A DNA stretch of 64,000 nucleotides from a virus. Lineage: Duplodnaviria; Caudoviricetes. Shown here in pieces: positions 1-64,000 of this stretch. Position numbers and translations under genes: made by a program. The notes under the pieces were generated by a model that did not search any database, was not told the origin of the DNA, and saw only the letters and a list, made by a program, of their open reading frames with translations. The DNA lies in the IMG/VR virus record IMGVR_UViG_3300045002_000015, positions 1 through 64,000 of that record. One strand, 5' to 3'. How positions within the stretch are numbered: position 1 is the stretch's first letter; the number at the start of each line of letters is the position of its first letter.

Positions 1-91
1 ACTCAGCCGGTGGTGCGGCCAGATAGATCATCTCGGTCGATGGATTGGCGGTCTGCCAGTAGACCGTGAACACCATGCGCAGGTGGGTCAT
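1..91 (-). CDS. Hypothetical phage protein, 5' part only (runs off window)
   Basis: ATG at 91 overlaps TGA of 88..657 and follows GGAGG; reads MTHLRMVFTVYWQTANPSTEMIYLAAPPAE. Confidence 0.4.
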   Translation of the reverse strand, partial: MTHLRMVFTVYWQTANPSTEMIYLAAPPAE

Positions 92-657
92 CCGTTCCTC
101 CGGCTTCGCACAATGAACGTGACGGCCCGCCGCATCTGGCCAGTGTCGATCAGCGGTTTGAGGTTCGCCTGTCCCCAAGCCACGACGTCCTGCCCGGCCC
201 GCCGCATGCGGCGCAGCCGGGTCTGCCCGGCCTTGGTTTTGCGCAGCCGCGCGATGATGGTGCGTTCGGAGAGCGGCGCGAACGGACCGGTGGTGATCTT
301 CTGCTGCGCCCCGGTCGCCCCGGTCTGACCGGCCGCGCGTAACGCATTCAGCATGCCGTCACCATCGCCGCGCAGCGCCAGCGTGCCGGCCTGGCGCAGG
401 TAGCGCTGGATTTGATCCAGCTTGTCCGCCACGCCGGGGCGAAGCCAGGGCCGCGCCGGCAGGTTATGCTCGGGGACGCCGTGCTCGTGCACGTAGCCGA
501 GCAGGGCGTTCGAAGCCGTGCCGGTGCGCGCGCTGGTATCGGCGGGGATGCCGACCAGCACCTCCTTCGCCGCCAACTCGGCGATGCGCCGTTGAATGAC
601 GGCGCGGTTGTCCACGACGCGCTGAACCTGCTGGCGGACGATGGGCCGCGTGGCCAT
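88..657 (-). CDS. Virion morphogenesis / tail-completion protein (HK97 gp10 / Mu gpG-like)
   Basis: VLVGIP, HEHGVPEHNLPARPWLRPG and KPLIDTGQMRRAVTF motifs; lies downstream of head-tail adaptor. Confidence 0.65.
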   Translation of the reverse strand: MATRPIVRQQVQRVVDNRAVIQRRIAELAAKEVLVGIPADTSARTGTASNALLGYVHEHGVPEHNLPARPWLRPGVADKLDQIQRYLRQAGTLALRGDGDGMLNALRAAGQTGATGAQQKITTGPFAPLSERTIIARLRKTKAGQTRLRRMRRAGQDVVAWGQANLKPLIDTGQMRRAVTFIVRSRRNG

Positions 658-658
658 G

Positions 659-883
659 CTAGATCAGCGACGCCCGCACCACGCGCCTGATCTTGTCGCA
701 GACATCGTCGGCCAGTTCCATCCTGACCTCGGCCGGGCATAGCGTGATCTCATGCGCGGTCAGGAAGCTGAACACCTGGATGTACTGCGCCGCCGACATG
801 TCCAACTGCCGCGCGGCTTCCTCGATCGCGCGGACATTCCGGAAGCCTTCATGCGCCGTCCGGCGATCGTATTCGGCGCCCAT
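659..883 (-). CDS. Hypothetical phage protein
   Basis: 74-aa ORF exactly filling the gap between flanking co-oriented genes. Confidence 0.5.
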   Translation of the reverse strand: MGAEYDRRTAHEGFRNVRAIEEAARQLDMSAAQYIQVFSFLTAHEITLCPAEVRMELADDVCDKIRRVVRASLI

Positions 884-1462
884 TCAGAACCCGCCGCCAT
901 AGGGCCAGTCGCCCATATCCGGGCCGGAGAAGCCCGGCCCGGAGAACGGCGGCAGCGGGCCATAGCCGATCTGCACGCCGCCCATACCGACCATCTGCGA
1001 CAAGCGATACCACTCCATGCCATAGGTCGTCAGACCCCAAAGCCCGCCGCCCTTGTCGGCCATCTGCGACAAGATTGAGGTGTCGTAGCTGGCCGAGACG
1101 GAGCCGACCGATTTCGATCCCATCGGGAAGGGGATGCGCCCAGCCATGCCGGACTTGCCGCGTTGATTGGCGAAGACCGCCAAATGGTGCGCGATAAATA
1201 GATAAACGCCCAGTTCGTAGTAGTCGCCCCAGCGGTAGGGATCGAGATTGTTGGTGGCGATGGTCAGCCACATCTGGCGCTGCGGCGCCGGGTAGCGCCC
1301 GGCGTCGTTGAATTCGGGAAAGGCGGCCAGGAACTTCGGATCGGAGACCACCGGCCCGGGGATCACGGCGGAGTCCGCTGTGACCGCCCCTTGGCCCTGG
1401 ATCGCGGCCGCGCCGGCCTCGATCACCTGGGCTTCGCCTTCGACGCTGCCAGTGCCGCTCAT
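884..1462 (-). CDS. DUF4054-family head-tail adaptor
   Basis: FLAAFPEF, LFIAHHL, SKSVGSVSASYD, WGLTTYGMEWYRL motifs; downstream of MCP. Confidence 0.8.
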   Translation of the reverse strand: MSGTGSVEGEAQVIEAGAAAIQGQGAVTADSAVIPGPVVSDPKFLAAFPEFNDAGRYPAPQRQMWLTIATNNLDPYRWGDYYELGVYLFIAHHLAVFANQRGKSGMAGRIPFPMGSKSVGSVSASYDTSILSQMADKGGGLWGLTTYGMEWYRLSQMVGMGGVQIGYGPLPPFSGPGFSGPDMGDWPYGGGF

Positions 1463-1959
1463 CGCCGGCCATCCAGCGCCCGGGCGAGCGTATCGCGGGC
1501 GCTGAGGCCATCGCGGACGCCCTTGCGCACCTGGGTAAAGAAGTCGCCGCCATTGGCCAGCTTTGCCTCCTCGGCGACCGCCAAGCCTTGCGAGAGCGCA
1601 TCGCCCGGCGACCTGCCGGCGCGCGCCGCATCGCCCACCGCGCGGATGAAGGCGGCGCGATCGCCGTGCTCCCGATGTGCTGTCATGGCTGCCTGTCCGA
1701 TCTGTTTGCGCCGCGCCGAGGCGGCAATGGCCCGCGCGCGCTCCTCGCTCAAACCCGGATGCTCGCGCCGGATCGCCGCCTCGATCTCGGCCGTTGGCTT
1801 GTCGCGCGAGCGCCGCGCGATGAAGGCATCGAGATAGCCGGCCGCATCGCCGCGGCGTTTGACGGCATAGGCGATCGCCACTGCCTGCTTTTGCGGTTTT
1901 CCTGCTTTCATCTCTTTGCGGATGATTTCCGACATGCTCATGCTGGGATCGAGCGGCAT
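1459..1959 (-). CDS. Conserved-type phage protein
   Basis: N-terminal IIRKEMKAGKPQKQAVAIAY motif typical of small phage head-cluster proteins; stop overlaps next start. Confidence 0.6.
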   Translation of the reverse strand: MPLDPSMSMSEIIRKEMKAGKPQKQAVAIAYAVKRRGDAAGYLDAFIARRSRDKPTAEIEAAIRREHPGLSEERARAIAASARRKQIGQAAMTAHREHGDRAAFIRAVGDAARAGRSPGDALSQGLAVAEEAKLANGGDFFTQVRKGVRDGLSARDTLARALDGRR

Positions 1960-1996
1960 TTGGAATACGCCTTTCGGGTTGAGAAGCAGACGGCGC

Positions 1997-2110
1997 TCAC
2001 CGAGGGCGACCGACGAGGTGAAACCACAGCCCGGAAAGCGCGAGCCCGAGCATCACCAGCACGCAGGCGATCCAGAACCACGACCAGCCATCCGCCGGGC
2101 GTTTGGCCAA
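1997..2110 (-). CDS. Small single-TM peptide (37 aa)
   Basis: TTG start directly after stop of 2111..2620; MAKRPADGWSWFWIACVLVMLGLALSGLWFHLVGRPR. Confidence 0.3.
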   Translation of the reverse strand: MAKRPADGWSWFWIACVLVMLGLALSGLWFHLVGRPR

Positions 2111-2620
2111 CTAGGCGGCCGGCGGTGAGGCGACGGTGCCTTCCTCGCTCTGCGGACCCTGCTGTTCGGCCTGCTTGCGCCGCGCGCGCGGCTTCGCGTC
2201 TTCGGGCAACTGCTGGCCCATCGCCTTCGCGACCTGCTCCTGCTGCTGGAATTCCTGCTCCTCGGCCTCCTCGGGCGATGGCTCAGGCTGCTCCTGCGAG
2301 GGCCGCTGATTGGGCCGGCGCGGCTGCACGCCCTGGTTGGCTTTGCGAAATTCGGAGCGCGCCTGCATGGCCGCCTGGTCGGCCACCTGGTCCTCGGCCG
2401 ACGTGCCGTGGCGGGTCGCCGCGGCATAGGCCGCCATCTGCGCCTCGTGCTGCGGCATACCGGGGCGGAACTGCGGCCGGAACGGCGCATCGGAATGCGC
2501 GCGCACGTAATGGCTGTTGGCGAGATCATCTTCCAGATCATACGTGCCGGGCGGGATGACCTCTTTGTAGCCGTCGGGATGCTGGTAGGTGAACTCCCGG
2601 ACGATGGTTACGGTGGCCAT
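2111..2620 (-). CDS. Phage head-associated protein with Q/E/P-rich tail
   Basis: RBS AAGGA; first gene after MCP; N-terminal beta-rich MATVTIVREFTYQHPDG. Confidence 0.6.
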   Translation of the reverse strand: MATVTIVREFTYQHPDGYKEVIPPGTYDLEDDLANSHYVRAHSDAPFRPQFRPGMPQHEAQMAAYAAATRHGTSAEDQVADQAAMQARSEFRKANQGVQPRRPNQRPSQEQPEPSPEEAEEQEFQQQEQVAKAMGQQLPEDAKPRARRKQAEQQGPQSEEGTVASPPAA

Positions 2621-2795
2621 GGCGGTTCCTTTCGGTTTCGACGAGCGAGGAAAAGCGCGAACGAATGCCGCGTGCTGACAATGCGACTAATGAGAAGGAA
2701 AGCTTGCGGAGGTGCGTGCTGGCCGAGCCGGTTGATTATTCTGCGTTGTTACAGCGTCCAAGGATCACTGTCGGCGGTCCAGCAAGCCGAAATTC

Positions 2796-3812
2796 CTAGA
2801 TGCCGTCGCGATACGAGATGGTCTCGGGATACACGAACTCGACGCAGCCGAGACGGCCCCAGTAGGTCGTGATCTGATAGATGGAGCGATATTCGAGCGG
2901 CGTGCGCTGCAACGGTACCAGCGGATAGCGTACCCGGTCGCGATCGCGCGTATAGGCAACCATCCGATCGAGACCGCCGGCGCCGAGGCCGGTCAGCCAC
3001 TTGACCGCCTGGATATTCAGCGGCCGACCGTTGGCGGCATTGCTGATCGAGTTGGCGCGCAGGAATTCCAGCACCGAGATATTGCCGGCGCTGGAGACCT
3101 TTTGCGACACCAGATAGCCGTACTGCGGGGGTGGCACGCGTAACTCGGACGGCACCACGGCAAAGCCGGAATTCGTCCATGTCGTGGTCAGGATTTCGTT
3201 GACGTCGGCCAATATCTGATCCGGCGTCTTGTTGGCCCATTGCGTCGTGCTGCCGGTGCCGGTCGCCGCGACGTTCGTTGTAGATACGACCGTATTGTTG
3301 AACAGGCCGTATTTCCCGTAGGTGGTGTCGCCGGTATACACCATCTCGTCGATATCCATCTGGTATTTCAGACGGAGACCGTCGTATTTTTGCGTGTCGA
3401 TCGGCCGGCCGATCTTCTGCGCCGAGGCAAGCTCGGGGAGCGTGTATTTCAGCTCCATGCCCCAGAGATACAGAGGATTGGTGGTCTTGCCGATATCAAG
3501 CGCCACGCCGGTGATCGCGTTGGTATCGGTGTTCATCCAAGCCTTGCCGGCAGGATTGATGCCGCCGGGCGAGGCGAACGTGGAATTGGTGAACGACGAC
3601 ACCTCGTCGGCCACCGTGACGTCCTCGCGCAGATCGATATCGCGACCCCAGGTGACCGTGGCCAGCGGCTCGTGCAGCGTCGGGTCGAGCCGTTCCAACT
3701 CTCCGATCAGAAAAGCGCCGGTGCTGTCGATCGTGAGTTGATCGAACGTCATCATCTCGTCGCGCGTGAAGATGCGACGCCGGGCCGGGATGATCGCGGG
3801 GCGCGACAGCAT
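2796..3812 (-). CDS. Major capsid protein (DUF2184 family)
   Basis: MTFDQLTIDSTGAFLIGELERLDPTLHEPL, TWGRDIDLREDV, C-terminal GCVEFVYPETISYRDGI; start at ATG 3812 after GGGGAG (3851 is an alternative). Confidence 0.9.
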   Translation of the reverse strand: MLSRPAIIPARRRIFTRDEMMTFDQLTIDSTGAFLIGELERLDPTLHEPLATVTWGRDIDLREDVTVADEVSSFTNSTFASPGGINPAGKAWMNTDTNAITGVALDIGKTTNPLYLWGMELKYTLPELASAQKIGRPIDTQKYDGLRLKYQMDIDEMVYTGDTTYGKYGLFNNTVVSTTNVAATGTGSTTQWANKTPDQILADVNEILTTTWTNSGFAVVPSELRVPPPQYGYLVSQKVSSAGNISVLEFLRANSISNAANGRPLNIQAVKWLTGLGAGGLDRMVAYTRDRDRVRYPLVPLQRTPLEYRSIYQITTYWGRLGCVEFVYPETISYRDGI

Positions 3813-3892
3813 GGTCGACTCCCCGTAATCGATTCTCGCCAAGTTGCTCATTGACGTGCCATTTCTCCTGTCAGCGGACCAAACACCCCGCG

Positions 3893-4390
3893 TTAGATGT
3901 TGAACATGATTTCGGTAATTCCGTTGGCATCCGCCGGCCCCATGAACTGCGCCGGGATGGCGAAGCCGTTGCCGGACGCGGGCGAGGCCGCTTCGAGCCC
4001 GCCCTGGATGTGCGAGCCGGTGGCGGTCTGCGACCAGACGTACACCGGCGCGCCCTTGACGGCGGCGACGCCGCCCGAGAGCACGACCGACATGTAACCG
4101 CGCCGCAGCACGTCGCACGGCCCAGAGGCGGGCGGTGTGCCGGTGTTGATCGGATCGGTCGACGCGTTGGCCGGAAAGGGACGCACCAGCAGGCCATAGA
4201 CTGCGCTGTCGGTCGCCGCGACGGCGCGCACCTGGTGGCTGGTGGCATCCATCACCACCGGGATGCCATAGGCGGCGGGATGGCCAGAGGAACCGCTTGG
4301 GGTGATAACCTGCGCCTCGACCGTGTGATGTTGAGCGCGATTAACGTCCCCCGCAATCCCCGCTGGCATGCGATATAGGAACGAAGCCAA
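3893..4390 (-). CDS. Capsid cement/decoration protein
   Basis: YRMPAGIAGDVNR, AYGIPVV, DVLRRGYMSV, FMGPADANGITEI; between protease and MCP; TTG start after AAGGAGG. Confidence 0.7.
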   Translation of the reverse strand: MASFLYRMPAGIAGDVNRAQHHTVEAQVITPSGSSGHPAAYGIPVVMDATSHQVRAVAATDSAVYGLLVRPFPANASTDPINTGTPPASGPCDVLRRGYMSVVLSGGVAAVKGAPVYVWSQTATGSHIQGGLEAASPASGNGFAIPAQFMGPADANGITEIMFNI

Positions 4391-4402
4391 AACGACCTCC
4401 TT

Positions 4403-6091
4403 TCAGTGGACCTGGTATTTCTCGCGGTTGCGCGCGTTGATCTCGGCCGGCGTCGGCGCCCGGCCGTTGCCGCGAACCCCCTGGCTGCTCGGCCGCACGC
4501 GGCCGAACTCGTGGTTGTTCGCCTGCCGCACCAGTTCGGAGGCGCCGTTGAAGACGTCGGCGATGCGGTCGCAGGACATCTGGCCGAAATTCGCCGTCCG
4601 GCCACCCAGCACGGCGTCGATGTAACCGTGCTTGGTCTGGTCGCGATACGCTGCGTTCAGCGCATTGCGCCGCACGGCGCACATCGCATCGTGCGTGGTT
4701 TGCGCCGGACGCGCGCCATCGAAGGTCGGCAAGGTCAGGCCGCCGGCCAGCAACTCGGCCCGCGCCATGGTCTCCTGGAACTCGGTACGCAGCGAGGTTG
4801 AGTCGCCCACGAACTGCTGCCGCGCGCCTTGCTGATCGCCGGTCATGCGGCGGCGGTCGCCGGTGCGCCTCCGGTCGCCGGTCTGGTTCGTGCCGGCGCC
4901 AAGCTGCGGGCCGTCACGCCCGCGGCCCTCGCTGCCCTCGCCATAGGTCAGCATGTTGTCCGGGTCCTGATCCGGCTCGTCCGATGGTGGCGAAGTCGGC
5001 GGCTCCTCGTCGCGCGAGCGGCGGTCGCGGACACGGCGCCGATCGCCCAGCATACGATCGCCGTTTTCCTCTTCGCCGAGGTCGCCATTGCCGTTGTCGT
5101 CGTCGCCCTGGGCCAGCAGCACGATCGCCTGCTCGATGCGGTCGAGGCGCTGCATGATCTCCTGCATCATCGGATTGGCGCCCGATGCCTGGCCGGTGGG
5201 CTTGGCGCCGATATCGGGATCGCCCTCCGGCTCGTCGCTCACGCCGCCGCCGCTGATCGATGGCGTGCTGCCGCTGCCGCCGCCATGCAGATTGATGGAG
5301 ACGTGGGTATCGCCGGTCCGGCCGTCCTCGCTCTTGGTGCCTTCGCCGGAGACCTGCTCGCCGAGCAATTCCGGGTCCTTGGCCAGTTCCTCAAGCTGAT
5401 CGTGAAACCCGCTCTCGTCGCGCGAGCGGAAAGCTGCGAGCAGCGCGTCACGTATGGAGCGCCGCCGCCCGTCATTGACACGCACCCGTGTCGCCATTTC
5501 CTCGTCTCCTATGCTGCATAAAGGCCCGCAACGCCCGCGATTGACGAGCGCCACGTGGTTGCCGACGATGCTGTATTGCCGGCCGACGCCATCGCCGGTC
5601 TGCTCGTATTCCGCGTCGTATCCCGCCGAGACTTCGCGCTTGCCGGTGCGGATATCGGCAATTGCCAGCGGATCGGTAATCAGCAGATCGGCGTACAGAA
5701 AGCTGTTGTCGAAATTGACGCCGTCGCCGCGCCGCGGATTGAGCACCACGCCCACCGCATACTGGCGATGATTGGTCGGCGTGACCTTTTCCGACGGGTG
5801 TTCGTTGGTGACCGGCTTGCCGTTGAACGAGGCGATGCTTTCGGGGCGGAACACCTCGCTGGCGTCGCGCTGGATGGTGATTAAACCATCCTTGCCGCGC
5901 AGCCCCGGCAGTTCGTGCTCACCGTAAAGCTGCTGGCCGATACGGGCGATGGGCGTCGCCTGGCAAAGCAGGAAGCCCTCGGGCGTGACCGATTGGTGTT
6001 CGCCAAGCGCCTCGGTCGTGTAGAAGCGTTTCGGCTCCGGCGACCGTCCGGCCGGCGCTAGCAGTTCCTCCACCTCGGTGGTATCGCGCAT
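4403..6091 (-). CDS. DUF2213 prohead protease / scaffold protein
   Basis: TPEGFLLCQATPIARIG, SFNGKPVTNEHP, REVSAGYDAEY, GNHVALVNRGRCGPLCSIGD; low-complexity scaffold C-terminal half. Confidence 0.85.
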   Translation of the reverse strand: MRDTTEVEELLAPAGRSPEPKRFYTTEALGEHQSVTPEGFLLCQATPIARIGQQLYGEHELPGLRGKDGLITIQRDASEVFRPESIASFNGKPVTNEHPSEKVTPTNHRQYAVGVVLNPRRGDGVNFDNSFLYADLLITDPLAIADIRTGKREVSAGYDAEYEQTGDGVGRQYSIVGNHVALVNRGRCGPLCSIGDEEMATRVRVNDGRRRSIRDALLAAFRSRDESGFHDQLEELAKDPELLGEQVSGEGTKSEDGRTGDTHVSINLHGGGSGSTPSISGGGVSDEPEGDPDIGAKPTGQASGANPMMQEIMQRLDRIEQAIVLLAQGDDDNGNGDLGEEENGDRMLGDRRRVRDRRSRDEEPPTSPPSDEPDQDPDNMLTYGEGSEGRGRDGPQLGAGTNQTGDRRRTGDRRRMTGDQQGARQQFVGDSTSLRTEFQETMARAELLAGGLTLPTFDGARPAQTTHDAMCAVRRNALNAAYRDQTKHGYIDAVLGGRTANFGQMSCDRIADVFNGASELVRQANNHEFGRVRPSSQGVRGNGRAPTPAEINARNREKYQVH

Positions 6092-6242
6092 CGCGGCAGG
6101 CGCTCCGAAAAAGGGGTTCCGCCGGGCGGCGGTGCATCGCTAGGATCGGGCCGGGAGGAGTGCCTTCATGCCCCGGCGTTCAGCGGCCACGCGCGCGGCC
6201 TTACGCGACTATGCGGCGGCGCTGCGCGGATACAGTTACCTG

Positions 6243-6506
6243 CTACGCGCGGAGTGTGATATCTTGCGCCGCTATTGCGCGATGGCGCAGCGCCATGCCC
6301 GGCTCGCGCTCAAGGGATGCGAAGAACATCAGCAGCAGCGGGAGCAGGACGATAGTGTAGGCGACGACAGACCAGACGCCGGAGACCACGATGTAGCTGG
6401 CGATCTCGCCAGCGGGCGGCAGCATCAGCACGCGCACCACGTAGATACATACAAACCATAGCGCCGCGAGATACAAGGCGACGGCGATGTGAAACGCCAT
6501 CACCAT
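6243..6506 (-). CDS. Small two-TM membrane protein
   Basis: Two hydrophobic stretches; co-oriented with operon. Confidence 0.45.
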   Translation of the reverse strand: MVMAFHIAVALYLAALWFVCIYVVRVLMLPPAGEIASYIVVSGVWSVVAYTIVLLPLLLMFFASLEREPGMALRHRAIAAQDITLRA

Positions 6507-6524
6507 TGCCGCCGCTCTCGGCCA

Positions 6525-6818
6525 TCATCGATGCCGCAACGCGGCCTCCAGCGAGGGATAGGTCAGACAGGCGCAGCCGTAGCCGTGCGGCCAGTTCTGC
6601 CGGGCATCATCCAGCGCCACCGAGGTCCAGGCCGCATTGCCGAGGATCAGATCGTGCGGCCCGAGCAGCCGATGGCCGTCGTATTTGCGGAAGACATCGC
6701 CCTTGCGAAGCTCGCCGAACCGGCAGCGCCGCCACGCGCCGCGCCATCGGTCGTAACGCATCACTCTCGCGCGGTCGGCGGACGGCGTTTCCCGCCAGTT
6801 GCTCAAAAGGACCGCCAA
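6525..6818 (-). CDS. Hypothetical protein
   Basis: 97-aa co-oriented ORF; start uncertain. Confidence 0.4.
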   Translation of the reverse strand: MAVLLSNWRETPSADRARVMRYDRWRGAWRRCRFGELRKGDVFRKYDGHRLLGPHDLILGNAAWTSVALDDARQNWPHGYGCACLTYPSLEAALRHR

Positions 6819-6997
6819 GGGCCGGCGAAGCCGCCGATCACAATGGCAATAATGATCACCAGCAGGACGATCCAGAGCAGGTTGCCGCCCGCGCCCGGTG
6901 CGCCGCTATAGCCGCCATACCAGCCGGAGCGGTAGCCGTAGAAGCCGCCACCGCCGAAGATCAGCAGCAGCAGGATGATCAGCAGAATCCAGCCCAT
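6803..6997 (-). CDS. DUF3309-like small membrane protein
   Basis: MGWILLIILLLLIFGGGGFYGYRSGWYGG...LLWIVLLVIII pattern; strong RBS GAGGAGG. Confidence 0.7.
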   Translation of the reverse strand: MGWILLIILLLLIFGGGGFYGYRSGWYGGYSGAPGAGGNLLWIVLLVIIIAIVIGGFAGPWRSF

Positions 6998-7008
6998 AAT
7001 GCACCTCC

Positions 7009-7932
7009 TCAGGGCGCGTCGGGCGGATCGCCGCCGCGCTTGACCTCGACTTCCTCGTGCCGGACGGTGTCGCGGATGGTCTCCGTGTGCTCGACGGGCT
7101 CGCGGCTGATCACCACTTCCTCGGCCACATGCGCGGACTTCTGCGCCACCGGCTCCTCGCCCGTCTCGTGGACTTCCACGGTCTTCTCTTCGAAATGCTG
7201 GCCGGGCTCGGCCACACCGCCGGTGACCGGCGCGCGGCGCTCGACGGTGACGCGCTCGCCTTGCAAGGTCACGTCCTGGGTCACCGGCTTTTCGACGACG
7301 TAGCGGTGCACCACGTGAGTCCCGAGATTCACCGGCCGCTTGCCGACCTTCAGTTCCTCACGGGCCAGCGGGATCACCGCCTCTTCGGTAACTGGCGGTG
7401 CAGCGGGAACAGCAGCTTCGTCCAGCGCCGCCGGCTCGAGGCCAGGCGTCGTGGCCCGCGGCTCGACCGGCGAAGCCGTGGCGGGCGGAACAACGGACGC
7501 GGTGCTGGCCGGGGTCTCAAGCGCGGTTGCCTCGGGGCTGGTGGGTACCGGATCATCCAGCCGCGTCGGCGTGCTGGCGGGCGCGATGGTGGCGTACGGC
7601 TCCGGCTCCGGCGTGATCTCGACCGGGTTGTGACTGTGCAGAATATCCATGACATGCGTGCTGGTCGGCGGGACCAGCTCGGCGATGCTGACGGTCAGCA
7701 CCGCATAGCCGCGCTGAAGGTAATTGTCGTAAGGCGAGTCCGCGGCGTACGGTTCCTCGTCCTCGCCCAGCAGCCAACTCCAGAAACCGCGCTCGGGCTT
7801 GGCGTGTGCGGTCACCGTCGTTGCCGTATCGTAGCGCCGGATCGCGCCGGCCGGGACACCGGCGGTCAGCAACTCGGTCTCGGCCTCACGCGCCTCGAGC
7901 GTGGTCGGGTAGACCGCCACATAGTGTTCCAT
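7009..7932 (-). CDS. YsnF/AvaK (DUF2382) domain general stress protein
   Basis: VIPLAREELKVGKR, RYVVEKPVTQDVTLQGERVTVERR, FEEKTVEVHETGEEPVAQK, ETIRDTVRHEEVEV; start at ATG 7932 after GGAGGG. Confidence 0.85.
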   Translation of the reverse strand: MEHYVAVYPTTLEAREAETELLTAGVPAGAIRRYDTATTVTAHAKPERGFWSWLLGEDEEPYAADSPYDNYLQRGYAVLTVSIAELVPPTSTHVMDILHSHNPVEITPEPEPYATIAPASTPTRLDDPVPTSPEATALETPASTASVVPPATASPVEPRATTPGLEPAALDEAAVPAAPPVTEEAVIPLAREELKVGKRPVNLGTHVVHRYVVEKPVTQDVTLQGERVTVERRAPVTGGVAEPGQHFEEKTVEVHETGEEPVAQKSAHVAEEVVISREPVEHTETIRDTVRHEEVEVKRGGDPPDAP

Positions 7933-7963
7933 GGTAAGACCCTCCGGAAGGAGACAGCGGTAA

Positions 7964-8422
7964 ATGGCCGACAAATGGGATGATGACACACGCGCGGTCG
8001 ATGCCGCGCTCGACGCCATGATCGCCGCCAGCGGTGGTGTCATGCAGATCGATTTCTTCGGGCCGCGCCAGTTGATCGAGCTATCTCGAAGCATCCAGTC
8101 AGGCGACAAACGCCACCTGACAGTGGCACTGGCCGTGTTTCGCACCCTCAAGAATGTCATGACCGCCGAGCGTCCGAGCGACGGCCCGCAATGTCTGCTC
8201 TGCGACGCGCGGCTGTGGTCTCACAATCCGCCGAAAGGGATTGCGATCGCGCAGCCCGCGATCCCGCGGCCCGACCAGGCCATAGCGAGCCTGATCTGCC
8301 AACCCTGCCACGATCGGCACGTGCGAGAGGACGATCTGATCGCGGCGATGTTCGACGGCTATCGAAAATTGTTTCCTAGCGCCCGCCGCATCGTGGTCCA
8401 CGAGCAGGCCGGCCGGGCGTAA
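7964..8422 (+). CDS. Hypothetical protein with two CxxC motifs (possible Zn-binding)
   Basis: RBS GAAGGAG; CLLC and CQPC; converges on MuF stop. Confidence 0.6.
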   Translation: MADKWDDDTRAVDAALDAMIAASGGVMQIDFFGPRQLIELSRSIQSGDKRHLTVALAVFRTLKNVMTAERPSDGPQCLLCDARLWSHNPPKGIAIAQPAIPRPDQAIASLICQPCHDRHVREDDLIAAMFDGYRKLFPSARRIVVHEQAGRA

Positions 8423-8426
8423 GCTC

Positions 8427-9242
8427 TCACGCCGTATAACTGGCCGGCAGCACCGGTTCGCAAATGCATCTACAGCGGTATATACAGCCAGGCAAGGCGC
8501 GCTCGCCGCGCGTGCCGGCGATCGGCGGCTCGTCCCAGCGATGAAAGGTGCCATCCAGTTTGCGGTGGCTGCCGCGCTCCAGCGTGTTCAGCCGGGCGAA
8601 GTCGGGCGAGCCGATCTCCGGGCGGGTTTTGTAATCCATCACCGCCCGCCAGATAAATCCCTCGCTGCCGAGCGCCTGTGCGCGCACCCGCTGGAACGTG
8701 GTCGCCGCCCGGCCCACCTCGGTCACCGCAATCAGTTCCGCCTTGCTCCGGCTCACGTCCGCCTGGCGGCGGATTTCCGCAGCGATCTCGCCCGCCCGCC
8801 GGCCCTCATACAGCGCCGCCGTCGCCAGTTCATGCACCCGCTTCGCCGCATCGAGCGGTATCGAGGTGATCAGGTCCACCTGCCGCGCCATGAGGTCCTG
8901 GTAGGCACCGCCGATCGGGGCGCTGTTCAGTTCCGCCTCGATCGCCTCACCGAGAAGCCGCGCGTGCCGCCGCCAGGCGCGCCTGTCACGGCGCGCGGTT
9001 TCGGCCAGCATCCTTGCCGCCACCGCCCGCGCCCAAGGCGCCAGGACCGCCGCGTAGCGCTGTAGCGTGGCCACCAGGGCGGCGACCTGCGTCGCATCCT
9101 CGGGGTCGAACCCGCTGGCCACGTGGCCGACCTGCTGGGCGATCTTGCGAAGCTGCGCCCGGTAATAGCGCTCGCCGGCCGCCCGGACGCGCTGCCAGAC
9201 CGCCCGCTGGCGGCGGGTCTCGCGCCGGAGCGGTTCGGCCAT
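8427..9242 (-). CDS. Phage head morphogenesis protein (SPP1 gp7 / Mu gpF)
   Basis: AELIAVTEVGRA, FIWRAVMDYKTRP, HRKLDGTFHRWDEPP, PGCIYRCRC. Confidence 0.9.
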   Translation of the reverse strand: MAEPLRRETRRQRAVWQRVRAAGERYYRAQLRKIAQQVGHVASGFDPEDATQVAALVATLQRYAAVLAPWARAVAARMLAETARRDRRAWRRHARLLGEAIEAELNSAPIGGAYQDLMARQVDLITSIPLDAAKRVHELATAALYEGRRAGEIAAEIRRQADVSRSKAELIAVTEVGRAATTFQRVRAQALGSEGFIWRAVMDYKTRPEIGSPDFARLNTLERGSHRKLDGTFHRWDEPPIAGTRGERALPGCIYRCRCICEPVLPASYTA

Positions 9243-9251
9243 CCGGTCAGG

Positions 9252-9395
9252 CTAGCGGCGCGACCATTTGCGCCGCAGCGCGTCGAGCACCCTGCGGCCG
9301 GCGCCGCGCGCGTCCTCGACGTTCCGGTCCTCGGCTTCCTGCGCCGGCTGCCATTCATCGAGCGCGCGGATGCCGAAAATGTCGACGACCAGCAT
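9252..9395 (-). CDS. Small hypothetical protein
   Basis: ATG overlaps TGA of response regulator (TGATG); 47 aa. Confidence 0.35.
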   Translation of the reverse strand: MLVVDIFGIRALDEWQPAQEAEDRNVEDARGAGRRVLDALRRKWSRR

Positions 9396-9781
9396 CAACG
9401 GTTGCGCGGCCGCGGCTTCGCCTGTTTCGCGATATCGATCGCCTTCTGCACGGTTTGCAGCGCGATCTCCATCGTGAACGGCTTGGTCACCAGCGGCCAG
9501 TGGACGCAGTCCTCGCGCGCCGCCGTCGGATACCCGGAGCAAAGCGCCACGGCGAGATGATCGTCGGCGGCCTGCGCCCGGTACGCCAGATCGACGCCGG
9601 CCGTGGGCCTGCCATCAACCCGCACATCGGCGAACAGCACATCAATGGAATGCGCCGCGAGCACGGCCTCCGCCTCGGCGATCGTCTGCGCGGTGTAGAC
9701 GGTGAAACCCTGCCCCAGGAACAATTCCTGTTGCAGCCGCAGGATCGCCGGCTCGTCCTCGACGATCAGGATCGCGGTCAT
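9395..9781 (-). CDS. Single-domain response regulator (CheY-like receiver)
   Basis: ILIVEDE acidic pocket, VLFADV phospho-acceptor, CSGY, TKPF. Confidence 0.85.
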   Translation of the reverse strand: MTAILIVEDEPAILRLQQELFLGQGFTVYTAQTIAEAEAVLAAHSIDVLFADVRVDGRPTAGVDLAYRAQAADDHLAVALCSGYPTAAREDCVHWPLVTKPFTMEIALQTVQKAIDIAKQAKPRPRNR

Positions 9782-10221
9782 TGTGGTTTCCCTTCGATGA
9801 CCCGCTTGATGAAGTCCGAAATCACCGGACCTAGCACCGCCCAGAGCACGCCGCCTACCGAAACGATGAACAGGCCATAGGCCACCAGGCGGTCGCGCAG
9901 GTGCTCCAGCTTCTTGACCGAGTCCTTCAGCACCGCGAGGTCGCCGACCTCCTTGCGCACCGAGCCGACATCGTTGACGATCGCCCGGCTCTTGAGGTCG
10001 AGTTCGCGGAACTGCGCGGTCAGCAACTCCAGCCGGCTGGTAATGACCTGATCCAATTGCCGCTGCTCGTGCTTGACCGTGCGCAGTTCATTGGTCAGCC
10101 GCTCTTCCTGGCGGACACGATCCTCCTTGACCTCCTTCAGCGTATCGGCGAGACCCCGGACCGTGCCGAGAATTTCGCCGATCTGCTGACGCAACTGACC
10201 GGCGCCACTCTCCTCGGGCAT
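9778..10221 (-). CDS. Coiled-coil protein with C-terminal TM helix (holin-like / XhlA-like architecture)
   Basis: Long heptad-rich region then LVAYGLFIVSVGGVLWAVLGPVI. Confidence 0.65.
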   Translation of the reverse strand: MPEESGAGQLRQQIGEILGTVRGLADTLKEVKEDRVRQEERLTNELRTVKHEQRQLDQVITSRLELLTAQFRELDLKSRAIVNDVGSVRKEVGDLAVLKDSVKKLEHLRDRLVAYGLFIVSVGGVLWAVLGPVISDFIKRVIEGKPQ

Positions 10222-10225
10222 CGCG

Positions 10226-10831
10226 CTACCTTGCCAGCCGCAGCACCGACCACCATGCGACGAGGCCCATCAGCAGCCCGGAAAAGGCGAACAGCGTATC
10301 GGGATTGGCAATCAGCGTGGTGCCCGACATCAGGCACCAGAAAAAGCCGGACATCGCCAATCCGATGCAGCGCGGGATCAGGCTGCCGCGCTTGTCCTGC
10401 CGACTGTAAACCATCGCCAGGCCGAGGATTTTCATCGCGGCAGCGGCCAGGGCGAAGGCTGCCCAGGCCCGTTCATAGCCCGCCAGTCCGATCGCCGAGC
10501 GATAGGGCGCGTTGATACTGGTGAAATGATAGGGCGAGAGCCAGAGCACCGCCGTCGCCCAGAGCGAGGACAGCGATAGCAGTATCTCGATGACGACGAT
10601 ATCGGTCTGGCGCAGCAGATAGAGCGGCGCGCGCGCGATGCGCAGCAATTCATTGAGTTCGGCAATCTGGATCGACATGCGCTCAAGATCATGCGCCATG
10701 CGATCAAGCTCGCGGATCGTGCCGACGCGAAACTCGACAATGCCACGATCGCCGGTCTCGACGCGCGAGCGAAAGTCGGAGTCATCCGGGGTAATAGCGA
10801 CTGGCCGGCGCGGCGGATCGGTCTCGCTCAA
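10226..10831 (-). CDS. Multi-pass membrane protein (about 4 TM)
   Basis: Soluble N-terminus then four hydrophobic segments; TTGA overlap with upstream gene. Confidence 0.65.
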   Translation of the reverse strand: MSETDPPRRPVAITPDDSDFRSRVETGDRGIVEFRVGTIRELDRMAHDLERMSIQIAELNELLRIARAPLYLLRQTDIVVIEILLSLSSLWATAVLWLSPYHFTSINAPYRSAIGLAGYERAWAAFALAAAAMKILGLAMVYSRQDKRGSLIPRCIGLAMSGFFWCLMSGTTLIANPDTLFAFSGLLMGLVAWWSVLRLAR

Positions 10832-12723
10832 GCCGCCAGCGTGTAAACGTCAACGTGGTCCTGGTAAGTCGGCACGAATATGCGCCCACCCGAGATCACC
10901 GGCGGCGTGAACTTGGCGAAGGTAAATTGCACGTTCCAATCCTGCGAGCGCCACAGCGGGCGCAGCCGCCGCGTGCCATCGGGCCGGATATCGAAATGCT
11001 CTGGATCGTAGACCACGAGAAAACCGCCGGTGACTTCCTTGTTTGCGTTACCATAAGGAAACGTCACCGCCAGCAAGCCGGTGCCGGCAACATTGCCATT
11101 GGACGAGACTGTCATCATGCCGCCGGTCATCCCGCCGGGCGGCCGTTTCGCGTTCGGCGAAGCAAACTCGTCCGAGTTGGCCAGATACGAGATCGCCTTG
11201 GTCGCGCGATCGATCCCCCAGGCCCGCACCGGACCGTTCTCGCCGCAGGTGAACACCATCGGGCCATTGACGGGGGACTCGTAATAGACCGGCGTCGAAT
11301 GCTGGTGGTGCGTCTGCTGCGCGTAGTCCACATTCAACTTGGTCAGATCGGTGGGCGCGGGCGAAGCGTCCCAGCCCGGGAAGAAGGTGAACCAGAACGC
11401 CTGTTTGAGGTGCCGGTAGTTCGCCGCGATCGCCTCAGGCGATGCGAAGTCGGCCAGCGCGGTATGGCCCATGGCATCGGGATCGAGCGTATAGACGATG
11501 CCATCCTTGCCGCAACTCAGCAGCAACCCGAGCGAGGGGATCAGCAGCACACCGGCCGAGCCGAGGTCCTGATCGGTCCAGCCATTGCCGCCACCGGCGG
11601 CGTCGGGCGGCACCGGGCGCCGTCCTGGTCGATCGGGTATCGAGTCGATCGGCCCGTCGCCGTCCGGCTCGCGCAGCATCATCTGCGCCGGCCGTGGACG
11701 CTCCGCGGCGATGCTGACGGTATCGGCCGGCATGCCGGCGCGCAGTGCATCGGTGAACGGCGCGAAATTGCCGGCCACGCTGAAGCTGTTGCCGTTCAGG
11801 CTGAGCTTGACGATCGACTCCGAGAACTCGGTCGCACCATCGAACGAGCCGTTGCCGGTCGCCAGATAGATGTTGCCGGCATCGTCGGCGGCCGGCCCAC
11901 CGCCGGCCAGCCAGATGCCACCGCCATGGTAGCGCGGCGTGTCATTCCACGCCGCCTGCACCTGGAAAGGGCTGACGGAGAGCGCGAGGACCCAGCCGTG
12001 GTTGGTTGGCGCGCTCTCCGCGCCTGCCGCGAAACAGACGACGACGGCTTTCCGGGAAAGAAGAAGCGCGGTGCGCTGCTTGCGGTAGATCGTCCCGAGC
12101 GTCTGCTGCGGTATGCCATGGCCGGCATCGAATGTCACATCGGTCAGATCGACCGGCGCCGCGGCGGGCGAGCCGTCGCCGGCGTTGAAGGCGTGCGCAT
12201 AATAGCGCGCGTTGGCAACCGAGCGATCGGGCGACGACCAGGCGACGCAATAGCCGATCATGGTGTTGGGATCGATGACCGGCGTGCCGAGGATGCCCCA
12301 GTTGTCATTGATCGCGAACATGTCGAGGCCGGCCGTGCCCTTGACCGGAATGCCGAGCTTCTTCGCCCAGACCACCTCTCCGGTCTCGGCATTGAAGGCC
12401 CATAGCCCGTCCGACATCGACGCCTGGATCGCGAGATTGAGCCGAAACCCGGTGGGGGTCATCACATTGGGGACGATCAGCACCGAGGCTTCGCAGCCGC
12501 GCGCATCGCCCTCCATTTGCAGCGTATAGGCGCGGCGGATGCCGTGCAGGCGCACAGCGTCCTGGGTCAGCGTCGTCTCGGCGCGGTTCCAGCCGGAGCG
12601 CGCGCTGTCGTAGCCGCGCGTCAGGACCGCCGCAAAGCCGGGCGATGCTGTCGGCTGGGCATCGGCACCCGTCAGCGCGAAACAGCCGCCAGCGCCAAGC
12701 ACGGCCCGCCGGGTGAGCCTCAA
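10828..12723 (-). CDS. Tat-exported PQQ-like beta-propeller protein
   Basis: MRLTRRAVLG twin-arginine signal; VLTRGYDSARSGWNRAETTLT, DQDLGSAGVLLIP, CGKDGIVYTLD, FAKFTPPVISGGRIFVPT. Confidence 0.75.
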   Translation of the reverse strand: MRLTRRAVLGAGGCFALTGADAQPTASPGFAAVLTRGYDSARSGWNRAETTLTQDAVRLHGIRRAYTLQMEGDARGCEASVLIVPNVMTPTGFRLNLAIQASMSDGLWAFNAETGEVVWAKKLGIPVKGTAGLDMFAINDNWGILGTPVIDPNTMIGYCVAWSSPDRSVANARYYAHAFNAGDGSPAAAPVDLTDVTFDAGHGIPQQTLGTIYRKQRTALLLSRKAVVVCFAAGAESAPTNHGWVLALSVSPFQVQAAWNDTPRYHGGGIWLAGGGPAADDAGNIYLATGNGSFDGATEFSESIVKLSLNGNSFSVAGNFAPFTDALRAGMPADTVSIAAERPRPAQMMLREPDGDGPIDSIPDRPGRRPVPPDAAGGGNGWTDQDLGSAGVLLIPSLGLLLSCGKDGIVYTLDPDAMGHTALADFASPEAIAANYRHLKQAFWFTFFPGWDASPAPTDLTKLNVDYAQQTHHQHSTPVYYESPVNGPMVFTCGENGPVRAWGIDRATKAISYLANSDEFASPNAKRPPGGMTGGMMTVSSNGNVAGTGLLAVTFPYGNANKEVTGGFLVVYDPEHFDIRPDGTRRLRPLWRSQDWNVQFTFAKFTPPVISGGRIFVPTYQDHVDVYTLAA

Positions 12724-14489
12724 ATGCCGAACTCGGACGGATGCAGCTCAACCGGCGCCATGTAGGTCACGCTGCAAATGAACGGCGTGCGCTGCCCCGC
12801 CCCGAATCCGGTGCCGGCGGCAATGATGATGTGCCAGCCGCGTGCGACGGTGTCGCCATAAACGCGATTGGCGTGGCCGTGCAAAAGCTGGCTGGCGTCG
12901 GGACCCAATATTTGCATCTGCACGCCGAACGTGGCCGGCTCGCCGGCGGCATCCAGCATGCGCACCGAGATCGGCGTGTGCGCCTCGCACCACACCCGGC
13001 CCACCCGCATCGGCTGCGCGGTCAACGGCGCGATATCCAGATCGTCGGCGCCGAAGAACGCCTGCGTCGTGTAGCGCGCCTGCGCCTTGATGACCGGACT
13101 GCCCTGATAACCGGCCGGCGCCCAACAGCCATAGCCCAGCCCGTTGGCCGCCGGCGGCACGCCGGTTGTCACCTGCCCCCAGGCATTCGTCCAGCAGTCC
13201 TGCTCGTTGTTGCCGGTATAATCATGCAGCCGCAGATTCGGCCCGAACGCGGTCTGCACCGTCGCCGTCTTCCAGCCCGGATTGAAGACGTCGTTATTCA
13301 GCGTCACCAGCAGACCGGGATGCCCGGTGCGTTCGAAGACGTAGACATGCGGGTCGCTGCGCAGACGCGGGATGGTCCCGCCGCCGGAAAAGTGGTGCGC
13401 GATCCAGCAGAGGTTGTTGATGCGTTCGTGCAGCCCGTAACAATTCGGCTGCGACGACCAATCGCGGTAGTAAATCTGCGGCAGGCCCTCGCCAGAAAGC
13501 AGCAGCGCGTAGCCCTGGATTTTATTGAAGACTACAGTGGCGAAGCCGTTCGTGTCGCTGTCGAGGCTTTCGACGAACGGCACCGCATGCATCGGATCGA
13601 CGGCGATCAGTCCGCGCCCGGCGAGATTGCCCATGAAGAAGGCCCCGCCGTTGTTACACATGGGCATGACCATGTTGTAATGAAAATCGAAATCGGCGGC
13701 GGACATGAGGCGATCGATAGATTGCAGCCAGTTCTCCAAACCTTCGCCACCGAACCAGGACCAGGTGCCGCCGGAAGCGAACTCGCCGAAGAACCATTTG
13801 CCCGCCATCCCTGGCGAGCGGACGAAGCGCTTGACGAACTCAACCGCCAGCCCCTTAGTGTCATCGATGCGCGCGCCGTCGAAATGCACGGTGCGGAACA
13901 GCCAGTCGGCGGCCTCGATCAGGCCGGTCGCCACATAATCCGGTGGTTGGGCGTTGATCGGACATAACTCGTCGCCGAAACTGAAATCGTCCTGCGGCGC
14001 CGGTACCGGGTCCTCGGAGACACGCGGCGGGGCGCCGCGGAAACACGGCGGGTCCTTCGGAAAACGGCCCGCCGTCGGCCCACCCGATGCGCTGTAGCGG
14101 TAGACGCCGTTGTGGCCGCCCATCCGCTGGTGCATCACGTGGTCGGCCAGCACGTTCATGCCGTTGGCATGCACGATCGCCGCCGCGCGGCGAAGCTGGT
14201 CGGCATAGCCGAACCGGGTCGGAATGCCGCCGAACTGCGCCGTGTCCTTCGATCCGATATCGTAGTCGTCGAACACGCCATAGCCGTCGGCGCCCGGATA
14301 AGGCCCGGCATTGGTCTTCAACGACGGCGGAAACAACACGTCGGTGATGCCCCACGCGGCCCAATGCTGCGCCAGCGCGGCGATCTGGTCATAGAACCAT
14401 GGGATGCTCTTGTCGCCATCGAACGGCGACGGCACCGAGACATTCGGCGCCTGGCGGTAGTTCGCCCACATCATGATCCTAGGCGCCAA
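12720..14489 (-). CDS. GH13 alpha-amylase-family glycoside hydrolase
   Basis: GYGVFDDYDIGSK, TRFG, region II DGARIDDTKG, region III GEF, region IV FVESLDSD; ATG 14474 is an alternative start. Confidence 0.85.
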   Translation of the reverse strand: MAPRIMMWANYRQAPNVSVPSPFDGDKSIPWFYDQIAALAQHWAAWGITDVLFPPSLKTNAGPYPGADGYGVFDDYDIGSKDTAQFGGIPTRFGYADQLRRAAAIVHANGMNVLADHVMHQRMGGHNGVYRYSASGGPTAGRFPKDPPCFRGAPPRVSEDPVPAPQDDFSFGDELCPINAQPPDYVATGLIEAADWLFRTVHFDGARIDDTKGLAVEFVKRFVRSPGMAGKWFFGEFASGGTWSWFGGEGLENWLQSIDRLMSAADFDFHYNMVMPMCNNGGAFFMGNLAGRGLIAVDPMHAVPFVESLDSDTNGFATVVFNKIQGYALLLSGEGLPQIYYRDWSSQPNCYGLHERINNLCWIAHHFSGGGTIPRLRSDPHVYVFERTGHPGLLVTLNNDVFNPGWKTATVQTAFGPNLRLHDYTGNNEQDCWTNAWGQVTTGVPPAANGLGYGCWAPAGYQGSPVIKAQARYTTQAFFGADDLDIAPLTAQPMRVGRVWCEAHTPISVRMLDAAGEPATFGVQMQILGPDASQLLHGHANRVYGDTVARGWHIIIAAGTGFGAGQRTPFICSVTYMAPVELHPSEFGI

Positions 14490-14715
14490 GCGGCACCCGG
14501 TCGACCACCACCCAGCAGCGCTTGGTGTTGTTCAGGCAGCCGGAGAAATACGGCCCCGTTCCCACGTGTATCTTCAAATCGATCCCCGCCAGCGCCGCAT
14601 CGAACAGCGCCTGATTGAGCGCCTTCACATGCCGTTCGACGTTCTCCATCAGGATACGCCGTTCGGTGTGCGCGTGCGAGCGGGAGTGGCCGCCCATGGT
14701 GTTAACGGCGGTCAT
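14479..14715 (-). CDS. Hypothetical phage protein
   Basis: ATGA overlap with upstream ORF; VERHVKALNQALFDAALAGIDLKIHV. Confidence 0.5.
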   Translation of the reverse strand: MTAVNTMGGHSRSHAHTERRILMENVERHVKALNQALFDAALAGIDLKIHVGTGPYFSGCLNNTKRCWVVVDRVPLGA

Positions 14716-14942
14716 CCGGCCGGCAGCTTCCGCTCGGCCGGCTCGGCGTTGACCACGCGCGCGGCCGCGGCGCTGTCCCACAGTCGCCCCTCAGTCCCGC
14801 ACGGCCCGTCCCATTCGCGCATCCGTTCGGCGGAGCGCAGCACCAGGGTGCCGTCGATCAGGCTCACGGCAACATTCGGGTGGCCGCATTTGCCGCCGTT
14901 CTGGTCGCGGAAATGCCCGCAGTCGCGGCATAAGGGCGCCAT
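14712..14942 (-). CDS. Small Cys-rich phage protein
   Basis: RBS GGAGG; CRDCGHF, KCGHP, GPCGTEGRLW. Confidence 0.55.
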   Translation of the reverse strand: MAPLCRDCGHFRDQNGGKCGHPNVAVSLIDGTLVLRSAERMREWDGPCGTEGRLWDSAAAARVVNAEPAERKLPAG

Positions 14943-14969
14943 GGCGTTTCCTCCGTTGTTGCTGGAACC

Positions 14970-15022
14970 GGCCGCCGGATGCGCATCGGGAGGAAGAGGG
15001 AGGGATGAGACATCCGGCGGCC
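14970..15022 (-). other. Stem-loop with 12-bp perfect stem and pyrimidine-rich loop on the minus strand
   Basis: GGCCGCCGGATG at 14970-14981 and CATCCGGCGGCC at 15011-15022. Confidence 0.7.
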
Positions 15023-15098
15023 AGCCATCGGCATAGAGGCTCCGGCCTTCGCCACGGGGAAGGAGCGCCGCTGTGGAGCCTTGCTGTGCCGATCTGGT

Positions 15099-15284
15099 TT
15101 ACATGGTGCGCGGGCGCGGCAGCGGCGCGCGGCACTTCGGGCAGATCACCCGCCGCGCGAGGCTTTCCTCGATCTCGGATGCCGCACACTCGCTGACGTG
15201 GGAAAAGCCGCAGGTGCAGACCCAGAGGAAGCGCGCCTTTGGCTCCATCTGGCCCCCCCACGCATAGTCCTCGTCGAGCATCAC
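15099..15284 (-). CDS. Small Zn-ribbon protein
   Basis: CTCG and CPKC; start overlaps portal stop. Confidence 0.5.
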   Translation of the reverse strand: MMLDEDYAWGGQMEPKARFLWVCTCGFSHVSECAASEIEESLARRVICPKCRAPLPRPRTM

Positions 15285-17377
15285 TCGGTGCGCTCCTGGT
15301 GATTGGGCGCTTCGGTCTGGAGCACGTAGGGAAAGCCGGCCAGCCAGCGCTTGAACGCCGGGATGCTCATGGTCTCGACGCCGCCCATGCGGGTGATCCC
15401 GCTCTGGTCCGGCCAGGCGTTGATATAGGCGTTCACCGCCTCCTGCTGGGAGCCGAAATCCAGCATCACCTTGTGCTCGTCGAACCCGCCGTCGGGTTTC
15501 TGCTGACGGATGATATAGACCTCTTCGGCATCAGGGTTATCGCCGATGTAGCAGTCCATCTGCTCGGCGCCGCCCTCGGCGGAGCCGGTGCGCGAAATAT
15601 AGCCGTAATGCGCCGGGATCGGCACGCCCTCGCTGAAGCGCCGCTGGCCGCGCTCGTATTCCAGCACGATATTCAGCCCATGCCGATTGATCAGCGAAAG
15701 CTGGTCATTGGTCAGGATGGCTTTCACCTGCGCCGCCTTGCCGCGGTGGCCGAATAGTGCCGCCACCTGCTCGCCCTTGCCGTTCCGCCCGGCACCATTG
15801 AGCGGCATCGGCGCCGCCGTGGCGGCCGCGTTGCCGCGCAGCAATTCGATGACTTGGCGGTTCAGCGGCCGGATCGGTCGCCGCCGCATGGGCAGATCGG
15901 CATCGTCCTCTCGCTCGGGTCGCTCCGGCTCTCTCTCTGGAGCATGCGGCGGCGGGACACGTGCAGCCTCGATTCCCGGCGCCTCTCCGGGTTCCGCCAT
16001 CGGATCGGGCGGATTATCCTCGGCCTGTTCAATCTCCTCGTCCGTAATGTTCGACCAGACGGCCGTCCATTTGGACTGTTCCTTTAATTCCTGCAACACG
16101 GTCTTACGCCCCACCATGCCGGCCTCGTACGCCTGAAGCGCGGCCTGGGTGATGGTGGAGGCGACCGAGGCTTTCTGGTCCTCGGCCAATTGCCAGAGCG
16201 GGCGGAAGGAAAAACCAAACCCCTCGGGCAATGGCTCGCCGAACTCGCTGCGGTGCAGCGCCTCGAACAGCGCGGTCACCGGGCCGCGCAGCTTGGCCTC
16301 CTGCTGACTGTTGATCATGTCATAATAGTTGCGAATGTCACTATCGCCGGTCGCGTTCAGACCGGCCGGGCTTTGGCCGAACAGCCGCACCAGCGGTATC
16401 TGCGCCGCGCCGGAAAGCTGTTGGCCGAATTGCACCAGCACTTCGGAAAGACCGCCGAAATTGTACTGGTATGCCTCGAACTTGTCGGTGGTATCCATGA
16501 TGGTCATGCCCTCATTCTGCTGCATCAGCCGAATGAGACCCATCTGTTCCAGAAACGCCTGGTACGCCTTGCCGCCGCCGGAGATCAGATCGCGCAGGCC
16601 CTCGACGGCGTAAGTGCGCAGGTGCGCCTTGAACACCAGTTGCGCCGCGCCCATCGTGGTGCTGTCGAATGCGAACATGCGATCGAGCATCGGCTCGATG
16701 ACCGACAGCCCCCAGAGATTTTCGGCGATCTTCTGCCAATAGGGTAGATCGACGCCCTCGAAACGCAGGCAGCGGGAGTGGTGCACGCGCATGCTCGGCA
16801 CCGAGTGCGCATCGGAAACCACGTCGTAGTAACGCGGCAGGCCGAACGCCGGGCCGAGATCGCGGACCGTGTCCTCCAGCGAGGGATTGACCATCCAGCG
16901 GTCGAGCACCATCAGGCCCTGGAAGCGCCCGCGCCCGATCGCCTCGTAACGCAGCGGCTCGCTCGGATTGTGGCCGTCGATCATCAGCACGCCGATCGCG
17001 CCACCATAGAGCCGCGCCCACTTGATGACGCCCTGCAAGCGCTGCCAAAGCTGCAACTCGATCCACTTCTCCATGAGCCGGGCCTCGTCCTCCGGCGTCA
17101 TGTCGGTGGTGAGCATCACGCCAGCGCGTGTCATGTCCTCAGCCACCGAGTCGACGATCGCGCGCACCAGCCATGAGCCGCGATATGCCATTTCGAGCTG
17201 GTTATGACTGCGGCTGATCGGCGAGATTTGGTAGGACGAGCCAGCGAGGAGGTTACGCGCCCCGTAACCCAGATTGGCGGCGAAGTTGACCAGCGAGTCG
17301 GTGACAAACCGGCGCGGCGCCGACGAGCCGGCGGGCACGCGGATACGCGGCTTATCGCTGCTGCTCGAACCGCTCAA
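15281..17377 (-). CDS. Portal protein (DUF1073 family) with C-terminal inorganic-pyrophosphatase-like (InPase) domain
   Basis: YRGSWLVRAIVDSVAEDMTR, WARLYGGA, HHSRCLRFEG, IPLVRLFGQSPAGLNATGDSDIRNYYD; C-terminal HYGYISRT..QMDCYIG..FDEHKVMLDF..AVNAY..MSIPAFKRWL. Confidence 0.9.
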   Translation of the reverse strand: MSGSSSSDKPRIRVPAGSSAPRRFVTDSLVNFAANLGYGARNLLAGSSYQISPISRSHNQLEMAYRGSWLVRAIVDSVAEDMTRAGVMLTTDMTPEDEARLMEKWIELQLWQRLQGVIKWARLYGGAIGVLMIDGHNPSEPLRYEAIGRGRFQGLMVLDRWMVNPSLEDTVRDLGPAFGLPRYYDVVSDAHSVPSMRVHHSRCLRFEGVDLPYWQKIAENLWGLSVIEPMLDRMFAFDSTTMGAAQLVFKAHLRTYAVEGLRDLISGGGKAYQAFLEQMGLIRLMQQNEGMTIMDTTDKFEAYQYNFGGLSEVLVQFGQQLSGAAQIPLVRLFGQSPAGLNATGDSDIRNYYDMINSQQEAKLRGPVTALFEALHRSEFGEPLPEGFGFSFRPLWQLAEDQKASVASTITQAALQAYEAGMVGRKTVLQELKEQSKWTAVWSNITDEEIEQAEDNPPDPMAEPGEAPGIEAARVPPPHAPEREPERPEREDDADLPMRRRPIRPLNRQVIELLRGNAAATAAPMPLNGAGRNGKGEQVAALFGHRGKAAQVKAILTNDQLSLINRHGLNIVLEYERGQRRFSEGVPIPAHYGYISRTGSAEGGAEQMDCYIGDNPDAEEVYIIRQQKPDGGFDEHKVMLDFGSQQEAVNAYINAWPDQSGITRMGGVETMSIPAFKRWLAGFPYVLQTEAPNHQERTE

Positions 17378-17676
17378 CGCTCTTTAATCCGCGAGACGTC
17401 GTCCGAGAGGGAACCGGCGCTGAGAGTTACGGCGATCGAGCCGGGCACCAAGACGACGCTATCGCCTTCTTCAAGCCGCCGGTCGGATATGGTGGCGTCG
17501 CGGACCTGAACAGAGCCGAACATCATCCGCCAAGCGTCACCGGAGGCTATGATGGCAGCCACAATCGTCTCAGTATTGACGAACGTGTCCCTGGGAACCA
17601 GACGCCACAACGACCCGGTGAGGTCAGGGCTGACGGCGAGCACCCTTTTGTCCCTGTCCAGGATACGAACGTACAT
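17374..17676 (-). CDS. Hypothetical protein
   Basis: 100-aa ORF whose stop overlaps the portal TTG start. Confidence 0.4.
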   Translation of the reverse strand: MYVRILDRDKRVLAVSPDLTGSLWRLVPRDTFVNTETIVAAIIASGDAWRMMFGSVQVRDATISDRRLEEGDSVVLVPGSIAVTLSAGSLSDDVSRIKER

Positions 17677-17681
17677 GCCGG

Positions 17682-17834
17682 CTATGGATAACGCGGGCGC
17701 TCGGGCGTCGTCAAAGCGCCCGCACCAGCGCCTACCCCGGCGCCGATTAGGCCACCGGTGGCCGCGCGTTCGCCGGCGGTGTTGCCGCATGCGGCCAGCG
17801 TGAGCGTCGCAAGCAAGACAAGCAGGAGTTTCAT
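17682..17834 (-). CDS. Small glycine-zipper lipoprotein (50 aa; not in ORF track)
   Basis: MKLLLVLLATLTLAAC lipobox then GNTAGERAATGGLIGAGVGAGAGALT; RBS GAGAGG. Confidence 0.7.
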   Translation of the reverse strand: MKLLLVLLATLTLAACGNTAGERAATGGLIGAGVGAGAGALTTPERPRYP

Positions 17835-17968
17835 GGCCTCTCAGTCCTTATGCCGGGCAAGCGCGCGAAACAGCGCGGCATGCGCGCCATCCTCGCGCGC
17901 AGGCGCTGCATCCGGCGCCGATGGGGCAGGGGGCCACATCAGCCAGCCGGTGGGCAGGAAAGCGTCGC

Positions 17969-19681
17969 TTATACCCATACGACCGTCACCGAGGGATCGG
18001 GGAAATTCATCGGTGAGGAAACGCCGCCGTTGAATTGCGTCGAGCCGGAGAAGCCGCTCGGACGGCTCTGTGACAACTGCCATATATTGCCAGCCGCATT
18101 GCCGGTCGAATTGACTGGCCATCGGCTGAACGCCACCTGCTTGCTGTTCTGATTGCCTTGGCCATAGTTGACGATCGCCATGGCGGCGTGGCCCGAGCCG
18201 GAGGAGACCGCAAGCGTCAATAGCCCCACCGGATTGGTGGTCACCTGGAAGCGCGGCCCGGACAGCGTCCGCACCGCCTGGCCCAGCCAATAACCAGCCG
18301 GATAGATCGTGCTGTTATCGGCATCGATGACACCGCACGTGCCGTCGGCGCGGCCGTCCCAGATCGCGGACCACAACTCCACCGGCGAGCCGTTCATCAA
18401 CTCGATGATGTAGACCGCCGAGTAGATCGCGCCGATGTAGTTCTGCTGCTCGGGACACGAGCAGTTCCAGTCAATGTTGTATTCACCGGCGAAGATCGCG
18501 CGCGGCAGGCCGGCCAGATTGCAGCCGCCGATATCCTTGGTGCCCTTGTTCTGCTGGTACGCCGATTGGCCCGGACCGGACGAGCTGGAATAGCCGCCGA
18601 GATAGGAGTGGAAGTCGGCCACATCCATGTGCTGCGTCTGCTGCTGGAACTGCGGCATCAGATTGCCGAACCACGCGGTGGTCGGACCGCAGCAGAGCAG
18701 ATTGCCGGAGACCGCCTTCACGGCGCTCGCCATGGCGTTGAAATACGAGGTCAGCGGATTGTTGCTGTTCGGCTCGTTGTCCGACTCAAAGCCAATGATC
18801 GGGAATTTTTTGCCATTCGACATCGTGGCGCTGTTCAGGAAGCGGGCGAGATTGCCCATGGCCTTGCCGTAGGAATTCGCGTCGCTGAAACCCTGCACGC
18901 CGCTGATATTGACGCCGATAATGACGCTGGAGACCCCGAGCGGGTCCACATCGGCGAAGCTGCCAACTAGGTTGTTCCACAAGCCGGTATTCACCGAGCC
19001 GTCGCCGTTGAAATAAGGCGTATCGCCGCGCTGCGGCAGATTGCCGTTGAAGCGCCACAGCCCCGGATTGATCTTGGCCGCCGTGTTGCGGAACGTGCTG
19101 TTGGTGAAAGCCTGAAAGCCGCCGTCGCCCGCGCCACCGGTCGAGACGCCCCAAGCGCGCGGCGAGATGATCTGCTGGCCGGAGCCGCCGGGGTAGTTCT
19201 GCGGCGCCGAGAAGTCGGCGACCAGGAAGTTGGAACTGGCCTGCGGGCCGGTTCCAGCCGGCCCTGTGGGCGTCGGCGGCTGGGTCGGCTGCGTTGGTCC
19301 GGTGGGCGGCGTAGGAGCCGGTGTCGGGCCTGGGGGCGCCGGCGTTGGCGGCTGCGTCGGCTGCGTGGATGACCGCGGATCACCGGATGCCGAAACCCAG
19401 GGATAGCCTTGCGACTGATCCCAGTACCACCAGCCGTTCTGGTTGTTCCGCTGGTAAATCTTGCCCTGGTAGTACAGCAGCAGCGTGACATTGGACGTGC
19501 GGCTGTCGACCACGCCGTTGCGAACCACCTGCAAGCCGTTGTGGCTTGAGGCGGCAAGGTTCCAGACCGTGCCGCCGCCGTCGGTGATGCCGGCCGGGGC
19601 CGATAGTACCGTGCCGGAACTGGAAGCCTGGGCGGTGATCTGATGCGCGCTGATCGTGGCGCCGTCGGGAGACGCGGTCAT
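17969..19681 (-). CDS. Modular clan GH-A glycoside hydrolase (GH39/GH79-like) with N-terminal beta-domain and Pro/Thr linker
   Basis: ESDNEPN acid/base, DFHSY, FAGEYN nucleophile; PTQPTQPPTP linker; start ATG 19681 after GAGGAG. Confidence 0.75.
   Translation of the reverse strand: MTASPDGATISAHQITAQASSSGTVLSAPAGITDGGGTVWNLAASSHNGLQVVRNGVVDSRTSNVTLLLYYQGKIYQRNNQNGWWYWDQSQGYPWVSASGDPRSSTQPTQPPTPAPPGPTPAPTPPTGPTQPTQPPTPTGPAGTGPQASSNFLVADFSAPQNYPGGSGQQIISPRAWGVSTGGAGDGGFQAFTNSTFRNTAAKINPGLWRFNGNLPQRGDTPYFNGDGSVNTGLWNNLVGSFADVDPLGVSSVIIGVNISGVQGFSDANSYGKAMGNLARFLNSATMSNGKKFPIIGFESDNEPNSNNPLTSYFNAMASAVKAVSGNLLCCGPTTAWFGNLMPQFQQQTQHMDVADFHSYLGGYSSSSGPGQSAYQQNKGTKDIGGCNLAGLPRAIFAGEYNIDWNCSCPEQQNYIGAIYSAVYIIELMNGSPVELWSAIWDGRADGTCGVIDADNSTIYPAGYWLGQAVRTLSGPRFQVTTNPVGLLTLAVSSGSGHAAMAIVNYGQGNQNSKQVAFSRWPVNSTGNAAGNIWQLSQSRPSGFSGSTQFNGGVSSPMNFPDPSVTVVWV
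19269..19369 (-). repeat. Imperfect direct repeat (29 nt, period 72) encoding the TQPTQPPTP linker
   Basis: ggcgtcggcggctgggtcggctgcgttgg at 19269 vs ggcgttggcggctgcgtcggctgcgtgga at 19341. Confidence 0.8.
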
Positions 19682-19991
19682 AGCTCTCGCTCCTCTGTCC
19701 AGGACGTCACCACCCCAATTCCATTTCTTCACCCGGGCGGCGTTCGCCGCCGTATCGCCCAGCGCGATCCGCCGGGACGCTGATCCTTGCCGAGCACCTG
19801 GCGGATACGTGCGCGCGAAGGTGGACGGGGGCGCTTGACCGAGATCGCCTCGGCGCGCACCGGACGGCTCAGCGATGAGATGCCGGTCAGATTGATATCG
19901 ATGAATGTCGCCATGCTATGCTGTTGAGCAGGAGCGAAGCGGCTGCGTGAGCGGCTTTGCGTGGCACTCAAAAGGGAAGCGAGGAGGCGCC

Positions 19992-20222
19992 ATGAGCGAG
20001 CCTTATTGGAACAGCGCCGCGTGGCTCAGCGGCGGCATCAAGACGACCGACCATTGGCATCGCAAGACGAACGATCGCACGTGCTCGCGCTGTCGGCGGG
20101 AGGTGCCGGAGGATGACGTGCCGCTGATGGTCTGGTCGCCCGATGGGCACGACATGCTGATCTATTGCGAGCGGGCGTCGCCGGCGAGCCGCCGCTCGAT
20201 GCGTGAACGGACGACGCCATGA
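19992..20222 (+). CDS. Small hypothetical protein (CSRC motif)
   Basis: RBS GAGGAGG before ATG 19992. Confidence 0.5.
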   Translation: MSEPYWNSAAWLSGGIKTTDHWHRKTNDRTCSRCRREVPEDDVPLMVWSPDGHDMLIYCERASPASRRSMRERTTP

Positions 20223-20512
20223 GCTGGGATCATGTTCGCATTGAGCCGTCTGCCGCTGCCCCTGATTGCGCCGAGCTATTCCTGATGAACGAGCACGGCA
20301 GGGCTTATGACATTGCGATCGCACATCTGCCGATCAGCGGCACGCCATCCCGCATGACGGTGATGGACAGCGCGGACTGGCGCTTCATCCTGGACGTTCT
20401 CGCCGAGGTCAATTGCCGCCATACGAGCGACAAGGATCATCCCTGGGTGCCGGTTGAAACCAGCGACGGGGCGGTGTGGATGTATTTCGCTGAGCCGGGG
20501 CCGACGCCATGA
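20219..20512 (+). CDS. Hypothetical protein
   Basis: ATGA overlap with preceding ORF. Confidence 0.5.
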   Translation: MSWDHVRIEPSAAAPDCAELFLMNEHGRAYDIAIAHLPISGTPSRMTVMDSADWRFILDVLAEVNCRHTSDKDHPWVPVETSDGAVWMYFAEPGPTP

Positions 20513-20605
20513 TCGGCCGCACTTGCCGAGCCGGCGCCAACACCCACCGCGTTTACTTGGCAGCGGATCATCGCCGCCGGAACGTTCGCGCATCGAATGC
20601 AACCG

Positions 20606-20854
20606 TCAGCCCTCGGTCTGCGGCGCGATCCCGGTCAGCCGCGCGATCGCCGCGATGACCGCATCGCACGTCGCCACCTCGCCCTGCGAGTAGGCAATGT
20701 CCTCGGCCGCCTCGTCGGCGGCGAAGGTGTCATAGTTCGCCAGCGCGCGCTTCTGGATCGCCCGCGCCTGCTCGGCCGATTCCAGCGCCACCCGGCGGTG
20801 GCGCGCCATCTCGGCCAGCAGTTCGAGGAAGATCGCCGCGGCCTCGTCCGTCAT
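20606..20854 (-). CDS. Hypothetical helical phage protein
   Basis: ATGA overlap at 20851-20854; MTDEAAAIFLELLAEM. Confidence 0.55.
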   Translation of the reverse strand: MTDEAAAIFLELLAEMARHRRVALESAEQARAIQKRALANYDTFAADEAAEDIAYSQGEVATCDAVIAAIARLTGIAPQTEG

Positions 20855-21264
20855 GCCGCCGTCCTGAGGGTCATGGACCGGATCGGATCGGGCCGGAAGA
20901 TATAGCCGCCCGCGCCGCCCCAGGCGTAATACCACGCCGTCTCCGGCCGATAGCATCGCTCCTGAATGCAGGGCGAGATGATCAGGCCATCCCAGCGCGT
21001 CTCAACCGCAAGCCAGTCGATGAATGACCAGAAGTGCTGAAACTCGCGGGTGAACAGGTCCAGTTCGGTGGCCGTGGAAAGCTTCAGCACATTCGCGCCG
21101 TCGAATAGCGCCACATCGTACACATAGGGCAGCGTCTGCGGGCCGGGTTCGCAGTCATCGTCCGAGACCCACAGCCCAAGCGGCCTGAGCGGGCCGCGCG
21201 GCCCGAGGAGGTGCGGCGCCGGGAACCGTCCGAACGGCGTGGCGGAATAGTGCACCAGGCGCAT
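20851..21264 (-). CDS. Conserved-type phage protein (HYS / GLWVS / IDW / WYYAW motifs)
   Basis: MRLVHYS, RPLGLWVS, ANVLKLST, IDWLAVETRWDGLII, WYYAW resemble a recurrent phage hypothetical family recalled from memory. Confidence 0.6.
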   Translation of the reverse strand: MRLVHYSATPFGRFPAPHLLGPRGPLRPLGLWVSDDDCEPGPQTLPYVYDVALFDGANVLKLSTATELDLFTREFQHFWSFIDWLAVETRWDGLIISPCIQERCYRPETAWYYAWGGAGGYIFRPDPIRSMTLRTAA

Positions 21265-21290
21265 CGGCCAGCAGCCTAGCCGCACGCGGC

Positions 21291-22586
21291 CTATGATGCC
21301 AGCCGCGCCCAAACGCCCAGGTTGCCGCGCTGCATGATCCACTTGCCCAGCGCGTATCTACACGCGTCAATGGTGTGATTGTGCTTGTCGACGATCTTCG
21401 GCAGGATGATGCGCGAGTCGTGCGGATCGGTCGCATAGGAATACAGCCGGAATTCGCGCGCGGTGTTCTCGCAGCGCGGGTGTATCTTGATCCGGCGGAA
21501 GCCCTTGAGATGGGCAATGCCGTCCTCGACCGAGCCACGCCACTTCTCGGCCGGATGGATCGGAAACCCAGGCGCCCGCCGCGCCAGATAGGAGATGGTC
21601 TCGGGCCGCGCCGAGTCGGCAAAGATCGGCCACTCCAGGCAGCCCGGCACACCCGGATAGGAAACCCCGGTCTTGGCGGCAACGCCGCCGGCGAACAGCG
21701 CGGGCAGATCGTCGATCTCGACGCCCACCGCATACGCCTCGTAATCGATGTACAGTACCTCGTCGGCGATCCAGCAGCGGATCAGCACGGAGGGATCGTT
21801 GGCGAAGCCCCAGTCGGCGCCGAAATAGAAACGGTCCACATTGCGCGGCGTATCGAAGGGTTCCACATCGAACGTGCCGCGAAAGATCGCCGCCTCGGAT
21901 ATCCGCCGGCATTCGCCTTCCCAGACCCAGTCATAGGTATCCGGGTGATGCTTCAGCCAGTCGAGGCGCAGATCGTAGAGCGCGGTCTTTTTGAAAAACG
22001 GGTTGTCGCGCCAGGAGGTCTTGCGCACCAGCGCGTTGCGCGGCGCCGGATCGCCGACGAATTTCCTGTGGATCGGGTCTTCTTCGAATTCCGGGTTATA
22101 GCTGATCCAGATTTCGCTGCCCGGCCGGCGGATGGTCGGATCGAGCACGGTCCAGCTATCGAAACGGGTGGAATTGGCCTCTTCCAGCCAACAGCGGGTG
22201 ACGCCTTCGAGCGAGCGTATCTCGTTGATGTTGCGCTCGAGGCCTTTGAAGATGAATTCGGATTCGGTGCGCTTGCAATAGATCGAATTGCGGGTGAACT
22301 CAAACCAGTGCTGCACGCCGATCGCATAGATTGACTGCTCGACGACGCGATAGACGCTGTCGGTGATCGAATTCTGGAACTGCCGCGTGCACAGGATCAA
22401 GTGCCTGTCGCTGTATGCCTGCGCGGTCAGCGCGCGGGCAAAACTGCTCGACTTGGCCGCGCCGCGGCCGCCATAGAAGACGCGATAGCGGATGGGCGTG
22501 CCATCCGGCATGGTGCGCCAGAACAGCGGCGCGTAGGCCACCGGGATGACGACCGGCGCTTCCGGCCTCGGCCCGCCGTCCAGCAT
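21291..22586 (-). CDS. terL: Terminase large subunit (PBSX family)
   Basis: YGGRGAAKS Walker A, CWLEEAN Walker B, EIWISYNP, GADWGFANDP, ADSARPETI, DKHNHTIDACRYAL. Confidence 0.95.
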   Translation of the reverse strand: MLDGGPRPEAPVVIPVAYAPLFWRTMPDGTPIRYRVFYGGRGAAKSSSFARALTAQAYSDRHLILCTRQFQNSITDSVYRVVEQSIYAIGVQHWFEFTRNSIYCKRTESEFIFKGLERNINEIRSLEGVTRCWLEEANSTRFDSWTVLDPTIRRPGSEIWISYNPEFEEDPIHRKFVGDPAPRNALVRKTSWRDNPFFKKTALYDLRLDWLKHHPDTYDWVWEGECRRISEAAIFRGTFDVEPFDTPRNVDRFYFGADWGFANDPSVLIRCWIADEVLYIDYEAYAVGVEIDDLPALFAGGVAAKTGVSYPGVPGCLEWPIFADSARPETISYLARRAPGFPIHPAEKWRGSVEDGIAHLKGFRRIKIHPRCENTAREFRLYSYATDPHDSRIILPKIVDKHNHTIDACRYALGKWIMQRGNLGVWARLAS

Positions 22587-22592
22587 TGATGA

Positions 22593-22811
22593 TCAGCGCT
22601 CGGCCGGCGGCGGCAATCCACCGATCAGATTGGTGCGCACTGTATAGACGGCGCCGAACTGGCTGAAGACCGGCTTGGCCTCGACCCAGGCGCGAACCTG
22701 GGGATAGCCGCGCTGGTGCCAAAGTTCCTCGATCTCGGCGGCCAGTTCCTCGGCGCCGATCCGCGTCGATACATCGCGCTTGATCCTGGGCGGCGGCGCC
22801 TCGAAATCCAT
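22593..22811 (-). CDS. Hypothetical phage protein
   Basis: LAAEIEELWHQRGYPQVRAWVE...YTVRTNLIGGLPP; directly upstream of terL. Confidence 0.55.
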   Translation of the reverse strand: MDFEAPPPRIKRDVSTRIGAEELAAEIEELWHQRGYPQVRAWVEAKPVFSQFGAVYTVRTNLIGGLPPPAER

Positions 22812-22854
22812 GCATGCTCCCGAGAAAAATGCGCGGCTTTTTGCGTTTTAGCGC

Positions 22855-22892
22855 TTGACGGCCGCCGTAATATGTAATACTTTTATTACATA
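22855..22892 (+). promoter_or_regulatory. Sigma70-type promoter overlapped by perfect palindromic operator
   Basis: TTGACG(22855)-N17-TACTTT(22878); TATGTAATA-cttt-TATTACATA at 22871-22892. Confidence 0.75.
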
Positions 22893-22911
22893 GAGAACGG
22901 AGGACGGCGAA

Positions 22912-23130
22912 GTGGTTTTCATCAACGTCAAGTCACCGCGCGAGATCGCCAAGCTGCGCCGCGCCCATGCCTGGTCGCGCGATATCCCGGACACCCGCTT
23001 CGGTTCGCCGCGCGATCAGCAAATCGACCGGCTCGCGGAACTGCGTCTCGGTGACCTGGAGGAGATGAGCGAGGCCGAACGCGAACTGACCGAGCGCTAC
23101 AAGGCATTGATGCGCGAAGTGCTGGCTTAA
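22912..23130 (+). CDS. Hypothetical moron protein
   Basis: GTG start after GGAGGA, downstream of promoter. Confidence 0.6.
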   Translation: MVFINVKSPREIAKLRRAHAWSRDIPDTRFGSPRDQQIDRLAELRLGDLEEMSEAERELTERYKALMREVLA

Positions 23131-23140
23131 AAAGAGAGGA

Positions 23141-23452
23141 ATGGCGAACATGACAACGGCAGAACGCAACCGGGCGATCAAAAAGACCCTCGAGCGCGCC
23201 TTCGGCCGCGGCAAGGTCCGCGTGCGCGGCGGCCGCGGCACCGCCTATGGCTGGGTCTCGGTCGATATCGACTGGACACCGCTAAGCCACCGCCAAGCCT
23301 CGGATATGCGCGCCCGGGTTTGGGATATGCTGAACACCGCCGGCCTCGGCAAGAGCATCGGCACCTACGGCTACAACGATCCAGGATCGGATTACGGCTA
23401 CGGCCACAAAATGTCGCTCACCTTCAACCGCGTGGTCGAGGAGGCAGCGTGA
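23141..23452 (+). CDS. Hypothetical moron protein (weak LPD29-like resemblance)
   Basis: AIKKTLERAFGRGKVRVRGGRGTAYGWVSV; RBS GAGAGGA. Confidence 0.6.
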   Translation: MANMTTAERNRAIKKTLERAFGRGKVRVRGGRGTAYGWVSVDIDWTPLSHRQASDMRARVWDMLNTAGLGKSIGTYGYNDPGSDYGYGHKMSLTFNRVVEEAA

Positions 23453-23727
23453 GCGACTTCCGGCATTGGTATGACACGATCGATCGCCGACGCTACGCCG
23501 CTTGGCTGCGCGCGCGCCCGAAAATCGTGCGCGCGGTTATGCGCGAGTTTCCACTCGGTTCGCATATCGACGTCAACGGCGCTGATCACGTCGTGTTCGG
23601 CGCGACCGAGGGCGGCGATCTGATCGTCGTACCTTATGCCGCCCGGGATTACGATGACGCCTACGCGCGCCGTTCGCACCTCTGCGCCGCCTGCCAGCGC
23701 GCGGGCAAGGTGCATATCCTCAAATGA
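23449..23727 (+). CDS. Hypothetical moron protein
   Basis: GTGA overlap; C-terminal HLCAAC. Confidence 0.55.
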   Translation: MSDFRHWYDTIDRRRYAAWLRARPKIVRAVMREFPLGSHIDVNGADHVVFGATEGGDLIVVPYAARDYDDAYARRSHLCAACQRAGKVHILK

Positions 23728-24020
23728 CCGCGGAGGAGCTATGCCGGCTCATGTGGGCCTTGGACTGGGGCGACGGCGATTTGGCGCGCGAGCTTGGCTG
23801 TGATCGGCTTACGGTCTGGCGCTGGACCCGCGGCCGGCAAAGCGTTCCCCTCGCCGTCGGGCGTTGGCTGCGCGATTACGCACGCGATTACGCTCGCTTT
23901 CGCGCCGAGCATCCGCCCCCGGACTGGCGCACCACGGGCCGCCGGCCCAAAGCGAAAGACCCGGCCGGTGCCCCTCGGCCGGGTCCGTCGTCCGTGGTAA
24001 TGGAGAAGCGAGACCGATAG
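23724..24020 (+). CDS. Short XRE-like HTH regulator
   Basis: MTAEELCRLMWALDWGDGDLARELGCDRLTVWRWTRG. Confidence 0.75.
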   Translation: MTAEELCRLMWALDWGDGDLARELGCDRLTVWRWTRGRQSVPLAVGRWLRDYARDYARFRAEHPPPDWRTTGRRPKAKDPAGAPRPGPSSVVMEKRDR

Positions 24021-24074
24021 CCCTCACCGGTCACGCCACCTTCCATAGCACGTCTGGCCGGATTGGGGGAAGTC

Positions 24075-24635
24075 CTATCCTTCGTCGTCGCCGGAGGCTT
24101 CGATGATCCGCAGCGCCGGCGTCGGCTGATTGTCCTGGGTCTCCGCATCAACATCGATCGCGCGCACCGGCTGGATCACCAGCACCGGGGCCACGATCGA
24201 GGCGCCCGCCAGCCCGGCGCGAGAGGCGTCGGGCGAGAACCCGTGGCGCACGTTGTCCGTCACCTTCCATTCGTCGCCGGCATGTGTCTGTAGCCAATAT
24301 TTCTGCGCCATCACGTTGCCCGCCAAGCCGGAGCGAATGACCGCCAGCCCCATGCTGGCAACCGTGCGCTCGTAACCTTCATCCAACTCCTGGCGAAACA
24401 CCTTGCGCAGCGTTATCTCGCAGATGCCTTCCCGATCGCCGCGGTAGCGCGTGATATTGCGTGCGATGATGCGTTGCGGCACGCGGTTTGCCGCCATGAA
24501 GCGCACCAGCATGCGCTGCGCGTCATTCGGAACGAATGGCGGCTGACCGGGCATCGCGCGCGGCTGGGTCGGCCCGAAGGGGTCCGGCTCCTCAACAAAA
24601 TCGTCAACTATTTCAGTATCTTCGGTGTCCTGCAT
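24075..24635 (-). CDS. terS: Terminase small subunit
   Basis: FVPNDAQRMLVRFMA, ITLRKVFRQELDEG, GNVMAQKYWLQTHAG; upstream of terL. Confidence 0.8.
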   Translation of the reverse strand: MQDTEDTEIVDDFVEEPDPFGPTQPRAMPGQPPFVPNDAQRMLVRFMAANRVPQRIIARNITRYRGDREGICEITLRKVFRQELDEGYERTVASMGLAVIRSGLAGNVMAQKYWLQTHAGDEWKVTDNVRHGFSPDASRAGLAGASIVAPVLVIQPVRAIDVDAETQDNQPTPALRIIEASGDDEG

Positions 24636-24696
24636 TATGACCGCCCGTCATCAATACGGTTGATACTGGTGTGAATCGACCAAAAGAATAGGAACC

Positions 24697-25983
24697 CTAA
24701 CCTGCGCGCCGCGCGGCGACCTCGGCGAAGCTCTGACCGGTCGCCTCCAGCGTGGCGGATTGGCCGGTGAAAGCCTGCCAGCGCTGTACAGAAACGTCCA
24801 CGTAGGCCGGCGCTATTTCCAGGGCGTGGCACGCACGGCCCGTCATTTCCGCAGCGATGATCGTCGTCCCGGAACCGACAAAAGGATCGTAGACCGCTTG
24901 CCCAGGGTTGCTGTTGTTCTCGATCGGCCGCTTCATGCATTCGACTGGTTTCTGCGCGCTGTGCCCAGTCGTCATATCGTCAGGCTTGCCGCCCTTCATG
25001 GTATTTAGATTGGCGATCTGCCACAGAGTGGTCTGCTTCCGGTCACCGCTCCAATGGCCGGTAGCGCCCTTCCGGACGGCGTACCAGCAGGGCTCGTGCT
25101 GCCAGTGGTAATCACCACGGCCAAAGACGAATCCCTGCTTGGCCCAGATTATTTGGCATCGGATATCGTATCCTGATGCCTCTAAAGAGGATTGGACCGC
25201 ACTGGCATATCGGCCACCATGCCAAACATACGCAACATCAGTTGGCGAGAGCGACCATGCGTCTGTCCAGTCGGCTCTCTCGTCATTGACCACGACACCC
25301 ACTGAGGTTGTCTTCCCGCCCTTATATTGTGCCGGATTGTCCCTGACTCTCCAATCAGGATCGTAATCCACACCGTAAGGCGGATCGGTCACCATCAGAC
25401 GCGGCTGCACGCCATTCAGGGCAGCCGCCACGTCGTCCGCAGAGGTCGCGTCGCCACAGACCAGCCGATGCCGACCGAGCCGCCATACTTCGCCGCGCAG
25501 GCTTACGGGATTGGCAGACGGCTCGGGCGCCTCGTCTGGGTCGGTCAAGCCTTCGAATGGCTCGGCGGCCAGGCTGTTCAGTTCATCCTCGTCAAAGCCG
25601 ATCAGCGAAAGATCGAAATCAAGATCGGCGAGGGCTTTGAGTTCGGCGTGCAGCAAATCGTCATCCCAACCGGCGTCGAGCGCTAGGCGGTTGTCAGCTA
25701 GCACGTAGGCGCGTTTCTGCGCATCAGACCAACCTGCGGCCACGATGACCGGGACTTCGGCCAGGTCCAGCAATTTGGCGGCTGCAACGCGCGCGTGCCC
25801 AACGATGATACCGCCGCGCTCGTCGATCAGGACCGGCATGGTGAAGCCCCATGCCTGAATCGAGGCCGCAATCTTCTCGATCTGCTCAGCCGAGTGCGTG
25901 CGCGCGTTACGCGGATATGGCCTCAGTGACGAGAGCGCGCGCCGCTCGGCCTTATCGGCCGGCCACAACACGGGATCAGGCAT
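24697..25983 (-). CDS. ParB-like N-terminal domain + DNA (N6-adenine/N4-cytosine) methyltransferase
   Basis: YPRNARTHSAEQIEKIAASI, VTDPPYG, HSAQKPVECM, VYDPFVGSGTT. Confidence 0.9.
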   Translation of the reverse strand: MPDPVLWPADKAERRALSSLRPYPRNARTHSAEQIEKIAASIQAWGFTMPVLIDERGGIIVGHARVAAAKLLDLAEVPVIVAAGWSDAQKRAYVLADNRLALDAGWDDDLLHAELKALADLDFDLSLIGFDEDELNSLAAEPFEGLTDPDEAPEPSANPVSLRGEVWRLGRHRLVCGDATSADDVAAALNGVQPRLMVTDPPYGVDYDPDWRVRDNPAQYKGGKTTSVGVVVNDERADWTDAWSLSPTDVAYVWHGGRYASAVQSSLEASGYDIRCQIIWAKQGFVFGRGDYHWQHEPCWYAVRKGATGHWSGDRKQTTLWQIANLNTMKGGKPDDMTTGHSAQKPVECMKRPIENNSNPGQAVYDPFVGSGTTIIAAEMTGRACHALEIAPAYVDVSVQRWQAFTGQSATLEATGQSFAEVAARRAG

Positions 25984-26218
25984 GATCGACCGACCGCTCG
26001 CGCTCCTCTTGGAGCGCCTGGCTCAACGCTTCGTTCAGCACGACCAGACGATCGGTGCCGGAGAGAGCATCGACGGCGACGTGTACGGCGGCGAGCGCGC
26101 GCTGCATCTGATTGGCGCGGTTGCGCACGCGCCGCCGCTCGGCCGATGCTGCCGCTTCGGTTTGCGCAGATTGGTGCATTGTATGGCGGGATGTACTGGC
26201 GCCCGGCGCATGTATCAC
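25976..26218 (-). CDS. Hypothetical protein
   Basis: Co-oriented 80-aa ORF overlapping the MTase start. Confidence 0.45.
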   Translation of the reverse strand: MIHAPGASTSRHTMHQSAQTEAAASAERRRVRNRANQMQRALAAVHVAVDALSGTDRLVVLNEALSQALQEERERSVDHA

Positions 26219-26230
26219 CAGGGTAGAAAA

Positions 26231-26261
26231 ATCATAGCGACCGGCGTGATGCCAATGTCAA
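26231..26261 (-). promoter_or_regulatory. Candidate late promoter (pR'-like) for the packaging/head operon
   Basis: Minus-strand TTGACA (26261-26256)-N17-GCTATGAT; between late regulator and packaging genes. Confidence 0.5.
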
Positions 26262-26351
26262 GGCTCCGTTGAGCGCGGCCTTGCGTCAAACCGACGTGTG
26301 GGATGGTAGCTCGCTAGGAACCATGCCCGTCAGGTCCGCAGGCGTACCAAT

Positions 26352-26969
26352 CTATATCTGCTGTCGGCGGCCAAGATCGATCTCGCGGCTGATCTCGCTC
26401 TCGAAGTACTGCCACACCTGGTCGAGCAGGCCGACGAGCAGCCGGCGCTCGCCTTGAGGATCGACGCGGCGCCCCGTTGCCCGTTGGCGAAACCGGACCC
26501 ATTCGGCGACCTTGCGGTTTTCCAGGACGACGAAGATCAGCAACCACTGCTGGTCGGGGGTGAAGCGCGCCCAGAGCCGGCTGAGCCGGCGGGCGGCGCG
26601 CACCCGGGCGATCTCGCCGGGCGAGGGGCCGGCGCGGGGCGCTGCGATCATGGCGGCAAAGACGGGCAGCCAGTCGCCGGAATAGCCGTACATCACAGCG
26701 TCGGCCAGTTCGCGCAACTTGTTGGCGGCGTGGATGTGCTTGGCATCGAGGCCGGAGCGGCGGTCGGCGGCCATAGCGGCGATCGGGTCAAAGGCGCGGA
26801 AGCCATGCACGCGGCGCGCTGCGCGCGGCGTGGCGGCGTCATCGGGGTCGGGCCAGTCATTGGGCGCCAGTGCAGTGGGGCCGGTCCTGGCGGCCCTGCG
26901 GACGGCCTGGGGCTGGTCGCCGGCCGGTGGGCGCTGGGGCGGACGTGGCTTGGCGGCGCGGCGGGCCAT
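26352..26969 (-). CDS. Putative late-gene transcription regulator (Q-like / DUF6456-like)
   Basis: HIHAANKLRELAD, WLLIFVVLENRKVAEW, LLVGLLDQVWQYF; position at end of replication arm. Confidence 0.55.
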   Translation of the reverse strand: MARRAAKPRPPQRPPAGDQPQAVRRAARTGPTALAPNDWPDPDDAATPRAARRVHGFRAFDPIAAMAADRRSGLDAKHIHAANKLRELADAVMYGYSGDWLPVFAAMIAAPRAGPSPGEIARVRAARRLSRLWARFTPDQQWLLIFVVLENRKVAEWVRFRQRATGRRVDPQGERRLLVGLLDQVWQYFESEISREIDLGRRQQI

Positions 26970-27355
26970 CAGCGGCCGATCTCCTCGATGATCGCTTGCA
27001 GTTCGCGCCGCGCCTCGGCCAGCCGGCGGCCGAGGTCGTTGGCAATGGCGCGGGACGGCTGCCAAGCGTGGCCGGCGGCGAGCCGGGCGTCATAAGCGGC
27101 CAAGACCTCGGCCTTGGATACCACGACGCCCTGGGCGCGGTCATCCAGCAGATCGGCCAACGCGGCGCAGGCGTCCTGGTAGCGGTGGGCGAACGGCTGC
27201 TGGGCGGCGTGCGCCTCAGCGAAGGCTGCCTCGAGGTGGTATACCTCCTGTTCGAGGGCGGCGCGGCGGGTTTGTAGGCTGGCGTACCGAGCGGCGCTAC
27301 CGGACGGCGATGAAGTCCGGCGCTTGGCAACCGGATTTCCGAACAGGTCGCTCAT
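26969..27355 (-). CDS. Hypothetical helical phage protein
   Basis: TGATG coupling to next gene. Confidence 0.55.
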   Translation of the reverse strand: MSDLFGNPVAKRRTSSPSGSAARYASLQTRRAALEQEVYHLEAAFAEAHAAQQPFAHRYQDACAALADLLDDRAQGVVVSKAEVLAAYDARLAAGHAWQPSRAIANDLGRRLAEARRELQAIIEEIGR

Positions 27356-27396
27356 GACGGCGGCGCCGGCTGAAAACCGGTAGCGAGATACCGGAT

Positions 27397-27711
27397 TATA
27401 CCACCTAAGCCACTATACCACCTGTTCCCAAGATTCTCCCTATGTACCCCTCCTACCCCCTCCCACCTGCCCTCCTCCACCCCTGTACCTCCCTCCATAC
27501 TCTTTTCTCTCTTTTCTTTAGAAAGGTGGTATAGGTGGTATAGGTAGTACAGGGCCTTGAGGTGGTTGAGTTTTCGAGGGTATACCACCTCTATACCACC
27601 ACGACGGTAAAGGTCAGCCATACTGGTATAGTCATCATATCTGCCCTATACGTAAACAACCGGAGGCTGGTATTCCACCTTGGCGGTGCAACTATACCAC
27701 CTTATACCACC
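27397..27711. repeat. TATACCACC repeat cluster, putative phage replication origin
   Basis: Forward copies at 27397, 27414, 27581, 27592, 27693, 27703; reverse (GGTGGTATA) at 27525, 27534; variants at 27543, 27671; AT-rich/pyrimidine tract 27500-27520; directly downstream of VapE. Confidence 0.75.
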
Positions 27712-27714
27712 ACG

Positions 27715-29031
27715 CTAGGCGAACGATTCTGGGTCAATCCCCGGCGCGTACCAGCGCTTCGCAAGCTCGCCGGCCCGCATCTTCTGGCTCTTTTGCCAGC
27801 CTAACTGCTTGAGAATCCTGGCCGCCCGCATCTCGAACGACTTGCTCTGCCGCTCGCGCGGGATGCCCAGCGCCTCAGTCAGGATTTGCGGAATGCGCAC
27901 CTCGCGCCTGGGGGAGCCGAACTCGCCGCCCTCCAGCCACTCGCGGACCGCATCACCCCACATATCAGCGGTCAGACGCTGCAACTGCGCCCTGGCCGCC
28001 TCCTCGCGGACCTCCTCGTCCGCCAGAAAGACCGGCTCGCCCTGCGCCTCACGATAGGCAGCCTCCGCCCAGAGATCGTCCCGGTTGAGCGCGATCCAGC
28101 GCACCGAGGCGGCCACGCAGCGCACCGGCCAATAGCGGCGATTACCGGTCTCGTCACGGAGGTAATCGTCCTTGTTGGTTGTCCCAGCGAACACGGTCTG
28201 CCGCGGATGCCTGATGAAATTCCTGCCGTAGGGCGGGCGGAACCAATCGAACGGCCGCGACAGGAACGCCTTGGTGGTCTCGTCCTCGTTCCTGATCAGG
28301 TGGTCGATCTCGGCGCATTCAACGCACCAGACGCCCAGCAGCGAGAGCGCGGCATCGCGGTTGCCAAGATCGAGCGGCATCGAATCGGAAAACCAATCCT
28401 GCCCGAACAGGATCGCGAGCGACGTCGATTTGCCGATATCCTGCTCGCCCTCAAGGATCAGCATGTGATCGAACTTCGTGCCGGGACGGCGCACCCGGCG
28501 GACGGCGGCGATCAGGAATTTTGCGGCCACCGACCGGTGATACGCATCATCGGGACAGCCAAACGCCTGGGTCAGCCACGTATCGAGACGCGGCTGCCCA
28601 TCCCATCTCAGGCCGTCGAGCCAGGTGCGGACCGGATGAAAATGATTGGTGGCGCCGACCGCCAGCATCGCGTCCTCAACGGTGGCGCGGGCGAACCGGT
28701 AGGACCAAACCCTTTGCAGGTAAGCCTGAATCAGCGCGACGTCCTCGTCGCCCCACGCGCGCGGATAGGGGCCGGATAATTCCGGGGTATCATCGTCGTG
28801 CCGCGGCGGCGCGCGCGTGATCAGGTGCTCGCTGCGGAACGCGTCGAACACCAGCGCGCCGCGCAAGACTTGATCGTGGCTCAGGATCAGGATCGCGTTG
28901 GTCAGCGTGGGCCTGAATTGGTGCTCATCGATGCGTTGCAGGCGCGAGAACCACGCCTGTTGTTTCAGCGGCCGATGACTGGCCAGATCGATGACATTGC
29001 CAATCCAGTCATCGTCGCTGTCAGCGGCCAT
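27715..29031 (-). CDS. VapE-family SF3 helicase / primase-associated protein
   Basis: ILEGEQDIGKST, WCVECAEID, FAGTTNKDDYLRDETGNRRYWPV. Confidence 0.9.
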   Translation of the reverse strand: MAADSDDDWIGNVIDLASHRPLKQQAWFSRLQRIDEHQFRPTLTNAILILSHDQVLRGALVFDAFRSEHLITRAPPRHDDDTPELSGPYPRAWGDEDVALIQAYLQRVWSYRFARATVEDAMLAVGATNHFHPVRTWLDGLRWDGQPRLDTWLTQAFGCPDDAYHRSVAAKFLIAAVRRVRRPGTKFDHMLILEGEQDIGKSTSLAILFGQDWFSDSMPLDLGNRDAALSLLGVWCVECAEIDHLIRNEDETTKAFLSRPFDWFRPPYGRNFIRHPRQTVFAGTTNKDDYLRDETGNRRYWPVRCVAASVRWIALNRDDLWAEAAYREAQGEPVFLADEEVREEAARAQLQRLTADMWGDAVREWLEGGEFGSPRREVRIPQILTEALGIPRERQSKSFEMRAARILKQLGWQKSQKMRAGELAKRWYAPGIDPESFA

Positions 29032-29833
29032 GGCGCATCCCGGCCATCAGGCCCGAACGGATGGTGGCCTTGGTCTCGGCGTGGTCGAGGCCCACCTGAC
29101 GGGCGGCGCCATAGAGCGCGCCCACCGCCTCGCGCTCATCGAGCAACCCGGCGCCGATCAGCCGGCCGATCTGGAATGCCCGGCGGTTCAGGATCGCATT
29201 GCGCTGACCGTTGACCGCCTGGCTGACCGCCAGCGCGGCGCGATAGAGCCGGCGCCGGGCGGCGTCGCTGGTGTCGATCTGGACCTTGGGGATGGCCGGC
29301 TCCGGCGGCGGCGCCAGCAGGCGCAGCAGCCATTCGGGCGCAGGCGGTGGCGCCACTTCCCAGGGCGCCACCAGCCAGCGATAGGGCCGGCGCGTAGTAA
29401 GATGCACGCTGGGCGGGATGGTCTGCGACTGGCGGCCGCGCCGCGGATCGATGCCCGCCGCCGGATGGCCGGCCTCGCCGATGATCCGCTCGCCCTGGTG
29501 ACGGAAGAACAGCACGACGCCACCACCGCCCGAGCGCAGTTGCGGGCGCGGCGGTAGCGGCCCATGCACGTTGCAGAGTGCCGCCAGATTGGCGATGCCA
29601 TCATGGGCGTGACCGGGCGGCACATCGCAATCAAGCCCCCAGATGCCGGACTTGCCGCAGACCACGCGCCAGTTGCACGCCGGATAGGCGCGCGCCCATT
29701 GTTCCAGCCTGTCGAGGTCGTGCGTGGAGGCGTCGGTGGCGCCCTTGAAACACCCGGCGCGCGAGCGGTTGCTTGCCGGATAGAGACACCAGCCCAGCAG
29801 CGCCAGCCGCTCGAGGTCCGGGTGCAGCGTCAT
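29021..29833 (-). CDS. Bifunctional DNA primase/polymerase (Prim-Pol)
   Basis: GWCLYP, NWRVVCGKSGIWGLDCD, RSGGGGVVLFF, GIDPRRG, IPPSVH; start ATG 29833. Confidence 0.85.
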   Translation of the reverse strand: MTLHPDLERLALLGWCLYPASNRSRAGCFKGATDASTHDLDRLEQWARAYPACNWRVVCGKSGIWGLDCDVPPGHAHDGIANLAALCNVHGPLPPRPQLRSGGGGVVLFFRHQGERIIGEAGHPAAGIDPRRGRQSQTIPPSVHLTTRRPYRWLVAPWEVAPPPAPEWLLRLLAPPPEPAIPKVQIDTSDAARRRLYRAALAVSQAVNGQRNAILNRRAFQIGRLIGAGLLDEREAVGALYGAARQVGLDHAETKATIRSGLMAGMRHGR

Positions 29834-30015
29834 GGCGGCGCTGCCCGCCGGCTCTGCACGGCGGGCCAGCACGCCGCGCAAAGGCAGCGGACCGGCCGAC
29901 CGGCGCGCAACAGGAACAGTTCGCGGACCTCGGCCTCACCTGGTTCGATCAGCACGACGTCCTGGGCGCCACAGCGCGCGCAACGGAGGTCGGCGAGCAC
30001 GATATCATCGCTCAT
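29830..30015 (-). CDS. Small Zn-finger-like protein
   Basis: CARC and CLCAAC. Confidence 0.5.
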   Translation of the reverse strand: MSDDIVLADLRCARCGAQDVVLIEPGEAEVRELFLLRAGRPVRCLCAACWPAVQSRRAAPP

Positions 30016-30160
30016 GGCTCAAGCCCCAGCGGGTCAGTTCCGCGCGGCGCGCGTACCAGCAGGCGGCGGCGCGCAGGATGTCGCGTTGTTCGGCGTCCTC
30101 GGTCAGCTCGGCGCGGGCGAACAGTTCGATGGCCCGTGCCTCAAGCTGCGCGGCGGTCAC
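30005..30160 (-). CDS. Small hypothetical protein (51 aa)
   Basis: GTGA overlap with gcrA stop; fills gap. Confidence 0.35.
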   Translation of the reverse strand: MTAAQLEARAIELFARAELTEDAEQRDILRAAACWYARRAELTRWGLSHER

Positions 30161-30603
30161 GCGGCCGCCACCAGCGGCGGATCAGCGGCCGCATCGAGCG
30201 GCCGGCGCCGGACATAGGCCCGGCGCGCGTGCTCGGCACAGTACGGCCGGCCTGGCTCGCTTGGCGCATCGCAGAAGCGAAATCCGGGCGTGCGCGGCTC
30301 GCCGATCGGCCAGCAGCACGTGCGCAGACGCAGCCCTGCCAGTGGCGATGGTGCGGGCACGGGCGGTGCCGCAACCGGCGGCAGCGTTGCCGCGCCGCGC
30401 TTCAGGCGCCGCGGCCGCGGCACCGGTTGGGGCGGCGGCTGGCCGGGCCGGATGACTGAGGGCAGCGCTGGCAGGCCAAGGCGCCGCGCCTCGCCCACCA
30501 CCGAGCCTTTCGACCGTCCGAGATGGTCGCCGATCGCGCGGCAGGGCTTCTTGCCCCAGTTCTCGGTCAGGTACGCCAGTTCCTGCGCCGTCCATTCAGC
30601 CAT
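30157..30603 (-). CDS. gcrA: GcrA-like cell-cycle regulator
   Basis: EWTAQELAYL..W, SVVGEARRLGL, TCCWPIGEP, FRFCDAPSEPGRPYCAEHARRAY. Confidence 0.85.
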   Translation of the reverse strand: MAEWTAQELAYLTENWGKKPCRAIGDHLGRSKGSVVGEARRLGLPALPSVIRPGQPPPQPVPRPRRLKRGAATLPPVAAPPVPAPSPLAGLRLRTCCWPIGEPRTPGFRFCDAPSEPGRPYCAEHARRAYVRRRPLDAAADPPLVAAA

Positions 30604-32002
30604 CGGTTTCCACGACCCCTCGTGCCGGTAGGAAAAAGTCCTGCTGCGCCCCGGCGCGCGTCACACGCTGCTCGGCCATGCGGGCGTATCCCGGGCTGAG
30701 ATCGATGCCGATGCAGTCACGGCCCAACTGGTCGCAGACCACGGCGGTCGTGCCGCTGCCGATGAACGGATCGAGTACCGTGCAGGGCACGACAGGCGCA
30801 TCGCACGTGCATGCCGATGCCCAGCCGATGGTCTGCACGCGGCGCTCCAGGCGCACCGGAAACCCGGCTGTCTCGTGTCTCCGTTCGAGCGAACGCGGAC
30901 CGTTCGTGGTGCTGTTCTGCGGATTTTCGTAGCGCGCCGCGACCTGCCGTACCCAGGGCGCACCGCAGGCGGCGCAGCAGCCGCGCTCGGATGTGCCGGC
31001 GCGGATCAGCGGCGCGATCAACCTGGGCGGGAAGGTCGCGAAATGCGCGCCGGGGAAAGGCGCGGGATTGACGTCCAGTGCCAGCGGCGCGCCGCCAGCA
31101 TCGCTGATCAGGCCATGCGGCTCACCGAGGCTGTCGAAGAACAAGTCCGAATTGCGGAAGCTTCGCTCGCCGGTATATTCCCAGTACTCGGGCGGCCGGC
31201 TGGCCACATCGTCCAGGGCGCTCCGCTCGGCGCTGGCCTTGGCCGCCAAGGTCCCCGCGCTGACCACGCCAACCCGGCGAACCGCCGCTTCGTCCCAGAA
31301 GTAGCGCGGGCTTTTCGTCAGCAGATACACATACTCAACGGCGGTCGTCGGCCGGTCGGTCACCGACTCAGGCAGGCAGGACCGCTTGAGCCAGGGCATG
31401 CGGGATCGCACCCACCAGCCATCCGCGCGCAAGGCGAGCGCAAGTTGCTCGGGGATCAGATGAAGGTCTTTTGGTTTGTAGCCGGGCGGAACCAGGCCCG
31501 TGTTACTCGCGAAATCGGGATACCGGCCGTCGAGCGCCGGTTGCAGCATTTCACCATTGATCGGGCGCTGCTGACCGCGCGTGGCCTTCCGGCCCTGATT
31601 GCCCCACGAACCGGCGTAACTGTCCGCGATGTTGACGAACGCGGTACCATCCGCCCGCAGCACGCGGCGTACCTCGCGGAACACCGCGACCAGCCGCGCG
31701 ATGTACGCCTCCGGCGTTGCCTCCAGACCCAGTTGGGCATCGACGCGGACCGCGCCGCACGCGGCGCATACGGAGCGGTAAGGCTTGGTTTCGTAATCCC
31801 GGCGGTCGGCCGGACCGCCGAGGCCGGTGGGAGGCTGTTGGACGAGCCGATGGTCGCAGCCCGGGTCACCGCCTTCCCACCGGGCCGTCTGATAATCGCG
31901 CAGCCCGTAATAGGGCGGCGATGACACCACGCAATGGACGCTGGCGTCCGGCAGCGTGCGCAGCACAGCGCCAGCATCGCCGGTCAGGATGCGCACGCTC
32001 AC
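30596..32002 (-). CDS. Site-specific DNA methyltransferase (N4-C/N6-A)
   Basis: HCVVSSPPYYGLRDY, HFATFPPRL, VLDPFIGSGTT; GTG start overlapping upstream TGA. Confidence 0.9.
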   Translation of the reverse strand: MSVRILTGDAGAVLRTLPDASVHCVVSSPPYYGLRDYQTARWEGGDPGCDHRLVQQPPTGLGGPADRRDYETKPYRSVCAACGAVRVDAQLGLEATPEAYIARLVAVFREVRRVLRADGTAFVNIADSYAGSWGNQGRKATRGQQRPINGEMLQPALDGRYPDFASNTGLVPPGYKPKDLHLIPEQLALALRADGWWVRSRMPWLKRSCLPESVTDRPTTAVEYVYLLTKSPRYFWDEAAVRRVGVVSAGTLAAKASAERSALDDVASRPPEYWEYTGERSFRNSDLFFDSLGEPHGLISDAGGAPLALDVNPAPFPGAHFATFPPRLIAPLIRAGTSERGCCAACGAPWVRQVAARYENPQNSTTNGPRSLERRHETAGFPVRLERRVQTIGWASACTCDAPVVPCTVLDPFIGSGTTAVVCDQLGRDCIGIDLSPGYARMAEQRVTRAGAQQDFFLPARGVVETDG

Positions 32003-32514
32003 AGCGGCTTCCGCGCGCGTTGCAGGCGGGCGAAGCGGATCGGCGAAGCGCGGCGATACCGCGCCTTCGGCGCCGCCTGCTTGGCCGGCGCCTTCGCCCG
32101 CTGCGCGATGATTTCCGCGGCAACCTGTTCGTCCGCCAGCCGCGCCAGTACGCGCCAGTTGTGGCACAGCGGAACGCCGAAGCGCGCGCACTGTTCGAAA
32201 TAGCCGACCACGGAATTCGCCCAGCCGGCCGGGTGTTCGAGTGCCGTCAGCCGATCGATCAGCCGCGCCTGCTCGCTGTCCGGTTTGAGCCGGACGCCAG
32301 GCCGCTTGAGTTCGCAGCGAAAGGTCCGGCCGCCGGCCATCGCCAGTTCGGTATCCGGCCAGTTGGACCGTATCCCCCGCGCCGCCTCCCAGCGATGCTC
32401 GTGCTCCGATCGCGCGAAGCCGCGGTCGTGCGAGGCAAACTCGTGCCCGACGACGACGCAGCGCGCCACCATCTCGAAAATCTTCCGCTGCAAGATGAAT
32501 TCCGCCCGGATCAC
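31999..32514 (-). CDS. VRR-NUC-like PD-(D/E)XK nuclease
   Basis: GIRSNWPDTEL, CELKRPG, SEQARL. Confidence 0.7.
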   Translation of the reverse strand: MIRAEFILQRKIFEMVARCVVVGHEFASHDRGFARSEHEHRWEAARGIRSNWPDTELAMAGGRTFRCELKRPGVRLKPDSEQARLIDRLTALEHPAGWANSVVGYFEQCARFGVPLCHNWRVLARLADEQVAAEIIAQRAKAPAKQAAPKARYRRASPIRFARLQRARKPL

Positions 32515-32553
32515 GGATGACCGACCGTTAACGTGCGGATCGGTACGCAGGGC

Positions 32554-32584
32554 TTGACACAGTTACGAATCGTCTGGCTAAAGT
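32554..32584 (+). promoter_or_regulatory. Candidate rightward promoter antisense to cro (pRE-like position)
   Basis: TTGACA(32554)-N17-GCTAAAGT. Confidence 0.4.
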
Positions 32585-32743
32585 GCCGAAAATGCACAAC
32601 AAGCGCGACCGCCGCGAATGGACTGGCCACCAGGTCACCTCCAAAGGGAAGAAGTTGGTCGCGATCAACAATGACAGCCCGCCGCGCCGCCCCTGCCCGG
32701 ACCGCGTGACGGCAAGGTCACATGCCTGGGGGACCGAGCGGGG

Positions 32744-32989
32744 TCATGTGGTGTCCATTGATCCCTCCCGGACCATCTCGTCCTTTTGCCAAACGTCAGG
32801 CCGAATCTCGTACAGCGCCAAGCCGGTGATCTGCGCCACCGCCCGCGCGTGCCGCACCGGCACCCGCACCCATTGCGTCACGGCGCTCGGCACCACGCGC
32901 AGGCGCGCGGCGAGCGCCCTGGGACCACCGGCCAGGCGAATGGCGCGGGCAGCTTCGGGGGCATACGCATCGCGGCGTAACGGTCTCAT
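32744..32989 (-). CDS. Cro-like (YdaS-type) HTH repressor
   Basis: AIRLAGGPRALAARLRVVPSAVTQW..VP..YEIRPDV; divergent from cI. Confidence 0.75.
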   Translation of the reverse strand: MRPLRRDAYAPEAARAIRLAGGPRALAARLRVVPSAVTQWVRVPVRHARAVAQITGLALYEIRPDVWQKDEMVREGSMDTT

Positions 32990-32996
32990 GGCCGGC

Positions 32997-33026
32997 AGCC
33001 TATTGCAGAGAGACTGCACATGTCAA
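32997..33026 (-). promoter_or_regulatory. pR-like promoter with operator in spacer
   Basis: TTGACA-N18-TAGGCT on minus strand; operator TGCAGA-GAG-ACTGCA 33004-33018. Confidence 0.75.
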
Positions 33027-33043
33027 TCAGAGGGAAGCCCTGA

Positions 33044-33454
33044 ATGAGCGCGCATGCCGCCGTCCAGTTCTCGTCCGCCAGCCCCTCGGCCCATCGGCCG
33101 GCACGCCGCCAGCGCGACCACCGCCGCGACGAGTACCAATACCGGATCGGCCGCCGCCTTCAGATGGCCGTGGAAGAGATCATCGCGCGCGAAAGGATCA
33201 CCCGGACGGAGTTCGCCCGGCGCACCCATACCACATTGTCCAAGTTAGGTAACTGGATACGCGGCGAGCATTACCCCGACCCGCTGTTCGTGTGGCATCT
33301 GCACGAGGAGTTCGGCGTGACGGCCGACTGGCTTTACCTGGAAAGGATACCCGGCCTCCCGCCTTCCCTGAGACAGCGAATTGCGGGCGGGGCAGGCGAT
33401 AATCGGTCGGCAATTCCCGCGGCTTCTCGCCATAAGGAACGAACCACCGAATAA
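33044..33454 (+). CDS. CI-like XRE repressor (no peptidase domain)
   Basis: IGRRLQMA, RTEFARRTHTTLSKLGNWIRGEHYP, FGVTADWLYL. Confidence 0.8.
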   Translation: MSAHAAVQFSSASPSAHRPARRQRDHRRDEYQYRIGRRLQMAVEEIIARERITRTEFARRTHTTLSKLGNWIRGEHYPDPLFVWHLHEEFGVTADWLYLERIPGLPPSLRQRIAGGAGDNRSAIPAASRHKERTTE

Positions 33455-33473
33455 ACCCGCCAATCCGCCGATG

Positions 33474-33515
33474 TGCAGATAATCTGCTGGACATTGTGCA
33501 GAGAGTCTGCATAAT
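33474..33515 (+). promoter_or_regulatory. pL-like promoter with two operators
   Basis: TGCAGA-TAA-TCTGCT 33474-33488, TGCAGA-GAG-TCTGCA 33497-33511; TGGACA(33488)-N16-CATAAT(33510). Confidence 0.75.
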
Positions 33516-33545
33516 GGTCTCCGGACGCCATGCCGGAGACCACGC

Positions 33546-34019
33546 TTGCCACTTCCCGTACGCCACCCGTCCCCCTCTCGCCCGCGCCCTGCACCGGGCG
33601 CGCGGCGATCCGGCGTCCCGGCGGGACCAGCGGCACCAGCCTATCATCGTCCAGATGACCATGCGAGGTTTTCAGCCCCGGCGCTGAGCCGCTGCGCGCA
33701 TTGCGGCGCACTGGCCGAAAGCGGCTGCCCCGCCCCCGGCATATTGCCGGATGCAGACCTGTTCGCGCCCTACCAGCCGCCGCACCGCCCGGCCTACGAC
33801 CTCGCCAATACCTACGATCGCACCACGCTCGCCATCCGCATCATCGGCGATGCCGACCGCGCGCACGACTACCTTCAACTGGTCGCGCACATGCAGGCCG
33901 ATGGCCAGATGGGCGCCGGCCAGGCGCGGGCACGCATTGGCGAAACGCTGATCACCCTCCACCGCCACGCCCAGGCCCTCTGCCGGCTGGCCGCTATCGA
34001 ACAACGGGGAAGCCAATGA
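33546..34019 (+). CDS. Hypothetical early protein (start uncertain)
   Basis: CAHC motif; stop overlaps next ATG. Confidence 0.4.
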   Translation: MPLPVRHPSPSRPRPAPGARRSGVPAGPAAPAYHRPDDHARFSAPALSRCAHCGALAESGCPAPGILPDADLFAPYQPPHRPAYDLANTYDRTTLAIRIIGDADRAHDYLQLVAHMQADGQMGAGQARARIGETLITLHRHAQALCRLAAIEQRGSQ

Positions 34020-34318
34020 GCACACACGCCCACCGCGCCGCGCGCCGCGCGTCACGCGCCGCCCACTCCCTGCCACCGCGCGATCCGGTCGAGGCCCTGC
34101 TCGCCGAGATCATGGCGCGCGTCACCGACGAGGAAATCCGCGGCCCGCAATTACGCCTCGGCGAGGCGACCGACTGGATCGAGGAACTGGCCATCGACCT
34201 CGGCTACATGGTCTACGACCCGAGTACCACGAAAGCCGCGCTGCGCGAAAAATGCACCACGCTCGCGGTCGCGGCGATCCGTTTCGCCCGCGACGTCTGC
34301 GGCGAAACTGCCGAATAA
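34016..34318 (+). CDS. Hypothetical helical phage protein
   Basis: ATGA overlap; WIEELAIDL..LREKCTTLAVAAIRFA. Confidence 0.55.
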   Translation: MSTHAHRAARRASRAAHSLPPRDPVEALLAEIMARVTDEEIRGPQLRLGEATDWIEELAIDLGYMVYDPSTTKAALREKCTTLAVAAIRFARDVCGETAE

Positions 34319-34352
34319 ACCCTGGGAAACCACAGAAGGATCGCCGCCGCTT

Positions 34353-34646
34353 ATGCCGCAATTCATCTTTCAGAGCGTGCTCGAACTGCCCGACAGCCCG
34401 TTCGCCGCCGCCCGTATCCTGGTGCAGATCGAGCCGCACTGGAACAGCCTGATCGAGGCGCTGCAAGCCGCAGGCGTCGCCTGCGAACTGCGCGCCGAGC
34501 CAATCCATCCGAGAGTCGAGCGGCCGCCGCCGGTACGGACGCGCGGGCGGCCGCCGGGCAGCCGCAATCGACCGCGCCCGCTGCCGCGCCAACAGGAAAT
34601 GCCGGTCACAACGTCCGTCACCGAAACCGAGGACGCGGCGGAATAG
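34353..34646 (+). CDS. Hypothetical protein with AT-hook-like motif
   Basis: RGRPPGSRNRP. Confidence 0.55.
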   Translation: MPQFIFQSVLELPDSPFAAARILVQIEPHWNSLIEALQAAGVACELRAEPIHPRVERPPPVRTRGRPPGSRNRPRPLPRQQEMPVTTSVTETEDAAE

Positions 34647-34647
34647 C

Positions 34648-35517
34648 ATGCAGCGCATTACCGAGCCCGGCAGCTATGCGATGCCGCACGAGGTCTACCA
34701 TAGCGACTGCTGCGACGGTCCCTCGCTGAGCAGCACCGGCGCGCGCCTCCTGGTGCAGAAATGTCCAGCGGTGTACCGCCATCTCCAGGACAATCCGGAG
34801 GTCAAAGAGGAGTTCGATATCGGCAATGCCACGCACCTGCTGGTGCTCCAGCCGGACGTGTACAGGACCAAGGTGGCCGAACTGCCGTTTCAGAACTACC
34901 GCGCCCAGGAAGCCTGCGCCGCGCGCGACGAAGCCCGCGCCGTCGGCCTGATCCCGCTCACCATCCCGCAGCAGAACCAGGTCCACGCCATGCGCGCGGC
35001 GTTATTGGCCGACGATATCGCCCGGCACGCGTTTCGCGGCGAGGTCGAGCAGTCGCTGTTCGCCCGCGATCCCGATTATCCCGGCATCTGGCTGAAATGC
35101 CGGCCGGATATCCGCGCCGGCTATCTGGTCGATGTGAAAACCACCACCGACGTCGAGCCGGGAGCATTCGAGCGTGCGATCGGCAATTACGGCTATCACC
35201 AGCAGGCCGCATGGTATCGCATGGTGGTCGAGATGGTGCTCGGCGAGCGCCCGAAGGGGTTCTATTTTCTGGCGGTGCAAAAATCGCCGCCCTACCTCGT
35301 GGAAACCATGCGCCTCGACGAAGAGGCGATGGCCTGGGGCGATATTCTGAACCGTCGCGCGCGCAGCATCTTTCACTGGTGCTGCGCACATGATCGATGG
35401 CCGTCCTATCGCGCGCGGATCACCGGGCCGTCGGTAGCAATCGACGTCGGCCTCCCGGCCTGGCACCTGCGCGAATTGCAGCGCCGCCTTGAGGCCGGCG
35501 AACTGGAGCCGGTGTGA
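34648..35517 (+). CDS. RecE/exonuclease VIII-like PD-(D/E)XK nuclease (DUF3799)
   Basis: SLSSTGARLL, FDIGNATHLLVL, WLKCRPD, VDVKTT, YGYHQQAAWY. Confidence 0.85.
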   Translation: MQRITEPGSYAMPHEVYHSDCCDGPSLSSTGARLLVQKCPAVYRHLQDNPEVKEEFDIGNATHLLVLQPDVYRTKVAELPFQNYRAQEACAARDEARAVGLIPLTIPQQNQVHAMRAALLADDIARHAFRGEVEQSLFARDPDYPGIWLKCRPDIRAGYLVDVKTTTDVEPGAFERAIGNYGYHQQAAWYRMVVEMVLGERPKGFYFLAVQKSPPYLVETMRLDEEAMAWGDILNRRARSIFHWCCAHDRWPSYRARITGPSVAIDVGLPAWHLRELQRRLEAGELEPV

Positions 35518-35912
35518 AAATGGGGAGGGACACCATGCCGAAGCCTTCCGTGCCCAAGATCATTGATCGGATCATGCAGGAACAGGACCTCACCGCGCGG
35601 CAGGTGGCCGAGAAACTCGGCGTTGCCGTCTCGACTGTCTATCAATGGCAAAAGGGCCGCAGCCCGCGCCTGGGCGTGCGCGTGCGCATGCTGAAAAACT
35701 TTGATATTGCGCCCGCCGAGCTGGGCCTCAAGGATATGAACACCACCGCGCACGCGGTGGTAAACACGGCCGCGAACGGCGTCGCCAATGGCGAAGATAC
35801 ATCAATCGCGGTCGCGGTGCGAAGCCGACGCGGCTTGGCGATCGAAATGCAGGTGACGCCCAAGACCGCGTTGCGCGTGCTACACGTTCTGCTTGCCGAG
35901 GAAACCCTATGA
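35514..35912 (+). CDS. XRE-family HTH protein
   Basis: LTARQVAEKLGVAVSTVYQWQKG. Confidence 0.75.
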   Translation: MKMGRDTMPKPSVPKIIDRIMQEQDLTARQVAEKLGVAVSTVYQWQKGRSPRLGVRVRMLKNFDIAPAELGLKDMNTTAHAVVNTAANGVANGEDTSIAVAVRSRRGLAIEMQVTPKTALRVLHVLLAEETL

Positions 35913-37078
35913 GCGACGTCTATGACGGCCGGTTCGATGACCTGCCCGCGCCACGCACGCCGGAAACGCCACTGCCAGCGCAGCGCGCCGGACAAGGCAC
36001 CATGGTGGAGCAGGCGCGCGCCATCGCCGAAGTCCGTGCCGCCGTGATGATCGCCCGCGACAATCCGCGCGATCGCTCCGCCGCGATCAACGAGATGCGG
36101 GAGATATGCAGCATTCCTTGGCTCGCCGAGCGCGCGTTCTTCCGCGTCCAACGCGGCAAGGAATTCGTCAACGGCGAAACCATCCACCTGGCGCGCGAAC
36201 TGGCGCGCTGCTGGGGCAATATCGACTATGGCGTGAAGGAGCTGCTGCGCGACGATGCCAAGGGCCAATCCGAACTGCTGGCCTTCGCCTGGGATTTGCA
36301 GACCAATGCCCGGAGCGAGATTACCTTCGTCGTGCCGCATCGGCGCGATACCCGCAGCGGACCGCGCCCGCTGACCGGGACGCAGGAAATATACGAAAAC
36401 AACGCCAGCTATGCAGGCCGGCGACTGCGCGAAGCGATCTTCGCCGTGCTGCCGGTCTGGTTCAAGGCCGAGGCGGCCGAGATTTGTCACCGCACGCTCG
36501 AACAAGGCGGTGGCAAGCCGCTCAGTATGCGCATCGCCGATCTGCGCAGCGCCTTCGAGTCGATCGGCGTCGGTGCGGCGCAGTTGGAGAAGAAGCGCGG
36601 CCGGAAGGTCGACGATTTCCTGGCCGAGGACGTCGCCGCGCTGCGCGTCATCTATCTCTCGATCAAACGCAATGAGGTCACCATCGCCGAGGAATTCCCG
36701 CCCGAAGAGTCTCCAGCCAAGGCAGGCCCACCCCGGGCGGAGCCGCCGGCCGATGCCGATGCCTTCGAACGCGCCGCCGCCGGGGCGCCGGCGGGCGAAC
36801 GGCCTGGGCCGGCCCAGGAAGCGCCAGCCGAGACCGCGCCGCCGTCCAACGCGGAAGCCGAGAAGCCGGCCGACAAACCGGCCAGGAAGCCGCAGAACGG
36901 CGCCGAGACGGTAGACGCCTTCCTGGCGCGGCTGGCCAAGCTCAGCCTTACCGAGGTCCAGCGCCTCGAAACCAGCGCGACCTTCAAGGCGTGGTATCGC
37001 GATCTGGACGCGGAGGCGCAAAAGCAGGTCTCGGGCCGCATCGCCGACCGCCTCGCCGCGCCTCTCCGCGCCGGGTAA
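35909..37078 (+). CDS. Putative single-strand annealing recombinase partnering the exonuclease
   Basis: EQARAIAEVRAAV, IHLARELARCWGNI, AFAWDLQTN, RRLREAIFAVLP; near exonuclease; P/A-rich C-terminal tail. Confidence 0.65.
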   Translation: MSDVYDGRFDDLPAPRTPETPLPAQRAGQGTMVEQARAIAEVRAAVMIARDNPRDRSAAINEMREICSIPWLAERAFFRVQRGKEFVNGETIHLARELARCWGNIDYGVKELLRDDAKGQSELLAFAWDLQTNARSEITFVVPHRRDTRSGPRPLTGTQEIYENNASYAGRRLREAIFAVLPVWFKAEAAEICHRTLEQGGGKPLSMRIADLRSAFESIGVGAAQLEKKRGRKVDDFLAEDVAALRVIYLSIKRNEVTIAEEFPPEESPAKAGPPRAEPPADADAFERAAAGAPAGERPGPAQEAPAETAPPSNAEAEKPADKPARKPQNGAETVDAFLARLAKLSLTEVQRLETSATFKAWYRDLDAEAQKQVSGRIADRLAAPLRAG

Positions 37079-37090
37079 AAGGGGGAAACG

Positions 37091-37519
37091 TTGACCGATC
37101 ACGATCCGGAACGCCTCAAAGTCACATCCCGCGCCGTTCTGGAGCTATTGGAGGACCGGCTCGGCGGGGATCCCCAGGGCATCGCCGCAGTGCTGGGCGC
37201 CGTCGTCGGCAGCTTCGCGCTCGCTAGCAACGACCCGCTGCTGGCGTTGCAGATGGTCGAGACTTACGCCGGCGAGATAGTCACAGACCTGTCGCCCGCG
37301 CTGATCCGCAGCAGGAGGGCGCTCAGTGTGGCGACCGACGCCAAGCTGGTTCTACGGGTGATCAAACGGGAAGGGATACCGGCAGAGCACGCGCTCGCGA
37401 TCGCCGGCACCGTCGCCTACGGGCTGCTGCGCGAGGCCGCGTCATCGGCGGAGCAGCGGCGGCGGATGACCGATGACCTGATACGGGTCCTGGTGAACGG
37501 TCCGCCGAAGCGGCAATGA
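37091..37519 (+). CDS. Hypothetical protein
   Basis: TTG start after GGGGGA; 142 aa. Confidence 0.55.
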   Translation: MTDHDPERLKVTSRAVLELLEDRLGGDPQGIAAVLGAVVGSFALASNDPLLALQMVETYAGEIVTDLSPALIRSRRALSVATDAKLVLRVIKREGIPAEHALAIAGTVAYGLLREAASSAEQRRRMTDDLIRVLVNGPPKRQ

Positions 37520-37626
37520 ACGGCGTTTTCGGTTAATCGCGCTGTCACAAAGCCACCGGCCCGCGCAAGCGGCACTTACGAAAATCGCTGGCGCCAGCGG
37601 ACAAAGCCTGCAATACCCTCGCCCGC

Positions 37627-37899
37627 ATGGCGAAACGCCCGCCCGCTGATTCGGTCCCCCCGGACAGTTCGGTGTCCCGGATCACCACAGCGCTCGGCGC
37701 CAATGTCCGCCTCGCACGCATCCGAAAAAATATGACGCAGCAAGAGCTTGCCGACCTGGTGGGCGTCCATGTCGCGCGCGTATCCGCGCTCGAGAAAGGC
37801 CATGGTAACCCGCGCCTTAGTACCCTGGTGCGTTTCGCCGCCGCGCTCGGGCTTTGCGTTAACGCGCTTGTCACGCGCGCGTCGCGCCGCGGCCAATAG
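37627..37899 (+). CDS. XRE-family HTH regulator upstream of tra operon
   Basis: LGANVRLARIRKNMTQQELADLVGVHVARVSALEKGHGNPRLSTL. Confidence 0.85.
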   Translation: MAKRPPADSVPPDSSVSRITTALGANVRLARIRKNMTQQELADLVGVHVARVSALEKGHGNPRLSTLVRFAAALGLCVNALVTRASRRGQ

Positions 37900-37966
37900 C
37901 GATATACCGCAAAATTAACTTGACGCCACGAGTCCGCCCATGCGGATATGCCGAGCGGTATATCGC
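37899..37966 (+). promoter_or_regulatory. Candidate tra promoter flanked by 12-bp inverted repeats
   Basis: GCGATATACCGC 37899-37910 and GCGGTATATCGC 37955-37966 enclosing TTGACG at 37920; RBS GGGAGGG follows. Confidence 0.65.
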
Positions 37967-37983
37967 AATAGGGAGGGCGCAAC

Positions 37984-38208
37984 ATGGCGGCGGACCGGTC
38001 ACCCCAAAGTCTCCCGCCGCCATCGCGCGTCGCGCTCTGCGGTATGCGCACCATCCTGGAGACCCCGGAAACCGACCGCACTTGCATAATCTGCCACCTG
38101 CCGCGCCGGCCGGACTGTTTCGACGGCTACATCGTGGTGGCAAGCATGTGGTGCCCGAACCTGCGCGCCGCCGATCCGGCGCAAAACGAGCCGGTCGAGG
38201 TCGCCTGA
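37984..38208 (+). CDS. Small Cys-containing protein, first gene of tra operon
   Basis: Strong RBS; CIIC, stop 1 nt before virB1. Confidence 0.55.
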   Translation: MAADRSPQSLPPPSRVALCGMRTILETPETDRTCIICHLPRRPDCFDGYIVVASMWCPNLRAADPAQNEPVEVA

Positions 38209-38209
38209 C

Positions 38210-38689
38210 ATGGCGGTGCTCACCCCAGCGGTCTATATGCAGATCGCGCTCGCCTGCGGCAACGGCGCCGATCCGCGGCTGATTGATGCGATTGCTGCGG
38301 TTGAGTCGGGGCGCGATACCGCCGCCGTCAATCGCAACGCCAACGGCACCATCGATGCCGGGCCGATGCAGATCAATTCCAGTCATTTCGGCGAATTCGG
38401 CCTAAACGCCCAGGCGGTGCGCGATCCCTGCACGGCGATCCGCACAGGGGTTGCCATTCTCGCGCAGGCGGCGGGCGGCATGGATGCGCTTCAGCCGGAG
38501 GCCGTCGATCGGCTTGCCGACCGGCTCGCCGCCGGGGTGTCGGCCTACAACACCGGCTCGCCCACCGCAGGTATCAGCAACGGCTATCTGCGCAAGGTCA
38601 TGGATGCGTTCCGTGGCCGGCCATCGACGCCGCCACGACCGACGCGAACGCTCGCCAGTCAATTTCCGAAAATCGGGGAAGGTCGCTGA
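38210..38689 (+). CDS. virB1: VirB1-like lytic transglycosylase
   Basis: IAAVESG, DAGPMQINS, DPCTAIRTG, SAYNTG. Confidence 0.85.
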   Translation: MAVLTPAVYMQIALACGNGADPRLIDAIAAVESGRDTAAVNRNANGTIDAGPMQINSSHFGEFGLNAQAVRDPCTAIRTGVAILAQAAGGMDALQPEAVDRLADRLAAGVSAYNTGSPTAGISNGYLRKVMDAFRGRPSTPPRPTRTLASQFPKIGEGR

Positions 38690-38883
38690 TGGCTGCCCAA
38701 CTGGGTTACTGGATCGGCCAGTTTCAATCCTGGCAGAACGATCTCGCTGTTCTCGCAATGATCGTGATCGTCGCGCTGGCGCTGTTCCACGTCATCAGCG
38801 GGCGCACCATGATCTTCGCCTTTATCTGCGTGGCTCTGCTATTCACGATCGTCTCGCTCATTCGCGGCGCGCCGACCGGTTGA
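38689..38883 (+). CDS. VirB2-like pilin (positional; short)
   Basis: Two hydrophobic helices between virB1 and virB3. Confidence 0.55.
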   Translation: MAAQLGYWIGQFQSWQNDLAVLAMIVIVALALFHVISGRTMIFAFICVALLFTIVSLIRGAPTG

Positions 38884-38887
38884 GACG

Positions 38888-39238
38888 ATGGCGCTGCGCG
38901 ACTATGAGGAGCCGTTGTTCGTCGCGATCACACAGCCGATGATGCTTTTCGGCGTGCCCGTCGAGGGCTTCGGCATCAATATCGGCGTCTGGTATCTGGC
39001 ATACTTCTTTTGGGGCCATGCCAATCCTCTCTCCATCCGTGGCTTGGAGTCATTGCTGATCGGCCCGGCTCTACACATGGCAATGAGTGTCTGTGTTGCC
39101 TACGATCCCAACATATTCCGGCTGCTGTTTCTTTGGATCGACACGCGCGGCATTCAGCCGCGCCGGCAATCAGTGCTCTGGGCCGCCCGCTGGTGGCACG
39201 CGCGCACCGACGACGAGATCAACTGGGGCAGCCTTTGA
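38888..39238 (+). CDS. virB3: VirB3
   Basis: EEPLFVAITQPMMLFGVP; YDPNIFRL. Confidence 0.85.
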   Translation: MALRDYEEPLFVAITQPMMLFGVPVEGFGINIGVWYLAYFFWGHANPLSIRGLESLLIGPALHMAMSVCVAYDPNIFRLLFLWIDTRGIQPRRQSVLWAARWWHARTDDEINWGSL

Positions 39239-41655
39239 GTCCGTGGCGCACCATCCTGCCGCGCCTGCTGAAATGGATGGAGCACGAGATCGGCCACTAC
39301 GTTCCGCTGCGGCGCCATTCCGACACCGACGACCGCATTGTGGTCCTCAATGACGGCTCGCCATTCGCGATGTTTGAACTCGCCGGCGTGCCGTTCGAGA
39401 CCGAGGAGGACGTCGACGTCGTCGCGCGTGTCTCGCGGCTGAACGCGAGCTGGAAGCAGTTGGCCACCGATGGACTGATCATCACCGTATGGCAGACCCG
39501 CACGCCGGTGGTTTCCGACGTTTACCCCAGGCACCGGTTCGCCGAGCCGGCCGCGCGGTGGATCGATGACGCCTATGCCGATCATCTGGTCGCGAACAGC
39601 CTTTACAGCAATCGCATCTTCGTCGGCTTGCAGCTTCGGGCCTCGCACATCGTGGTGGGAGAGGCCGCCGGCGAATATTTCGCCGCCGTCAAGCGCGGCA
39701 AGGTGCAGGAGGAAGATGTCGGGCGCACCGCCCAATTGATCCGGATCGCCGATCTGGCGCTGCGCGAACTGCGCGAATACCAGCCGCGCCAACTCGGCAT
39801 CCGCACCGAAGGCCGCACTGATTATTCAGAGATCGCCGAGGCGCTGATGCTGGCCACCACCGGCATCTGGCGCAAAGTGCCGTTGACCACCGGGCCGCTG
39901 GGCGAGTCGATGTTCCGCGAGCACGTGGTGTTCGACGGCGACGTCATCAAGTTCCTCGAACCGGGCGCGCCGTGGTATGGCGCCGTGCTGGGCTTCCGGC
40001 ATTTCCCGCAGCCCACCTTCCCCGGCATGTTCAACAACCTGCTGACCGCCGAGACAGCACTCACCGTCTGCCATACATTCCGCTGCATTCCGACCGAAGC
40101 CGCCAAGGCGATCATGGGGCGCAAGCAGTGGAAGGCGATGGTGACCAACTCGACGGCCATCGCCCAGCAAGGCTCGCTCGCCAAGGAAGCCGGCGCGTTG
40201 AGCAACGCGGATTACATTCTCGGCGATTACAACTTCACCTGCCTGGTCTTCAACCAGGACCCGGTGCAGCTTGGCCGCTGCGCCAACGCCGCCTGGGGAT
40301 ACATCGCCGACGGTGGCGCCATCACGACGCGCGAGAACACGCTCGCGATCGAGGCCGCCTGGGCCAGCGTCCTGCCGGGCAACGCCGCGCTGCGCGCCCG
40401 CCCGGGCTACATCAAGTCGAAGAATTTTGTCGGCATGGCGCCGCTGCACCGCTACGAGACCGGCAAGCGCGTGGGTTTCTGGGGCAAACCGGCCTTTATC
40501 TTCCGCACCGGCTCGGGCGAGCCTTTCCACTATCACATCCACAACGGCGACCTCGGCAACACCTTCATTTGCGGCATGAGCGGCAGCGGCAAGACCACCT
40601 GCATGGGCGCGATCGTCGCGCTCTCGGGGCGCTGCGATGTGCGGACCAATATCGGCTACGACAAGGATCGCGGCCTGAAGGTGCTGATCCGCGCGCTCGG
40701 CGGAAACTATGTCGAACTCGGCGGTCCCTTCCTCGCACCATTGAAGCGGCTGCATCCCGACCCGCGCAAGCCGATCCATCCCGATGACATGGCGTTCCTG
40801 CTGCGCCTGGTGCGCGGCGCCATCAAGCGCGACGGCAAGGGCGAACTCTCGGCCGAGGATGATCGCCGCCTGCCGATCGGTCTGGAGACGCTGTTGCGGC
40901 TGCCGCCAACTGAACGGTGGCTGGAGGAACTGTGCGGCTTTCTCGGCATGGACGACGGCCATGCCGGCGCCCGGCTCGCCAAGTGGTGCTGGGGACAGGA
41001 ACTCGGCTGGGTGTTCGACGCGCCGGAGGACACTGTCGCCTTCGACAACCGCTGGAATTTCTTCGATCAGACGGCGATCCTGGACCACGCCGAGGCGCGC
41101 GGTCCGACCATCGCCATCCTGCATTACTATACCACGAAGCTGTTGGACGGCCGCCGGCTGCTCGAGAGCTTCGATGAACTCAACAAGTCGATGACCGAGA
41201 TCGAGTTTGCGCCCATCATCAACGATGCATTGCGCGTGATCCGTAAACTTGGCGGCGCCACGTTCCTTGCGACGCAATCGCCGCACGATATCACCACGCA
41301 TCCGCATCTCGGGCACGTCGTGCGCGAGCAGATCGCCAACATGTTCATGTTCGCCAATCCGCGCGGGCAATGGATCGACTATGGCGAAGATGGCGGCTTC
41401 GGCTGCACCAAGCGCGAGTTTGAGATCATCAAGGCGCTGCCGAAAGGCGAAGGCAAGTTCCTGTTGAAGGGACTGAACGCGTCGCAGGTCCTCCAGATGC
41501 CGCTGCCGGACGACGTGGCGGCGGTGATCTCGGGCCGGGAGGAAGACACGCGGCTGTTCGATCGCATCGCGATCGAGGAGGAGCAGGACAATCGCGCGAC
41601 GCTGGCGCGCTGGCTTAGGGAGCGCAAGCAACGCGAACTGGAGGAAGCGGCGTGA
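39235..41655 (+). CDS. virB4: VirB4 ATPase
   Basis: GDLGNTFICGMSGSGKTT, DKDRG, ESFDE, RKLGGATFLATQSP; TTG start overlapping virB3 stop. Confidence 0.95.
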   Translation: MSPWRTILPRLLKWMEHEIGHYVPLRRHSDTDDRIVVLNDGSPFAMFELAGVPFETEEDVDVVARVSRLNASWKQLATDGLIITVWQTRTPVVSDVYPRHRFAEPAARWIDDAYADHLVANSLYSNRIFVGLQLRASHIVVGEAAGEYFAAVKRGKVQEEDVGRTAQLIRIADLALRELREYQPRQLGIRTEGRTDYSEIAEALMLATTGIWRKVPLTTGPLGESMFREHVVFDGDVIKFLEPGAPWYGAVLGFRHFPQPTFPGMFNNLLTAETALTVCHTFRCIPTEAAKAIMGRKQWKAMVTNSTAIAQQGSLAKEAGALSNADYILGDYNFTCLVFNQDPVQLGRCANAAWGYIADGGAITTRENTLAIEAAWASVLPGNAALRARPGYIKSKNFVGMAPLHRYETGKRVGFWGKPAFIFRTGSGEPFHYHIHNGDLGNTFICGMSGSGKTTCMGAIVALSGRCDVRTNIGYDKDRGLKVLIRALGGNYVELGGPFLAPLKRLHPDPRKPIHPDDMAFLLRLVRGAIKRDGKGELSAEDDRRLPIGLETLLRLPPTERWLEELCGFLGMDDGHAGARLAKWCWGQELGWVFDAPEDTVAFDNRWNFFDQTAILDHAEARGPTIAILHYYTTKLLDGRRLLESFDELNKSMTEIEFAPIINDALRVIRKLGGATFLATQSPHDITTHPHLGHVVREQIANMFMFANPRGQWIDYGEDGGFGCTKREFEIIKALPKGEGKFLLKGLNASQVLQMPLPDDVAAVISGREEDTRLFDRIAIEEEQDNRATLARWLRERKQRELEEAA

Positions 41656-42407
41656 GGCGCGCGCTCCTCGCGGCTTGCGGCTGTCTGGCGCTGCTGCGTC
41701 CGGCCACGGTCTCCGCCGATGTGCCCGTGGTCGATGCGCAGGCATTGATCGCGCACGCCAAAGAGTTGGTGCAGGATATCAAAGGCTATGTCCTGCAAAT
41801 CCAGCAATACACCACGGAATTGCAACAACTCGCCAGCCTCGAGGTGCAGATTCAGTCGACCATCCAGCATCCCTCGCTGGGCGCCGCTGCGGGGCTGTTG
41901 GGCCGGTTCGGCATCCAGGACCCGCTAGGCGGCTTGCCGAGCATCTACTCGGTCATGGCGCTCACCTCGGGCCTGGGCAGCGGCCAGGGATTGCAGAGCA
42001 TCGCGTCGCGCATTGCCGGTCTCAATGCGATCTTCAGCAGCATGGGGACGGTCAACAAAGTCTATGACTGCACCGACCAGTCATTCGCCTGTCAGCAGCA
42101 GCAGCAAGCCGCCCGCGCCAACGCCGGCTATCAGGGCATCATCGGGCAAATCTATACGCAACTGCAAAACCACCTGAATATTACCAACGCGCTGCGCGAC
42201 AATCTCGCGACCTCCACCGATCCGGCGCAGCGCGAGAACGCGATCGCGCAACTGACCGCCGAGCAGAACTGGGCGACCACCGCGATCGGGCAATTGCAGT
42301 CCGCCACCGCGCTCTATCAGGCGCAGCGCCAGGCGAACGCCGACCGTGACGACGAGCGGCTGAACCAGGATATCGACGCGATCCTCGCGCATGTGCCGAA
42401 AGGATAA
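41652..42407 (+). CDS. virB5: VirB5/TrbJ-like minor pilin
   Basis: Signal peptide, DVPVVDAQAL, Q-rich helical body; follows virB4. Confidence 0.75.
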   Translation: MRRALLAACGCLALLRPATVSADVPVVDAQALIAHAKELVQDIKGYVLQIQQYTTELQQLASLEVQIQSTIQHPSLGAAAGLLGRFGIQDPLGGLPSIYSVMALTSGLGSGQGLQSIASRIAGLNAIFSSMGTVNKVYDCTDQSFACQQQQQAARANAGYQGIIGQIYTQLQNHLNITNALRDNLATSTDPAQRENAIAQLTAEQNWATTAIGQLQSATALYQAQRQANADRDDERLNQDIDAILAHVPKG

Positions 42408-42411
42408 CCTT

Positions 42412-42816
42412 ATGGTCCGCGCCCTCCTGATCGCCTTGTCATTGCTCGCACTCTGGCTGGTTATCGTGCGCGGCCCCGCTGCGGCGGGCGAATATCGCTC
42501 GGCCCAATGGTATGCCGATCATCCGGCGCAGCGGTTCCGGGTCAACGAAGCCTGCAAGAACTGGCCGGGCGAGGCGCATCGCAACGCGAATTGCGAGAAC
42601 GCCTTCCAGGGCGGTCTGGTCGCCGATGCGCGCGCCGCCCAGGCCCGCATGGGCGGCGCCGCCAATATCGGCGGCCCCTCTCTCGCGTGGTGGCGCGCCC
42701 ATCCCACGAACCGGGACTACTGGGCCGCGCAATGCCGGATCGCCATGCAGAACCACGCGCGCGCGGAAACGCTCGCCGGGATGTGGTGCCCGGCCGTGTT
42801 CGCCTCGGGAGGCTGA
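42412..42816 (+). CDS. EexN-like entry-exclusion protein with two repeats
   Basis: RSAQWYADHP..CKNWPG..NCENA and SLAWWRAHP..QC..WC; canonical eex position between virB5 and virB6. Confidence 0.65.
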   Translation: MVRALLIALSLLALWLVIVRGPAAAGEYRSAQWYADHPAQRFRVNEACKNWPGEAHRNANCENAFQGGLVADARAAQARMGGAANIGGPSLAWWRAHPTNRDYWAAQCRIAMQNHARAETLAGMWCPAVFASGG

Positions 42817-42820
42817 TCAG

Positions 42821-43090
42821 ATGCTGACCCCGCCCGACGTCGCCGCGGACATGACGGCGCTGGCCCAGAGCTGCCAAGCCTGGGAGGCGGCGCAAGGCCA
42901 GTTGTTCGTCGCGCAACAGGCCGCGCAGATGCAACGCCCCGTCGTGGTCTGTGAAGTCGTGCTCGATCACCATATGCCGGTGATCATCGGCGGCATGTAT
43001 GGCTTCGCCGCCGCCATCATCGTCTGCTTTGCGTTCGCCGCCCTCAAGCGCCTCGGCAAGCGCGTATGGGCATTTGCGAAGGCGGCATAG
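42821..43090 (+). CDS. Small membrane protein
   Basis: RBS GGAGG; single C-terminal TM. Confidence 0.5.
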   Translation: MLTPPDVAADMTALAQSCQAWEAAQGQLFVAQQAAQMQRPVVVCEVVLDHHMPVIIGGMYGFAAAIIVCFAFAALKRLGKRVWAFAKAA

Positions 43091-43093
43091 CGA

Positions 43094-44194
43094 ATGGACC
43101 CACTCGCCACGGCAATGGCCGACGCCGCCCAGCCGATGGGCGATCCGAATGCGATCGGCATCAACTGGACATTGTTCTCCGGGGTGTTCGCCGCGATCGA
43201 TACACCCACCCGCAATGCGGTGCAGGCGATCGACGCCAGCCTCGCCGGCGTGGTCGCGCCACTCATTCGCGACGCGTTGACGCTCTATCTGCTGATTATG
43301 ATCGTCGCCGCGCTGTTCTCGGCCGAAGGCGGCAATATCCTCGGCCAGGTCATGAAGCAGGCGTTGCGCGGCGCCTTTATCGGCATGCTGCTGTCCAACG
43401 CCGGGCTGTTCAATGAGCACGTCGCGCAGCCGTTGCTCGTCGATTTCCCGAACGAATTGATCCAGGGAGTCGTCGCGAACCTCGGCGGCGGCACGGTCAC
43501 CAATGGCGGCGGCCCGTTCGATGACGTCTGGAACCACGCGTTTGCCGCCGGGCTGGTGGTCTACAAAAACCTCCCCTCGCTCAGCGTCAAAGGTTTCATG
43601 CTGACGCTCTGCGTCCTGACCTTCTGGCTGGTGTCGCTCGCCACGGTCTCCATCGGCTTTATCATTTTCCTGGCCTGCCACGTCATTCAATCGCTGATGG
43701 TTGCCGTCGCCCCGCTCGCGGCCGGCTGCGCCATGGTCCCGGTGACCCGGCCATGGTTCGCCGGCTGGTACAACACCGTGGCCGGCGTGCTGGTCGCGCA
43801 GGTGCTGGTGACGGGCCTCATGTCGCTGATGATCCTCGTGCAGACGACGGAACTGGCGCGCATCGCCGCCCAGCCGGCCGGCGCCAACGAAGTCGGACAG
43901 GTCGCCGCCCTGCTCGGTGTGGCCGGCATTATTTTCATCTGCGCGATCATCGCCAAGATGATCCCCAACTTCGCCATGGCGATCGCCGGCGGCGCCTACG
44001 TCCATACCCAGGCATTCGTCTCGGCCGCCGGTTCGACGATGCAGGCGGGCGCCACCGCCGCCGCTGCGGCGCTGCGGGCGGCCACCTTCGGGCCGCATGG
44101 CCTATGGGGCGGAACATCGCCCGCCGTCTCAGGGTTCCAGCGCGCCAATCCGCACTTTGCCGGCGCCGCACTGGGCGGTCACTACGCACCATGA
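43094..44194 (+). CDS. virB6: VirB6/TrbL
   Basis: Polytopic; VAVAPL..TRPWFAGWYNTV; position. Confidence 0.85.
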   Translation: MDPLATAMADAAQPMGDPNAIGINWTLFSGVFAAIDTPTRNAVQAIDASLAGVVAPLIRDALTLYLLIMIVAALFSAEGGNILGQVMKQALRGAFIGMLLSNAGLFNEHVAQPLLVDFPNELIQGVVANLGGGTVTNGGGPFDDVWNHAFAAGLVVYKNLPSLSVKGFMLTLCVLTFWLVSLATVSIGFIIFLACHVIQSLMVAVAPLAAGCAMVPVTRPWFAGWYNTVAGVLVAQVLVTGLMSLMILVQTTELARIAAQPAGANEVGQVAALLGVAGIIFICAIIAKMIPNFAMAIAGGAYVHTQAFVSAAGSTMQAGATAAAAALRAATFGPHGLWGGTSPAVSGFQRANPHFAGAALGGHYAP

Positions 44195-44207
44195 GGGAGG
44201 AGGCAGT

Positions 44208-44573
44208 ATGAGCTTCGAACGTCCGCAGCGTCCCTGGTCGGAACCGGGGCCGTATCTGCCACCGCCGCCGGATCGCAGGCCGCGCTTCGTGCGGCCGATG
44301 ACGTCGCGCCAGTTCGGCGGCGCGGTGGTGTTCTGGACCGTCGTGGCACTGGCCGCGGTGCTCTGGACGCTGTCCGGCATCGAGCGCTGCATCGCGATCT
44401 TCAGTGACTTCGCCCACGCCGCACCGACGCCATTCTTCTGGGCGGCGACCGCGGTGCTTGCCGGGCCGGCGATTGCATACCTCGCCTGCAAACTGATCGG
44501 GCGCGTCGCGCGGAACTGGTGGGCTTTCGAGGGCGACGCCGCCCAGGTCATCTATGGCCGGAGGCGCCGCTGA
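44208..44573 (+). CDS. Two-TM membrane protein
   Basis: RBS GGAGGAGG; two hydrophobic segments. Confidence 0.55.
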   Translation: MSFERPQRPWSEPGPYLPPPPDRRPRFVRPMTSRQFGGAVVFWTVVALAAVLWTLSGIERCIAIFSDFAHAAPTPFFWAATAVLAGPAIAYLACKLIGRVARNWWAFEGDAAQVIYGRRRR

Positions 44574-44755
44574 TGCGCTGGCTGATGCTCGGCCTGCTGG
44601 GCCTGCTTGCCGCCTGCGGCAATATCGAGCGCCCGCTCGCTTATACCTCGGTTGATGATCCGATCTGGCAGCTTCCGCCTGATCCCGAGGGCGGTGGCAA
44701 TGCCTTCTCGCATCCACCGGTGGCCGGCAACGGCCGCATCAGGAACGGCCTCTGA
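44573..44755 (+). CDS. VirB7-like lipoprotein
   Basis: MRWLMLGLLGLLAAC lipobox, PIWQL; directly before virB8. Confidence 0.7.
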   Translation: MRWLMLGLLGLLAACGNIERPLAYTSVDDPIWQLPPDPEGGGNAFSHPPVAGNGRIRNGL

Positions 44756-45493
44756 ATGGACGACCAGGTCATCGACGACACGTGGCGGGCCGTCCCCGTC
44801 CCGCCCGAATTGCGCGGCGCAGTGCTGAAGGAACAGCGGTCGTTCGCGGCGATCGCCAAGCAGGAACGTCTCGCTTCCGCGCGCTGGGCACGCTGGTCGG
44901 CGCTGGCGTCCAATGTGGGCACCCTGATCACCATCGCCATCCTCGGGCTGGTGCATTACCGCCAGCAGCCGCAGCCGCCGCAGTTCATCGTGCTGAACAG
45001 AACCGATGCCGGCGTGGCCTACAGTGCGGTGCCAGCCAAGGACGCGGCGAAGCTGTTCGACTCCATCGATCGCCAGGACGATGTGCAAAAATACGTCAGC
45101 AACCGGCTCGGCTACATCGACGTCATGGACCACGAGCAGTGGGCCACCGTGCGCGCCATGTCCACGCCCGAGCAGTTCCTCGAATACGAGGCATGGCGCA
45201 AGTCGCCGCTATCGCCGCAGAAGCAACTCAATACCGACGGCCATGTGCTGCTGACCGACTGGATGGATGATCCGCACCCGATCCACTCGGCCGACGATGT
45301 GTGGAGCTACACGATCACGGTGCGAACGCAGCAGGTCAAAGGCCAGCGCATCGAACCCGGCAAGGAAACGTGGCGTGTCACATTGAGCTTCCGCTACGTG
45401 CCCGACCTCAAAATGCTCAACAACCTCGAGGACCGGCGCCGTAATCGCCGGGGCTTCCAATGCATCACGTTCAAGCAGGACCAGCTATCGTGA
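44756..45493 (+). CDS. virB8: VirB8
   Basis: Single TM, PQFIVLNRTD, YVSNRLGY, VRAMST, RRNRRGFQC. Confidence 0.85.
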   Translation: MDDQVIDDTWRAVPVPPELRGAVLKEQRSFAAIAKQERLASARWARWSALASNVGTLITIAILGLVHYRQQPQPPQFIVLNRTDAGVAYSAVPAKDAAKLFDSIDRQDDVQKYVSNRLGYIDVMDHEQWATVRAMSTPEQFLEYEAWRKSPLSPQKQLNTDGHVLLTDWMDDPHPIHSADDVWSYTITVRTQQVKGQRIEPGKETWRVTLSFRYVPDLKMLNNLEDRRRNRRGFQCITFKQDQLS

Positions 45494-46461
45494 GAGCCGC
45501 CGCCTTCGCCTTGCTGATCGCCCCGGGGATCGCGATGGCGCAAGGCATGCCGCAGCCGCTCAAGGTCGATCAGCACTCCTTCGAAGTGCCGTACAATCCG
45601 GATCAGACCTATCCGGTCACGATGCAATACGGTCTGCAATGCGTTGTACAGATCGCGCCCACCGAGCAGATGCTCTATACGATCTTCAATCCCGGCTCGC
45701 CGGTCGAAAGCCTCAATCCGCAGGATCAGCGGCAGGATGATCCACTGATCAATAGCGTGCCGCTGGTCGGCGCGCAGCCGGGCGGCCCGGTGTCGGTGAC
45801 GATTATCGCCAAGGATGTGACCGGCCGTCAGCATGTGTATCCGCTGCTGGTCACCGTCCTGAAGCCGCCACCGGCGGATGCGAGAAATCCGGGCCAGATC
45901 GCGCCCGGCGTCTGTCTCAAGATGAAGTTCACCTACACGCCGCAGCAGCTTGCGGACATTTCGCCCGCCGGGCCGCGCAAGCCATCATGGAAAGAGCAGC
46001 AGGCGGCGAAGGCAGCGGCGGTCGCCAAGGCCCGGCTGAACGTCGACCCGTTCTATGGCCCGCAGAACGATGACTACAGGTTCTCCGGCCGGGACCGTGA
46101 TATCGCGCCGCGCTATTCGCCGCATGACAACGGCACGGTGACACTGTTTCCGTATGTCGGACCGGCGCCCACCGTGCTGCTGGTCGAGTCGCATGGCATG
46201 CCGAACATCTGCAAAGGGCTGAAGCCCTCGGCAGAGGAATTGCACGGCCACGAGGAGGCGCTGAATCAGGACAAGTACCTCGACCAGGTGCTGGTGCACG
46301 CAACGGGCTGGCATTTCCGGTTGCGGGAGAATTCGACCTCGGCTCCGAACACGCGCGGCAAGGTGCTCGAGGTCTGGAACTGCGGCTATAACCCGCAACC
46401 CGATCCGGGCACCGGTACCGACTCGACCGACGTGGTGCGGAGGGTCATCACCGAGCGATGA
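45490..46461 (+). CDS. virB9: VirB9/TrbG
   Basis: Signal peptide, VPYNPDQTYPV, HDNGTVTLF, VWNCGY. Confidence 0.85.
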   Translation: MRAAAFALLIAPGIAMAQGMPQPLKVDQHSFEVPYNPDQTYPVTMQYGLQCVVQIAPTEQMLYTIFNPGSPVESLNPQDQRQDDPLINSVPLVGAQPGGPVSVTIIAKDVTGRQHVYPLLVTVLKPPPADARNPGQIAPGVCLKMKFTYTPQQLADISPAGPRKPSWKEQQAAKAAAVAKARLNVDPFYGPQNDDYRFSGRDRDIAPRYSPHDNGTVTLFPYVGPAPTVLLVESHGMPNICKGLKPSAEELHGHEEALNQDKYLDQVLVHATGWHFRLRENSTSAPNTRGKVLEVWNCGYNPQPDPGTGTDSTDVVRRVITER

Positions 46462-47543
46462 GCGATCTGCTGGCCGCGCCGCGTGGCCCGCAGCAAGGCC
46501 GCGGAGTTCTGCGCCGGCTGGCGCGATCGCGCATGCTCTGGCTGGCCGGCGGCGGTATCATGCTGGCGGTGGTGCTTTACTATGCCATCCCCGACGCGCC
46601 ACCGCCGCCGCCACCGCCACCACCACAGCACCCGGCGCCCAACGTGGCCTACGATCCGCCCACCGCGCCGCCGCAGACCCGGGCGGCGCCGCCCCCAGCG
46701 CCGGCCGCCATGCCAGCGGCGGTCACCCAGCCGCAGGCGCAGCCAGCCGTCGAGGAATATCCGCGCCTGCCGCCGTTGAAAATGTACTCCTTCGGCAACC
46801 GTAACTTCACCCCGGAATACCTGAAGCCGGCGCAGGCGCAGGCCGAGGCGACCACCAAGCGCGAGACCGACCGTATCGCCTATACATCGCCGAAAGTTCC
46901 CGCAATCCGATCGATGACGATCAAGGACCGGACCTATGAACTGCCGGCATTCAGTACCATCCCGTGCGTGCTCGATACCGCCGTCGTCACCGGCGCCGCC
47001 GGCACCACGCCCTTCCGCTGCCATGTTAGCACACCGAACGGGCGCGGCGTGCAATCGCCCGCCCATACGGTGCTGCTCGAGGACAACACCACGGTCGGCG
47101 GCTACTACAAGTCGGTGGTCAGCGAGGGCGACAATCGCGTGGTCATGGTCACGGCGCAGGCTGAAACCCCGTTCGGCGTGGTCGTGCGCTTTGGCGATAT
47201 GCCGGTCGCCGACCAGTTGGGCGCGGCCGGCGTGCCGGGCGCGGTCGACAACCACTGGGGCCAGCGCATCGGTGGCGCATTGATGCTGGCGCTCGCCGAT
47301 ACCGCGGCCTCGCTCGCGCAGGCCGAATTGCAGAACATGGGGCGATCCAACAATTCGCAGTTCAATTTCGGTTCCACCGGCGGCATTTCGGGGCTGTCCC
47401 AGGTCACCAATGCGATCCTCGGGAAGACCATCAACATCCCACCCACCATTACGCTGCACCAGGGCGATCGTATCCTGCTGTGGGTGACGGAAATGGTGGA
47501 CTTCTCGCCTTCCTATGAAGTCGTGCCGCGGGAACGGCAATGA
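46458..47543 (+). CDS. virB10: VirB10/TrbI
   Basis: TM + Pro-rich linker, IPCVLDTAV, ADQLGAAGVPGAVDNHWGQRIGGA, INIPPTI. Confidence 0.92.
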   Translation: MSDLLAAPRGPQQGRGVLRRLARSRMLWLAGGGIMLAVVLYYAIPDAPPPPPPPPPQHPAPNVAYDPPTAPPQTRAAPPPAPAAMPAAVTQPQAQPAVEEYPRLPPLKMYSFGNRNFTPEYLKPAQAQAEATTKRETDRIAYTSPKVPAIRSMTIKDRTYELPAFSTIPCVLDTAVVTGAAGTTPFRCHVSTPNGRGVQSPAHTVLLEDNTTVGGYYKSVVSEGDNRVVMVTAQAETPFGVVVRFGDMPVADQLGAAGVPGAVDNHWGQRIGGALMLALADTAASLAQAELQNMGRSNNSQFNFGSTGGISGLSQVTNAILGKTINIPPTITLHQGDRILLWVTEMVDFSPSYEVVPRERQ

Positions 47544-48520
47544 AGGCAACCCGCGCCCTGCGGCATCTGATGGCGCCGTTTGCGCATCATCTGGAGGACA
47601 CCGAGGTTACCGACGTCACCATCAACGAACCATACGAGTATTGGGTCGAGCGCGCCGGGCAATGGCGGCGCTACGAACACGCCGCGCTGTCGCTCGCGCA
47701 TCTGGACGCGCTCGGGCTGGCTGCCGCCGCCGAAACGTCGAAAGACTTTTCGCGCGCCAATCCGCTGTGCGGCTCGACGCTGCCGGGTGGCGAGCGCATT
47801 CAGATCAATCGCCCGCCGGCCACCATCGGTGACCGCATCACGGTCGCGATCCGGCGCCCGTTCCATCGGCGCATGCTCCTCGACGATCCGGACTTCGATG
47901 AGATGGTGGAGGAGGTCAATACCGGCGGTTCGCGCAAGGAGCGGGCCAGTGGCGAACTGATGCACCTATTTCGCGAACGCGCGTGGCGGCGGTTTCTCGG
48001 ACTGGCCGTCGAGCAGGGTATGAGCATCGGCATTTGCGGGGCTCAAGGGTCCGGGAAGAGCGAGCTTGCCAAGAGGCTACTCCGCCACGTGCCGGACTGG
48101 CGCCGCGCGATCACCATCGAGGACGACAGCCCGGAGTTCGGCGATGCCGGCCCGCCGAACCGCGCGGGCTTTCTCTATGGCACGGTGGGCCTGCGCAAGG
48201 TGATGCCGGCGGCGCTGCGCATGCGCGCCGACGAGGTGATCTTCCAGGAGGCGCGCGGCGAGGAAGTGTATTTCCTCGCCCAGGCCGCGCTGCGCGGCGC
48301 GCGCATCATGACCACCTGGCACGCCGAGTTCGGCCGCGAGTTCGAGGCGCTGGCGTCGATGTACCGCCAGTCCGAGTTCGGCCGGGTGATCGGCGATGAC
48401 GATCTTCATGCGCTGCTGCGCCGGCTGATCGATATCGTGGTCTGGCAATACCGCGATGCGCGCGCGCAGAAGTTCCGCATCGCGCGCATCTGGTTTCGGG
48501 GGGAGGAAAAAGAGGCATGA
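47540..48520 (+). CDS. virB11: VirB11 ATPase
   Basis: LPGGERIQ, CGAQGSGKS, AITIED, ALRMRADEVIFQEARG, MTTWHA. Confidence 0.92.
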   Translation: MKATRALRHLMAPFAHHLEDTEVTDVTINEPYEYWVERAGQWRRYEHAALSLAHLDALGLAAAAETSKDFSRANPLCGSTLPGGERIQINRPPATIGDRITVAIRRPFHRRMLLDDPDFDEMVEEVNTGGSRKERASGELMHLFRERAWRRFLGLAVEQGMSIGICGAQGSGKSELAKRLLRHVPDWRRAITIEDDSPEFGDAGPPNRAGFLYGTVGLRKVMPAALRMRADEVIFQEARGEEVYFLAQAALRGARIMTTWHAEFGREFEALASMYRQSEFGRVIGDDDLHALLRRLIDIVVWQYRDARAQKFRIARIWFRGEEKEA

Positions 48521-49899
48521 AGCGATTGATGGCGATTGCCGCCGCGTTGGCGCTGCTCGGTGCCGCACCACCCGCCCAGCCGCCGTGCCAGGGCACATCG
48601 AACGGCTTCACTGTGACGCAGGGCGGCTTCGTCGATCCCGCCGGCCATCCGTGGCACGCGCGCGGCGTCAACATGGACACCAAGGATGCCATGCCGATGG
48701 CGAACGGGCAGTTTTTCCAACACTTCCCCGGCACAACATTCATCCGGCTCGCCGCCAACTGCGATACCGATACCACGGCGGTGCTCGATCCGATCGTGCT
48801 GGCGGTGACCGGATCGGGCCGCGTGCTCAGCCTGGAGGATCATCACGATACCCAGGGCGGTCGGAACACCGCCTGCTACCAGGCATGGGGCAAACGCTAC
48901 GCCAGCAATGCGCTGGTGTGGTACGAGACGCCGAACGAGCCGCCCGCGAGCATGACGGGAGCGCCGCAGACGGCGATCATCAACGCGCTGCGCGCGGCCG
49001 GCGTGACCGCGCCGATCGGCATTCAGCCGATCTGCTGCGAGGACCAATCGAATGTGCCCGGCGTGCTGGCCAGCGTGACCTCGAAGGCCAATCTGTACGT
49101 CAGCATGCACGTCTATTGCGGCGATGGCGCGGATGCCTCCTGCCCCACCAGCTACCCGAAGAGCGCGAGCCAGCCCGCCTACGGCCTGTTCCATCTGATC
49201 GATGAGTTCGGCGATGCCGCCGACGGCATGAAGCAGAACCAGTACGGCCCGGCGCTGGTGCGGGCGATGACCGATTTGGCCGACGGCATCTTCTGGCATT
49301 GCTGCAACGGGTTCCATGAAACCGACTCCGCCTGCACGGATCAGGGCTGCGGCGGCCTGACACCGGACGGCAACGTGCTCAAGCCGTGGCTCTCGTCGAC
49401 CGGCGGGAGCTGCCCGCTCAGCGCCCAGACCTCGGCGCCATCGGCTGCCGCGCAGGCCGAGCTGGAACCACTGCAACAGCAGATCGACAGCCTGACCCAG
49501 GGCGCCGCCGCGCTGCTCAACCGCGCGAACCAATGGCTGGCGCCGAGTGCTGAAACAGCCTCGTCGCCGCCACCCCAGGCCGCCCAGGCGGCGCCGCCAC
49601 CCGTCCCGGTAAGTCCGGCCGCGCAGGCCAGCCCGGCGCCCCAGCGCGTTCAGAGCCTCCTGGCGGGGGCGCCCCAGACCAGCGCCGCCATGCAGTCGGC
49701 GCTTCAGGACCTTCAGAACGCGCTCCAGCAGTTGGGGACCGCCGATCCAGGCGCCACCGATGCGAATGCCGGGGCGGCGATGCCGGCCGCGCCGGCCGCG
49801 CCGACGAAGCAGCCAGCCAGCGAGCGCCCGGCCGGTATCGGGCAGGATGCCTATCACCCGCCTGCCGGCTGGCATGAAGGCGACGGCGATGACGACTAG
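48517..49899 (+). CDS. Secreted GH5 (cellulase-family) glycoside hydrolase with A/Q/P-rich tail
   Basis: Signal peptide; ARGVN, FIRL, LEDH, WYETPNEP, SMHVY, IDEFG, GIFWH. Confidence 0.8.
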   Translation: MKRLMAIAAALALLGAAPPAQPPCQGTSNGFTVTQGGFVDPAGHPWHARGVNMDTKDAMPMANGQFFQHFPGTTFIRLAANCDTDTTAVLDPIVLAVTGSGRVLSLEDHHDTQGGRNTACYQAWGKRYASNALVWYETPNEPPASMTGAPQTAIINALRAAGVTAPIGIQPICCEDQSNVPGVLASVTSKANLYVSMHVYCGDGADASCPTSYPKSASQPAYGLFHLIDEFGDAADGMKQNQYGPALVRAMTDLADGIFWHCCNGFHETDSACTDQGCGGLTPDGNVLKPWLSSTGGSCPLSAQTSAPSAAAQAELEPLQQQIDSLTQGAAALLNRANQWLAPSAETASSPPPQAAQAAPPPVPVSPAAQASPAPQRVQSLLAGAPQTSAAMQSALQDLQNALQQLGTADPGATDANAGAAMPAAPAAPTKQPASERPAGIGQDAYHPPAGWHEGDGDDD

Positions 49900-51763
49900 G
49901 CAAAGCCGGTGCACGGCGCTGGTCTGCGCGCTGCTGGCGTTGTGGGAGGTGCTGGCTTCCCTGGCGTTGGCCTATGCGCTGCCGGGGCTGGCACGCTTCG
50001 GGCTGCTCGCCTGGTTCGGCGGTTATTCGGTCCGTCCCAACCCGTACTTTGGCATGCTGCAATACCTGGCGCCGTTGCTGCACTTCCATGCGCTCTCGCG
50101 CACCACCTGGCGCGCGCTCGAACTGGCCAGCGCCATCGGCGCGGCGGGTGTGCTGGCGGTCATTGCCATCATGATCCGTCTCGCCACGCTGGCGCGGTTC
50201 CGCCGCCGCTTCGTCCGTTGGCCATGGCAATCGGAGGATGATAGCCCGCGCCCTTTAGAACGCGGCATCAGCGATAACCACGGCCACGCCCGGATGGCCG
50301 ACGAGGCTTGGCTCCTGCGCGAGTTTCCGCCGCCCAGGCGCGATGATATCGGCATCAAGGTGGTAGGCTTCACCGAGCGGGGGCATCTGCTGTTCGACGA
50401 CTACAGCGAGCGCAGCCGAGTCACGCTCGAATTCAGCGGCACGCGCTCAGGGAAAACCGCGAGCCTCATATCCACCATCGCCTATTGGGCGCGCGCCGGC
50501 CTGCCACAGGTGATCCTCGATCCATCGTGCGAGATCGGGCCGATGATGTGGCGCCTGTTGGCGCTCGAACTTGAGTGCGAGGTCCGCATACTGAACGCCG
50601 ATCCCGATCCGCGCGACGGCAACGGCGATCCGGTGCCGTGGCGCCACCTGATCGCTTGCTATGACGCGCTCGGCTGGATGGATATCAACGATCCGTACGC
50701 CTCGGCCAACGTCCAGACGATGGCGAGCTATTTCGTCGAGGTGGAGAACGCGCGGCCGACCGAAAACGAGGTATTCTTTCGCGACTCGGCGCGCGACCTG
50801 ATCGCCTGCGTCATGGCCCACATCCTTTGGTACCAAGGTCCCGACGCGCCACCGAAAACCCTGGAAACGGTGCGCGCGGTTCTCAGTCTGGGCGATACCG
50901 AGCTTCGATGCTACCTGACCAAGGTGCACTACGAGTCGAACAGCAGCATGGCCCGCCAGTTGGCAGGCGGCTATTTCGAACTGGACGGCAGGGCCGAGGA
51001 AACCTTCGGCAACATCAGTTTCACCGCGCGGCTGGCGACGTCGTGGCTGTCCAACCCGCAGCTTTGCGCGATGGTCTCGGGTGACGACTTCCGTGCCAAT
51101 GATATCACCGAAAAGCGTCCCGTCGCGGTGATCATCCAGGTGCCGATGCATGTCATGCTGGCCCACAAAGGCATCGCCCGCGTCGTATTCGGTTCGTTCT
51201 TTACCGCCAAGATCGCCGCGCGAAACATGAATGATGCATTGTTCATGCCCGACGAGTGCTGGCTGCTCGGCAAGACGGAGGCGCACAAGACGGCGCTGTT
51301 CGCCGGCGGCAAGCACGGCATCGTCATGCACATGCCCTGGCAGAGTCTCGGCCAGATGGAGGACGTTTGGGGCCGCGACGGCCGGCGGTTCTGGCTGGAC
51401 AACGCCGCCTATGTGATATTCGGCCGGTTGCGCGATCCCCAGGTCGCCAAGGAAGTCTCGGAGGCGATCGGCACCATGGCGGTGGTCGCCGTGAGCGAGG
51501 GCGACAACAAGGGTATGCAAGCCGGCATTGGCATCAGCCGGTTCAGCCGCGGCCGCACGGTCAACCGCCACGAAATCAAGCGGCCGGTGCGCATGCTCTC
51601 GGAGATCATCTCCGATCTGGAGCGCGACGACCTGTTGCTGATCGGGCTGGCGCGCCCGGCGCAGATTAAGCGGGCGCTGTGGTTCCGCATTCCCTGGCTG
51701 GCTGCGGCGATCGATCCCAGTCCCTATGCACGGCAGGATGAAATGGAGGAGGAAGCGGCATGA
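49889..51763 (+). CDS. virD4: VirD4/TraG type IV coupling protein
   Basis: Two N-terminal TMs, SGTRSGKT, VILDPSCE, MPDEC, WQSLGQM; ATG 49889 overlaps GH5 end. Confidence 0.9.
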   Translation: MTTRQSRCTALVCALLALWEVLASLALAYALPGLARFGLLAWFGGYSVRPNPYFGMLQYLAPLLHFHALSRTTWRALELASAIGAAGVLAVIAIMIRLATLARFRRRFVRWPWQSEDDSPRPLERGISDNHGHARMADEAWLLREFPPPRRDDIGIKVVGFTERGHLLFDDYSERSRVTLEFSGTRSGKTASLISTIAYWARAGLPQVILDPSCEIGPMMWRLLALELECEVRILNADPDPRDGNGDPVPWRHLIACYDALGWMDINDPYASANVQTMASYFVEVENARPTENEVFFRDSARDLIACVMAHILWYQGPDAPPKTLETVRAVLSLGDTELRCYLTKVHYESNSSMARQLAGGYFELDGRAEETFGNISFTARLATSWLSNPQLCAMVSGDDFRANDITEKRPVAVIIQVPMHVMLAHKGIARVVFGSFFTAKIAARNMNDALFMPDECWLLGKTEAHKTALFAGGKHGIVMHMPWQSLGQMEDVWGRDGRRFWLDNAAYVIFGRLRDPQVAKEVSEAIGTMAVVAVSEGDNKGMQAGIGISRFSRGRTVNRHEIKRPVRMLSEIISDLERDDLLLIGLARPAQIKRALWFRIPWLAAAIDPSPYARQDEMEEEAA

Positions 51764-51984
51764 GCGATCGACACCATCGGCGGCAGGCAGAACGCATAGC
51801 GCAGCGCCAGCAGCAGATCGAGCGGCACATCGCCGCCGAGGTCGCGCGCGGGCGCGAACTGGAGGCCGAACGGCGGGCCGAGCCGGACGGGCGGCAGTTG
51901 GAATTCGATAGCCTGTCAGGCGTCAAAAGCGCTAAGGAAAAGGACGATCCTGAACCGCAAAGGGGGCGCTCAAGATCGCCATGA
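51760..51984 (+). CDS. Small charged protein with Arg-rich C-terminus
   Basis: ATGA overlap with virD4; ends EPQRGRSRSP. Confidence 0.55.
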   Translation: MSDRHHRRQAERIAQRQQQIERHIAAEVARGRELEAERRAEPDGRQLEFDSLSGVKSAKEKDDPEPQRGRSRSP

Positions 51985-52109
51985 GAAGTCAGATCGCCTT
52001 CGCGCTCGCGCATCCGGTGTTCGATCCCGACACCCAGGTCGTGCGCGGCCATTTCTGGCGCGCCGGCAACCTCTCATTCGGGCTGACGGCGAATATTGGC
52101 ATCGAGTGA

Positions 52110-52397
52110 ATGGTCTATGCCGGCGGGCGGCCATTGTGGCAACTATCCATTGCTGTCCACGATGCCCGCGCGCCGGTACCGGTGCTCCGTTGGAGCCCGA
52201 CCGATCACCGCCGCGCAGAAGCCGCCCGCGATCGCATCTTCGCCATGTGTGGCACCGACGAGTCACCCATCGCACCCGAAGGCGAGGAGGCGGCGCTGCT
52301 GCGCGTGACGCGGCAGTGGCGCAAGCCGCTCAGCATGGCCGAGGTGGCCCAGCTTGCGCCGACACCGGAGGTCAGGACACGTCCTGGTCGCGCGTAG
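52110..52397 (+). CDS. Hypothetical protein (in frame with upstream 42-aa ORF 51981..52109)
   Basis: TGA 52107-52109 immediately followed by in-frame ATG. Confidence 0.4.
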   Translation: MVYAGGRPLWQLSIAVHDARAPVPVLRWSPTDHRRAEAARDRIFAMCGTDESPIAPEGEEAALLRVTRQWRKPLSMAEVAQLAPTPEVRTRPGRA

Positions 52398-52623
52398 ACG
52401 GGTCGCCGGGAACCCAGCGGCCAACGGCTGGATCGCGGCCGACCGGCGGATAGGGCAGCATGTAGAGCTTCCTGGACCGCGTTCCGCATGTCGGACACCG
52501 TAGCAGCCGGCACCACAGCGCCCATATCTTGAGCGGCACATTGACCGGCTGCCAGGCGTTCCAGCGACGGCCACAAGCGCCGCAGCGCAGCCAAAGCGGT
52601 TCGAATCGCGGGCGGTCGTCCAT
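52372..52623 (-). CDS. Small Zn-ribbon protein
   Basis: CGAC and CPTC. Confidence 0.5.
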   Translation of the reverse strand: MDDRPRFEPLWLRCGACGRRWNAWQPVNVPLKIWALWCRLLRCPTCGTRSRKLYMLPYPPVGRDPAVGRWVPGDPSTRDQDVS

Positions 52624-52664
52624 CGGCTACTATAACCGCCCAGCGAAGAAAAAAGGAGCGGGGA

Positions 52665-52955
52665 ATGTCCGGTAGTAACCGATTGCGCAGCGGCGCCGAG
52701 CGTATGCGCCAGTTCATGCAGCCGCCGTTTCCGTTGCGGGTGCGCGACGCACCGTACGACTGCTGGGAAATCCGCAACGGGCAGTTGGAGATTTGCGGCT
52801 ACATCCGCGGCCGGCACGGCCGCTATGAGTTCTGCCTGCATGACTGGCGGAACGCCGAGTGGACCCGCACGACGCAGCGGTTCCGCGATCTCGCGGCGGC
52901 GCTCGTGCGCTGGTCAGATGCCTCCGACAATGGGAAGGCGCAGGACGATATATAG
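52665..52955 (+). CDS. Hypothetical protein
   Basis: RBS AAGGAG; 96 aa. Confidence 0.5.
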   Translation: MSGSNRLRSGAERMRQFMQPPFPLRVRDAPYDCWEIRNGQLEICGYIRGRHGRYEFCLHDWRNAEWTRTTQRFRDLAAALVRWSDASDNGKAQDDI

Positions 52956-52988
52956 GCCACGGACGGCAGAATAACTGAACAATACCCC

Positions 52989-53023
52989 TTGCCACCCCGC
53001 CCCGGCTGGTATATATATAGGCC
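52989..53023 (+). promoter_or_regulatory. Promoter with TGGTATATATATAGGCC box
   Basis: TTGCCA(52989)-N17-TATATA; box 53007-53023; partial copy TATATAGGCC at 52949. Confidence 0.7.
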
Positions 53024-53041
53024 AGACAAGGGGATGGACCG

Positions 53042-54076
53042 GTGGCCTGCTTCGATCATACCTATGGCGTCGAAATCGAGTGCTATCTGCCGGAAGGCTC
53101 CACAGCGGCCGACGCGGCGGCCGCAATCAATGCGCGGCTGGGCGCCACCGGGCGCTGCGCGGCCGAGAGCTACAATCACCTCACCCGCGACCATTGGAAA
53201 ATCGTTCCCGACGGCTCGCTCGGCGACTACGCTCGCGGCATTGAGGTGGTCTCCCCAGTCCTGCGCGGTGAGGCGGGGCTTGAGGCGCTGAGCCGCGTCA
53301 TGGACGCGCTCGAGGACTTCGGCTGCACGGTATCGCGCCGCTGCGGCCTGCACGTCCATGTCGGGATCGGCCCACGGCGAACGGACTTCTTCCGGCGCCT
53401 GCTCAAAGCCTACGCTCATTTCGAGCCGGTGATCGACAGCCTGATGCCGCCATCGCGGCGAGCCAGCGCCAATCTCTACTGCCGCTCCGTTACCCATATC
53501 GCGTTCACCGCCATCGATGCGGCCGTCAGTCTCTCGACCCTTATAGGGCTGATGAGCGCGCGCGCCGAAGCGCGCTATCACAAGCTGAACCTCGCGGCGC
53601 ATCGGCGCTACGGCACGGTCGAATTCCGCCAGCATTCGGGCACGCTCGATGCGACCAAGGCGCGCAATTGGACGCTGCTTTGCCTGCGCCTCGTCGATGC
53701 GATCATACAGGGCCGCGATCCGCGCGCGGCGGCCGTCGCGCCGGGACAAATCAACCGCGCCCCAGCGGACAGCAAGGCCCGGCTGGTCGGTGACCTCATG
53801 CTGCGTCCCCAAGGCGTAAGCCGGCCCGAGGCGATGGCGGCAACCGGATGGCCTTCGATCTCGCTGCCGCAGCAGGCGGCGATATGCGGGCTTTCCTTCA
53901 CCACCCAGCGAACTGGTAATCGGACCCGCTATTTCGCCCGCGCCGCGCAGGCGTCATCCGCCACGCCCGCGACGCTGGAGGCGCTGTTGCAGTTCTGCGG
54001 CTGCGCACCACCGGAATGCGCTTACTTCCGCGCCCGTGCCCGGAACCTCTCGCCTCAGGTGCAGTGGGCCGCTTGA
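53042..54076 (+). CDS. Putative amidoligase (COOH-NH2 ligase type 2) with DUF3489-like winged-helix insertion
   Basis: TYGVEIEC, WKIVPDGSL, IEVVSPVL, CGLHVHVG, RYHKLNL, TVEFRQHSGT; SKARLVGDLMLRPQGVSRPEAMAATGW. Confidence 0.85.
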   Translation: MACFDHTYGVEIECYLPEGSTAADAAAAINARLGATGRCAAESYNHLTRDHWKIVPDGSLGDYARGIEVVSPVLRGEAGLEALSRVMDALEDFGCTVSRRCGLHVHVGIGPRRTDFFRRLLKAYAHFEPVIDSLMPPSRRASANLYCRSVTHIAFTAIDAAVSLSTLIGLMSARAEARYHKLNLAAHRRYGTVEFRQHSGTLDATKARNWTLLCLRLVDAIIQGRDPRAAAVAPGQINRAPADSKARLVGDLMLRPQGVSRPEAMAATGWPSISLPQQAAICGLSFTTQRTGNRTRYFARAAQASSATPATLEALLQFCGCAPPECAYFRARARNLSPQVQWAA

Positions 54077-54107
54077 AACCGCCGGACGAGTGGTATTTAT
54101 ATAGGCC
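54073..54107 (+). promoter_or_regulatory. Second promoter with near-identical TGGTATTTATATAGGCC box
   Basis: TTGAAA(54073), box 54091-54107, same 12-nt offset as the 53007 copy. Confidence 0.7.
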
Positions 54108-54121
54108 GAAGGAGGGCCAGA

Positions 54122-54361
54122 ATGGCTGAAATACACCCCCCAAGCAAGCGGGCGGAGGCCCGCGAAGGCATTCGGCCGGAGGTGCTGATCTCCTGGCGCG
54201 AGCGCATGGGCTATTCGCAGCGCGAGGCGAGCGAGGCGCTGGATTGCTCGCGCGCCGCCCTGCGGCACTGGGAACAGGGCACGAACCGTATCCCGCGCTA
54301 CATCGGGCTGGCCTGTGCTGCGCTCGCGCTTGGCATGACCGCCTATGGCGGTAAGAAGTAA
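54122..54361 (+). CDS. Short XRE HTH regulator
   Basis: WRERMGYSQREASEALDCSRAALRHWEQG..IPRYIGLACAAL. Confidence 0.85.
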   Translation: MAEIHPPSKRAEAREGIRPEVLISWRERMGYSQREASEALDCSRAALRHWEQGTNRIPRYIGLACAALALGMTAYGGKK

Positions 54362-54377
54362 ACGGAGAAGCACATAC

Positions 54378-54932
54378 ATGGGTCTATACTTCGCTTATGG
54401 CTCGAACCTGCATGTTGGCCAAATGCGTCTCCGGTGTCCGGCGGCGGTCCCGCTCGCCCGCTACCGGCTCCGCAATTGGCGGCTGGTATTCCGTGGTGTC
54501 GCCGATTGCATCGCGGAGGAAGGCGCGGTCTGCTATGGCGGCGTCTGGCGCATCACCCCGGCGTGCGAACGCGCGCTCGATATCTACGAAGGCGTCGAGT
54601 CGGGCCTGTACCGCAAGGAATATCTGCCGATCAAGCCAACGCCCGAGGGCGATACGGATATCCTTCTCTACGTCATGAACTCGACCGGGATCATGCCGCC
54701 GAGCCAGCACTATCTTGGCATCATCCGGCAAGGGTACCGCTACTTTTCCATGCCACCGCGCGCCCGCACCTTGCTCAACCAGGCAGTGCGCGAATCCTGG
54801 GATGACAAGGCGCCGTCCTATCGCGAACGGTGGCGCTATCGCAGAACCGGACGGCCACCACTCGCGGCCCGTCCCGCCGCGCCGGCCATGCCAGCGACCG
54901 GCCAACAAATCACGCTGGCGATCAAGGAGTAA
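54378..54932 (+). CDS. Gamma-glutamylcyclotransferase (AIG2-like)
   Basis: YFAYGSNL, QMRLRCP, VWRIT, LDIYEG, YRKE. Confidence 0.9.
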   Translation: MGLYFAYGSNLHVGQMRLRCPAAVPLARYRLRNWRLVFRGVADCIAEEGAVCYGGVWRITPACERALDIYEGVESGLYRKEYLPIKPTPEGDTDILLYVMNSTGIMPPSQHYLGIIRQGYRYFSMPPRARTLLNQAVRESWDDKAPSYRERWRYRRTGRPPLAARPAAPAMPATGQQITLAIKE

Positions 54933-54938
54933 CCAACC

Positions 54939-55181
54939 ATGCGCTTTATTCGTCTGCACAAGATCGTCTCCGACCGCACCGCCGACTTCTACAGCAACAA
55001 CGAGGAGGGCGAAGGCGGAGCCGCCGTGCTCTCGACGCCGGTCTCGATCAACGTCGAAAGCATCCGCTGCTTCTATCCGCGCAAGGAAAACCGTCCGGGC
55101 ACGAGGATCACGTACACTGATGGCGGCGGCTTCGCCGTGACCGAGACCTACGACGAGGTCGCGCGCGCGGTAGAGGGCTGA
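54939..55181 (+). CDS. Small FlbD/SwrD-like beta-rich protein
   Basis: VSINVESI..TRITYTDG..FAVTETYDEV; RBS AAGGAG. Confidence 0.5.
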   Translation: MRFIRLHKIVSDRTADFYSNNEEGEGGAAVLSTPVSINVESIRCFYPRKENRPGTRITYTDGGGFAVTETYDEVARAVEG

Positions 55182-55189
55182 GCGAAAGC

Positions 55190-55269
55190 CGGGCCGCGCG
55201 CAGAGAAAGGGTCCATCCAGGACGGCGAAGTCGGTGGATCGGTCCGCCCCTCGAAGCGCGCGCGGCCCG
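55190..55269. other. Nested inverted-repeat structure after the amidoligase cassette
   Basis: CGGGCCGCGCGC 55190-55201 / GCGCGCGGCCCG 55258-55269 enclosing ATCCA..TGGAT and GAC..GTC. Confidence 0.55.
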
Positions 55270-55443
55270 CGCCGATCTTAATCGGACCGCACCCGCCTTT
55301 CCAAGTGCCAATTGATCCTCGCCGCCGATTTTGCCCCGTCTTAAATCGCCGAAATTTTGTGGACTAAATCACCGCACCGCCCTTCCCTCCGTCCGTATTA
55401 TATCCTAGGACCGTAATCCTGGACGAAAGGACGGCGAAACATC

Positions 55444-56286
55444 ATGACAACCCGCACCTGGGTCGGCGGCAGCGCCGGCAACGACGGCATGAACGCGGCC
55501 AACTGGTCGCCCGCCGGCGCCCCGCAGCACGGCGATACCCTGAACATGGTCACCGGCACGCTGGCGCTGAAAGGCAGCAACCTGGCCGGCGATCCTTTGC
55601 ACCTCACGACCGACGTCGGCACCGGCCCGATCACCCTCGATCTCAATGGCGACCGCGCGGCGCTGGAAGCCACCGGCTCGGCGAATTTCGGCGATGAACT
55701 GACCATCAACGTCGCCGGCCACGACAGCCTCAAGGCAGACGATCTCGCGCCGATCAACGGCGTGGTGAATATCGCCGCCAATTCGGTGCTGACCACCACC
55801 GGCGATATGCATTTCATCTATACCGGCGCGATCAATGGCCCCGGTACGCTGACCAACAATGGCACGATCGCCATGGCGGACGGCTCGATCTCGGCCAACG
55901 TCAATGGCCGTGGCACGCTCAACCTGCACCGCTACCATGACGGCACCGGCGGTGTGACCATCAGCGGCGGTATCTCCTCAGGCCAGACCGTGCAGCTTCA
56001 GCAGGACGCCACGTTCGACACGCTGACCACACTGGTGCATCCGGGCACCTTCCATGGCGCGCTCGATATCCTGCCGCCGGCCGGCGCGTTCTCGCAGGCC
56101 GACTCCCGCGTCATGCTCGACGGCGTGCATGCGACGGCGGCGCAGCAGCATGGCGACAGCCTCGTGCTGCTCGGCGCCGGGCGCCCGGTCTATGCGCTGA
56201 CCGTGCATAACCCGGGCGCCGTGAGCCTCAGCGATACCAGCGCCGGAACCATGGTGACCTTCAGCGCGCACGGTACCATGGCCTAG
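55444..56286 (+). CDS. G/T/N-rich beta-helix (autotransporter-passenger-like) protein without signal peptide or barrel
   Basis: TWVGG..NAANWSPAGAPQHGD, repeated GTLTNNGTI-type strands. Confidence 0.7.
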   Translation: MTTRTWVGGSAGNDGMNAANWSPAGAPQHGDTLNMVTGTLALKGSNLAGDPLHLTTDVGTGPITLDLNGDRAALEATGSANFGDELTINVAGHDSLKADDLAPINGVVNIAANSVLTTTGDMHFIYTGAINGPGTLTNNGTIAMADGSISANVNGRGTLNLHRYHDGTGGVTISGGISSGQTVQLQQDATFDTLTTLVHPGTFHGALDILPPAGAFSQADSRVMLDGVHATAAQQHGDSLVLLGAGRPVYALTVHNPGAVSLSDTSAGTMVTFSAHGTMA

Positions 56287-56531
56287 CGTTCCTGCGGCGG
56301 CCCTTTGCGTGTGACGACGATCTCGATCTCGGAATTCGTAAAGGCCGCCCACGGTATCCAGATCGGCAGATGCCGATCGGCGAATGCCTGCACGGCCATA
56401 TGCAGCAACAGCCGGTTCAGGAATTGGTAGGTGGCAATCTGCCGACGCAGCCGCCGAAGCTGATAAAGATTTACGCCGATCGCCGCAAAGGCGAAGAGAA
56501 TACCGGCCCATTGGAGGATCGCGAACCACAT
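56283..56531 (-). CDS. Small membrane protein
   Basis: N-terminal TM; co-oriented with relaxase. Confidence 0.5.
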   Translation of the reverse strand: MWFAILQWAGILFAFAAIGVNLYQLRRLRRQIATYQFLNRLLLHMAVQAFADRHLPIWIPWAAFTNSEIEIVVTRKGPPQER

Positions 56532-56540
56532 TGGCCGGTT

Positions 56541-56765
56541 CTACCGCCAGCCAGGGTCGCCGATGTAGCGTTTTTCGAACGCGATGCGGTCGCCGTCGAC
56601 CACGGCATGGTAGTAAGCCGCCCCGGCCGCCACCACGACCTCGCGGACCCGCCCCGGCAACACATGCGGGCGGACCCGCCGGTACAGCCGCCGCTTATCG
56701 TCATGCACGACCCAGCCATTGCCCTTGGGCAGCGGATGCACCGCAACGACTGCGGCGCGTCTCAC
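56541..56765 (-). CDS. Small hypothetical protein
   Basis: Start overlaps relaxase stop. Confidence 0.45.
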   Translation of the reverse strand: MRRAAVVAVHPLPKGNGWVVHDDKRRLYRRVRPHVLPGRVREVVVAAGAAYYHAVVDGDRIAFEKRYIGDPGWR

Positions 56766-59700
56766 CGCCCGATCCCCCGCGACCGGTCCGCCCGCCGCTG
56801 CCGCCGGCTCGGCGCGGCGGCGCGCGGCGTGCGCTCCGGCGCGCGATCGCGCTCAATCGCCGCGGTCACCGCAGCGGTCGCCTGCCGGCGGACCACTTCG
56901 TGATCCACCGTGCGGCCTTCGGCATCCGCGCGCTCGATCCGGCTCCTGAACTCGAGTTCGATCACATCCGCCAGCATACCATCGTAGCCCTTCCCATCCG
57001 CGATCTGGCGCGCCCAGGCCGCCGCCTGCGGATCAAGTTGCGGCGCCGACTCCCGCGTCATCGGCCGCTCCGCCGCGGCGTGGTCGTGGCGCTCGATCGC
57101 CGCCACCACCGCATCCGTCGCCCGTTCCCAGAGCGCATCGTGATCCGCTGTGCGGCCCGCCGCCCGCTCGGCTTCCAGCCGGCTGCGGAATTCGAGCTGC
57201 ACCACATCGGCGAACATGCCTTCGTAGCCTTTGCCTTCGGCGATCTGGCGCGTCCACACCGCCACGCGAGGATCGATACGCGGCGCCTCCGGGCCGTCCC
57301 TAGCGGCCTCTGGAACAGCCGGGGTATGGGAAGGCGCCCCATGCCCACGCGGCCGCTGTGGCGCCCCTGGCGCCCGCGCGGCGCGGTCCCAGATCGCGCG
57401 CTTGGCCGCCACCGTCCCGCGCTTGACCACTTCGGCCATCCGCGTGAAGTCGGTCGCAAGCTGCTTCAGTTCCTGCCGCGCCAGATTGCGCGCCATATTG
57501 GTCACGATGAATTCCTGCACCGCCGCCCGCCGGGTGATCTGGTTGCGGGGATCGCCGATCGGCCGGCGCTCCTTGATCTCCTCGAGTTCCGCCCCCTGGC
57601 TGGTGATGATCCAGAACCGCCGCCGATGCCGCGATGCCGCAACATAGCCTTTCAGCCCGTTGACCGTCCGCGAGCCGTGCGGGTAGAGCGCCAGCGCCTC
57701 GGTCACGGTGTCGCCCTGGCGGCTGTCAATGGTCATGGCGTCGCCATAGGTCAACCTGATCCGCTCGCCGGTCTCGGGAAACCTGAACTGGTCCCACGGC
57801 ACCGAGGCAACCCGCCCCTTGGCCGTCCGCACCGTCAATCCATCGTCTCGGATCGCCGCCACCTCCACCACGCTGCCATTGTCGCCGATCCGGCCGATAT
57901 TGCCCCGCCCGAACCTGCCATAGCCGCGGTTGAACAGTCGCACCCGGTCACCCACCGCGATCGGCAGCCGGTATTCGGTGCCATGCTGATCAACGGCATC
58001 GAGGACCTTGGCATCGCCGCCGATCTCGCCCCGCGACTGGCGGCGCTCCCGGATCGCCGCACCGATCGCCAGCACATCGGCGTTCGTCGGCACGCTGATC
58101 CCGAACCGGTAGCCCGGCTCGGCGGCATGCGCGCGCGTCCGCTCGTCCCAAAGCTCGACGGCGCGCTGGATCGCATCCCTATGGTCGCCCGGCACCAGCA
58201 GAAGCGTCCCGTCAGCCGCCTTGTGCCGCAGCGCCTCAGCGATCGTCGCCTCGTCACCGGAGTGGAACTTGGCGACAAGCTCTGCCTCCTCGCGCCGCTG
58301 CCGGACGGTCTGCAACAGCGTCGGCAGCTTGCCGAGCACCACTTCGGCCAGCCGCAGTGAATTGCCCGCCTGAATCGGATTGCCCTGAAGTTCATGGCCG
58401 ATACCCACCAGCTTGAAGCCATGCGCATCGCGCAGCTTGGCCAGATCATTCATCATGGCTGTGCCGACCTGGGATAGCTCGTCGGCGATGACCACGGTGT
58501 TCTCGCCCACCGCGATCCTGCCGCGCGCGACGCCATAGGTGAACGCGGCAATCGCCTGCGAACGCTTGACGCCCGAGTCCTTGCCGGCATGCGCCTGCCG
58601 CCAGGGCACTGTCAGGTAAACGGTATCAAGCCCGCGCGCGTGCCACGCTTCCACAAGTGGGGTCAACACGGTCGTCTTGCCTACTCCAGCAGCGCCACGG
58701 CCGACCACGACGCCGCCCGCCTCGCCCAGCGCATGCGCCAGCCCGGCCTGCTCCGCCGTCAGCCTGATACCACTTTCGCGCGCGACTTTCTCGATCGCCT
58801 CGTCGATCTCCCGCGGTGTCAGCGCATGGCGCCTGTCGGTCGCGCCCTTTTTCAGCAAGGCCACGGTCTCCTGCTCCATCCGCAGGTGCTTTTCCGTGGT
58901 GAACCGCTGCCACAGGCTTTCGCCGTCGCGGCCCTCGCCGGGCGGCGCCGGCACCTTGCCCCACAACAGCGCAGTCCGCTCGCCATCCTGGGCAACGCCT
59001 TCGGTGCGGTACGCCTTGGTGAGCGCGGCAATATCGCGCCCCGGATCGTCGCTGATCCCGGCCTCGATCAGCCCTTCCGCAGCCGCGATGCGTGCCACCT
59101 CACCGCCGAAGACCGCGCGCCGGTCCAGTTCCGCCGCGAGTTGCGGCAGTGACCGCTCGAACGCCGCCCGCAAGCGCTCGCGCTGCCGCGCCAAGAACCG
59201 CTCCCGGCCGGGCCGTAGCACGCTGCGGTGGCGGTAACCCGCCGCCTCGGCCTGCCGGTTCCAGGCGTCGAATTGCGGCTGTTTGTCTTCCGAATGCTTC
59301 TCACGGGCGGCCGCAACAGACCGGTCAACCAGCCTGACCCGCTCCTCGACCGACAGCGTGTCCCAATCCAATCCTTGCTCGCGGGCAAAACCACGTGCCG
59401 CCTCATTGCCGTCCACCGTGCGCTTGCTGAACAACTCGACCGCCCAGCGCGGGATATCGCGCACCGCCGCCATCCGGGTCCGGTCCTCAAGGCCCGCATC
59501 AACGCCGTGCTCGCGCAGCCGACGCGCGAGAAACCCTTGATAAACCTTGCCGATCTCCTTGATCTGGCCATTCAGCCGCTTGCTGTCGATCGCGCCGACA
59601 TGCCCGCTCTCGGTCATGACCACGTTCGGCGTGATGCAGTGCGTGTGCAGGTGCATATCGCCGATCTGGCCCACCGCCTTCAGGATCGTGTTGTCCCGGT

Positions 59701-60250
59701 CGGCGATCTTGGCGACTGGACGGGCGGTATATTCCTCGAACTTCCACCACATCATGTGGCCTTGTTCGGCGCCTTTGCTGCCGCCGCGCCCGCGCCGCGC
59801 CCAGCCCGTGGTTTGTTCGAGGTAGGCCATGCTGCGGTCGACGGCGTAGCGGTGCGCTTCGAGGAAAATCCCCCGCTCGCGCTCGGTGGGCGCAAACGCC
59901 CAGGCGATCGAGACCGACTTCGGCGCATTCAGCGTGAAATCGTAATAAGTGATCTTCCCCTTCGCTTCGCTCGCCCGCTGGTATTGCTTGCCCTCGATGC
60001 GATCGCCATCGGCGCGCAGACCGCGCACCACGTTGGCCAACTCGCCCTGGGTAATTGGCCGCGCGGTATCGACGCCGAGCCGTTCGGCCAGCGGTGCGTA
60101 CGCCCCGTCGCGCGCCGTCCCTTGCACGGCCTTGCCGTAATAACCGGCCACCAGGTCGGCGACGGATGGCTCCTGCATGGCGACATAATATTTCGCGATC
60201 TCGCCAGCGGCGAAGCTCGTCGTGGCGACGCCATCGCGGAAGGTCAGCAC
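56762..60250 (-). CDS. trwC: MOB_F relaxase-helicase (TrwC/TraA-like)
   Basis: VLTFR start, KYY/GYY tyrosines, YDFTLNAPKSVS, DMHLHTHCITPN, GAAGVGKTT, IADELSQ, TVRQR, YGDAMTIDSRQGDTV; GTG 60250 after GAGG. Confidence 0.93.
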   Translation of the reverse strand: MLTFRDGVATTSFAAGEIAKYYVAMQEPSVADLVAGYYGKAVQGTARDGAYAPLAERLGVDTARPITQGELANVVRGLRADGDRIEGKQYQRASEAKGKITYYDFTLNAPKSVSIAWAFAPTERERGIFLEAHRYAVDRSMAYLEQTTGWARRGRGGSKGAEQGHMMWWKFEEYTARPVAKIADRDNTILKAVGQIGDMHLHTHCITPNVVMTESGHVGAIDSKRLNGQIKEIGKVYQGFLARRLREHGVDAGLEDRTRMAAVRDIPRWAVELFSKRTVDGNEAARGFAREQGLDWDTLSVEERVRLVDRSVAAAREKHSEDKQPQFDAWNRQAEAAGYRHRSVLRPGRERFLARQRERLRAAFERSLPQLAAELDRRAVFGGEVARIAAAEGLIEAGISDDPGRDIAALTKAYRTEGVAQDGERTALLWGKVPAPPGEGRDGESLWQRFTTEKHLRMEQETVALLKKGATDRRHALTPREIDEAIEKVARESGIRLTAEQAGLAHALGEAGGVVVGRGAAGVGKTTVLTPLVEAWHARGLDTVYLTVPWRQAHAGKDSGVKRSQAIAAFTYGVARGRIAVGENTVVIADELSQVGTAMMNDLAKLRDAHGFKLVGIGHELQGNPIQAGNSLRLAEVVLGKLPTLLQTVRQRREEAELVAKFHSGDEATIAEALRHKAADGTLLLVPGDHRDAIQRAVELWDERTRAHAAEPGYRFGISVPTNADVLAIGAAIRERRQSRGEIGGDAKVLDAVDQHGTEYRLPIAVGDRVRLFNRGYGRFGRGNIGRIGDNGSVVEVAAIRDDGLTVRTAKGRVASVPWDQFRFPETGERIRLTYGDAMTIDSRQGDTVTEALALYPHGSRTVNGLKGYVAASRHRRRFWIITSQGAELEEIKERRPIGDPRNQITRRAAVQEFIVTNMARNLARQELKQLATDFTRMAEVVKRGTVAAKRAIWDRAARAPGAPQRPRGHGAPSHTPAVPEAARDGPEAPRIDPRVAVWTRQIAEGKGYEGMFADVVQLEFRSRLEAERAAGRTADHDALWERATDAVVAAIERHDHAAAERPMTRESAPQLDPQAAAWARQIADGKGYDGMLADVIELEFRSRIERADAEGRTVDHEVVRRQATAAVTAAIERDRAPERTPRAAAPSRRQRRADRSRGIGR
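56846..57274 (-). repeat. Tandem duplicated ~64-aa domain in relaxase C-terminus (period 240 nt)
   Basis: DPRVAVWTRQIAEGKGYEGMFADVVQLEFRSR..AIERHD and DPQAAAWARQIADGKGYDGMLADVIELEFRSR..AIERD. Confidence 0.9.
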
Positions 60251-60324
60251 CGCTGCGCCTCGATGCCGGCCTCGGCGGGGTCCATTTCCGTACCCTAAAG
60301 CCCAGCGCGCGGCTTTTGCAACAG

Positions 60325-60350
60325 GCACCGTATGGTGCAATGGTCTGATT
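60325..60350 (+). promoter_or_regulatory. Candidate oriT / nic site (MOB_F, R388-like)
   Basis: GCACC-GTAT-GGTGC-AATGGTCT|GAT resembles recalled R388 GCACC-GAAA-GGTGC-GTATTGTCT|ATAG; in gap upstream of relaxase. Confidence 0.65.
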
Positions 60351-60458
60351 TTGTGACCGCCGCCTGGAACCGGCAAAATATCCGGGTTCACGGCACGCGG
60401 TGCGCAACCGAAGAACGCGGCTTGTGCAACCACGATTGCGTCTGATAGGATGTAACCA

Positions 60459-60881
60459 ATGGCGATAACCGACGCACTGGACCGGGCTTTGGCCCGGGCG
60501 CGGCGACGAGGCCGGGGACAGCGGGCGCGCTCGCCGCTGTTTCTGGCGATGATCGAGCGTGCGGCTCAGGTGACCGAGGCGCGGAAGGACGTGACCTGGC
60601 GCGGCCTGGCGGAGGAGCTGGCCGCCGAAGGGATCACCGGCCCGGGCGGGCGGGTGTACTCAGGCGCGGCCGTGAAGGGGGCGTTCTACCGCGCGCGGCA
60701 GGCGTTGGCTGCTGCGGGCGGGACGGTGGTGTTCGGCGCGGCGCCGAAGATTCGCAGGAAGCCAAGCCGCAAGGGGCGGGTCCGTGCGCGATCGGCGCCC
60801 GCTCTGCCGCAGGCCGATCAACCGGCGGCGATCGAGGAGAAGCCGCGGGTCCGCGACTGGCGCGATCTGATGCAGGAGTGA
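60459..60881 (+). CDS. Putative DNA-binding mobilisation/stability protein (StbA-like position)
   Basis: VTWRGLAEELAAEGI helix-turn-helix-like; divergent from relaxase. Confidence 0.6.
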   Translation: MAITDALDRALARARRRGRGQRARSPLFLAMIERAAQVTEARKDVTWRGLAEELAAEGITGPGGRVYSGAAVKGAFYRARQALAAAGGTVVFGAAPKIRRKPSRKGRVRARSAPALPQADQPAAIEEKPRVRDWRDLMQE

Positions 60882-60896
60882 GGGGAGGAAGGGGAT

Positions 60897-61673
60897 TTGG
60901 ACACACAGGTGACTGGCGCGCCGGTGGAGACGCGCCCGGTGCTGTTGGCCGCGTCCGGCCGTGGCCGGGTCGGCAAGACCGAGATGCTGGCCGTGGTGGC
61001 GCAACTCCTGGCCGAGGACGCGGGGTTCGAGGTCGAGGTCTGGGACTGCGACCCGGCGCGCGAGGTCGGCTCGCTGAGCGGACGCTTCAAGGGCGCCAAG
61101 CGCCCGCGCTCGGGCGACCTGGAGGATCGGCGGATTTTCCTGGAGGAGCACGGTCGCCGGTTGATGGAGGCGGCCGTGGACGGGCGCCCGTTCCATGCCG
61201 TGCTGGATGTGGGCGGTGAGGACCTGCTGTTGCCGCTGATGGATGCCGAGGTGGGCTTCGGCGAGTTCCTGTCGCGCGCCGGGGTATCATTCGTGGTCGC
61301 GCATGTGGTCGGCACCGACGATGCCGATCTGGACTACCTGCGCCGGGTCGAGAAGCTGGGCCTGATCCGCGCGACGCGCGGGGCGATCGTGCGGAACGAG
61401 GGGATGCTGCGGACGACGGAGCGGCGCGACGCGGCCTTCCAGCGGGTCAATGACGATCCGGTGGTGCGGGCGTTCACCAGCAAGGCGCGTGGCGGGCGGT
61501 TGCTGTCGATGCCGGCACTGGCGCCGGACGTGATGCAGGACGTCAAGGCGTCGGGCCAGACGTTCCGCGAGTATGCCACCGATCCCAAACGGTGCTGGGA
61601 CTTCCGCGCGGTCCGGGTGGCGCACTGGCTGGCCGGCTGCGAGGAGATGCGCCGGGCGATGCTGGGGCCATGA
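60897..61673 (+). CDS. ParA/StbB-like P-loop NTPase
   Basis: ASGRGRVGKT, WDCDP, VLDVGGED. Confidence 0.75.
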   Translation: MDTQVTGAPVETRPVLLAASGRGRVGKTEMLAVVAQLLAEDAGFEVEVWDCDPAREVGSLSGRFKGAKRPRSGDLEDRRIFLEEHGRRLMEAAVDGRPFHAVLDVGGEDLLLPLMDAEVGFGEFLSRAGVSFVVAHVVGTDDADLDYLRRVEKLGLIRATRGAIVRNEGMLRTTERRDAAFQRVNDDPVVRAFTSKARGGRLLSMPALAPDVMQDVKASGQTFREYATDPKRCWDFRAVRVAHWLAGCEEMRRAMLGP

Positions 61674-62092
61674 CGGAGAAGGTCGTCCGCCTGGCTCCGC
61701 CACCGACGGGTGCCGAGGACCGGGCGCGGAGCGTATTGGCGGAGTGTGGCCTGCGGCCCGGTGATCCGCCATTCGAGGCGTATATGGCGACGGCGCGGTC
61801 GATTGATGCGGCGGCGCGGCTGGGGGATCGCATCGAGGCGCTTGCGGCGCGGCTGGAGAAGGCGGGTACGCCGTTTGATCCGCGCGCCTATGAGATCATG
61901 CGGGCGACGCTGCGCCGCGCCGTGGGGGCCTTGGGCTGGCGCCGTGTGGCGGCTGCGTTTGCGGTGGGTCTGGTTGCTGGCGGGATCAGCGCCGGCATGG
62001 CGGTTTATTGGTGGCGTGATGTGCAATTGTGGCGGCATTGCCAGAGCGTGTATGCACTGTCGGCCTGCGCCGAGATTGCCGGCCGGCTTTGA
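61670..62092 (+). CDS. Membrane-anchored mobilisation accessory protein
   Basis: ATGA overlap; C-terminal TM. Confidence 0.6.
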   Translation: MTEKVVRLAPPPTGAEDRARSVLAECGLRPGDPPFEAYMATARSIDAAARLGDRIEALAARLEKAGTPFDPRAYEIMRATLRRAVGALGWRRVAAAFAVGLVAGGISAGMAVYWWRDVQLWRHCQSVYALSACAEIAGRL

Positions 62093-62116
62093 CCTTGACG
62101 TTCCGAGGAGGAGTAG

Positions 62117-62281
62117 ATGACGGTTAATATTCCAGACGATCTCAGGAGTGCCGTGCATTTAGACGAGCCTGTCCCAGGCGGCACTGCATGGATCAGAAAA
62201 TACCAGGACGGGAAGGCAAGCGAGCCAACGCCTCCTTTCATTACGGTTGCAATCCTCGCGAATACGTCCATCGCAAGATAG
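62117..62281 (+). CDS. Small hypothetical protein (54 aa)
   Basis: RBS GAGGAGGAG before ATG 62117. Confidence 0.35.
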   Translation: MTVNIPDDLRSAVHLDEPVPGGTAWIRKYQDGKASEPTPPFITVAILANTSIAR

Positions 62282-62338
62282 CACGATGTAGAGCCTCCGC
62301 CGCGTCTATTGTCGAGCTGACTACAACCAGCCACTCGG

Positions 62339-62587
62339 TCACGGTCCATTTGGAGGTGACGGCAGAGCCATCCAATGTGTTAGTTTCCAGTCGCAGTCTG
62401 AAAGACCTCCATGCTCGCTATTTCCTGACCATGCCGGCCCCGTTCCCTCCACCCAACAGAAGCGGCCGTTGAAGAACCCCACGGTTGCCACGCACTCTCC
62501 ATCGGTGGCTATAAGGACCGATCCATCTTTCGGGGCCGTCCCGATTGGCTGCCACCGGGGTTCGTCTGTCATAGACCATTCTCCCAA
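62339..62587 (-). CDS. DUF551-like phage protein
   Basis: WQPIGTAPKDG...THWMALPSPP. Confidence 0.8.
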   Translation of the reverse strand: MGEWSMTDEPRWQPIGTAPKDGSVLIATDGECVATVGFFNGRFCWVEGTGPAWSGNSEHGGLSDCDWKLTHWMALPSPPNGP

Positions 62588-62678
62588 CTCAAGCCTTCTC
62601 CTCGCTCCAACGCTTCGCGCGCCCTTGTGGCGAACCAGGTCCGGTCAGGGTTGTCATTGTCATTGGTGGTTTTGTCGC

Positions 62679-62864
62679 TCATAGCGGCAGTCTCCGTCCA
62701 TACAGCGCGCGCAAGAATTGGGACGCTGTCCTGCGCACCATTGCGTTGTCGTCCGCATCCTTGGGCTGGCCCATGATGCGCAGCAGCTCACGAACATAGC
62801 ATTCGGCATGCCTCAATAACTCATCGTGGCCTGCAATAGCGGTCGTCTGGTTCTGATCAGCCAT
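62679..62864 (-). CDS. Small phage protein
   Basis: Coupled ORF in array; MADQNQTT. Confidence 0.5.
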   Translation of the reverse strand: MADQNQTTAIAGHDELLRHAECYVRELLRIMGQPKDADDNAMVRRTASQFLRALYGRRLPL

Positions 62865-63078
62865 GATTTACCACTCCACAGTATCCTGCTTCCGGCCCGC
62901 GCCCCATACCGTCCATCGGCGTCCATGAAGGCAAGCACCGGGAGCACACCCAACCTTCTTCTGTTCCGTGCTCGCCGTATTTGAACCAGCCGTAGGGGCC
63001 GCGCCCCAACCATCGACCACAAGCACAACGCGGGCGCATGATCGCCTCCCACCTGCGGGTCGTATTCCCCTTGCTCAT
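62857..63078 (-). CDS. Small Cys-rich phage protein
   Basis: MSKGNTT..CACGRW..WVCSRC; ATGA overlap at 63075-63078. Confidence 0.45.
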   Translation of the reverse strand: MSKGNTTRRWEAIMRPRCACGRWLGRGPYGWFKYGEHGTEEGWVCSRCLPSWTPMDGMGRGPEAGYCGVVNHG

Positions 63079-63386
63079 TGCCGACCTTCCACATGCGCTA
63101 AGAGGTCGCGTGCTTCTTGCATCAGTCGGGCCTCGTTTGCAGCGTGCCGCTCCTGGTGCCACGCGCCGCCAGGAAGTGCCACGAAGCGCTTGACAAGGGA
63201 AAGTAGCTCCGGCGCAGCAGCAATCAGACGTGCAGTTCCAAGGTTGCCATCTGAGGCCATAAACGCGACGCGGTTGTCAGTCCCTGCGACGCAGACTTCG
63301 CTGGGGCTCCCGAGCTTGTCTCCCTGAAGCCATACGACTTCCCAGGGGCCGGGCAATGGGGTCGTTTGGGATTTACCGTCAGTCAC
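63075..63386 (-). CDS. Phage protein of the TPGPW / ARLIAAAPELL type
   Basis: PGPWEV, TARLIAAAPELL. Confidence 0.75.
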   Translation of the reverse strand: MTDGKSQTTPLPGPWEVVWLQGDKLGSPSEVCVAGTDNRVAFMASDGNLGTARLIAAAPELLSLVKRFVALPGGAWHQERHAANEARLMQEARDLLAHVEGRQ

Positions 63387-63582
63387 GTTTGCAGGCCTCC
63401 ACCATTGAGGGAGCCATCACTACGTTGCGCATACGCTCGGCGATGCGCGCTGCTTCCTTGCTGCGCTCACGGGCTGGCAGATACGCGATACCATCAACCG
63501 TGTGAGCCATGCGCACGACCCACGCACGGAGTGCAACTAGTTCTGACACCGCGTCTGGGGTCGTTTGGTTATAGTCAGCCAT
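63379..63582 (-). CDS. Small phage protein
   Basis: Coupled ORF; MADYNQTTP. Confidence 0.5.
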   Translation of the reverse strand: MADYNQTTPDAVSELVALRAWVVRMAHTVDGIAYLPARERSKEAARIAERMRNVVMAPSMVEACKRD

Positions 63583-63763
63583 GATCTACAATCCTCAACG
63601 AGCGTCGTAGGGCGCCGTCCATGACGCGCGAAAATCGAAGGTAATTCGGACACATCTCGGCACTGGTGCCCACGTAGCCTTGCAAGCAATCGGCGCGTTG
63701 TTCCATGCCACAGCCAGGGCATGGACTGGTCGTCTTGTCGTGCGGTTTCTGATGGTCACTCAT
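63575..63763 (-). CDS. Small Cys-rich phage protein
   Basis: CPGCG..DCL..MCP. Confidence 0.5.
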   Translation of the reverse strand: MSDHQKPHDKTTSPCPGCGMEQRADCLQGYVGTSAEMCPNYLRFSRVMDGALRRSLRIVDHG

Positions 63764-63941
63764 CAGCGAACATCCTGTAGCCGTTTGTGGGATGGCCGGC
63801 AGTGAACATGTCAGCAGACCGTTGAATGAAGGAGCGAGCTTCGTCCTCCGTCATCCACCCGGCATCGAAAGGCCCAGTGCCGAAGTCCTCTTCATAGGAC
63901 CACTCAGGAGCGGCCACGATATCGTCGCCGCCGATATTCAT
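63756..63941 (-). CDS. Small phage protein
   Basis: Coupled ORF; may start upstream. Confidence 0.45.
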   Translation of the reverse strand: MNIGGDDIVAAPEWSYEEDFGTGPFDAGWMTEDEARSFIQRSADMFTAGHPTNGYRMFADE

Positions 63942-64000
63942 GCGCCAGCTATCGTAGCGCGCCCGAAAGTAGAATGGTTTGCCATTTATGGTGCCCTCAG

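Follow-up and report, generated by a model that had tools for sequence, protein, structure and literature searches.

The DNA analysed here (the window, 64,000 nucleotides, positions 1–64000 of the 72,780-bp soil IMG/VR record IMGVR_UViG_3300045002_000015, linear, CheckV 85%) likely holds most of the genome of a temperate myovirus-type phage of a soil alphaproteobacterium that has no integration module and carries instead a complete MPF_T T4SS, VirD4, a MobF relaxase and a ParA-like gene, as a plasmid prophage with dual transfer. The element is best read as a member of a lineage of tailed, phage-plasmid-like phages into whose genome a conjugation module is built. According to a 2025 review, a phage with both virion and conjugative spread has not been found; this one may spread both as virions and by passing DNA from cell to cell.

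The data are metagenomic throughout and the element is known here from sequence alone. The record is a fragment, its left end lying inside head-tail connector genes and its right end inside a mini-gene array, beyond which a Logan contig from the source run reaches 6,434 b further. The genome is at least 85 kb long, probably 100–116 kb. The initial annotation had proposed one replicon uniting a tailed-phage genome with a complete conjugation system. This is supported by the lack of att sites and integrase, the exclusion of a chimera, a relative with both halves, and matching composition and dS; in two haplotypes, a single DNA molecule carries both gene sets.

Two divergent arms

The layout logic resembles that of lambda: a Cro-like gene leads into replication, packaging, head and tail, and a cI-like gene into recombination and conjugation. 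Since the cI-like arm runs into T4SS genes, the latter occupy the place of lambda's xis/int. The leftward arm comprises the Cro-like gene, methylases, GcrA, Prim-Pol, VapE, TerL, portal-InPase, MuF, scaffold, major capsid protein (MCP) and connector; the rightward arm comprises the cI-like HTH gene, exonuclease, annealase-like gene, XRE, VirB1-B11, GH5 and VirD4, then the MobF relaxase and the ParA-like gene. The genes around the switch are:

27715–29031, minus strand: VapE-like helicase (PF05272, E 5e-72)
29021–29881, minus: Prim-Pol (PF09250, E 1.4e-23)
30157–32191, minus: GcrA-like regulator and 531-aa N6/N4 DNA methylase (PF07750, PF01555)
32744–33019, minus: Cro/YdaS-like gene heading the replication-late arm (HTH_19/HTH_3 for the switch pair)
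33044–33454, plus: cI-like HTH gene heading the recombination-conjugation arm (same matches)
34648–37078, plus: recombination module, i.e. PDDEXK exonuclease (34648–35517, plus, PF12684), HTH protein and 389-aa phrog_3657 protein

The longest ORFs of the divergent switch are 24 bp apart, and its copy in sister contig L061 has P22_Cro/YdaS Pfam matches. GcrA and the methylase form an alphaproteobacterial-type regulator/methylase pair; Pfam finds two N6_N4 methylase genes on the phage side. The 389-aa protein (phrog_3657, E 6e-89) is annealase-like by position. It occurs at 58 IMG/VR loci, with the exonuclease alongside in 50 of them.

Head, packaging and tail genes

The leftward arm ends in the late operon, which the record cuts short at its left end:

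88–1959, minus: head-tail connector genes of 189 aa, 74 aa, 192 aa (DUF4054, PF13262, E 1.7e-17) and 166 aa
2796–4118, minus: MCP (Major_capside, PF09950, E 1.6e-84)
3893–4390, minus: decoration/cement-like gene, 45% identical to the Phage_cement gene of the 116-kb relative described below
4403–6091, minus: DUF2213/Pa193_gp24-type scaffold/protease protein (PF09979, E 3.6e-49; 45% identity to the relative)
8427–9242, minus: Mu F-like head morphogenesis protein (PF04233, E 7.6e-12)
10828–14489, minus: two large proteins of 631 and 589 aa, the latter with an alpha-amylase C-terminal-like domain
15281–17377, minus: portal protein fused with an InPase domain (PF06381, E 1.3e-107; PF18823, E 1.9e-23)
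17969–19732, minus: 587-aa protein in the terminase-portal interval, weak GH5-like match (PF00150, E 2.7e-5)
21291–22586, minus: large terminase subunit TerL (Terminase_3/3C, PF04466 and PF17288)
24075–25983, minus: candidate small terminase (186 aa) and ParB_N-DNA methylase fusion (428 aa)

The true start of the MCP is probably downstream of that of the longest ORF. The 186-aa protein shares 59% identity with the product of the gene immediately 5′ of TerL in the 116-kb relative, and the 631- and 589-aa proteins are 35% and 50% identical to its 596- and 588-aa proteins, which adjoin tail-fibre genes. A 91-bp stretch of the TerL gene matches terminases of Rhizobium phages at the nucleotide level (82.6%). 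The packaging, capsid, replication and lysogeny-switch genes, described initially as intact-looking, have Pfam matches and unbroken ORFs. Tail genes, which the initial annotation would have sought by extending the contig, were found: sister contig L063, 95.9% identical to window positions 1–6284, carries beyond position 1 genes for a neck terminator, DUF3383 sheath, KPP10_Orf10 tube, tail assembly chaperone and tape measure. The concern over a missing tail is thus settled, because these genes sit past the contig end.

The conjugation module

37627–37899, plus: XRE-family regulator directly 5′ of the T4SS operon (PF01381, E 3e-14), also present in L061
38210–48520, plus: MPF_T-type T4SS operon, VirB1-VirB11
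38689–38883, plus: VirB2-like 64-aa two-helix protein
39238–41655, plus: VirB4
44573–44756, plus: VirB7-like 60-aa lipoprotein
48517–49899, plus: GH5-like glycoside hydrolase in the VirB11-VirD4 interval (PF00150, E 1.4e-4)
49760–51763, plus: VirD4/TraG-type coupling protein (PF02534, E 2e-33; PF12696; NF010394, E 5.6e-70)
53042–54076, plus: Amidoligase_2 protein, encoded in the accessory region that separates VirD4 from the relaxase (PF12224, E 3e-38)
56762–60250, minus: MobF (TrwC-type) relaxase-helicase of ~1162 aa, GTG start near 60250 (PF08751, PF13604)

The T4SS operon runs in the order VirB1, VirB2-like, VirB3, VirB4, VirB5, a 141-aa protein, VirB6, VirB7-like, VirB8, VirB9, VirB10 and VirB11; VirB1 was recognised by a profile match to the SLT domain, and the VirB9 match is weak. 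Gene calls and profile matches agree with the co-directional run from exonuclease and annealase through XRE and virB1-virB11 to virD4, followed by the relaxase, that had been annotated initially. None of the ORFs of the phage and VirB1-B11/VirD4/MobF sets is broken. The relaxase scored 148 bits against NF041492 (cut-off 100) and keeps both YY pairs and the metal-site HxH, with the first His of the triad changed to Glu.

At the position of the GH5-like gene, contig L060 carries a GH5 gene with a full PF00150 call and L062 a gene for a GH16 protein. Comparison of the tra-module GH5 with the 587-aa GH5-like protein of the phage side revealed no similarity. In a sister contig, a GGACT/AIG2 gene adjoins the Amidoligase_2 gene.

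Beyond the relaxase gene

60251–60458: divergent intergenic region between the relaxase and 140-aa genes (208 bp), by position a candidate promoter/oriT
60459–61673, plus: 140-aa basic protein and 258-aa P-loop ParA/MinD-like protein, a candidate partition pair
62100–64000: start of lower-GC (0.57) mini-gene arrays, which continue to 72,780 in the record

The intergenic region contains a 15-nt direct repeat, CGCGGCTT(T/G)TGCAAC, in two copies 108 nt apart. The candidate oriT of the initial annotation comes down to this divergent region and its repeat: a search for the R388 nic sequence gave no match, no oriT was recognised on the element, and the claim was not upheld as it stood. The ParA-like assignment is weak (PF01656, E 3.4e-5; GRGRVGKT P-loop with an atypical Walker A), and the pair occupies the same relaxase-adjoining position in the 116-kb relative, at 25% identity.

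Cassettes of the mini-gene arrays are reordered from strain to strain, and array size differs too. These arrays recur in the 116-kb relative, where a recombinase-type hub accompanies them. That phage-type genes resume past the relaxase holds only loosely: the region consists of the 140-aa gene, the ParA-like gene and the arrays. One 82-aa mini-gene was found in 21 IMG/VR viral contigs.

Junction and shared history

Genes from 34353 to 51763 are tightly packed in one direction, the widest gaps (107 and 84 bp) flanking the XRE gene. The initial annotation saw neither integrase, att-like repeat nor GC step at 37.1–38.2 kb. No integrase or resolvase (tyrosine and serine recombinases, PF00589 and PF00239) was detected in the whole 72,780-bp record; no att-like direct repeats bracket the tra module, which shows no att-flanked ICE boundaries; and GC is flat at 0.65–0.67 over 37–38 kb. 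The absence of a GC step is true of that interval, yet a real one, from 0.66 to 0.57, lies at ~62.1 kb. Codon usage matches across the junction, as does tetranucleotide usage (phage versus tra segments: RSCU r 0.96–0.98, tetranucleotide r 0.91–0.95).

A second haplotype of ~96% identity is colinear over both tra boundaries (L061 corresponds to window 30434–44144 at 96.7%, L145 to 46735–62157 at 96.4%). An assembly chimera at the junction is contradicted by these sister contigs. Phage and tra genes are co-inherited and under equally strong purifying selection: compared with the sister strain, dS was 0.103 and dN/dS 0.129 for phage genes (pooled over the phage-side genes compared), and 0.114 and 0.104 for tra genes. 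Per-gene dN/dS was 0.03–0.06 for VirB1, B4, B5, B6 and B11 and 0–0.35 for head, packaging and connector genes.

A diverged relative

Homologues of the two halves might have occurred only separately; a diverged 116-kb relative holds both in the same circular order. Its two contigs from two samples, Ga0642625_00272 (116,120 b) and Ga0642624_00259 (116,035 b), each carry a relaxase homologue (P0012) with a T4SS, a portal homologue (P0257; P0149 is also matched), TerL, MuF, scaffold, cement and MCP. Identity to the window is 70% for MCP, 60% for portal, 57% for TerL and 58% for relaxase. The contigs differ by 85 b in length and their start points lie ~9–9.9 kb apart, consistent with a molecule that is circular or permuted; they are probably circular. 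Circularity of the window's element is drawn from this relative, its own record being unclosed. The order TerL, portal, head, ..., tail fibres, arrays, ParA-like, relaxase, T4SS, ..., TerL is that predicted for the window.

In contrast, the relative's T4SS is of the TrbH/TraF-peptidase type and not orthologous to the window's MPF_T, and tblastn of the window's T4SS against it gave no match. What the two conjugation sides share is limited to the relaxase, the ParA-like gene and the arrays, so the secretion genes were swapped or acquired twice. The nearest T4SS relative with context, L060 (VirB4 69%), has different, non-phage-annotated genes upstream. Among related IMG/VR phage records, including complete 92-kb and 106.8-kb genomes, VirB4 was present in 0 of 40 and TrwC in 0 of 45, which confines the module to a sub-lineage.

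Alternative explanations

We consider it unlikely that the record shows a tandem of separate elements, an ICE or integrated plasmid beside or inside a prophage on a chromosome or megaplasmid, each mobile alone. They would have come together by accretion or as in the phage-ICE tandems of Streptococcus, a described phenomenon (PMC13651849); the record is a linear fragment, the T4SS lineage has other neighbours in L060, and related phages free of T4SS and relaxase are common. Against this stand 72.8 kb with neither integrase, resolvase nor att-like repeats, a phage-tra junction with no compositional step, equal dS in both halves and a diverged relative that keeps both in unchanged order, whose permuted assemblies leave no room for flanking chromosome. 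Still harder to credit is a chimera of a phage and a plasmid contig. The assembly is indeed short-read metagenomic and unclosed, but the second haplotype spans both boundaries, 61–72.8 kb is also represented in Logan contigs from the source run, and two more assemblies, those of the relative, show the same linkage.

There is a small chance that the element is a conjugative plasmid with a captured phage structural module (a defective prophage, GTA-like or tailocin-like), producing no infectious virions and transferring itself by conjugation only. Lysis genes and the full tail module lie beyond the contig ends, extra enzymes are inserted within the head module, a plasmid tolerates large size and strain-variable arrays more readily than a headful-limited phage does, and a domesticated particle would show purifying selection too. 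However, the genes for head, packaging and connector are intact and have the low dN/dS given above (0.13 pooled phage-side); the sister strain has sheath, tube, chaperone and tape-measure genes; the element keeps a cI/Cro-type switch together with phage replication genes; and genome size is in line with that of complete phages of the same clade. It is very improbable that the T4SS-relaxase set serves another end (mobilising other DNA, protein secretion, or a pilus/adhesin benefiting the lysogen) rather than transfer of the phage genome. The negative oriT search, the His-to-Glu change at the relaxase metal site and a glycoside hydrolase inside the T4SS operon, unusual for plain conjugation systems, point that way. 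The relaxases of MOB_F plasmids act in cis, with the oriT adjoining their own gene, which speaks against it. So does the presence of VirD4 alongside a MobF relaxase that passes the curated cut-off and retains both pairs of catalytic Tyr, the signature of conjugative DNA transfer, and so does conservation of the relaxase between two diverged members that exchanged their T4SS.

Proposed life cycle and genome size

As a phage with a built-in conjugation module, the element would be maintained as a low-copy circular plasmid prophage, replicated by Prim-Pol/VapE and partitioned by the ParA-like gene. The relaxase would nick an oriT that probably lies within or close to the 60.25–60.46 kb intergenic region, and VirD4 and the T4SS would deliver a single strand into a neighbouring cell, the relaxase-adjoining mini-gene arrays probably entering first as leading region. 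Upon induction, the same genome would be replicated, TerL would package it into a capsid from a clade that accommodates 92–120 kb, and virions would be released. Contigs of portal relatives measure 95–121 kb; the complete genome of one relative, which carries terminal repeats, is 92 kb long, and that of another, rated 100% complete, 106.8 kb. With these sizes, a hybrid genome of ~100–116 kb fits the capsid class.

Gene layout and virion genes

The source record, from a soil metagenome, is a single linear contig of 72,780 b (the window being its bases 1–64000), estimated by CheckV to be 85% complete. GC is 0.63–0.72 up to ~62 kb and 0.53–0.61 beyond, to the record end; no tRNA was found in the record. 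Genes were called from the GC3 frame signal and annotated by scans against Pfam, PHROGs and NCBIfam. The inventory of the initial annotation, phage head, replication and switch genes together with VirB/VirD4/MobF, proved right gene for gene. A minus-strand operon is transcribed leftward from ~33.0 kb and runs off position 1, and a plus-strand arm starts at 33,044 and runs rightward.

Gene layout of the record
Minus strand, early genes: Cro/YdaS-like gene, 171-aa gene, 531-aa DNA methylase, GcrA-like regulator
Minus strand, replication: Prim-Pol, VapE-type helicase, ParB_N-methylase fusion
Minus strand, packaging: candidate small terminase, TerL, GH5-like 587-aa protein
Minus strand, head (first part): portal-InPase fusion, 589-aa and 631-aa large proteins, MuF, DUF2382 protein
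Minus strand, head (second part): DUF2213 scaffold/protease, cement-like protein, major capsid protein (MCP)
Minus strand, head-tail connectors, DUF4054 among them
Plus strand, early and recombination genes: cI-like HTH, small genes, PDDEXK exonuclease, HTH protein, 389-aa phrog_3657 protein, 142-aa protein
Plus strand, XRE regulator, then the type IV secretion system (T4SS): VirB1, VirB2-like, VirB3, VirB4, VirB5, VirB6, VirB7-like, VirB8–VirB11
Plus strand, downstream of VirB11: GH5-like hydrolase and VirD4
Beyond VirD4: accessory stretch with amidoligase, then the convergent MobF relaxase-helicase
Divergent from the relaxase: 140-aa basic protein and P-loop ParA/MinD-like protein
From 62.1 kb: mini-genes alone, in two divergent arrays

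The divergent HTH genes, with HTH_19 and P22_Cro/YdaS-type matches, lie 24 bp apart when the longest ORFs are taken, and may form a temperate switch of the lambdoid type. The virion gene set within the window comprises TerL, portal, MuF, scaffold, MCP and connector. Tail genes, for which extension of the contig had been proposed, were found beyond the window's left end: the sister-strain contig L063 runs 5.8 kb further and has genes for a neck terminator (PF23961), a DUF3383 sheath (E 2e-143) and a KPP10_Orf10 tube, then a tail assembly chaperone gene and the beginning of a tape-measure-like one. Across window and L063, the packaging and virion gene set of a tailed phage thus appears complete, baseplate, fibre and lysis genes falling outside their reach. 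At the right end, a Logan contig from the source run projects 6,434 b past the record; with both overhangs, the element measures at least ~85 kb. Its predicted genes are those of a myovirus-type phage, of which the record is a truncated piece.

The 389-aa phrog_3657 protein occurs together with the exonuclease in 50 of 58 IMG/VR loci, and the 58 IMG/VR loci found via the annealase shared nothing with the window except the exonuclease/annealase pair. A search for near-identical deposited DNA returned, among phages, only 91 bp of terminase shared with Rhizobium phages, and nothing among plasmids. PHROGs gave nothing useful for the large unknown proteins or for the genes upstream of the T4SS of L060, a contig with a related system. 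GH5 paralogy as a tie between phage and conjugation modules was rejected: 17969–19732 and 48517–49899 have no significant similarity, nor has the 589-aa protein.

Conjugation genes

The relaxase matched NF041492 (MobF) with 148 bits (cut-off 100) and PF08751 with 132–137 bits, and the YY...YY motifs are present. It likely starts at a GTG near 60,250, in agreement with the 1162-aa sister protein. Two N-terminal YY pairs correspond in the alignment to the catalytic Tyr18/Tyr26 region of TrwC, and in the metal site HxH is retained with the first His aligned with Glu. VirB4 was recognised by PF03135 (65–70 bits, cut-off 21) and NF010427 (E 1e-127), the coupling protein by PF02534 (116 bits) and also PF12696, and Pfam matches exceeded cut-offs for VirB1, B3, B5, B6, B8, B10 and B11. 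VirB9 (CagX) fell under cut-off in the window (E 5.9e-4), its L060 orthologue having PF03524; the VirB2-like (64 aa, two-helix) and VirB7-like (60-aa lipoprotein) genes were assigned solely on size, hydrophobicity and lipobox. With relaxase, VirB4, coupling protein and accessory set all found, an MPF_T conjugative system with a MOB_F relaxase is predicted.

For the candidate oriT of the initial annotation, no recognisable sequence was found. The 208-bp region upstream of the relaxase holds only a 15-nt direct repeat, an inverted-repeat search revealed no oriT, and the R388 nic 14-mer had no match when up to 3 mismatches were allowed; the region is kept as an oriT candidate only. The ParA-like assignment is weak.

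This T4SS lineage is rare: VirB4 of the window had 8 matches in 5.8 billion proteins, and a single-sequence query found nothing close to it in IMG/VR or GTDB. The nearest genome-encoded VirB4 proteins (Bosea, Falsiroseomonas, Roseicella), obtained from GTDB with an alignment query, share only ~36% identity and lack phage neighbours. In L060 (a 69% relative) the genes upstream are unannotated and non-phage, while a 52% T4SS relative has Gp80-family and Methyltransf_21 genes nearby which, judged by annotations and not by DNA, recall the fibre region of the 116-kb element described below.

Three further features of the module were observed. The C-terminal part of the relaxase gene contains a 199-nt direct repeat (72% identity, 240-nt spacing, 56849–57287), by which a segment of the protein is duplicated. 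The stretch from VirD4 to the relaxase includes an amidoligase_2 gene together with a small HTH gene and a GGACT/AIG2 (gamma-glutamyl cyclotransferase-like) gene (window 53042–54076 and L145 15317–17206). Finally, a secreted glycoside hydrolase is found between VirB11 and VirD4, of GH5 type in the window (48517–49899) and in L060 (13049–14539), and this position is held by a 666-aa GH16 protein in another related contig (L062 9919–11919). By analogy with phage depolymerases, the hydrolase may clear polysaccharide for mating-pair formation.

Transition between phage and conjugation genes

Between 34,353 and 51,763, neighbouring genes mostly overlap or are separated by few bases, and the sole gaps at the transition (107 and 84 bp) flank the XRE gene. 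In a promoter and terminator scan of 32.3–38.4 kb, with counts near chance, no plus-strand terminator was found between the recombination genes and virB. Phage late, phage early, T4SS and relaxase segments are alike in GC and correlate strongly in tetranucleotide composition (r 0.91–0.95) and codon usage (RSCU r 0.96–0.98), while the mini-gene arrays stand apart (r 0.68–0.76).

A search of all frames over the 72,780 b found neither a tyrosine integrase (PF00589) nor a serine recombinase (PF00239); the same method detects TrwC and VirB4 in this record. Repeats bracketing the conjugation genes were limited to imperfect GC-rich ones expected by chance, none of them att-like. The initial annotation had seen no integrase, att-like repeat or GC step at the junction, and domain, repeat and composition checks agree; likewise, the codon-usage comparison that it proposed revealed no break, and the att-flanked ICE boundaries that it named as a possible refutation were looked for around the module and not found. 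The recombinase and bounding att repeats of an ICE or phage-ICE tandem thus appear to be absent from these 72.8 kb, 12–40 kb of the element being missing.

Co-inheritance in a sister haplotype

A second haplotype was recovered in a separate assembly (JGI sample 3300045142), as three contigs:

L061: window 30434–44144, 96.7% identity
L145: window 46735–62157, 96.4% identity
L063: window 1–6284, 95.9% identity

Both boundaries of the conjugation module recur in the sister haplotype, L061 and L145 bridging one each, which excludes the assembly chimera at the junction that had been foreseen as a refutation. The haplotype is independent as strain and as contig but maybe not as habitat, possibly coming from the same soil series (run X3). 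Logan comparisons concern contigs only, which carry no depth or strand information, and uncovered bins in X3, X5 and X9 are without meaning.

We then compared 38 genes between window and sister haplotype by Nei-Gojobori counting. Phage genes gave dS 0.103 and dN/dS 0.129, conjugation genes dS 0.114 and dN/dS 0.104, with dN/dS at 0.03–0.06 in each of VirB1, B4, B5, B6 and B11. Matching dS and low dN/dS in both sets indicate that the modules have diverged equally long and are both under purifying selection. Neither resembles a newly acquired module or one in decay.

A diverged relative of 116 kb

Close relatives of the relaxase are few. One of them (58%) lies on a JGI contig of 116,120 b, on which the portal-InPase homologue P0257 (60% cluster) was also found by cluster look-up; a contig of 116,035 b from another sample is almost identical. 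Both also carry ParB_N, TerL, portal, MuF, Pa193_gp24 scaffold, cement protein and MCP. Relatives with the phage-conjugation linkage, which the initial annotation had suggested searching for, therefore exist, since these contigs hold homologues of both halves. Identity to the window is 70% for MCP, 60% for portal, 57% for TerL, 59% for the TerS-like protein and 58% for the relaxase.

The relaxase locus is ordered as in the window: the T4SS is convergent with the relaxase, and a 146-aa gene and a ParA-like gene are divergent. Beyond the latter lies a recombinase-type hub flanked by two divergent mini-gene arrays, followed by the end of a long operon in which a GP4-type fibre-tail adaptor (PF23148), proteins of very large size and counterparts of the 589-/631-aa pair are encoded. 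Shared genes are offset by 8,977–9,902 b between the coordinates of the two contigs, whose total lengths differ by only 85 b, so that the far end of one should hold what stands at the start of the other. This fits a circular or circularly permuted element, in which TerL, portal and head genes would be followed by an unseen 44 kb, then by fibres, arrays, ParA-like gene, relaxase and T4SS, and after another unseen 17 kb by TerL again. If the two ends of the window's record are connected through a tail module, the order is exactly the same.

The T4SS of the relative (TrbI, TrbH, CagX, VirB8, TraF peptidase) gave no tblastn match to that of the window. With the relaxase block kept, its secretion apparatus was exchanged or acquired twice. 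It is of another type, with TrbH, TraF-like Peptidase_S26 and SLT at the relaxase end (L146 13237–23006).

Within the virion module, the 589-/631-aa pair lies between portal and MuF in the window (10828–14489), and its homologues (50% and 35%) close the tail-fibre operon of the relative (L148 5126–9183), so this two-gene block has probably been relocated. A 628-aa fibre-operon protein of the relative (L149 10729–12615) has partial intein/LAGLIDADG-type matches and is followed by a free-standing HNH endonuclease at 13620–14240; both look like selfish insertions.

The wider phage clade

Relatives of the portal often lie on contigs of 95–121 kb (13 clusters), which places a hybrid of 100–116 kb within the packaging range of the clade. 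The portal-InPase fusion (window 15281–17377) occurs widely: PF18823 is present in most of the best 120 relatives of the portal, which suggests a large and little-described clade of soil phages of ~100 kb. VirB4 was found in none of 40 related IMG/VR phage records and TrwC in none of 45, with complete genomes of 92 and 106.8 kb among them.

Two candidates were set aside. G001, a complete 92-kb phage of 41% GC, has head and sheath genes alone in common with the window. L230, a 116,226-b Logan contig with portal P0173, could not be linked to the JGI 116-kb element. The genes of the L230 phage (portal 46–56%, TerL 49%) include those for a type IB topoisomerase, a class II ribonucleotide reductase and a NusG-like protein, and between portal and MuF lies one for a 663-aa protein with an ADP-ribosyltransferase-toxin domain.

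Comparison with known systems

Known phage-plasmids (P1, N15, SSU5 and VP882-type; PMC12282955) resemble the window as temperate tailed phages with no integrase and with partition-like and replication genes; the window would presumably be extrachromosomal like them, and its relative has a characteristic genome size. They are without conjugation genes (PMC12282955), whereas the window holds VirB1–B11, VirD4 and a MobF relaxase. These genes are in turn those of MOB_F/MPF_T plasmids, R388 TrwC/pKM101 and alphaproteobacterial ones (Bosea, Falsiroseomonas, Roseicella): TrwC + AAA_30 relaxase, VirD4, the VirB1–B11 order and a relaxase convergent with the T4SS. The closest VirB4 and relaxase encoded in genomes are only 36–40% identical, and unlike such plasmids the window has a GH5 gene inside the operon, no R388-like nic and a phage genome around it.

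The E. coli element p1002-1, named a "conjugative phage-plasmid" (SegMantX preprint, 10.1101/2025.03.14.643293), also unites phage-plasmid genes and a conjugation system in one replicon. The preprint describes it as a fusion ("an ancient plasmid fusion event") that joined a conjugative plasmid to a phage-plasmid, each of them known, and both persist separately in closely related E. coli (10.1101/2025.03.14.643293). In the window, by contrast, the parts match in composition and divergence, and their linkage is retained in a relative at ~58–70% protein identity. Streptococcus phage-ICE tandems have linked and potentially co-transferred phage and conjugation genes; they are reported to arise in the chromosome by site-specific accretion with integrases (PMC13651849), and in the window neither integrase nor att was found. 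A 2025 preprint reports conjugation domains as merely sporadic in putative phage-plasmids (10.1101/2025.11.07.687105). Distinguishing here are the proteobacterial VirB/MobF system, the lack of an integrase, population-genetic co-inheritance and a diverged syntenic relative.

A proposed model of a conjugative phage

The most economical reading would be a temperate tailed phage maintained as a plasmid prophage, whose "left arm" would end in a conjugation module where an integration module would otherwise stand. In an evolutionarily stable lineage of soil tailed phages, the same ~100–116-kb plasmid prophage would conjugate from living lysogens by its MobF relaxase and T4SS and would form virions upon induction. 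The block of relaxase, partition and leading region would have been kept through long divergence, and the secretion apparatus swapped. A plasmid state would fit the integrase-free 72.8 kb, Prim-Pol and VapE and the weak ParA-like gene; the topology is taken from the permuted 116-kb relatives, the record itself being unclosed. The initial annotation had likewise proposed one replicon with phage and conjugation genes, which is supported as a genomic architecture, and from which we infer function by both routes. We consider it likely that this is a single coherent phage genome whose conjugation module is under selection; that the element truly transfers both by conjugation and in virions is a more tentative proposal.

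Other explanations are judged less probable. An ICE in tandem with a prophage has a parallel in Streptococcus, and 12–40 kb of the element could still hold a recombinase; the covered part has none, and the same linkage recurs in the 116-kb relative. On sequence alone, a conjugative plasmid whose virion genes have been domesticated or have become defective keeps a small probability, since purifying selection would act on a domesticated particle too. The T4SS might serve another purpose, for which the oriT searches without result would speak, and against which stand the MobF relaxase and the coupling protein. An assembly chimera is contradicted by contigs assembled separately across both boundaries.

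Phages and conjugative elements are regarded as two distinct ways of self-transfer of bacterial mobile DNA, differing in cost, host range and size limits. In an element with both machineries under selection, conjugation would evade a receptor-limited host range, and virions would remove the need for cell contact. If this holds, it would be the first natural family of "conjugative phage", unlike a recent cointegrate. Such an element would blur the virus and plasmid classifiers of metagenomics (the present record is filed as a virus) and offers a concrete system for the trade-offs between routes, with capsid size limits set against a 24-kb conjugation module. Also testable here are a possible hold of a phage repressor over the mating genes and a role of the shuffled mini-gene arrays as conjugative leading region.

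Mini-gene arrays

In the arrays (window 62100–64000 and on to 72780, that is L001 1100–11780, the right-end stretch of the record; L145 1–8100), cassettes are shuffled between strains. Colinearity with the sister haplotype stops at 62,157, where GC falls. Cassettes of 150–560 b recur in the sister contig at 88–99.7% identity (most at ≥95%) in changed order, and contigs of run X3 have many "skips" and "goes back" joints precisely in this region. Searching with an 82-aa mini-gene of the right array (L001 10855–11103, record 71855–72103) in order to extend the right end gave no sister-strain contig among 21 viral and 36 metagenome loci. Its relatives, 55–80% identical, occur in these 21 IMG/VR viral and 36 metagenome contigs among otherwise unrelated neighbours, and this small phage gene thus travels widely.
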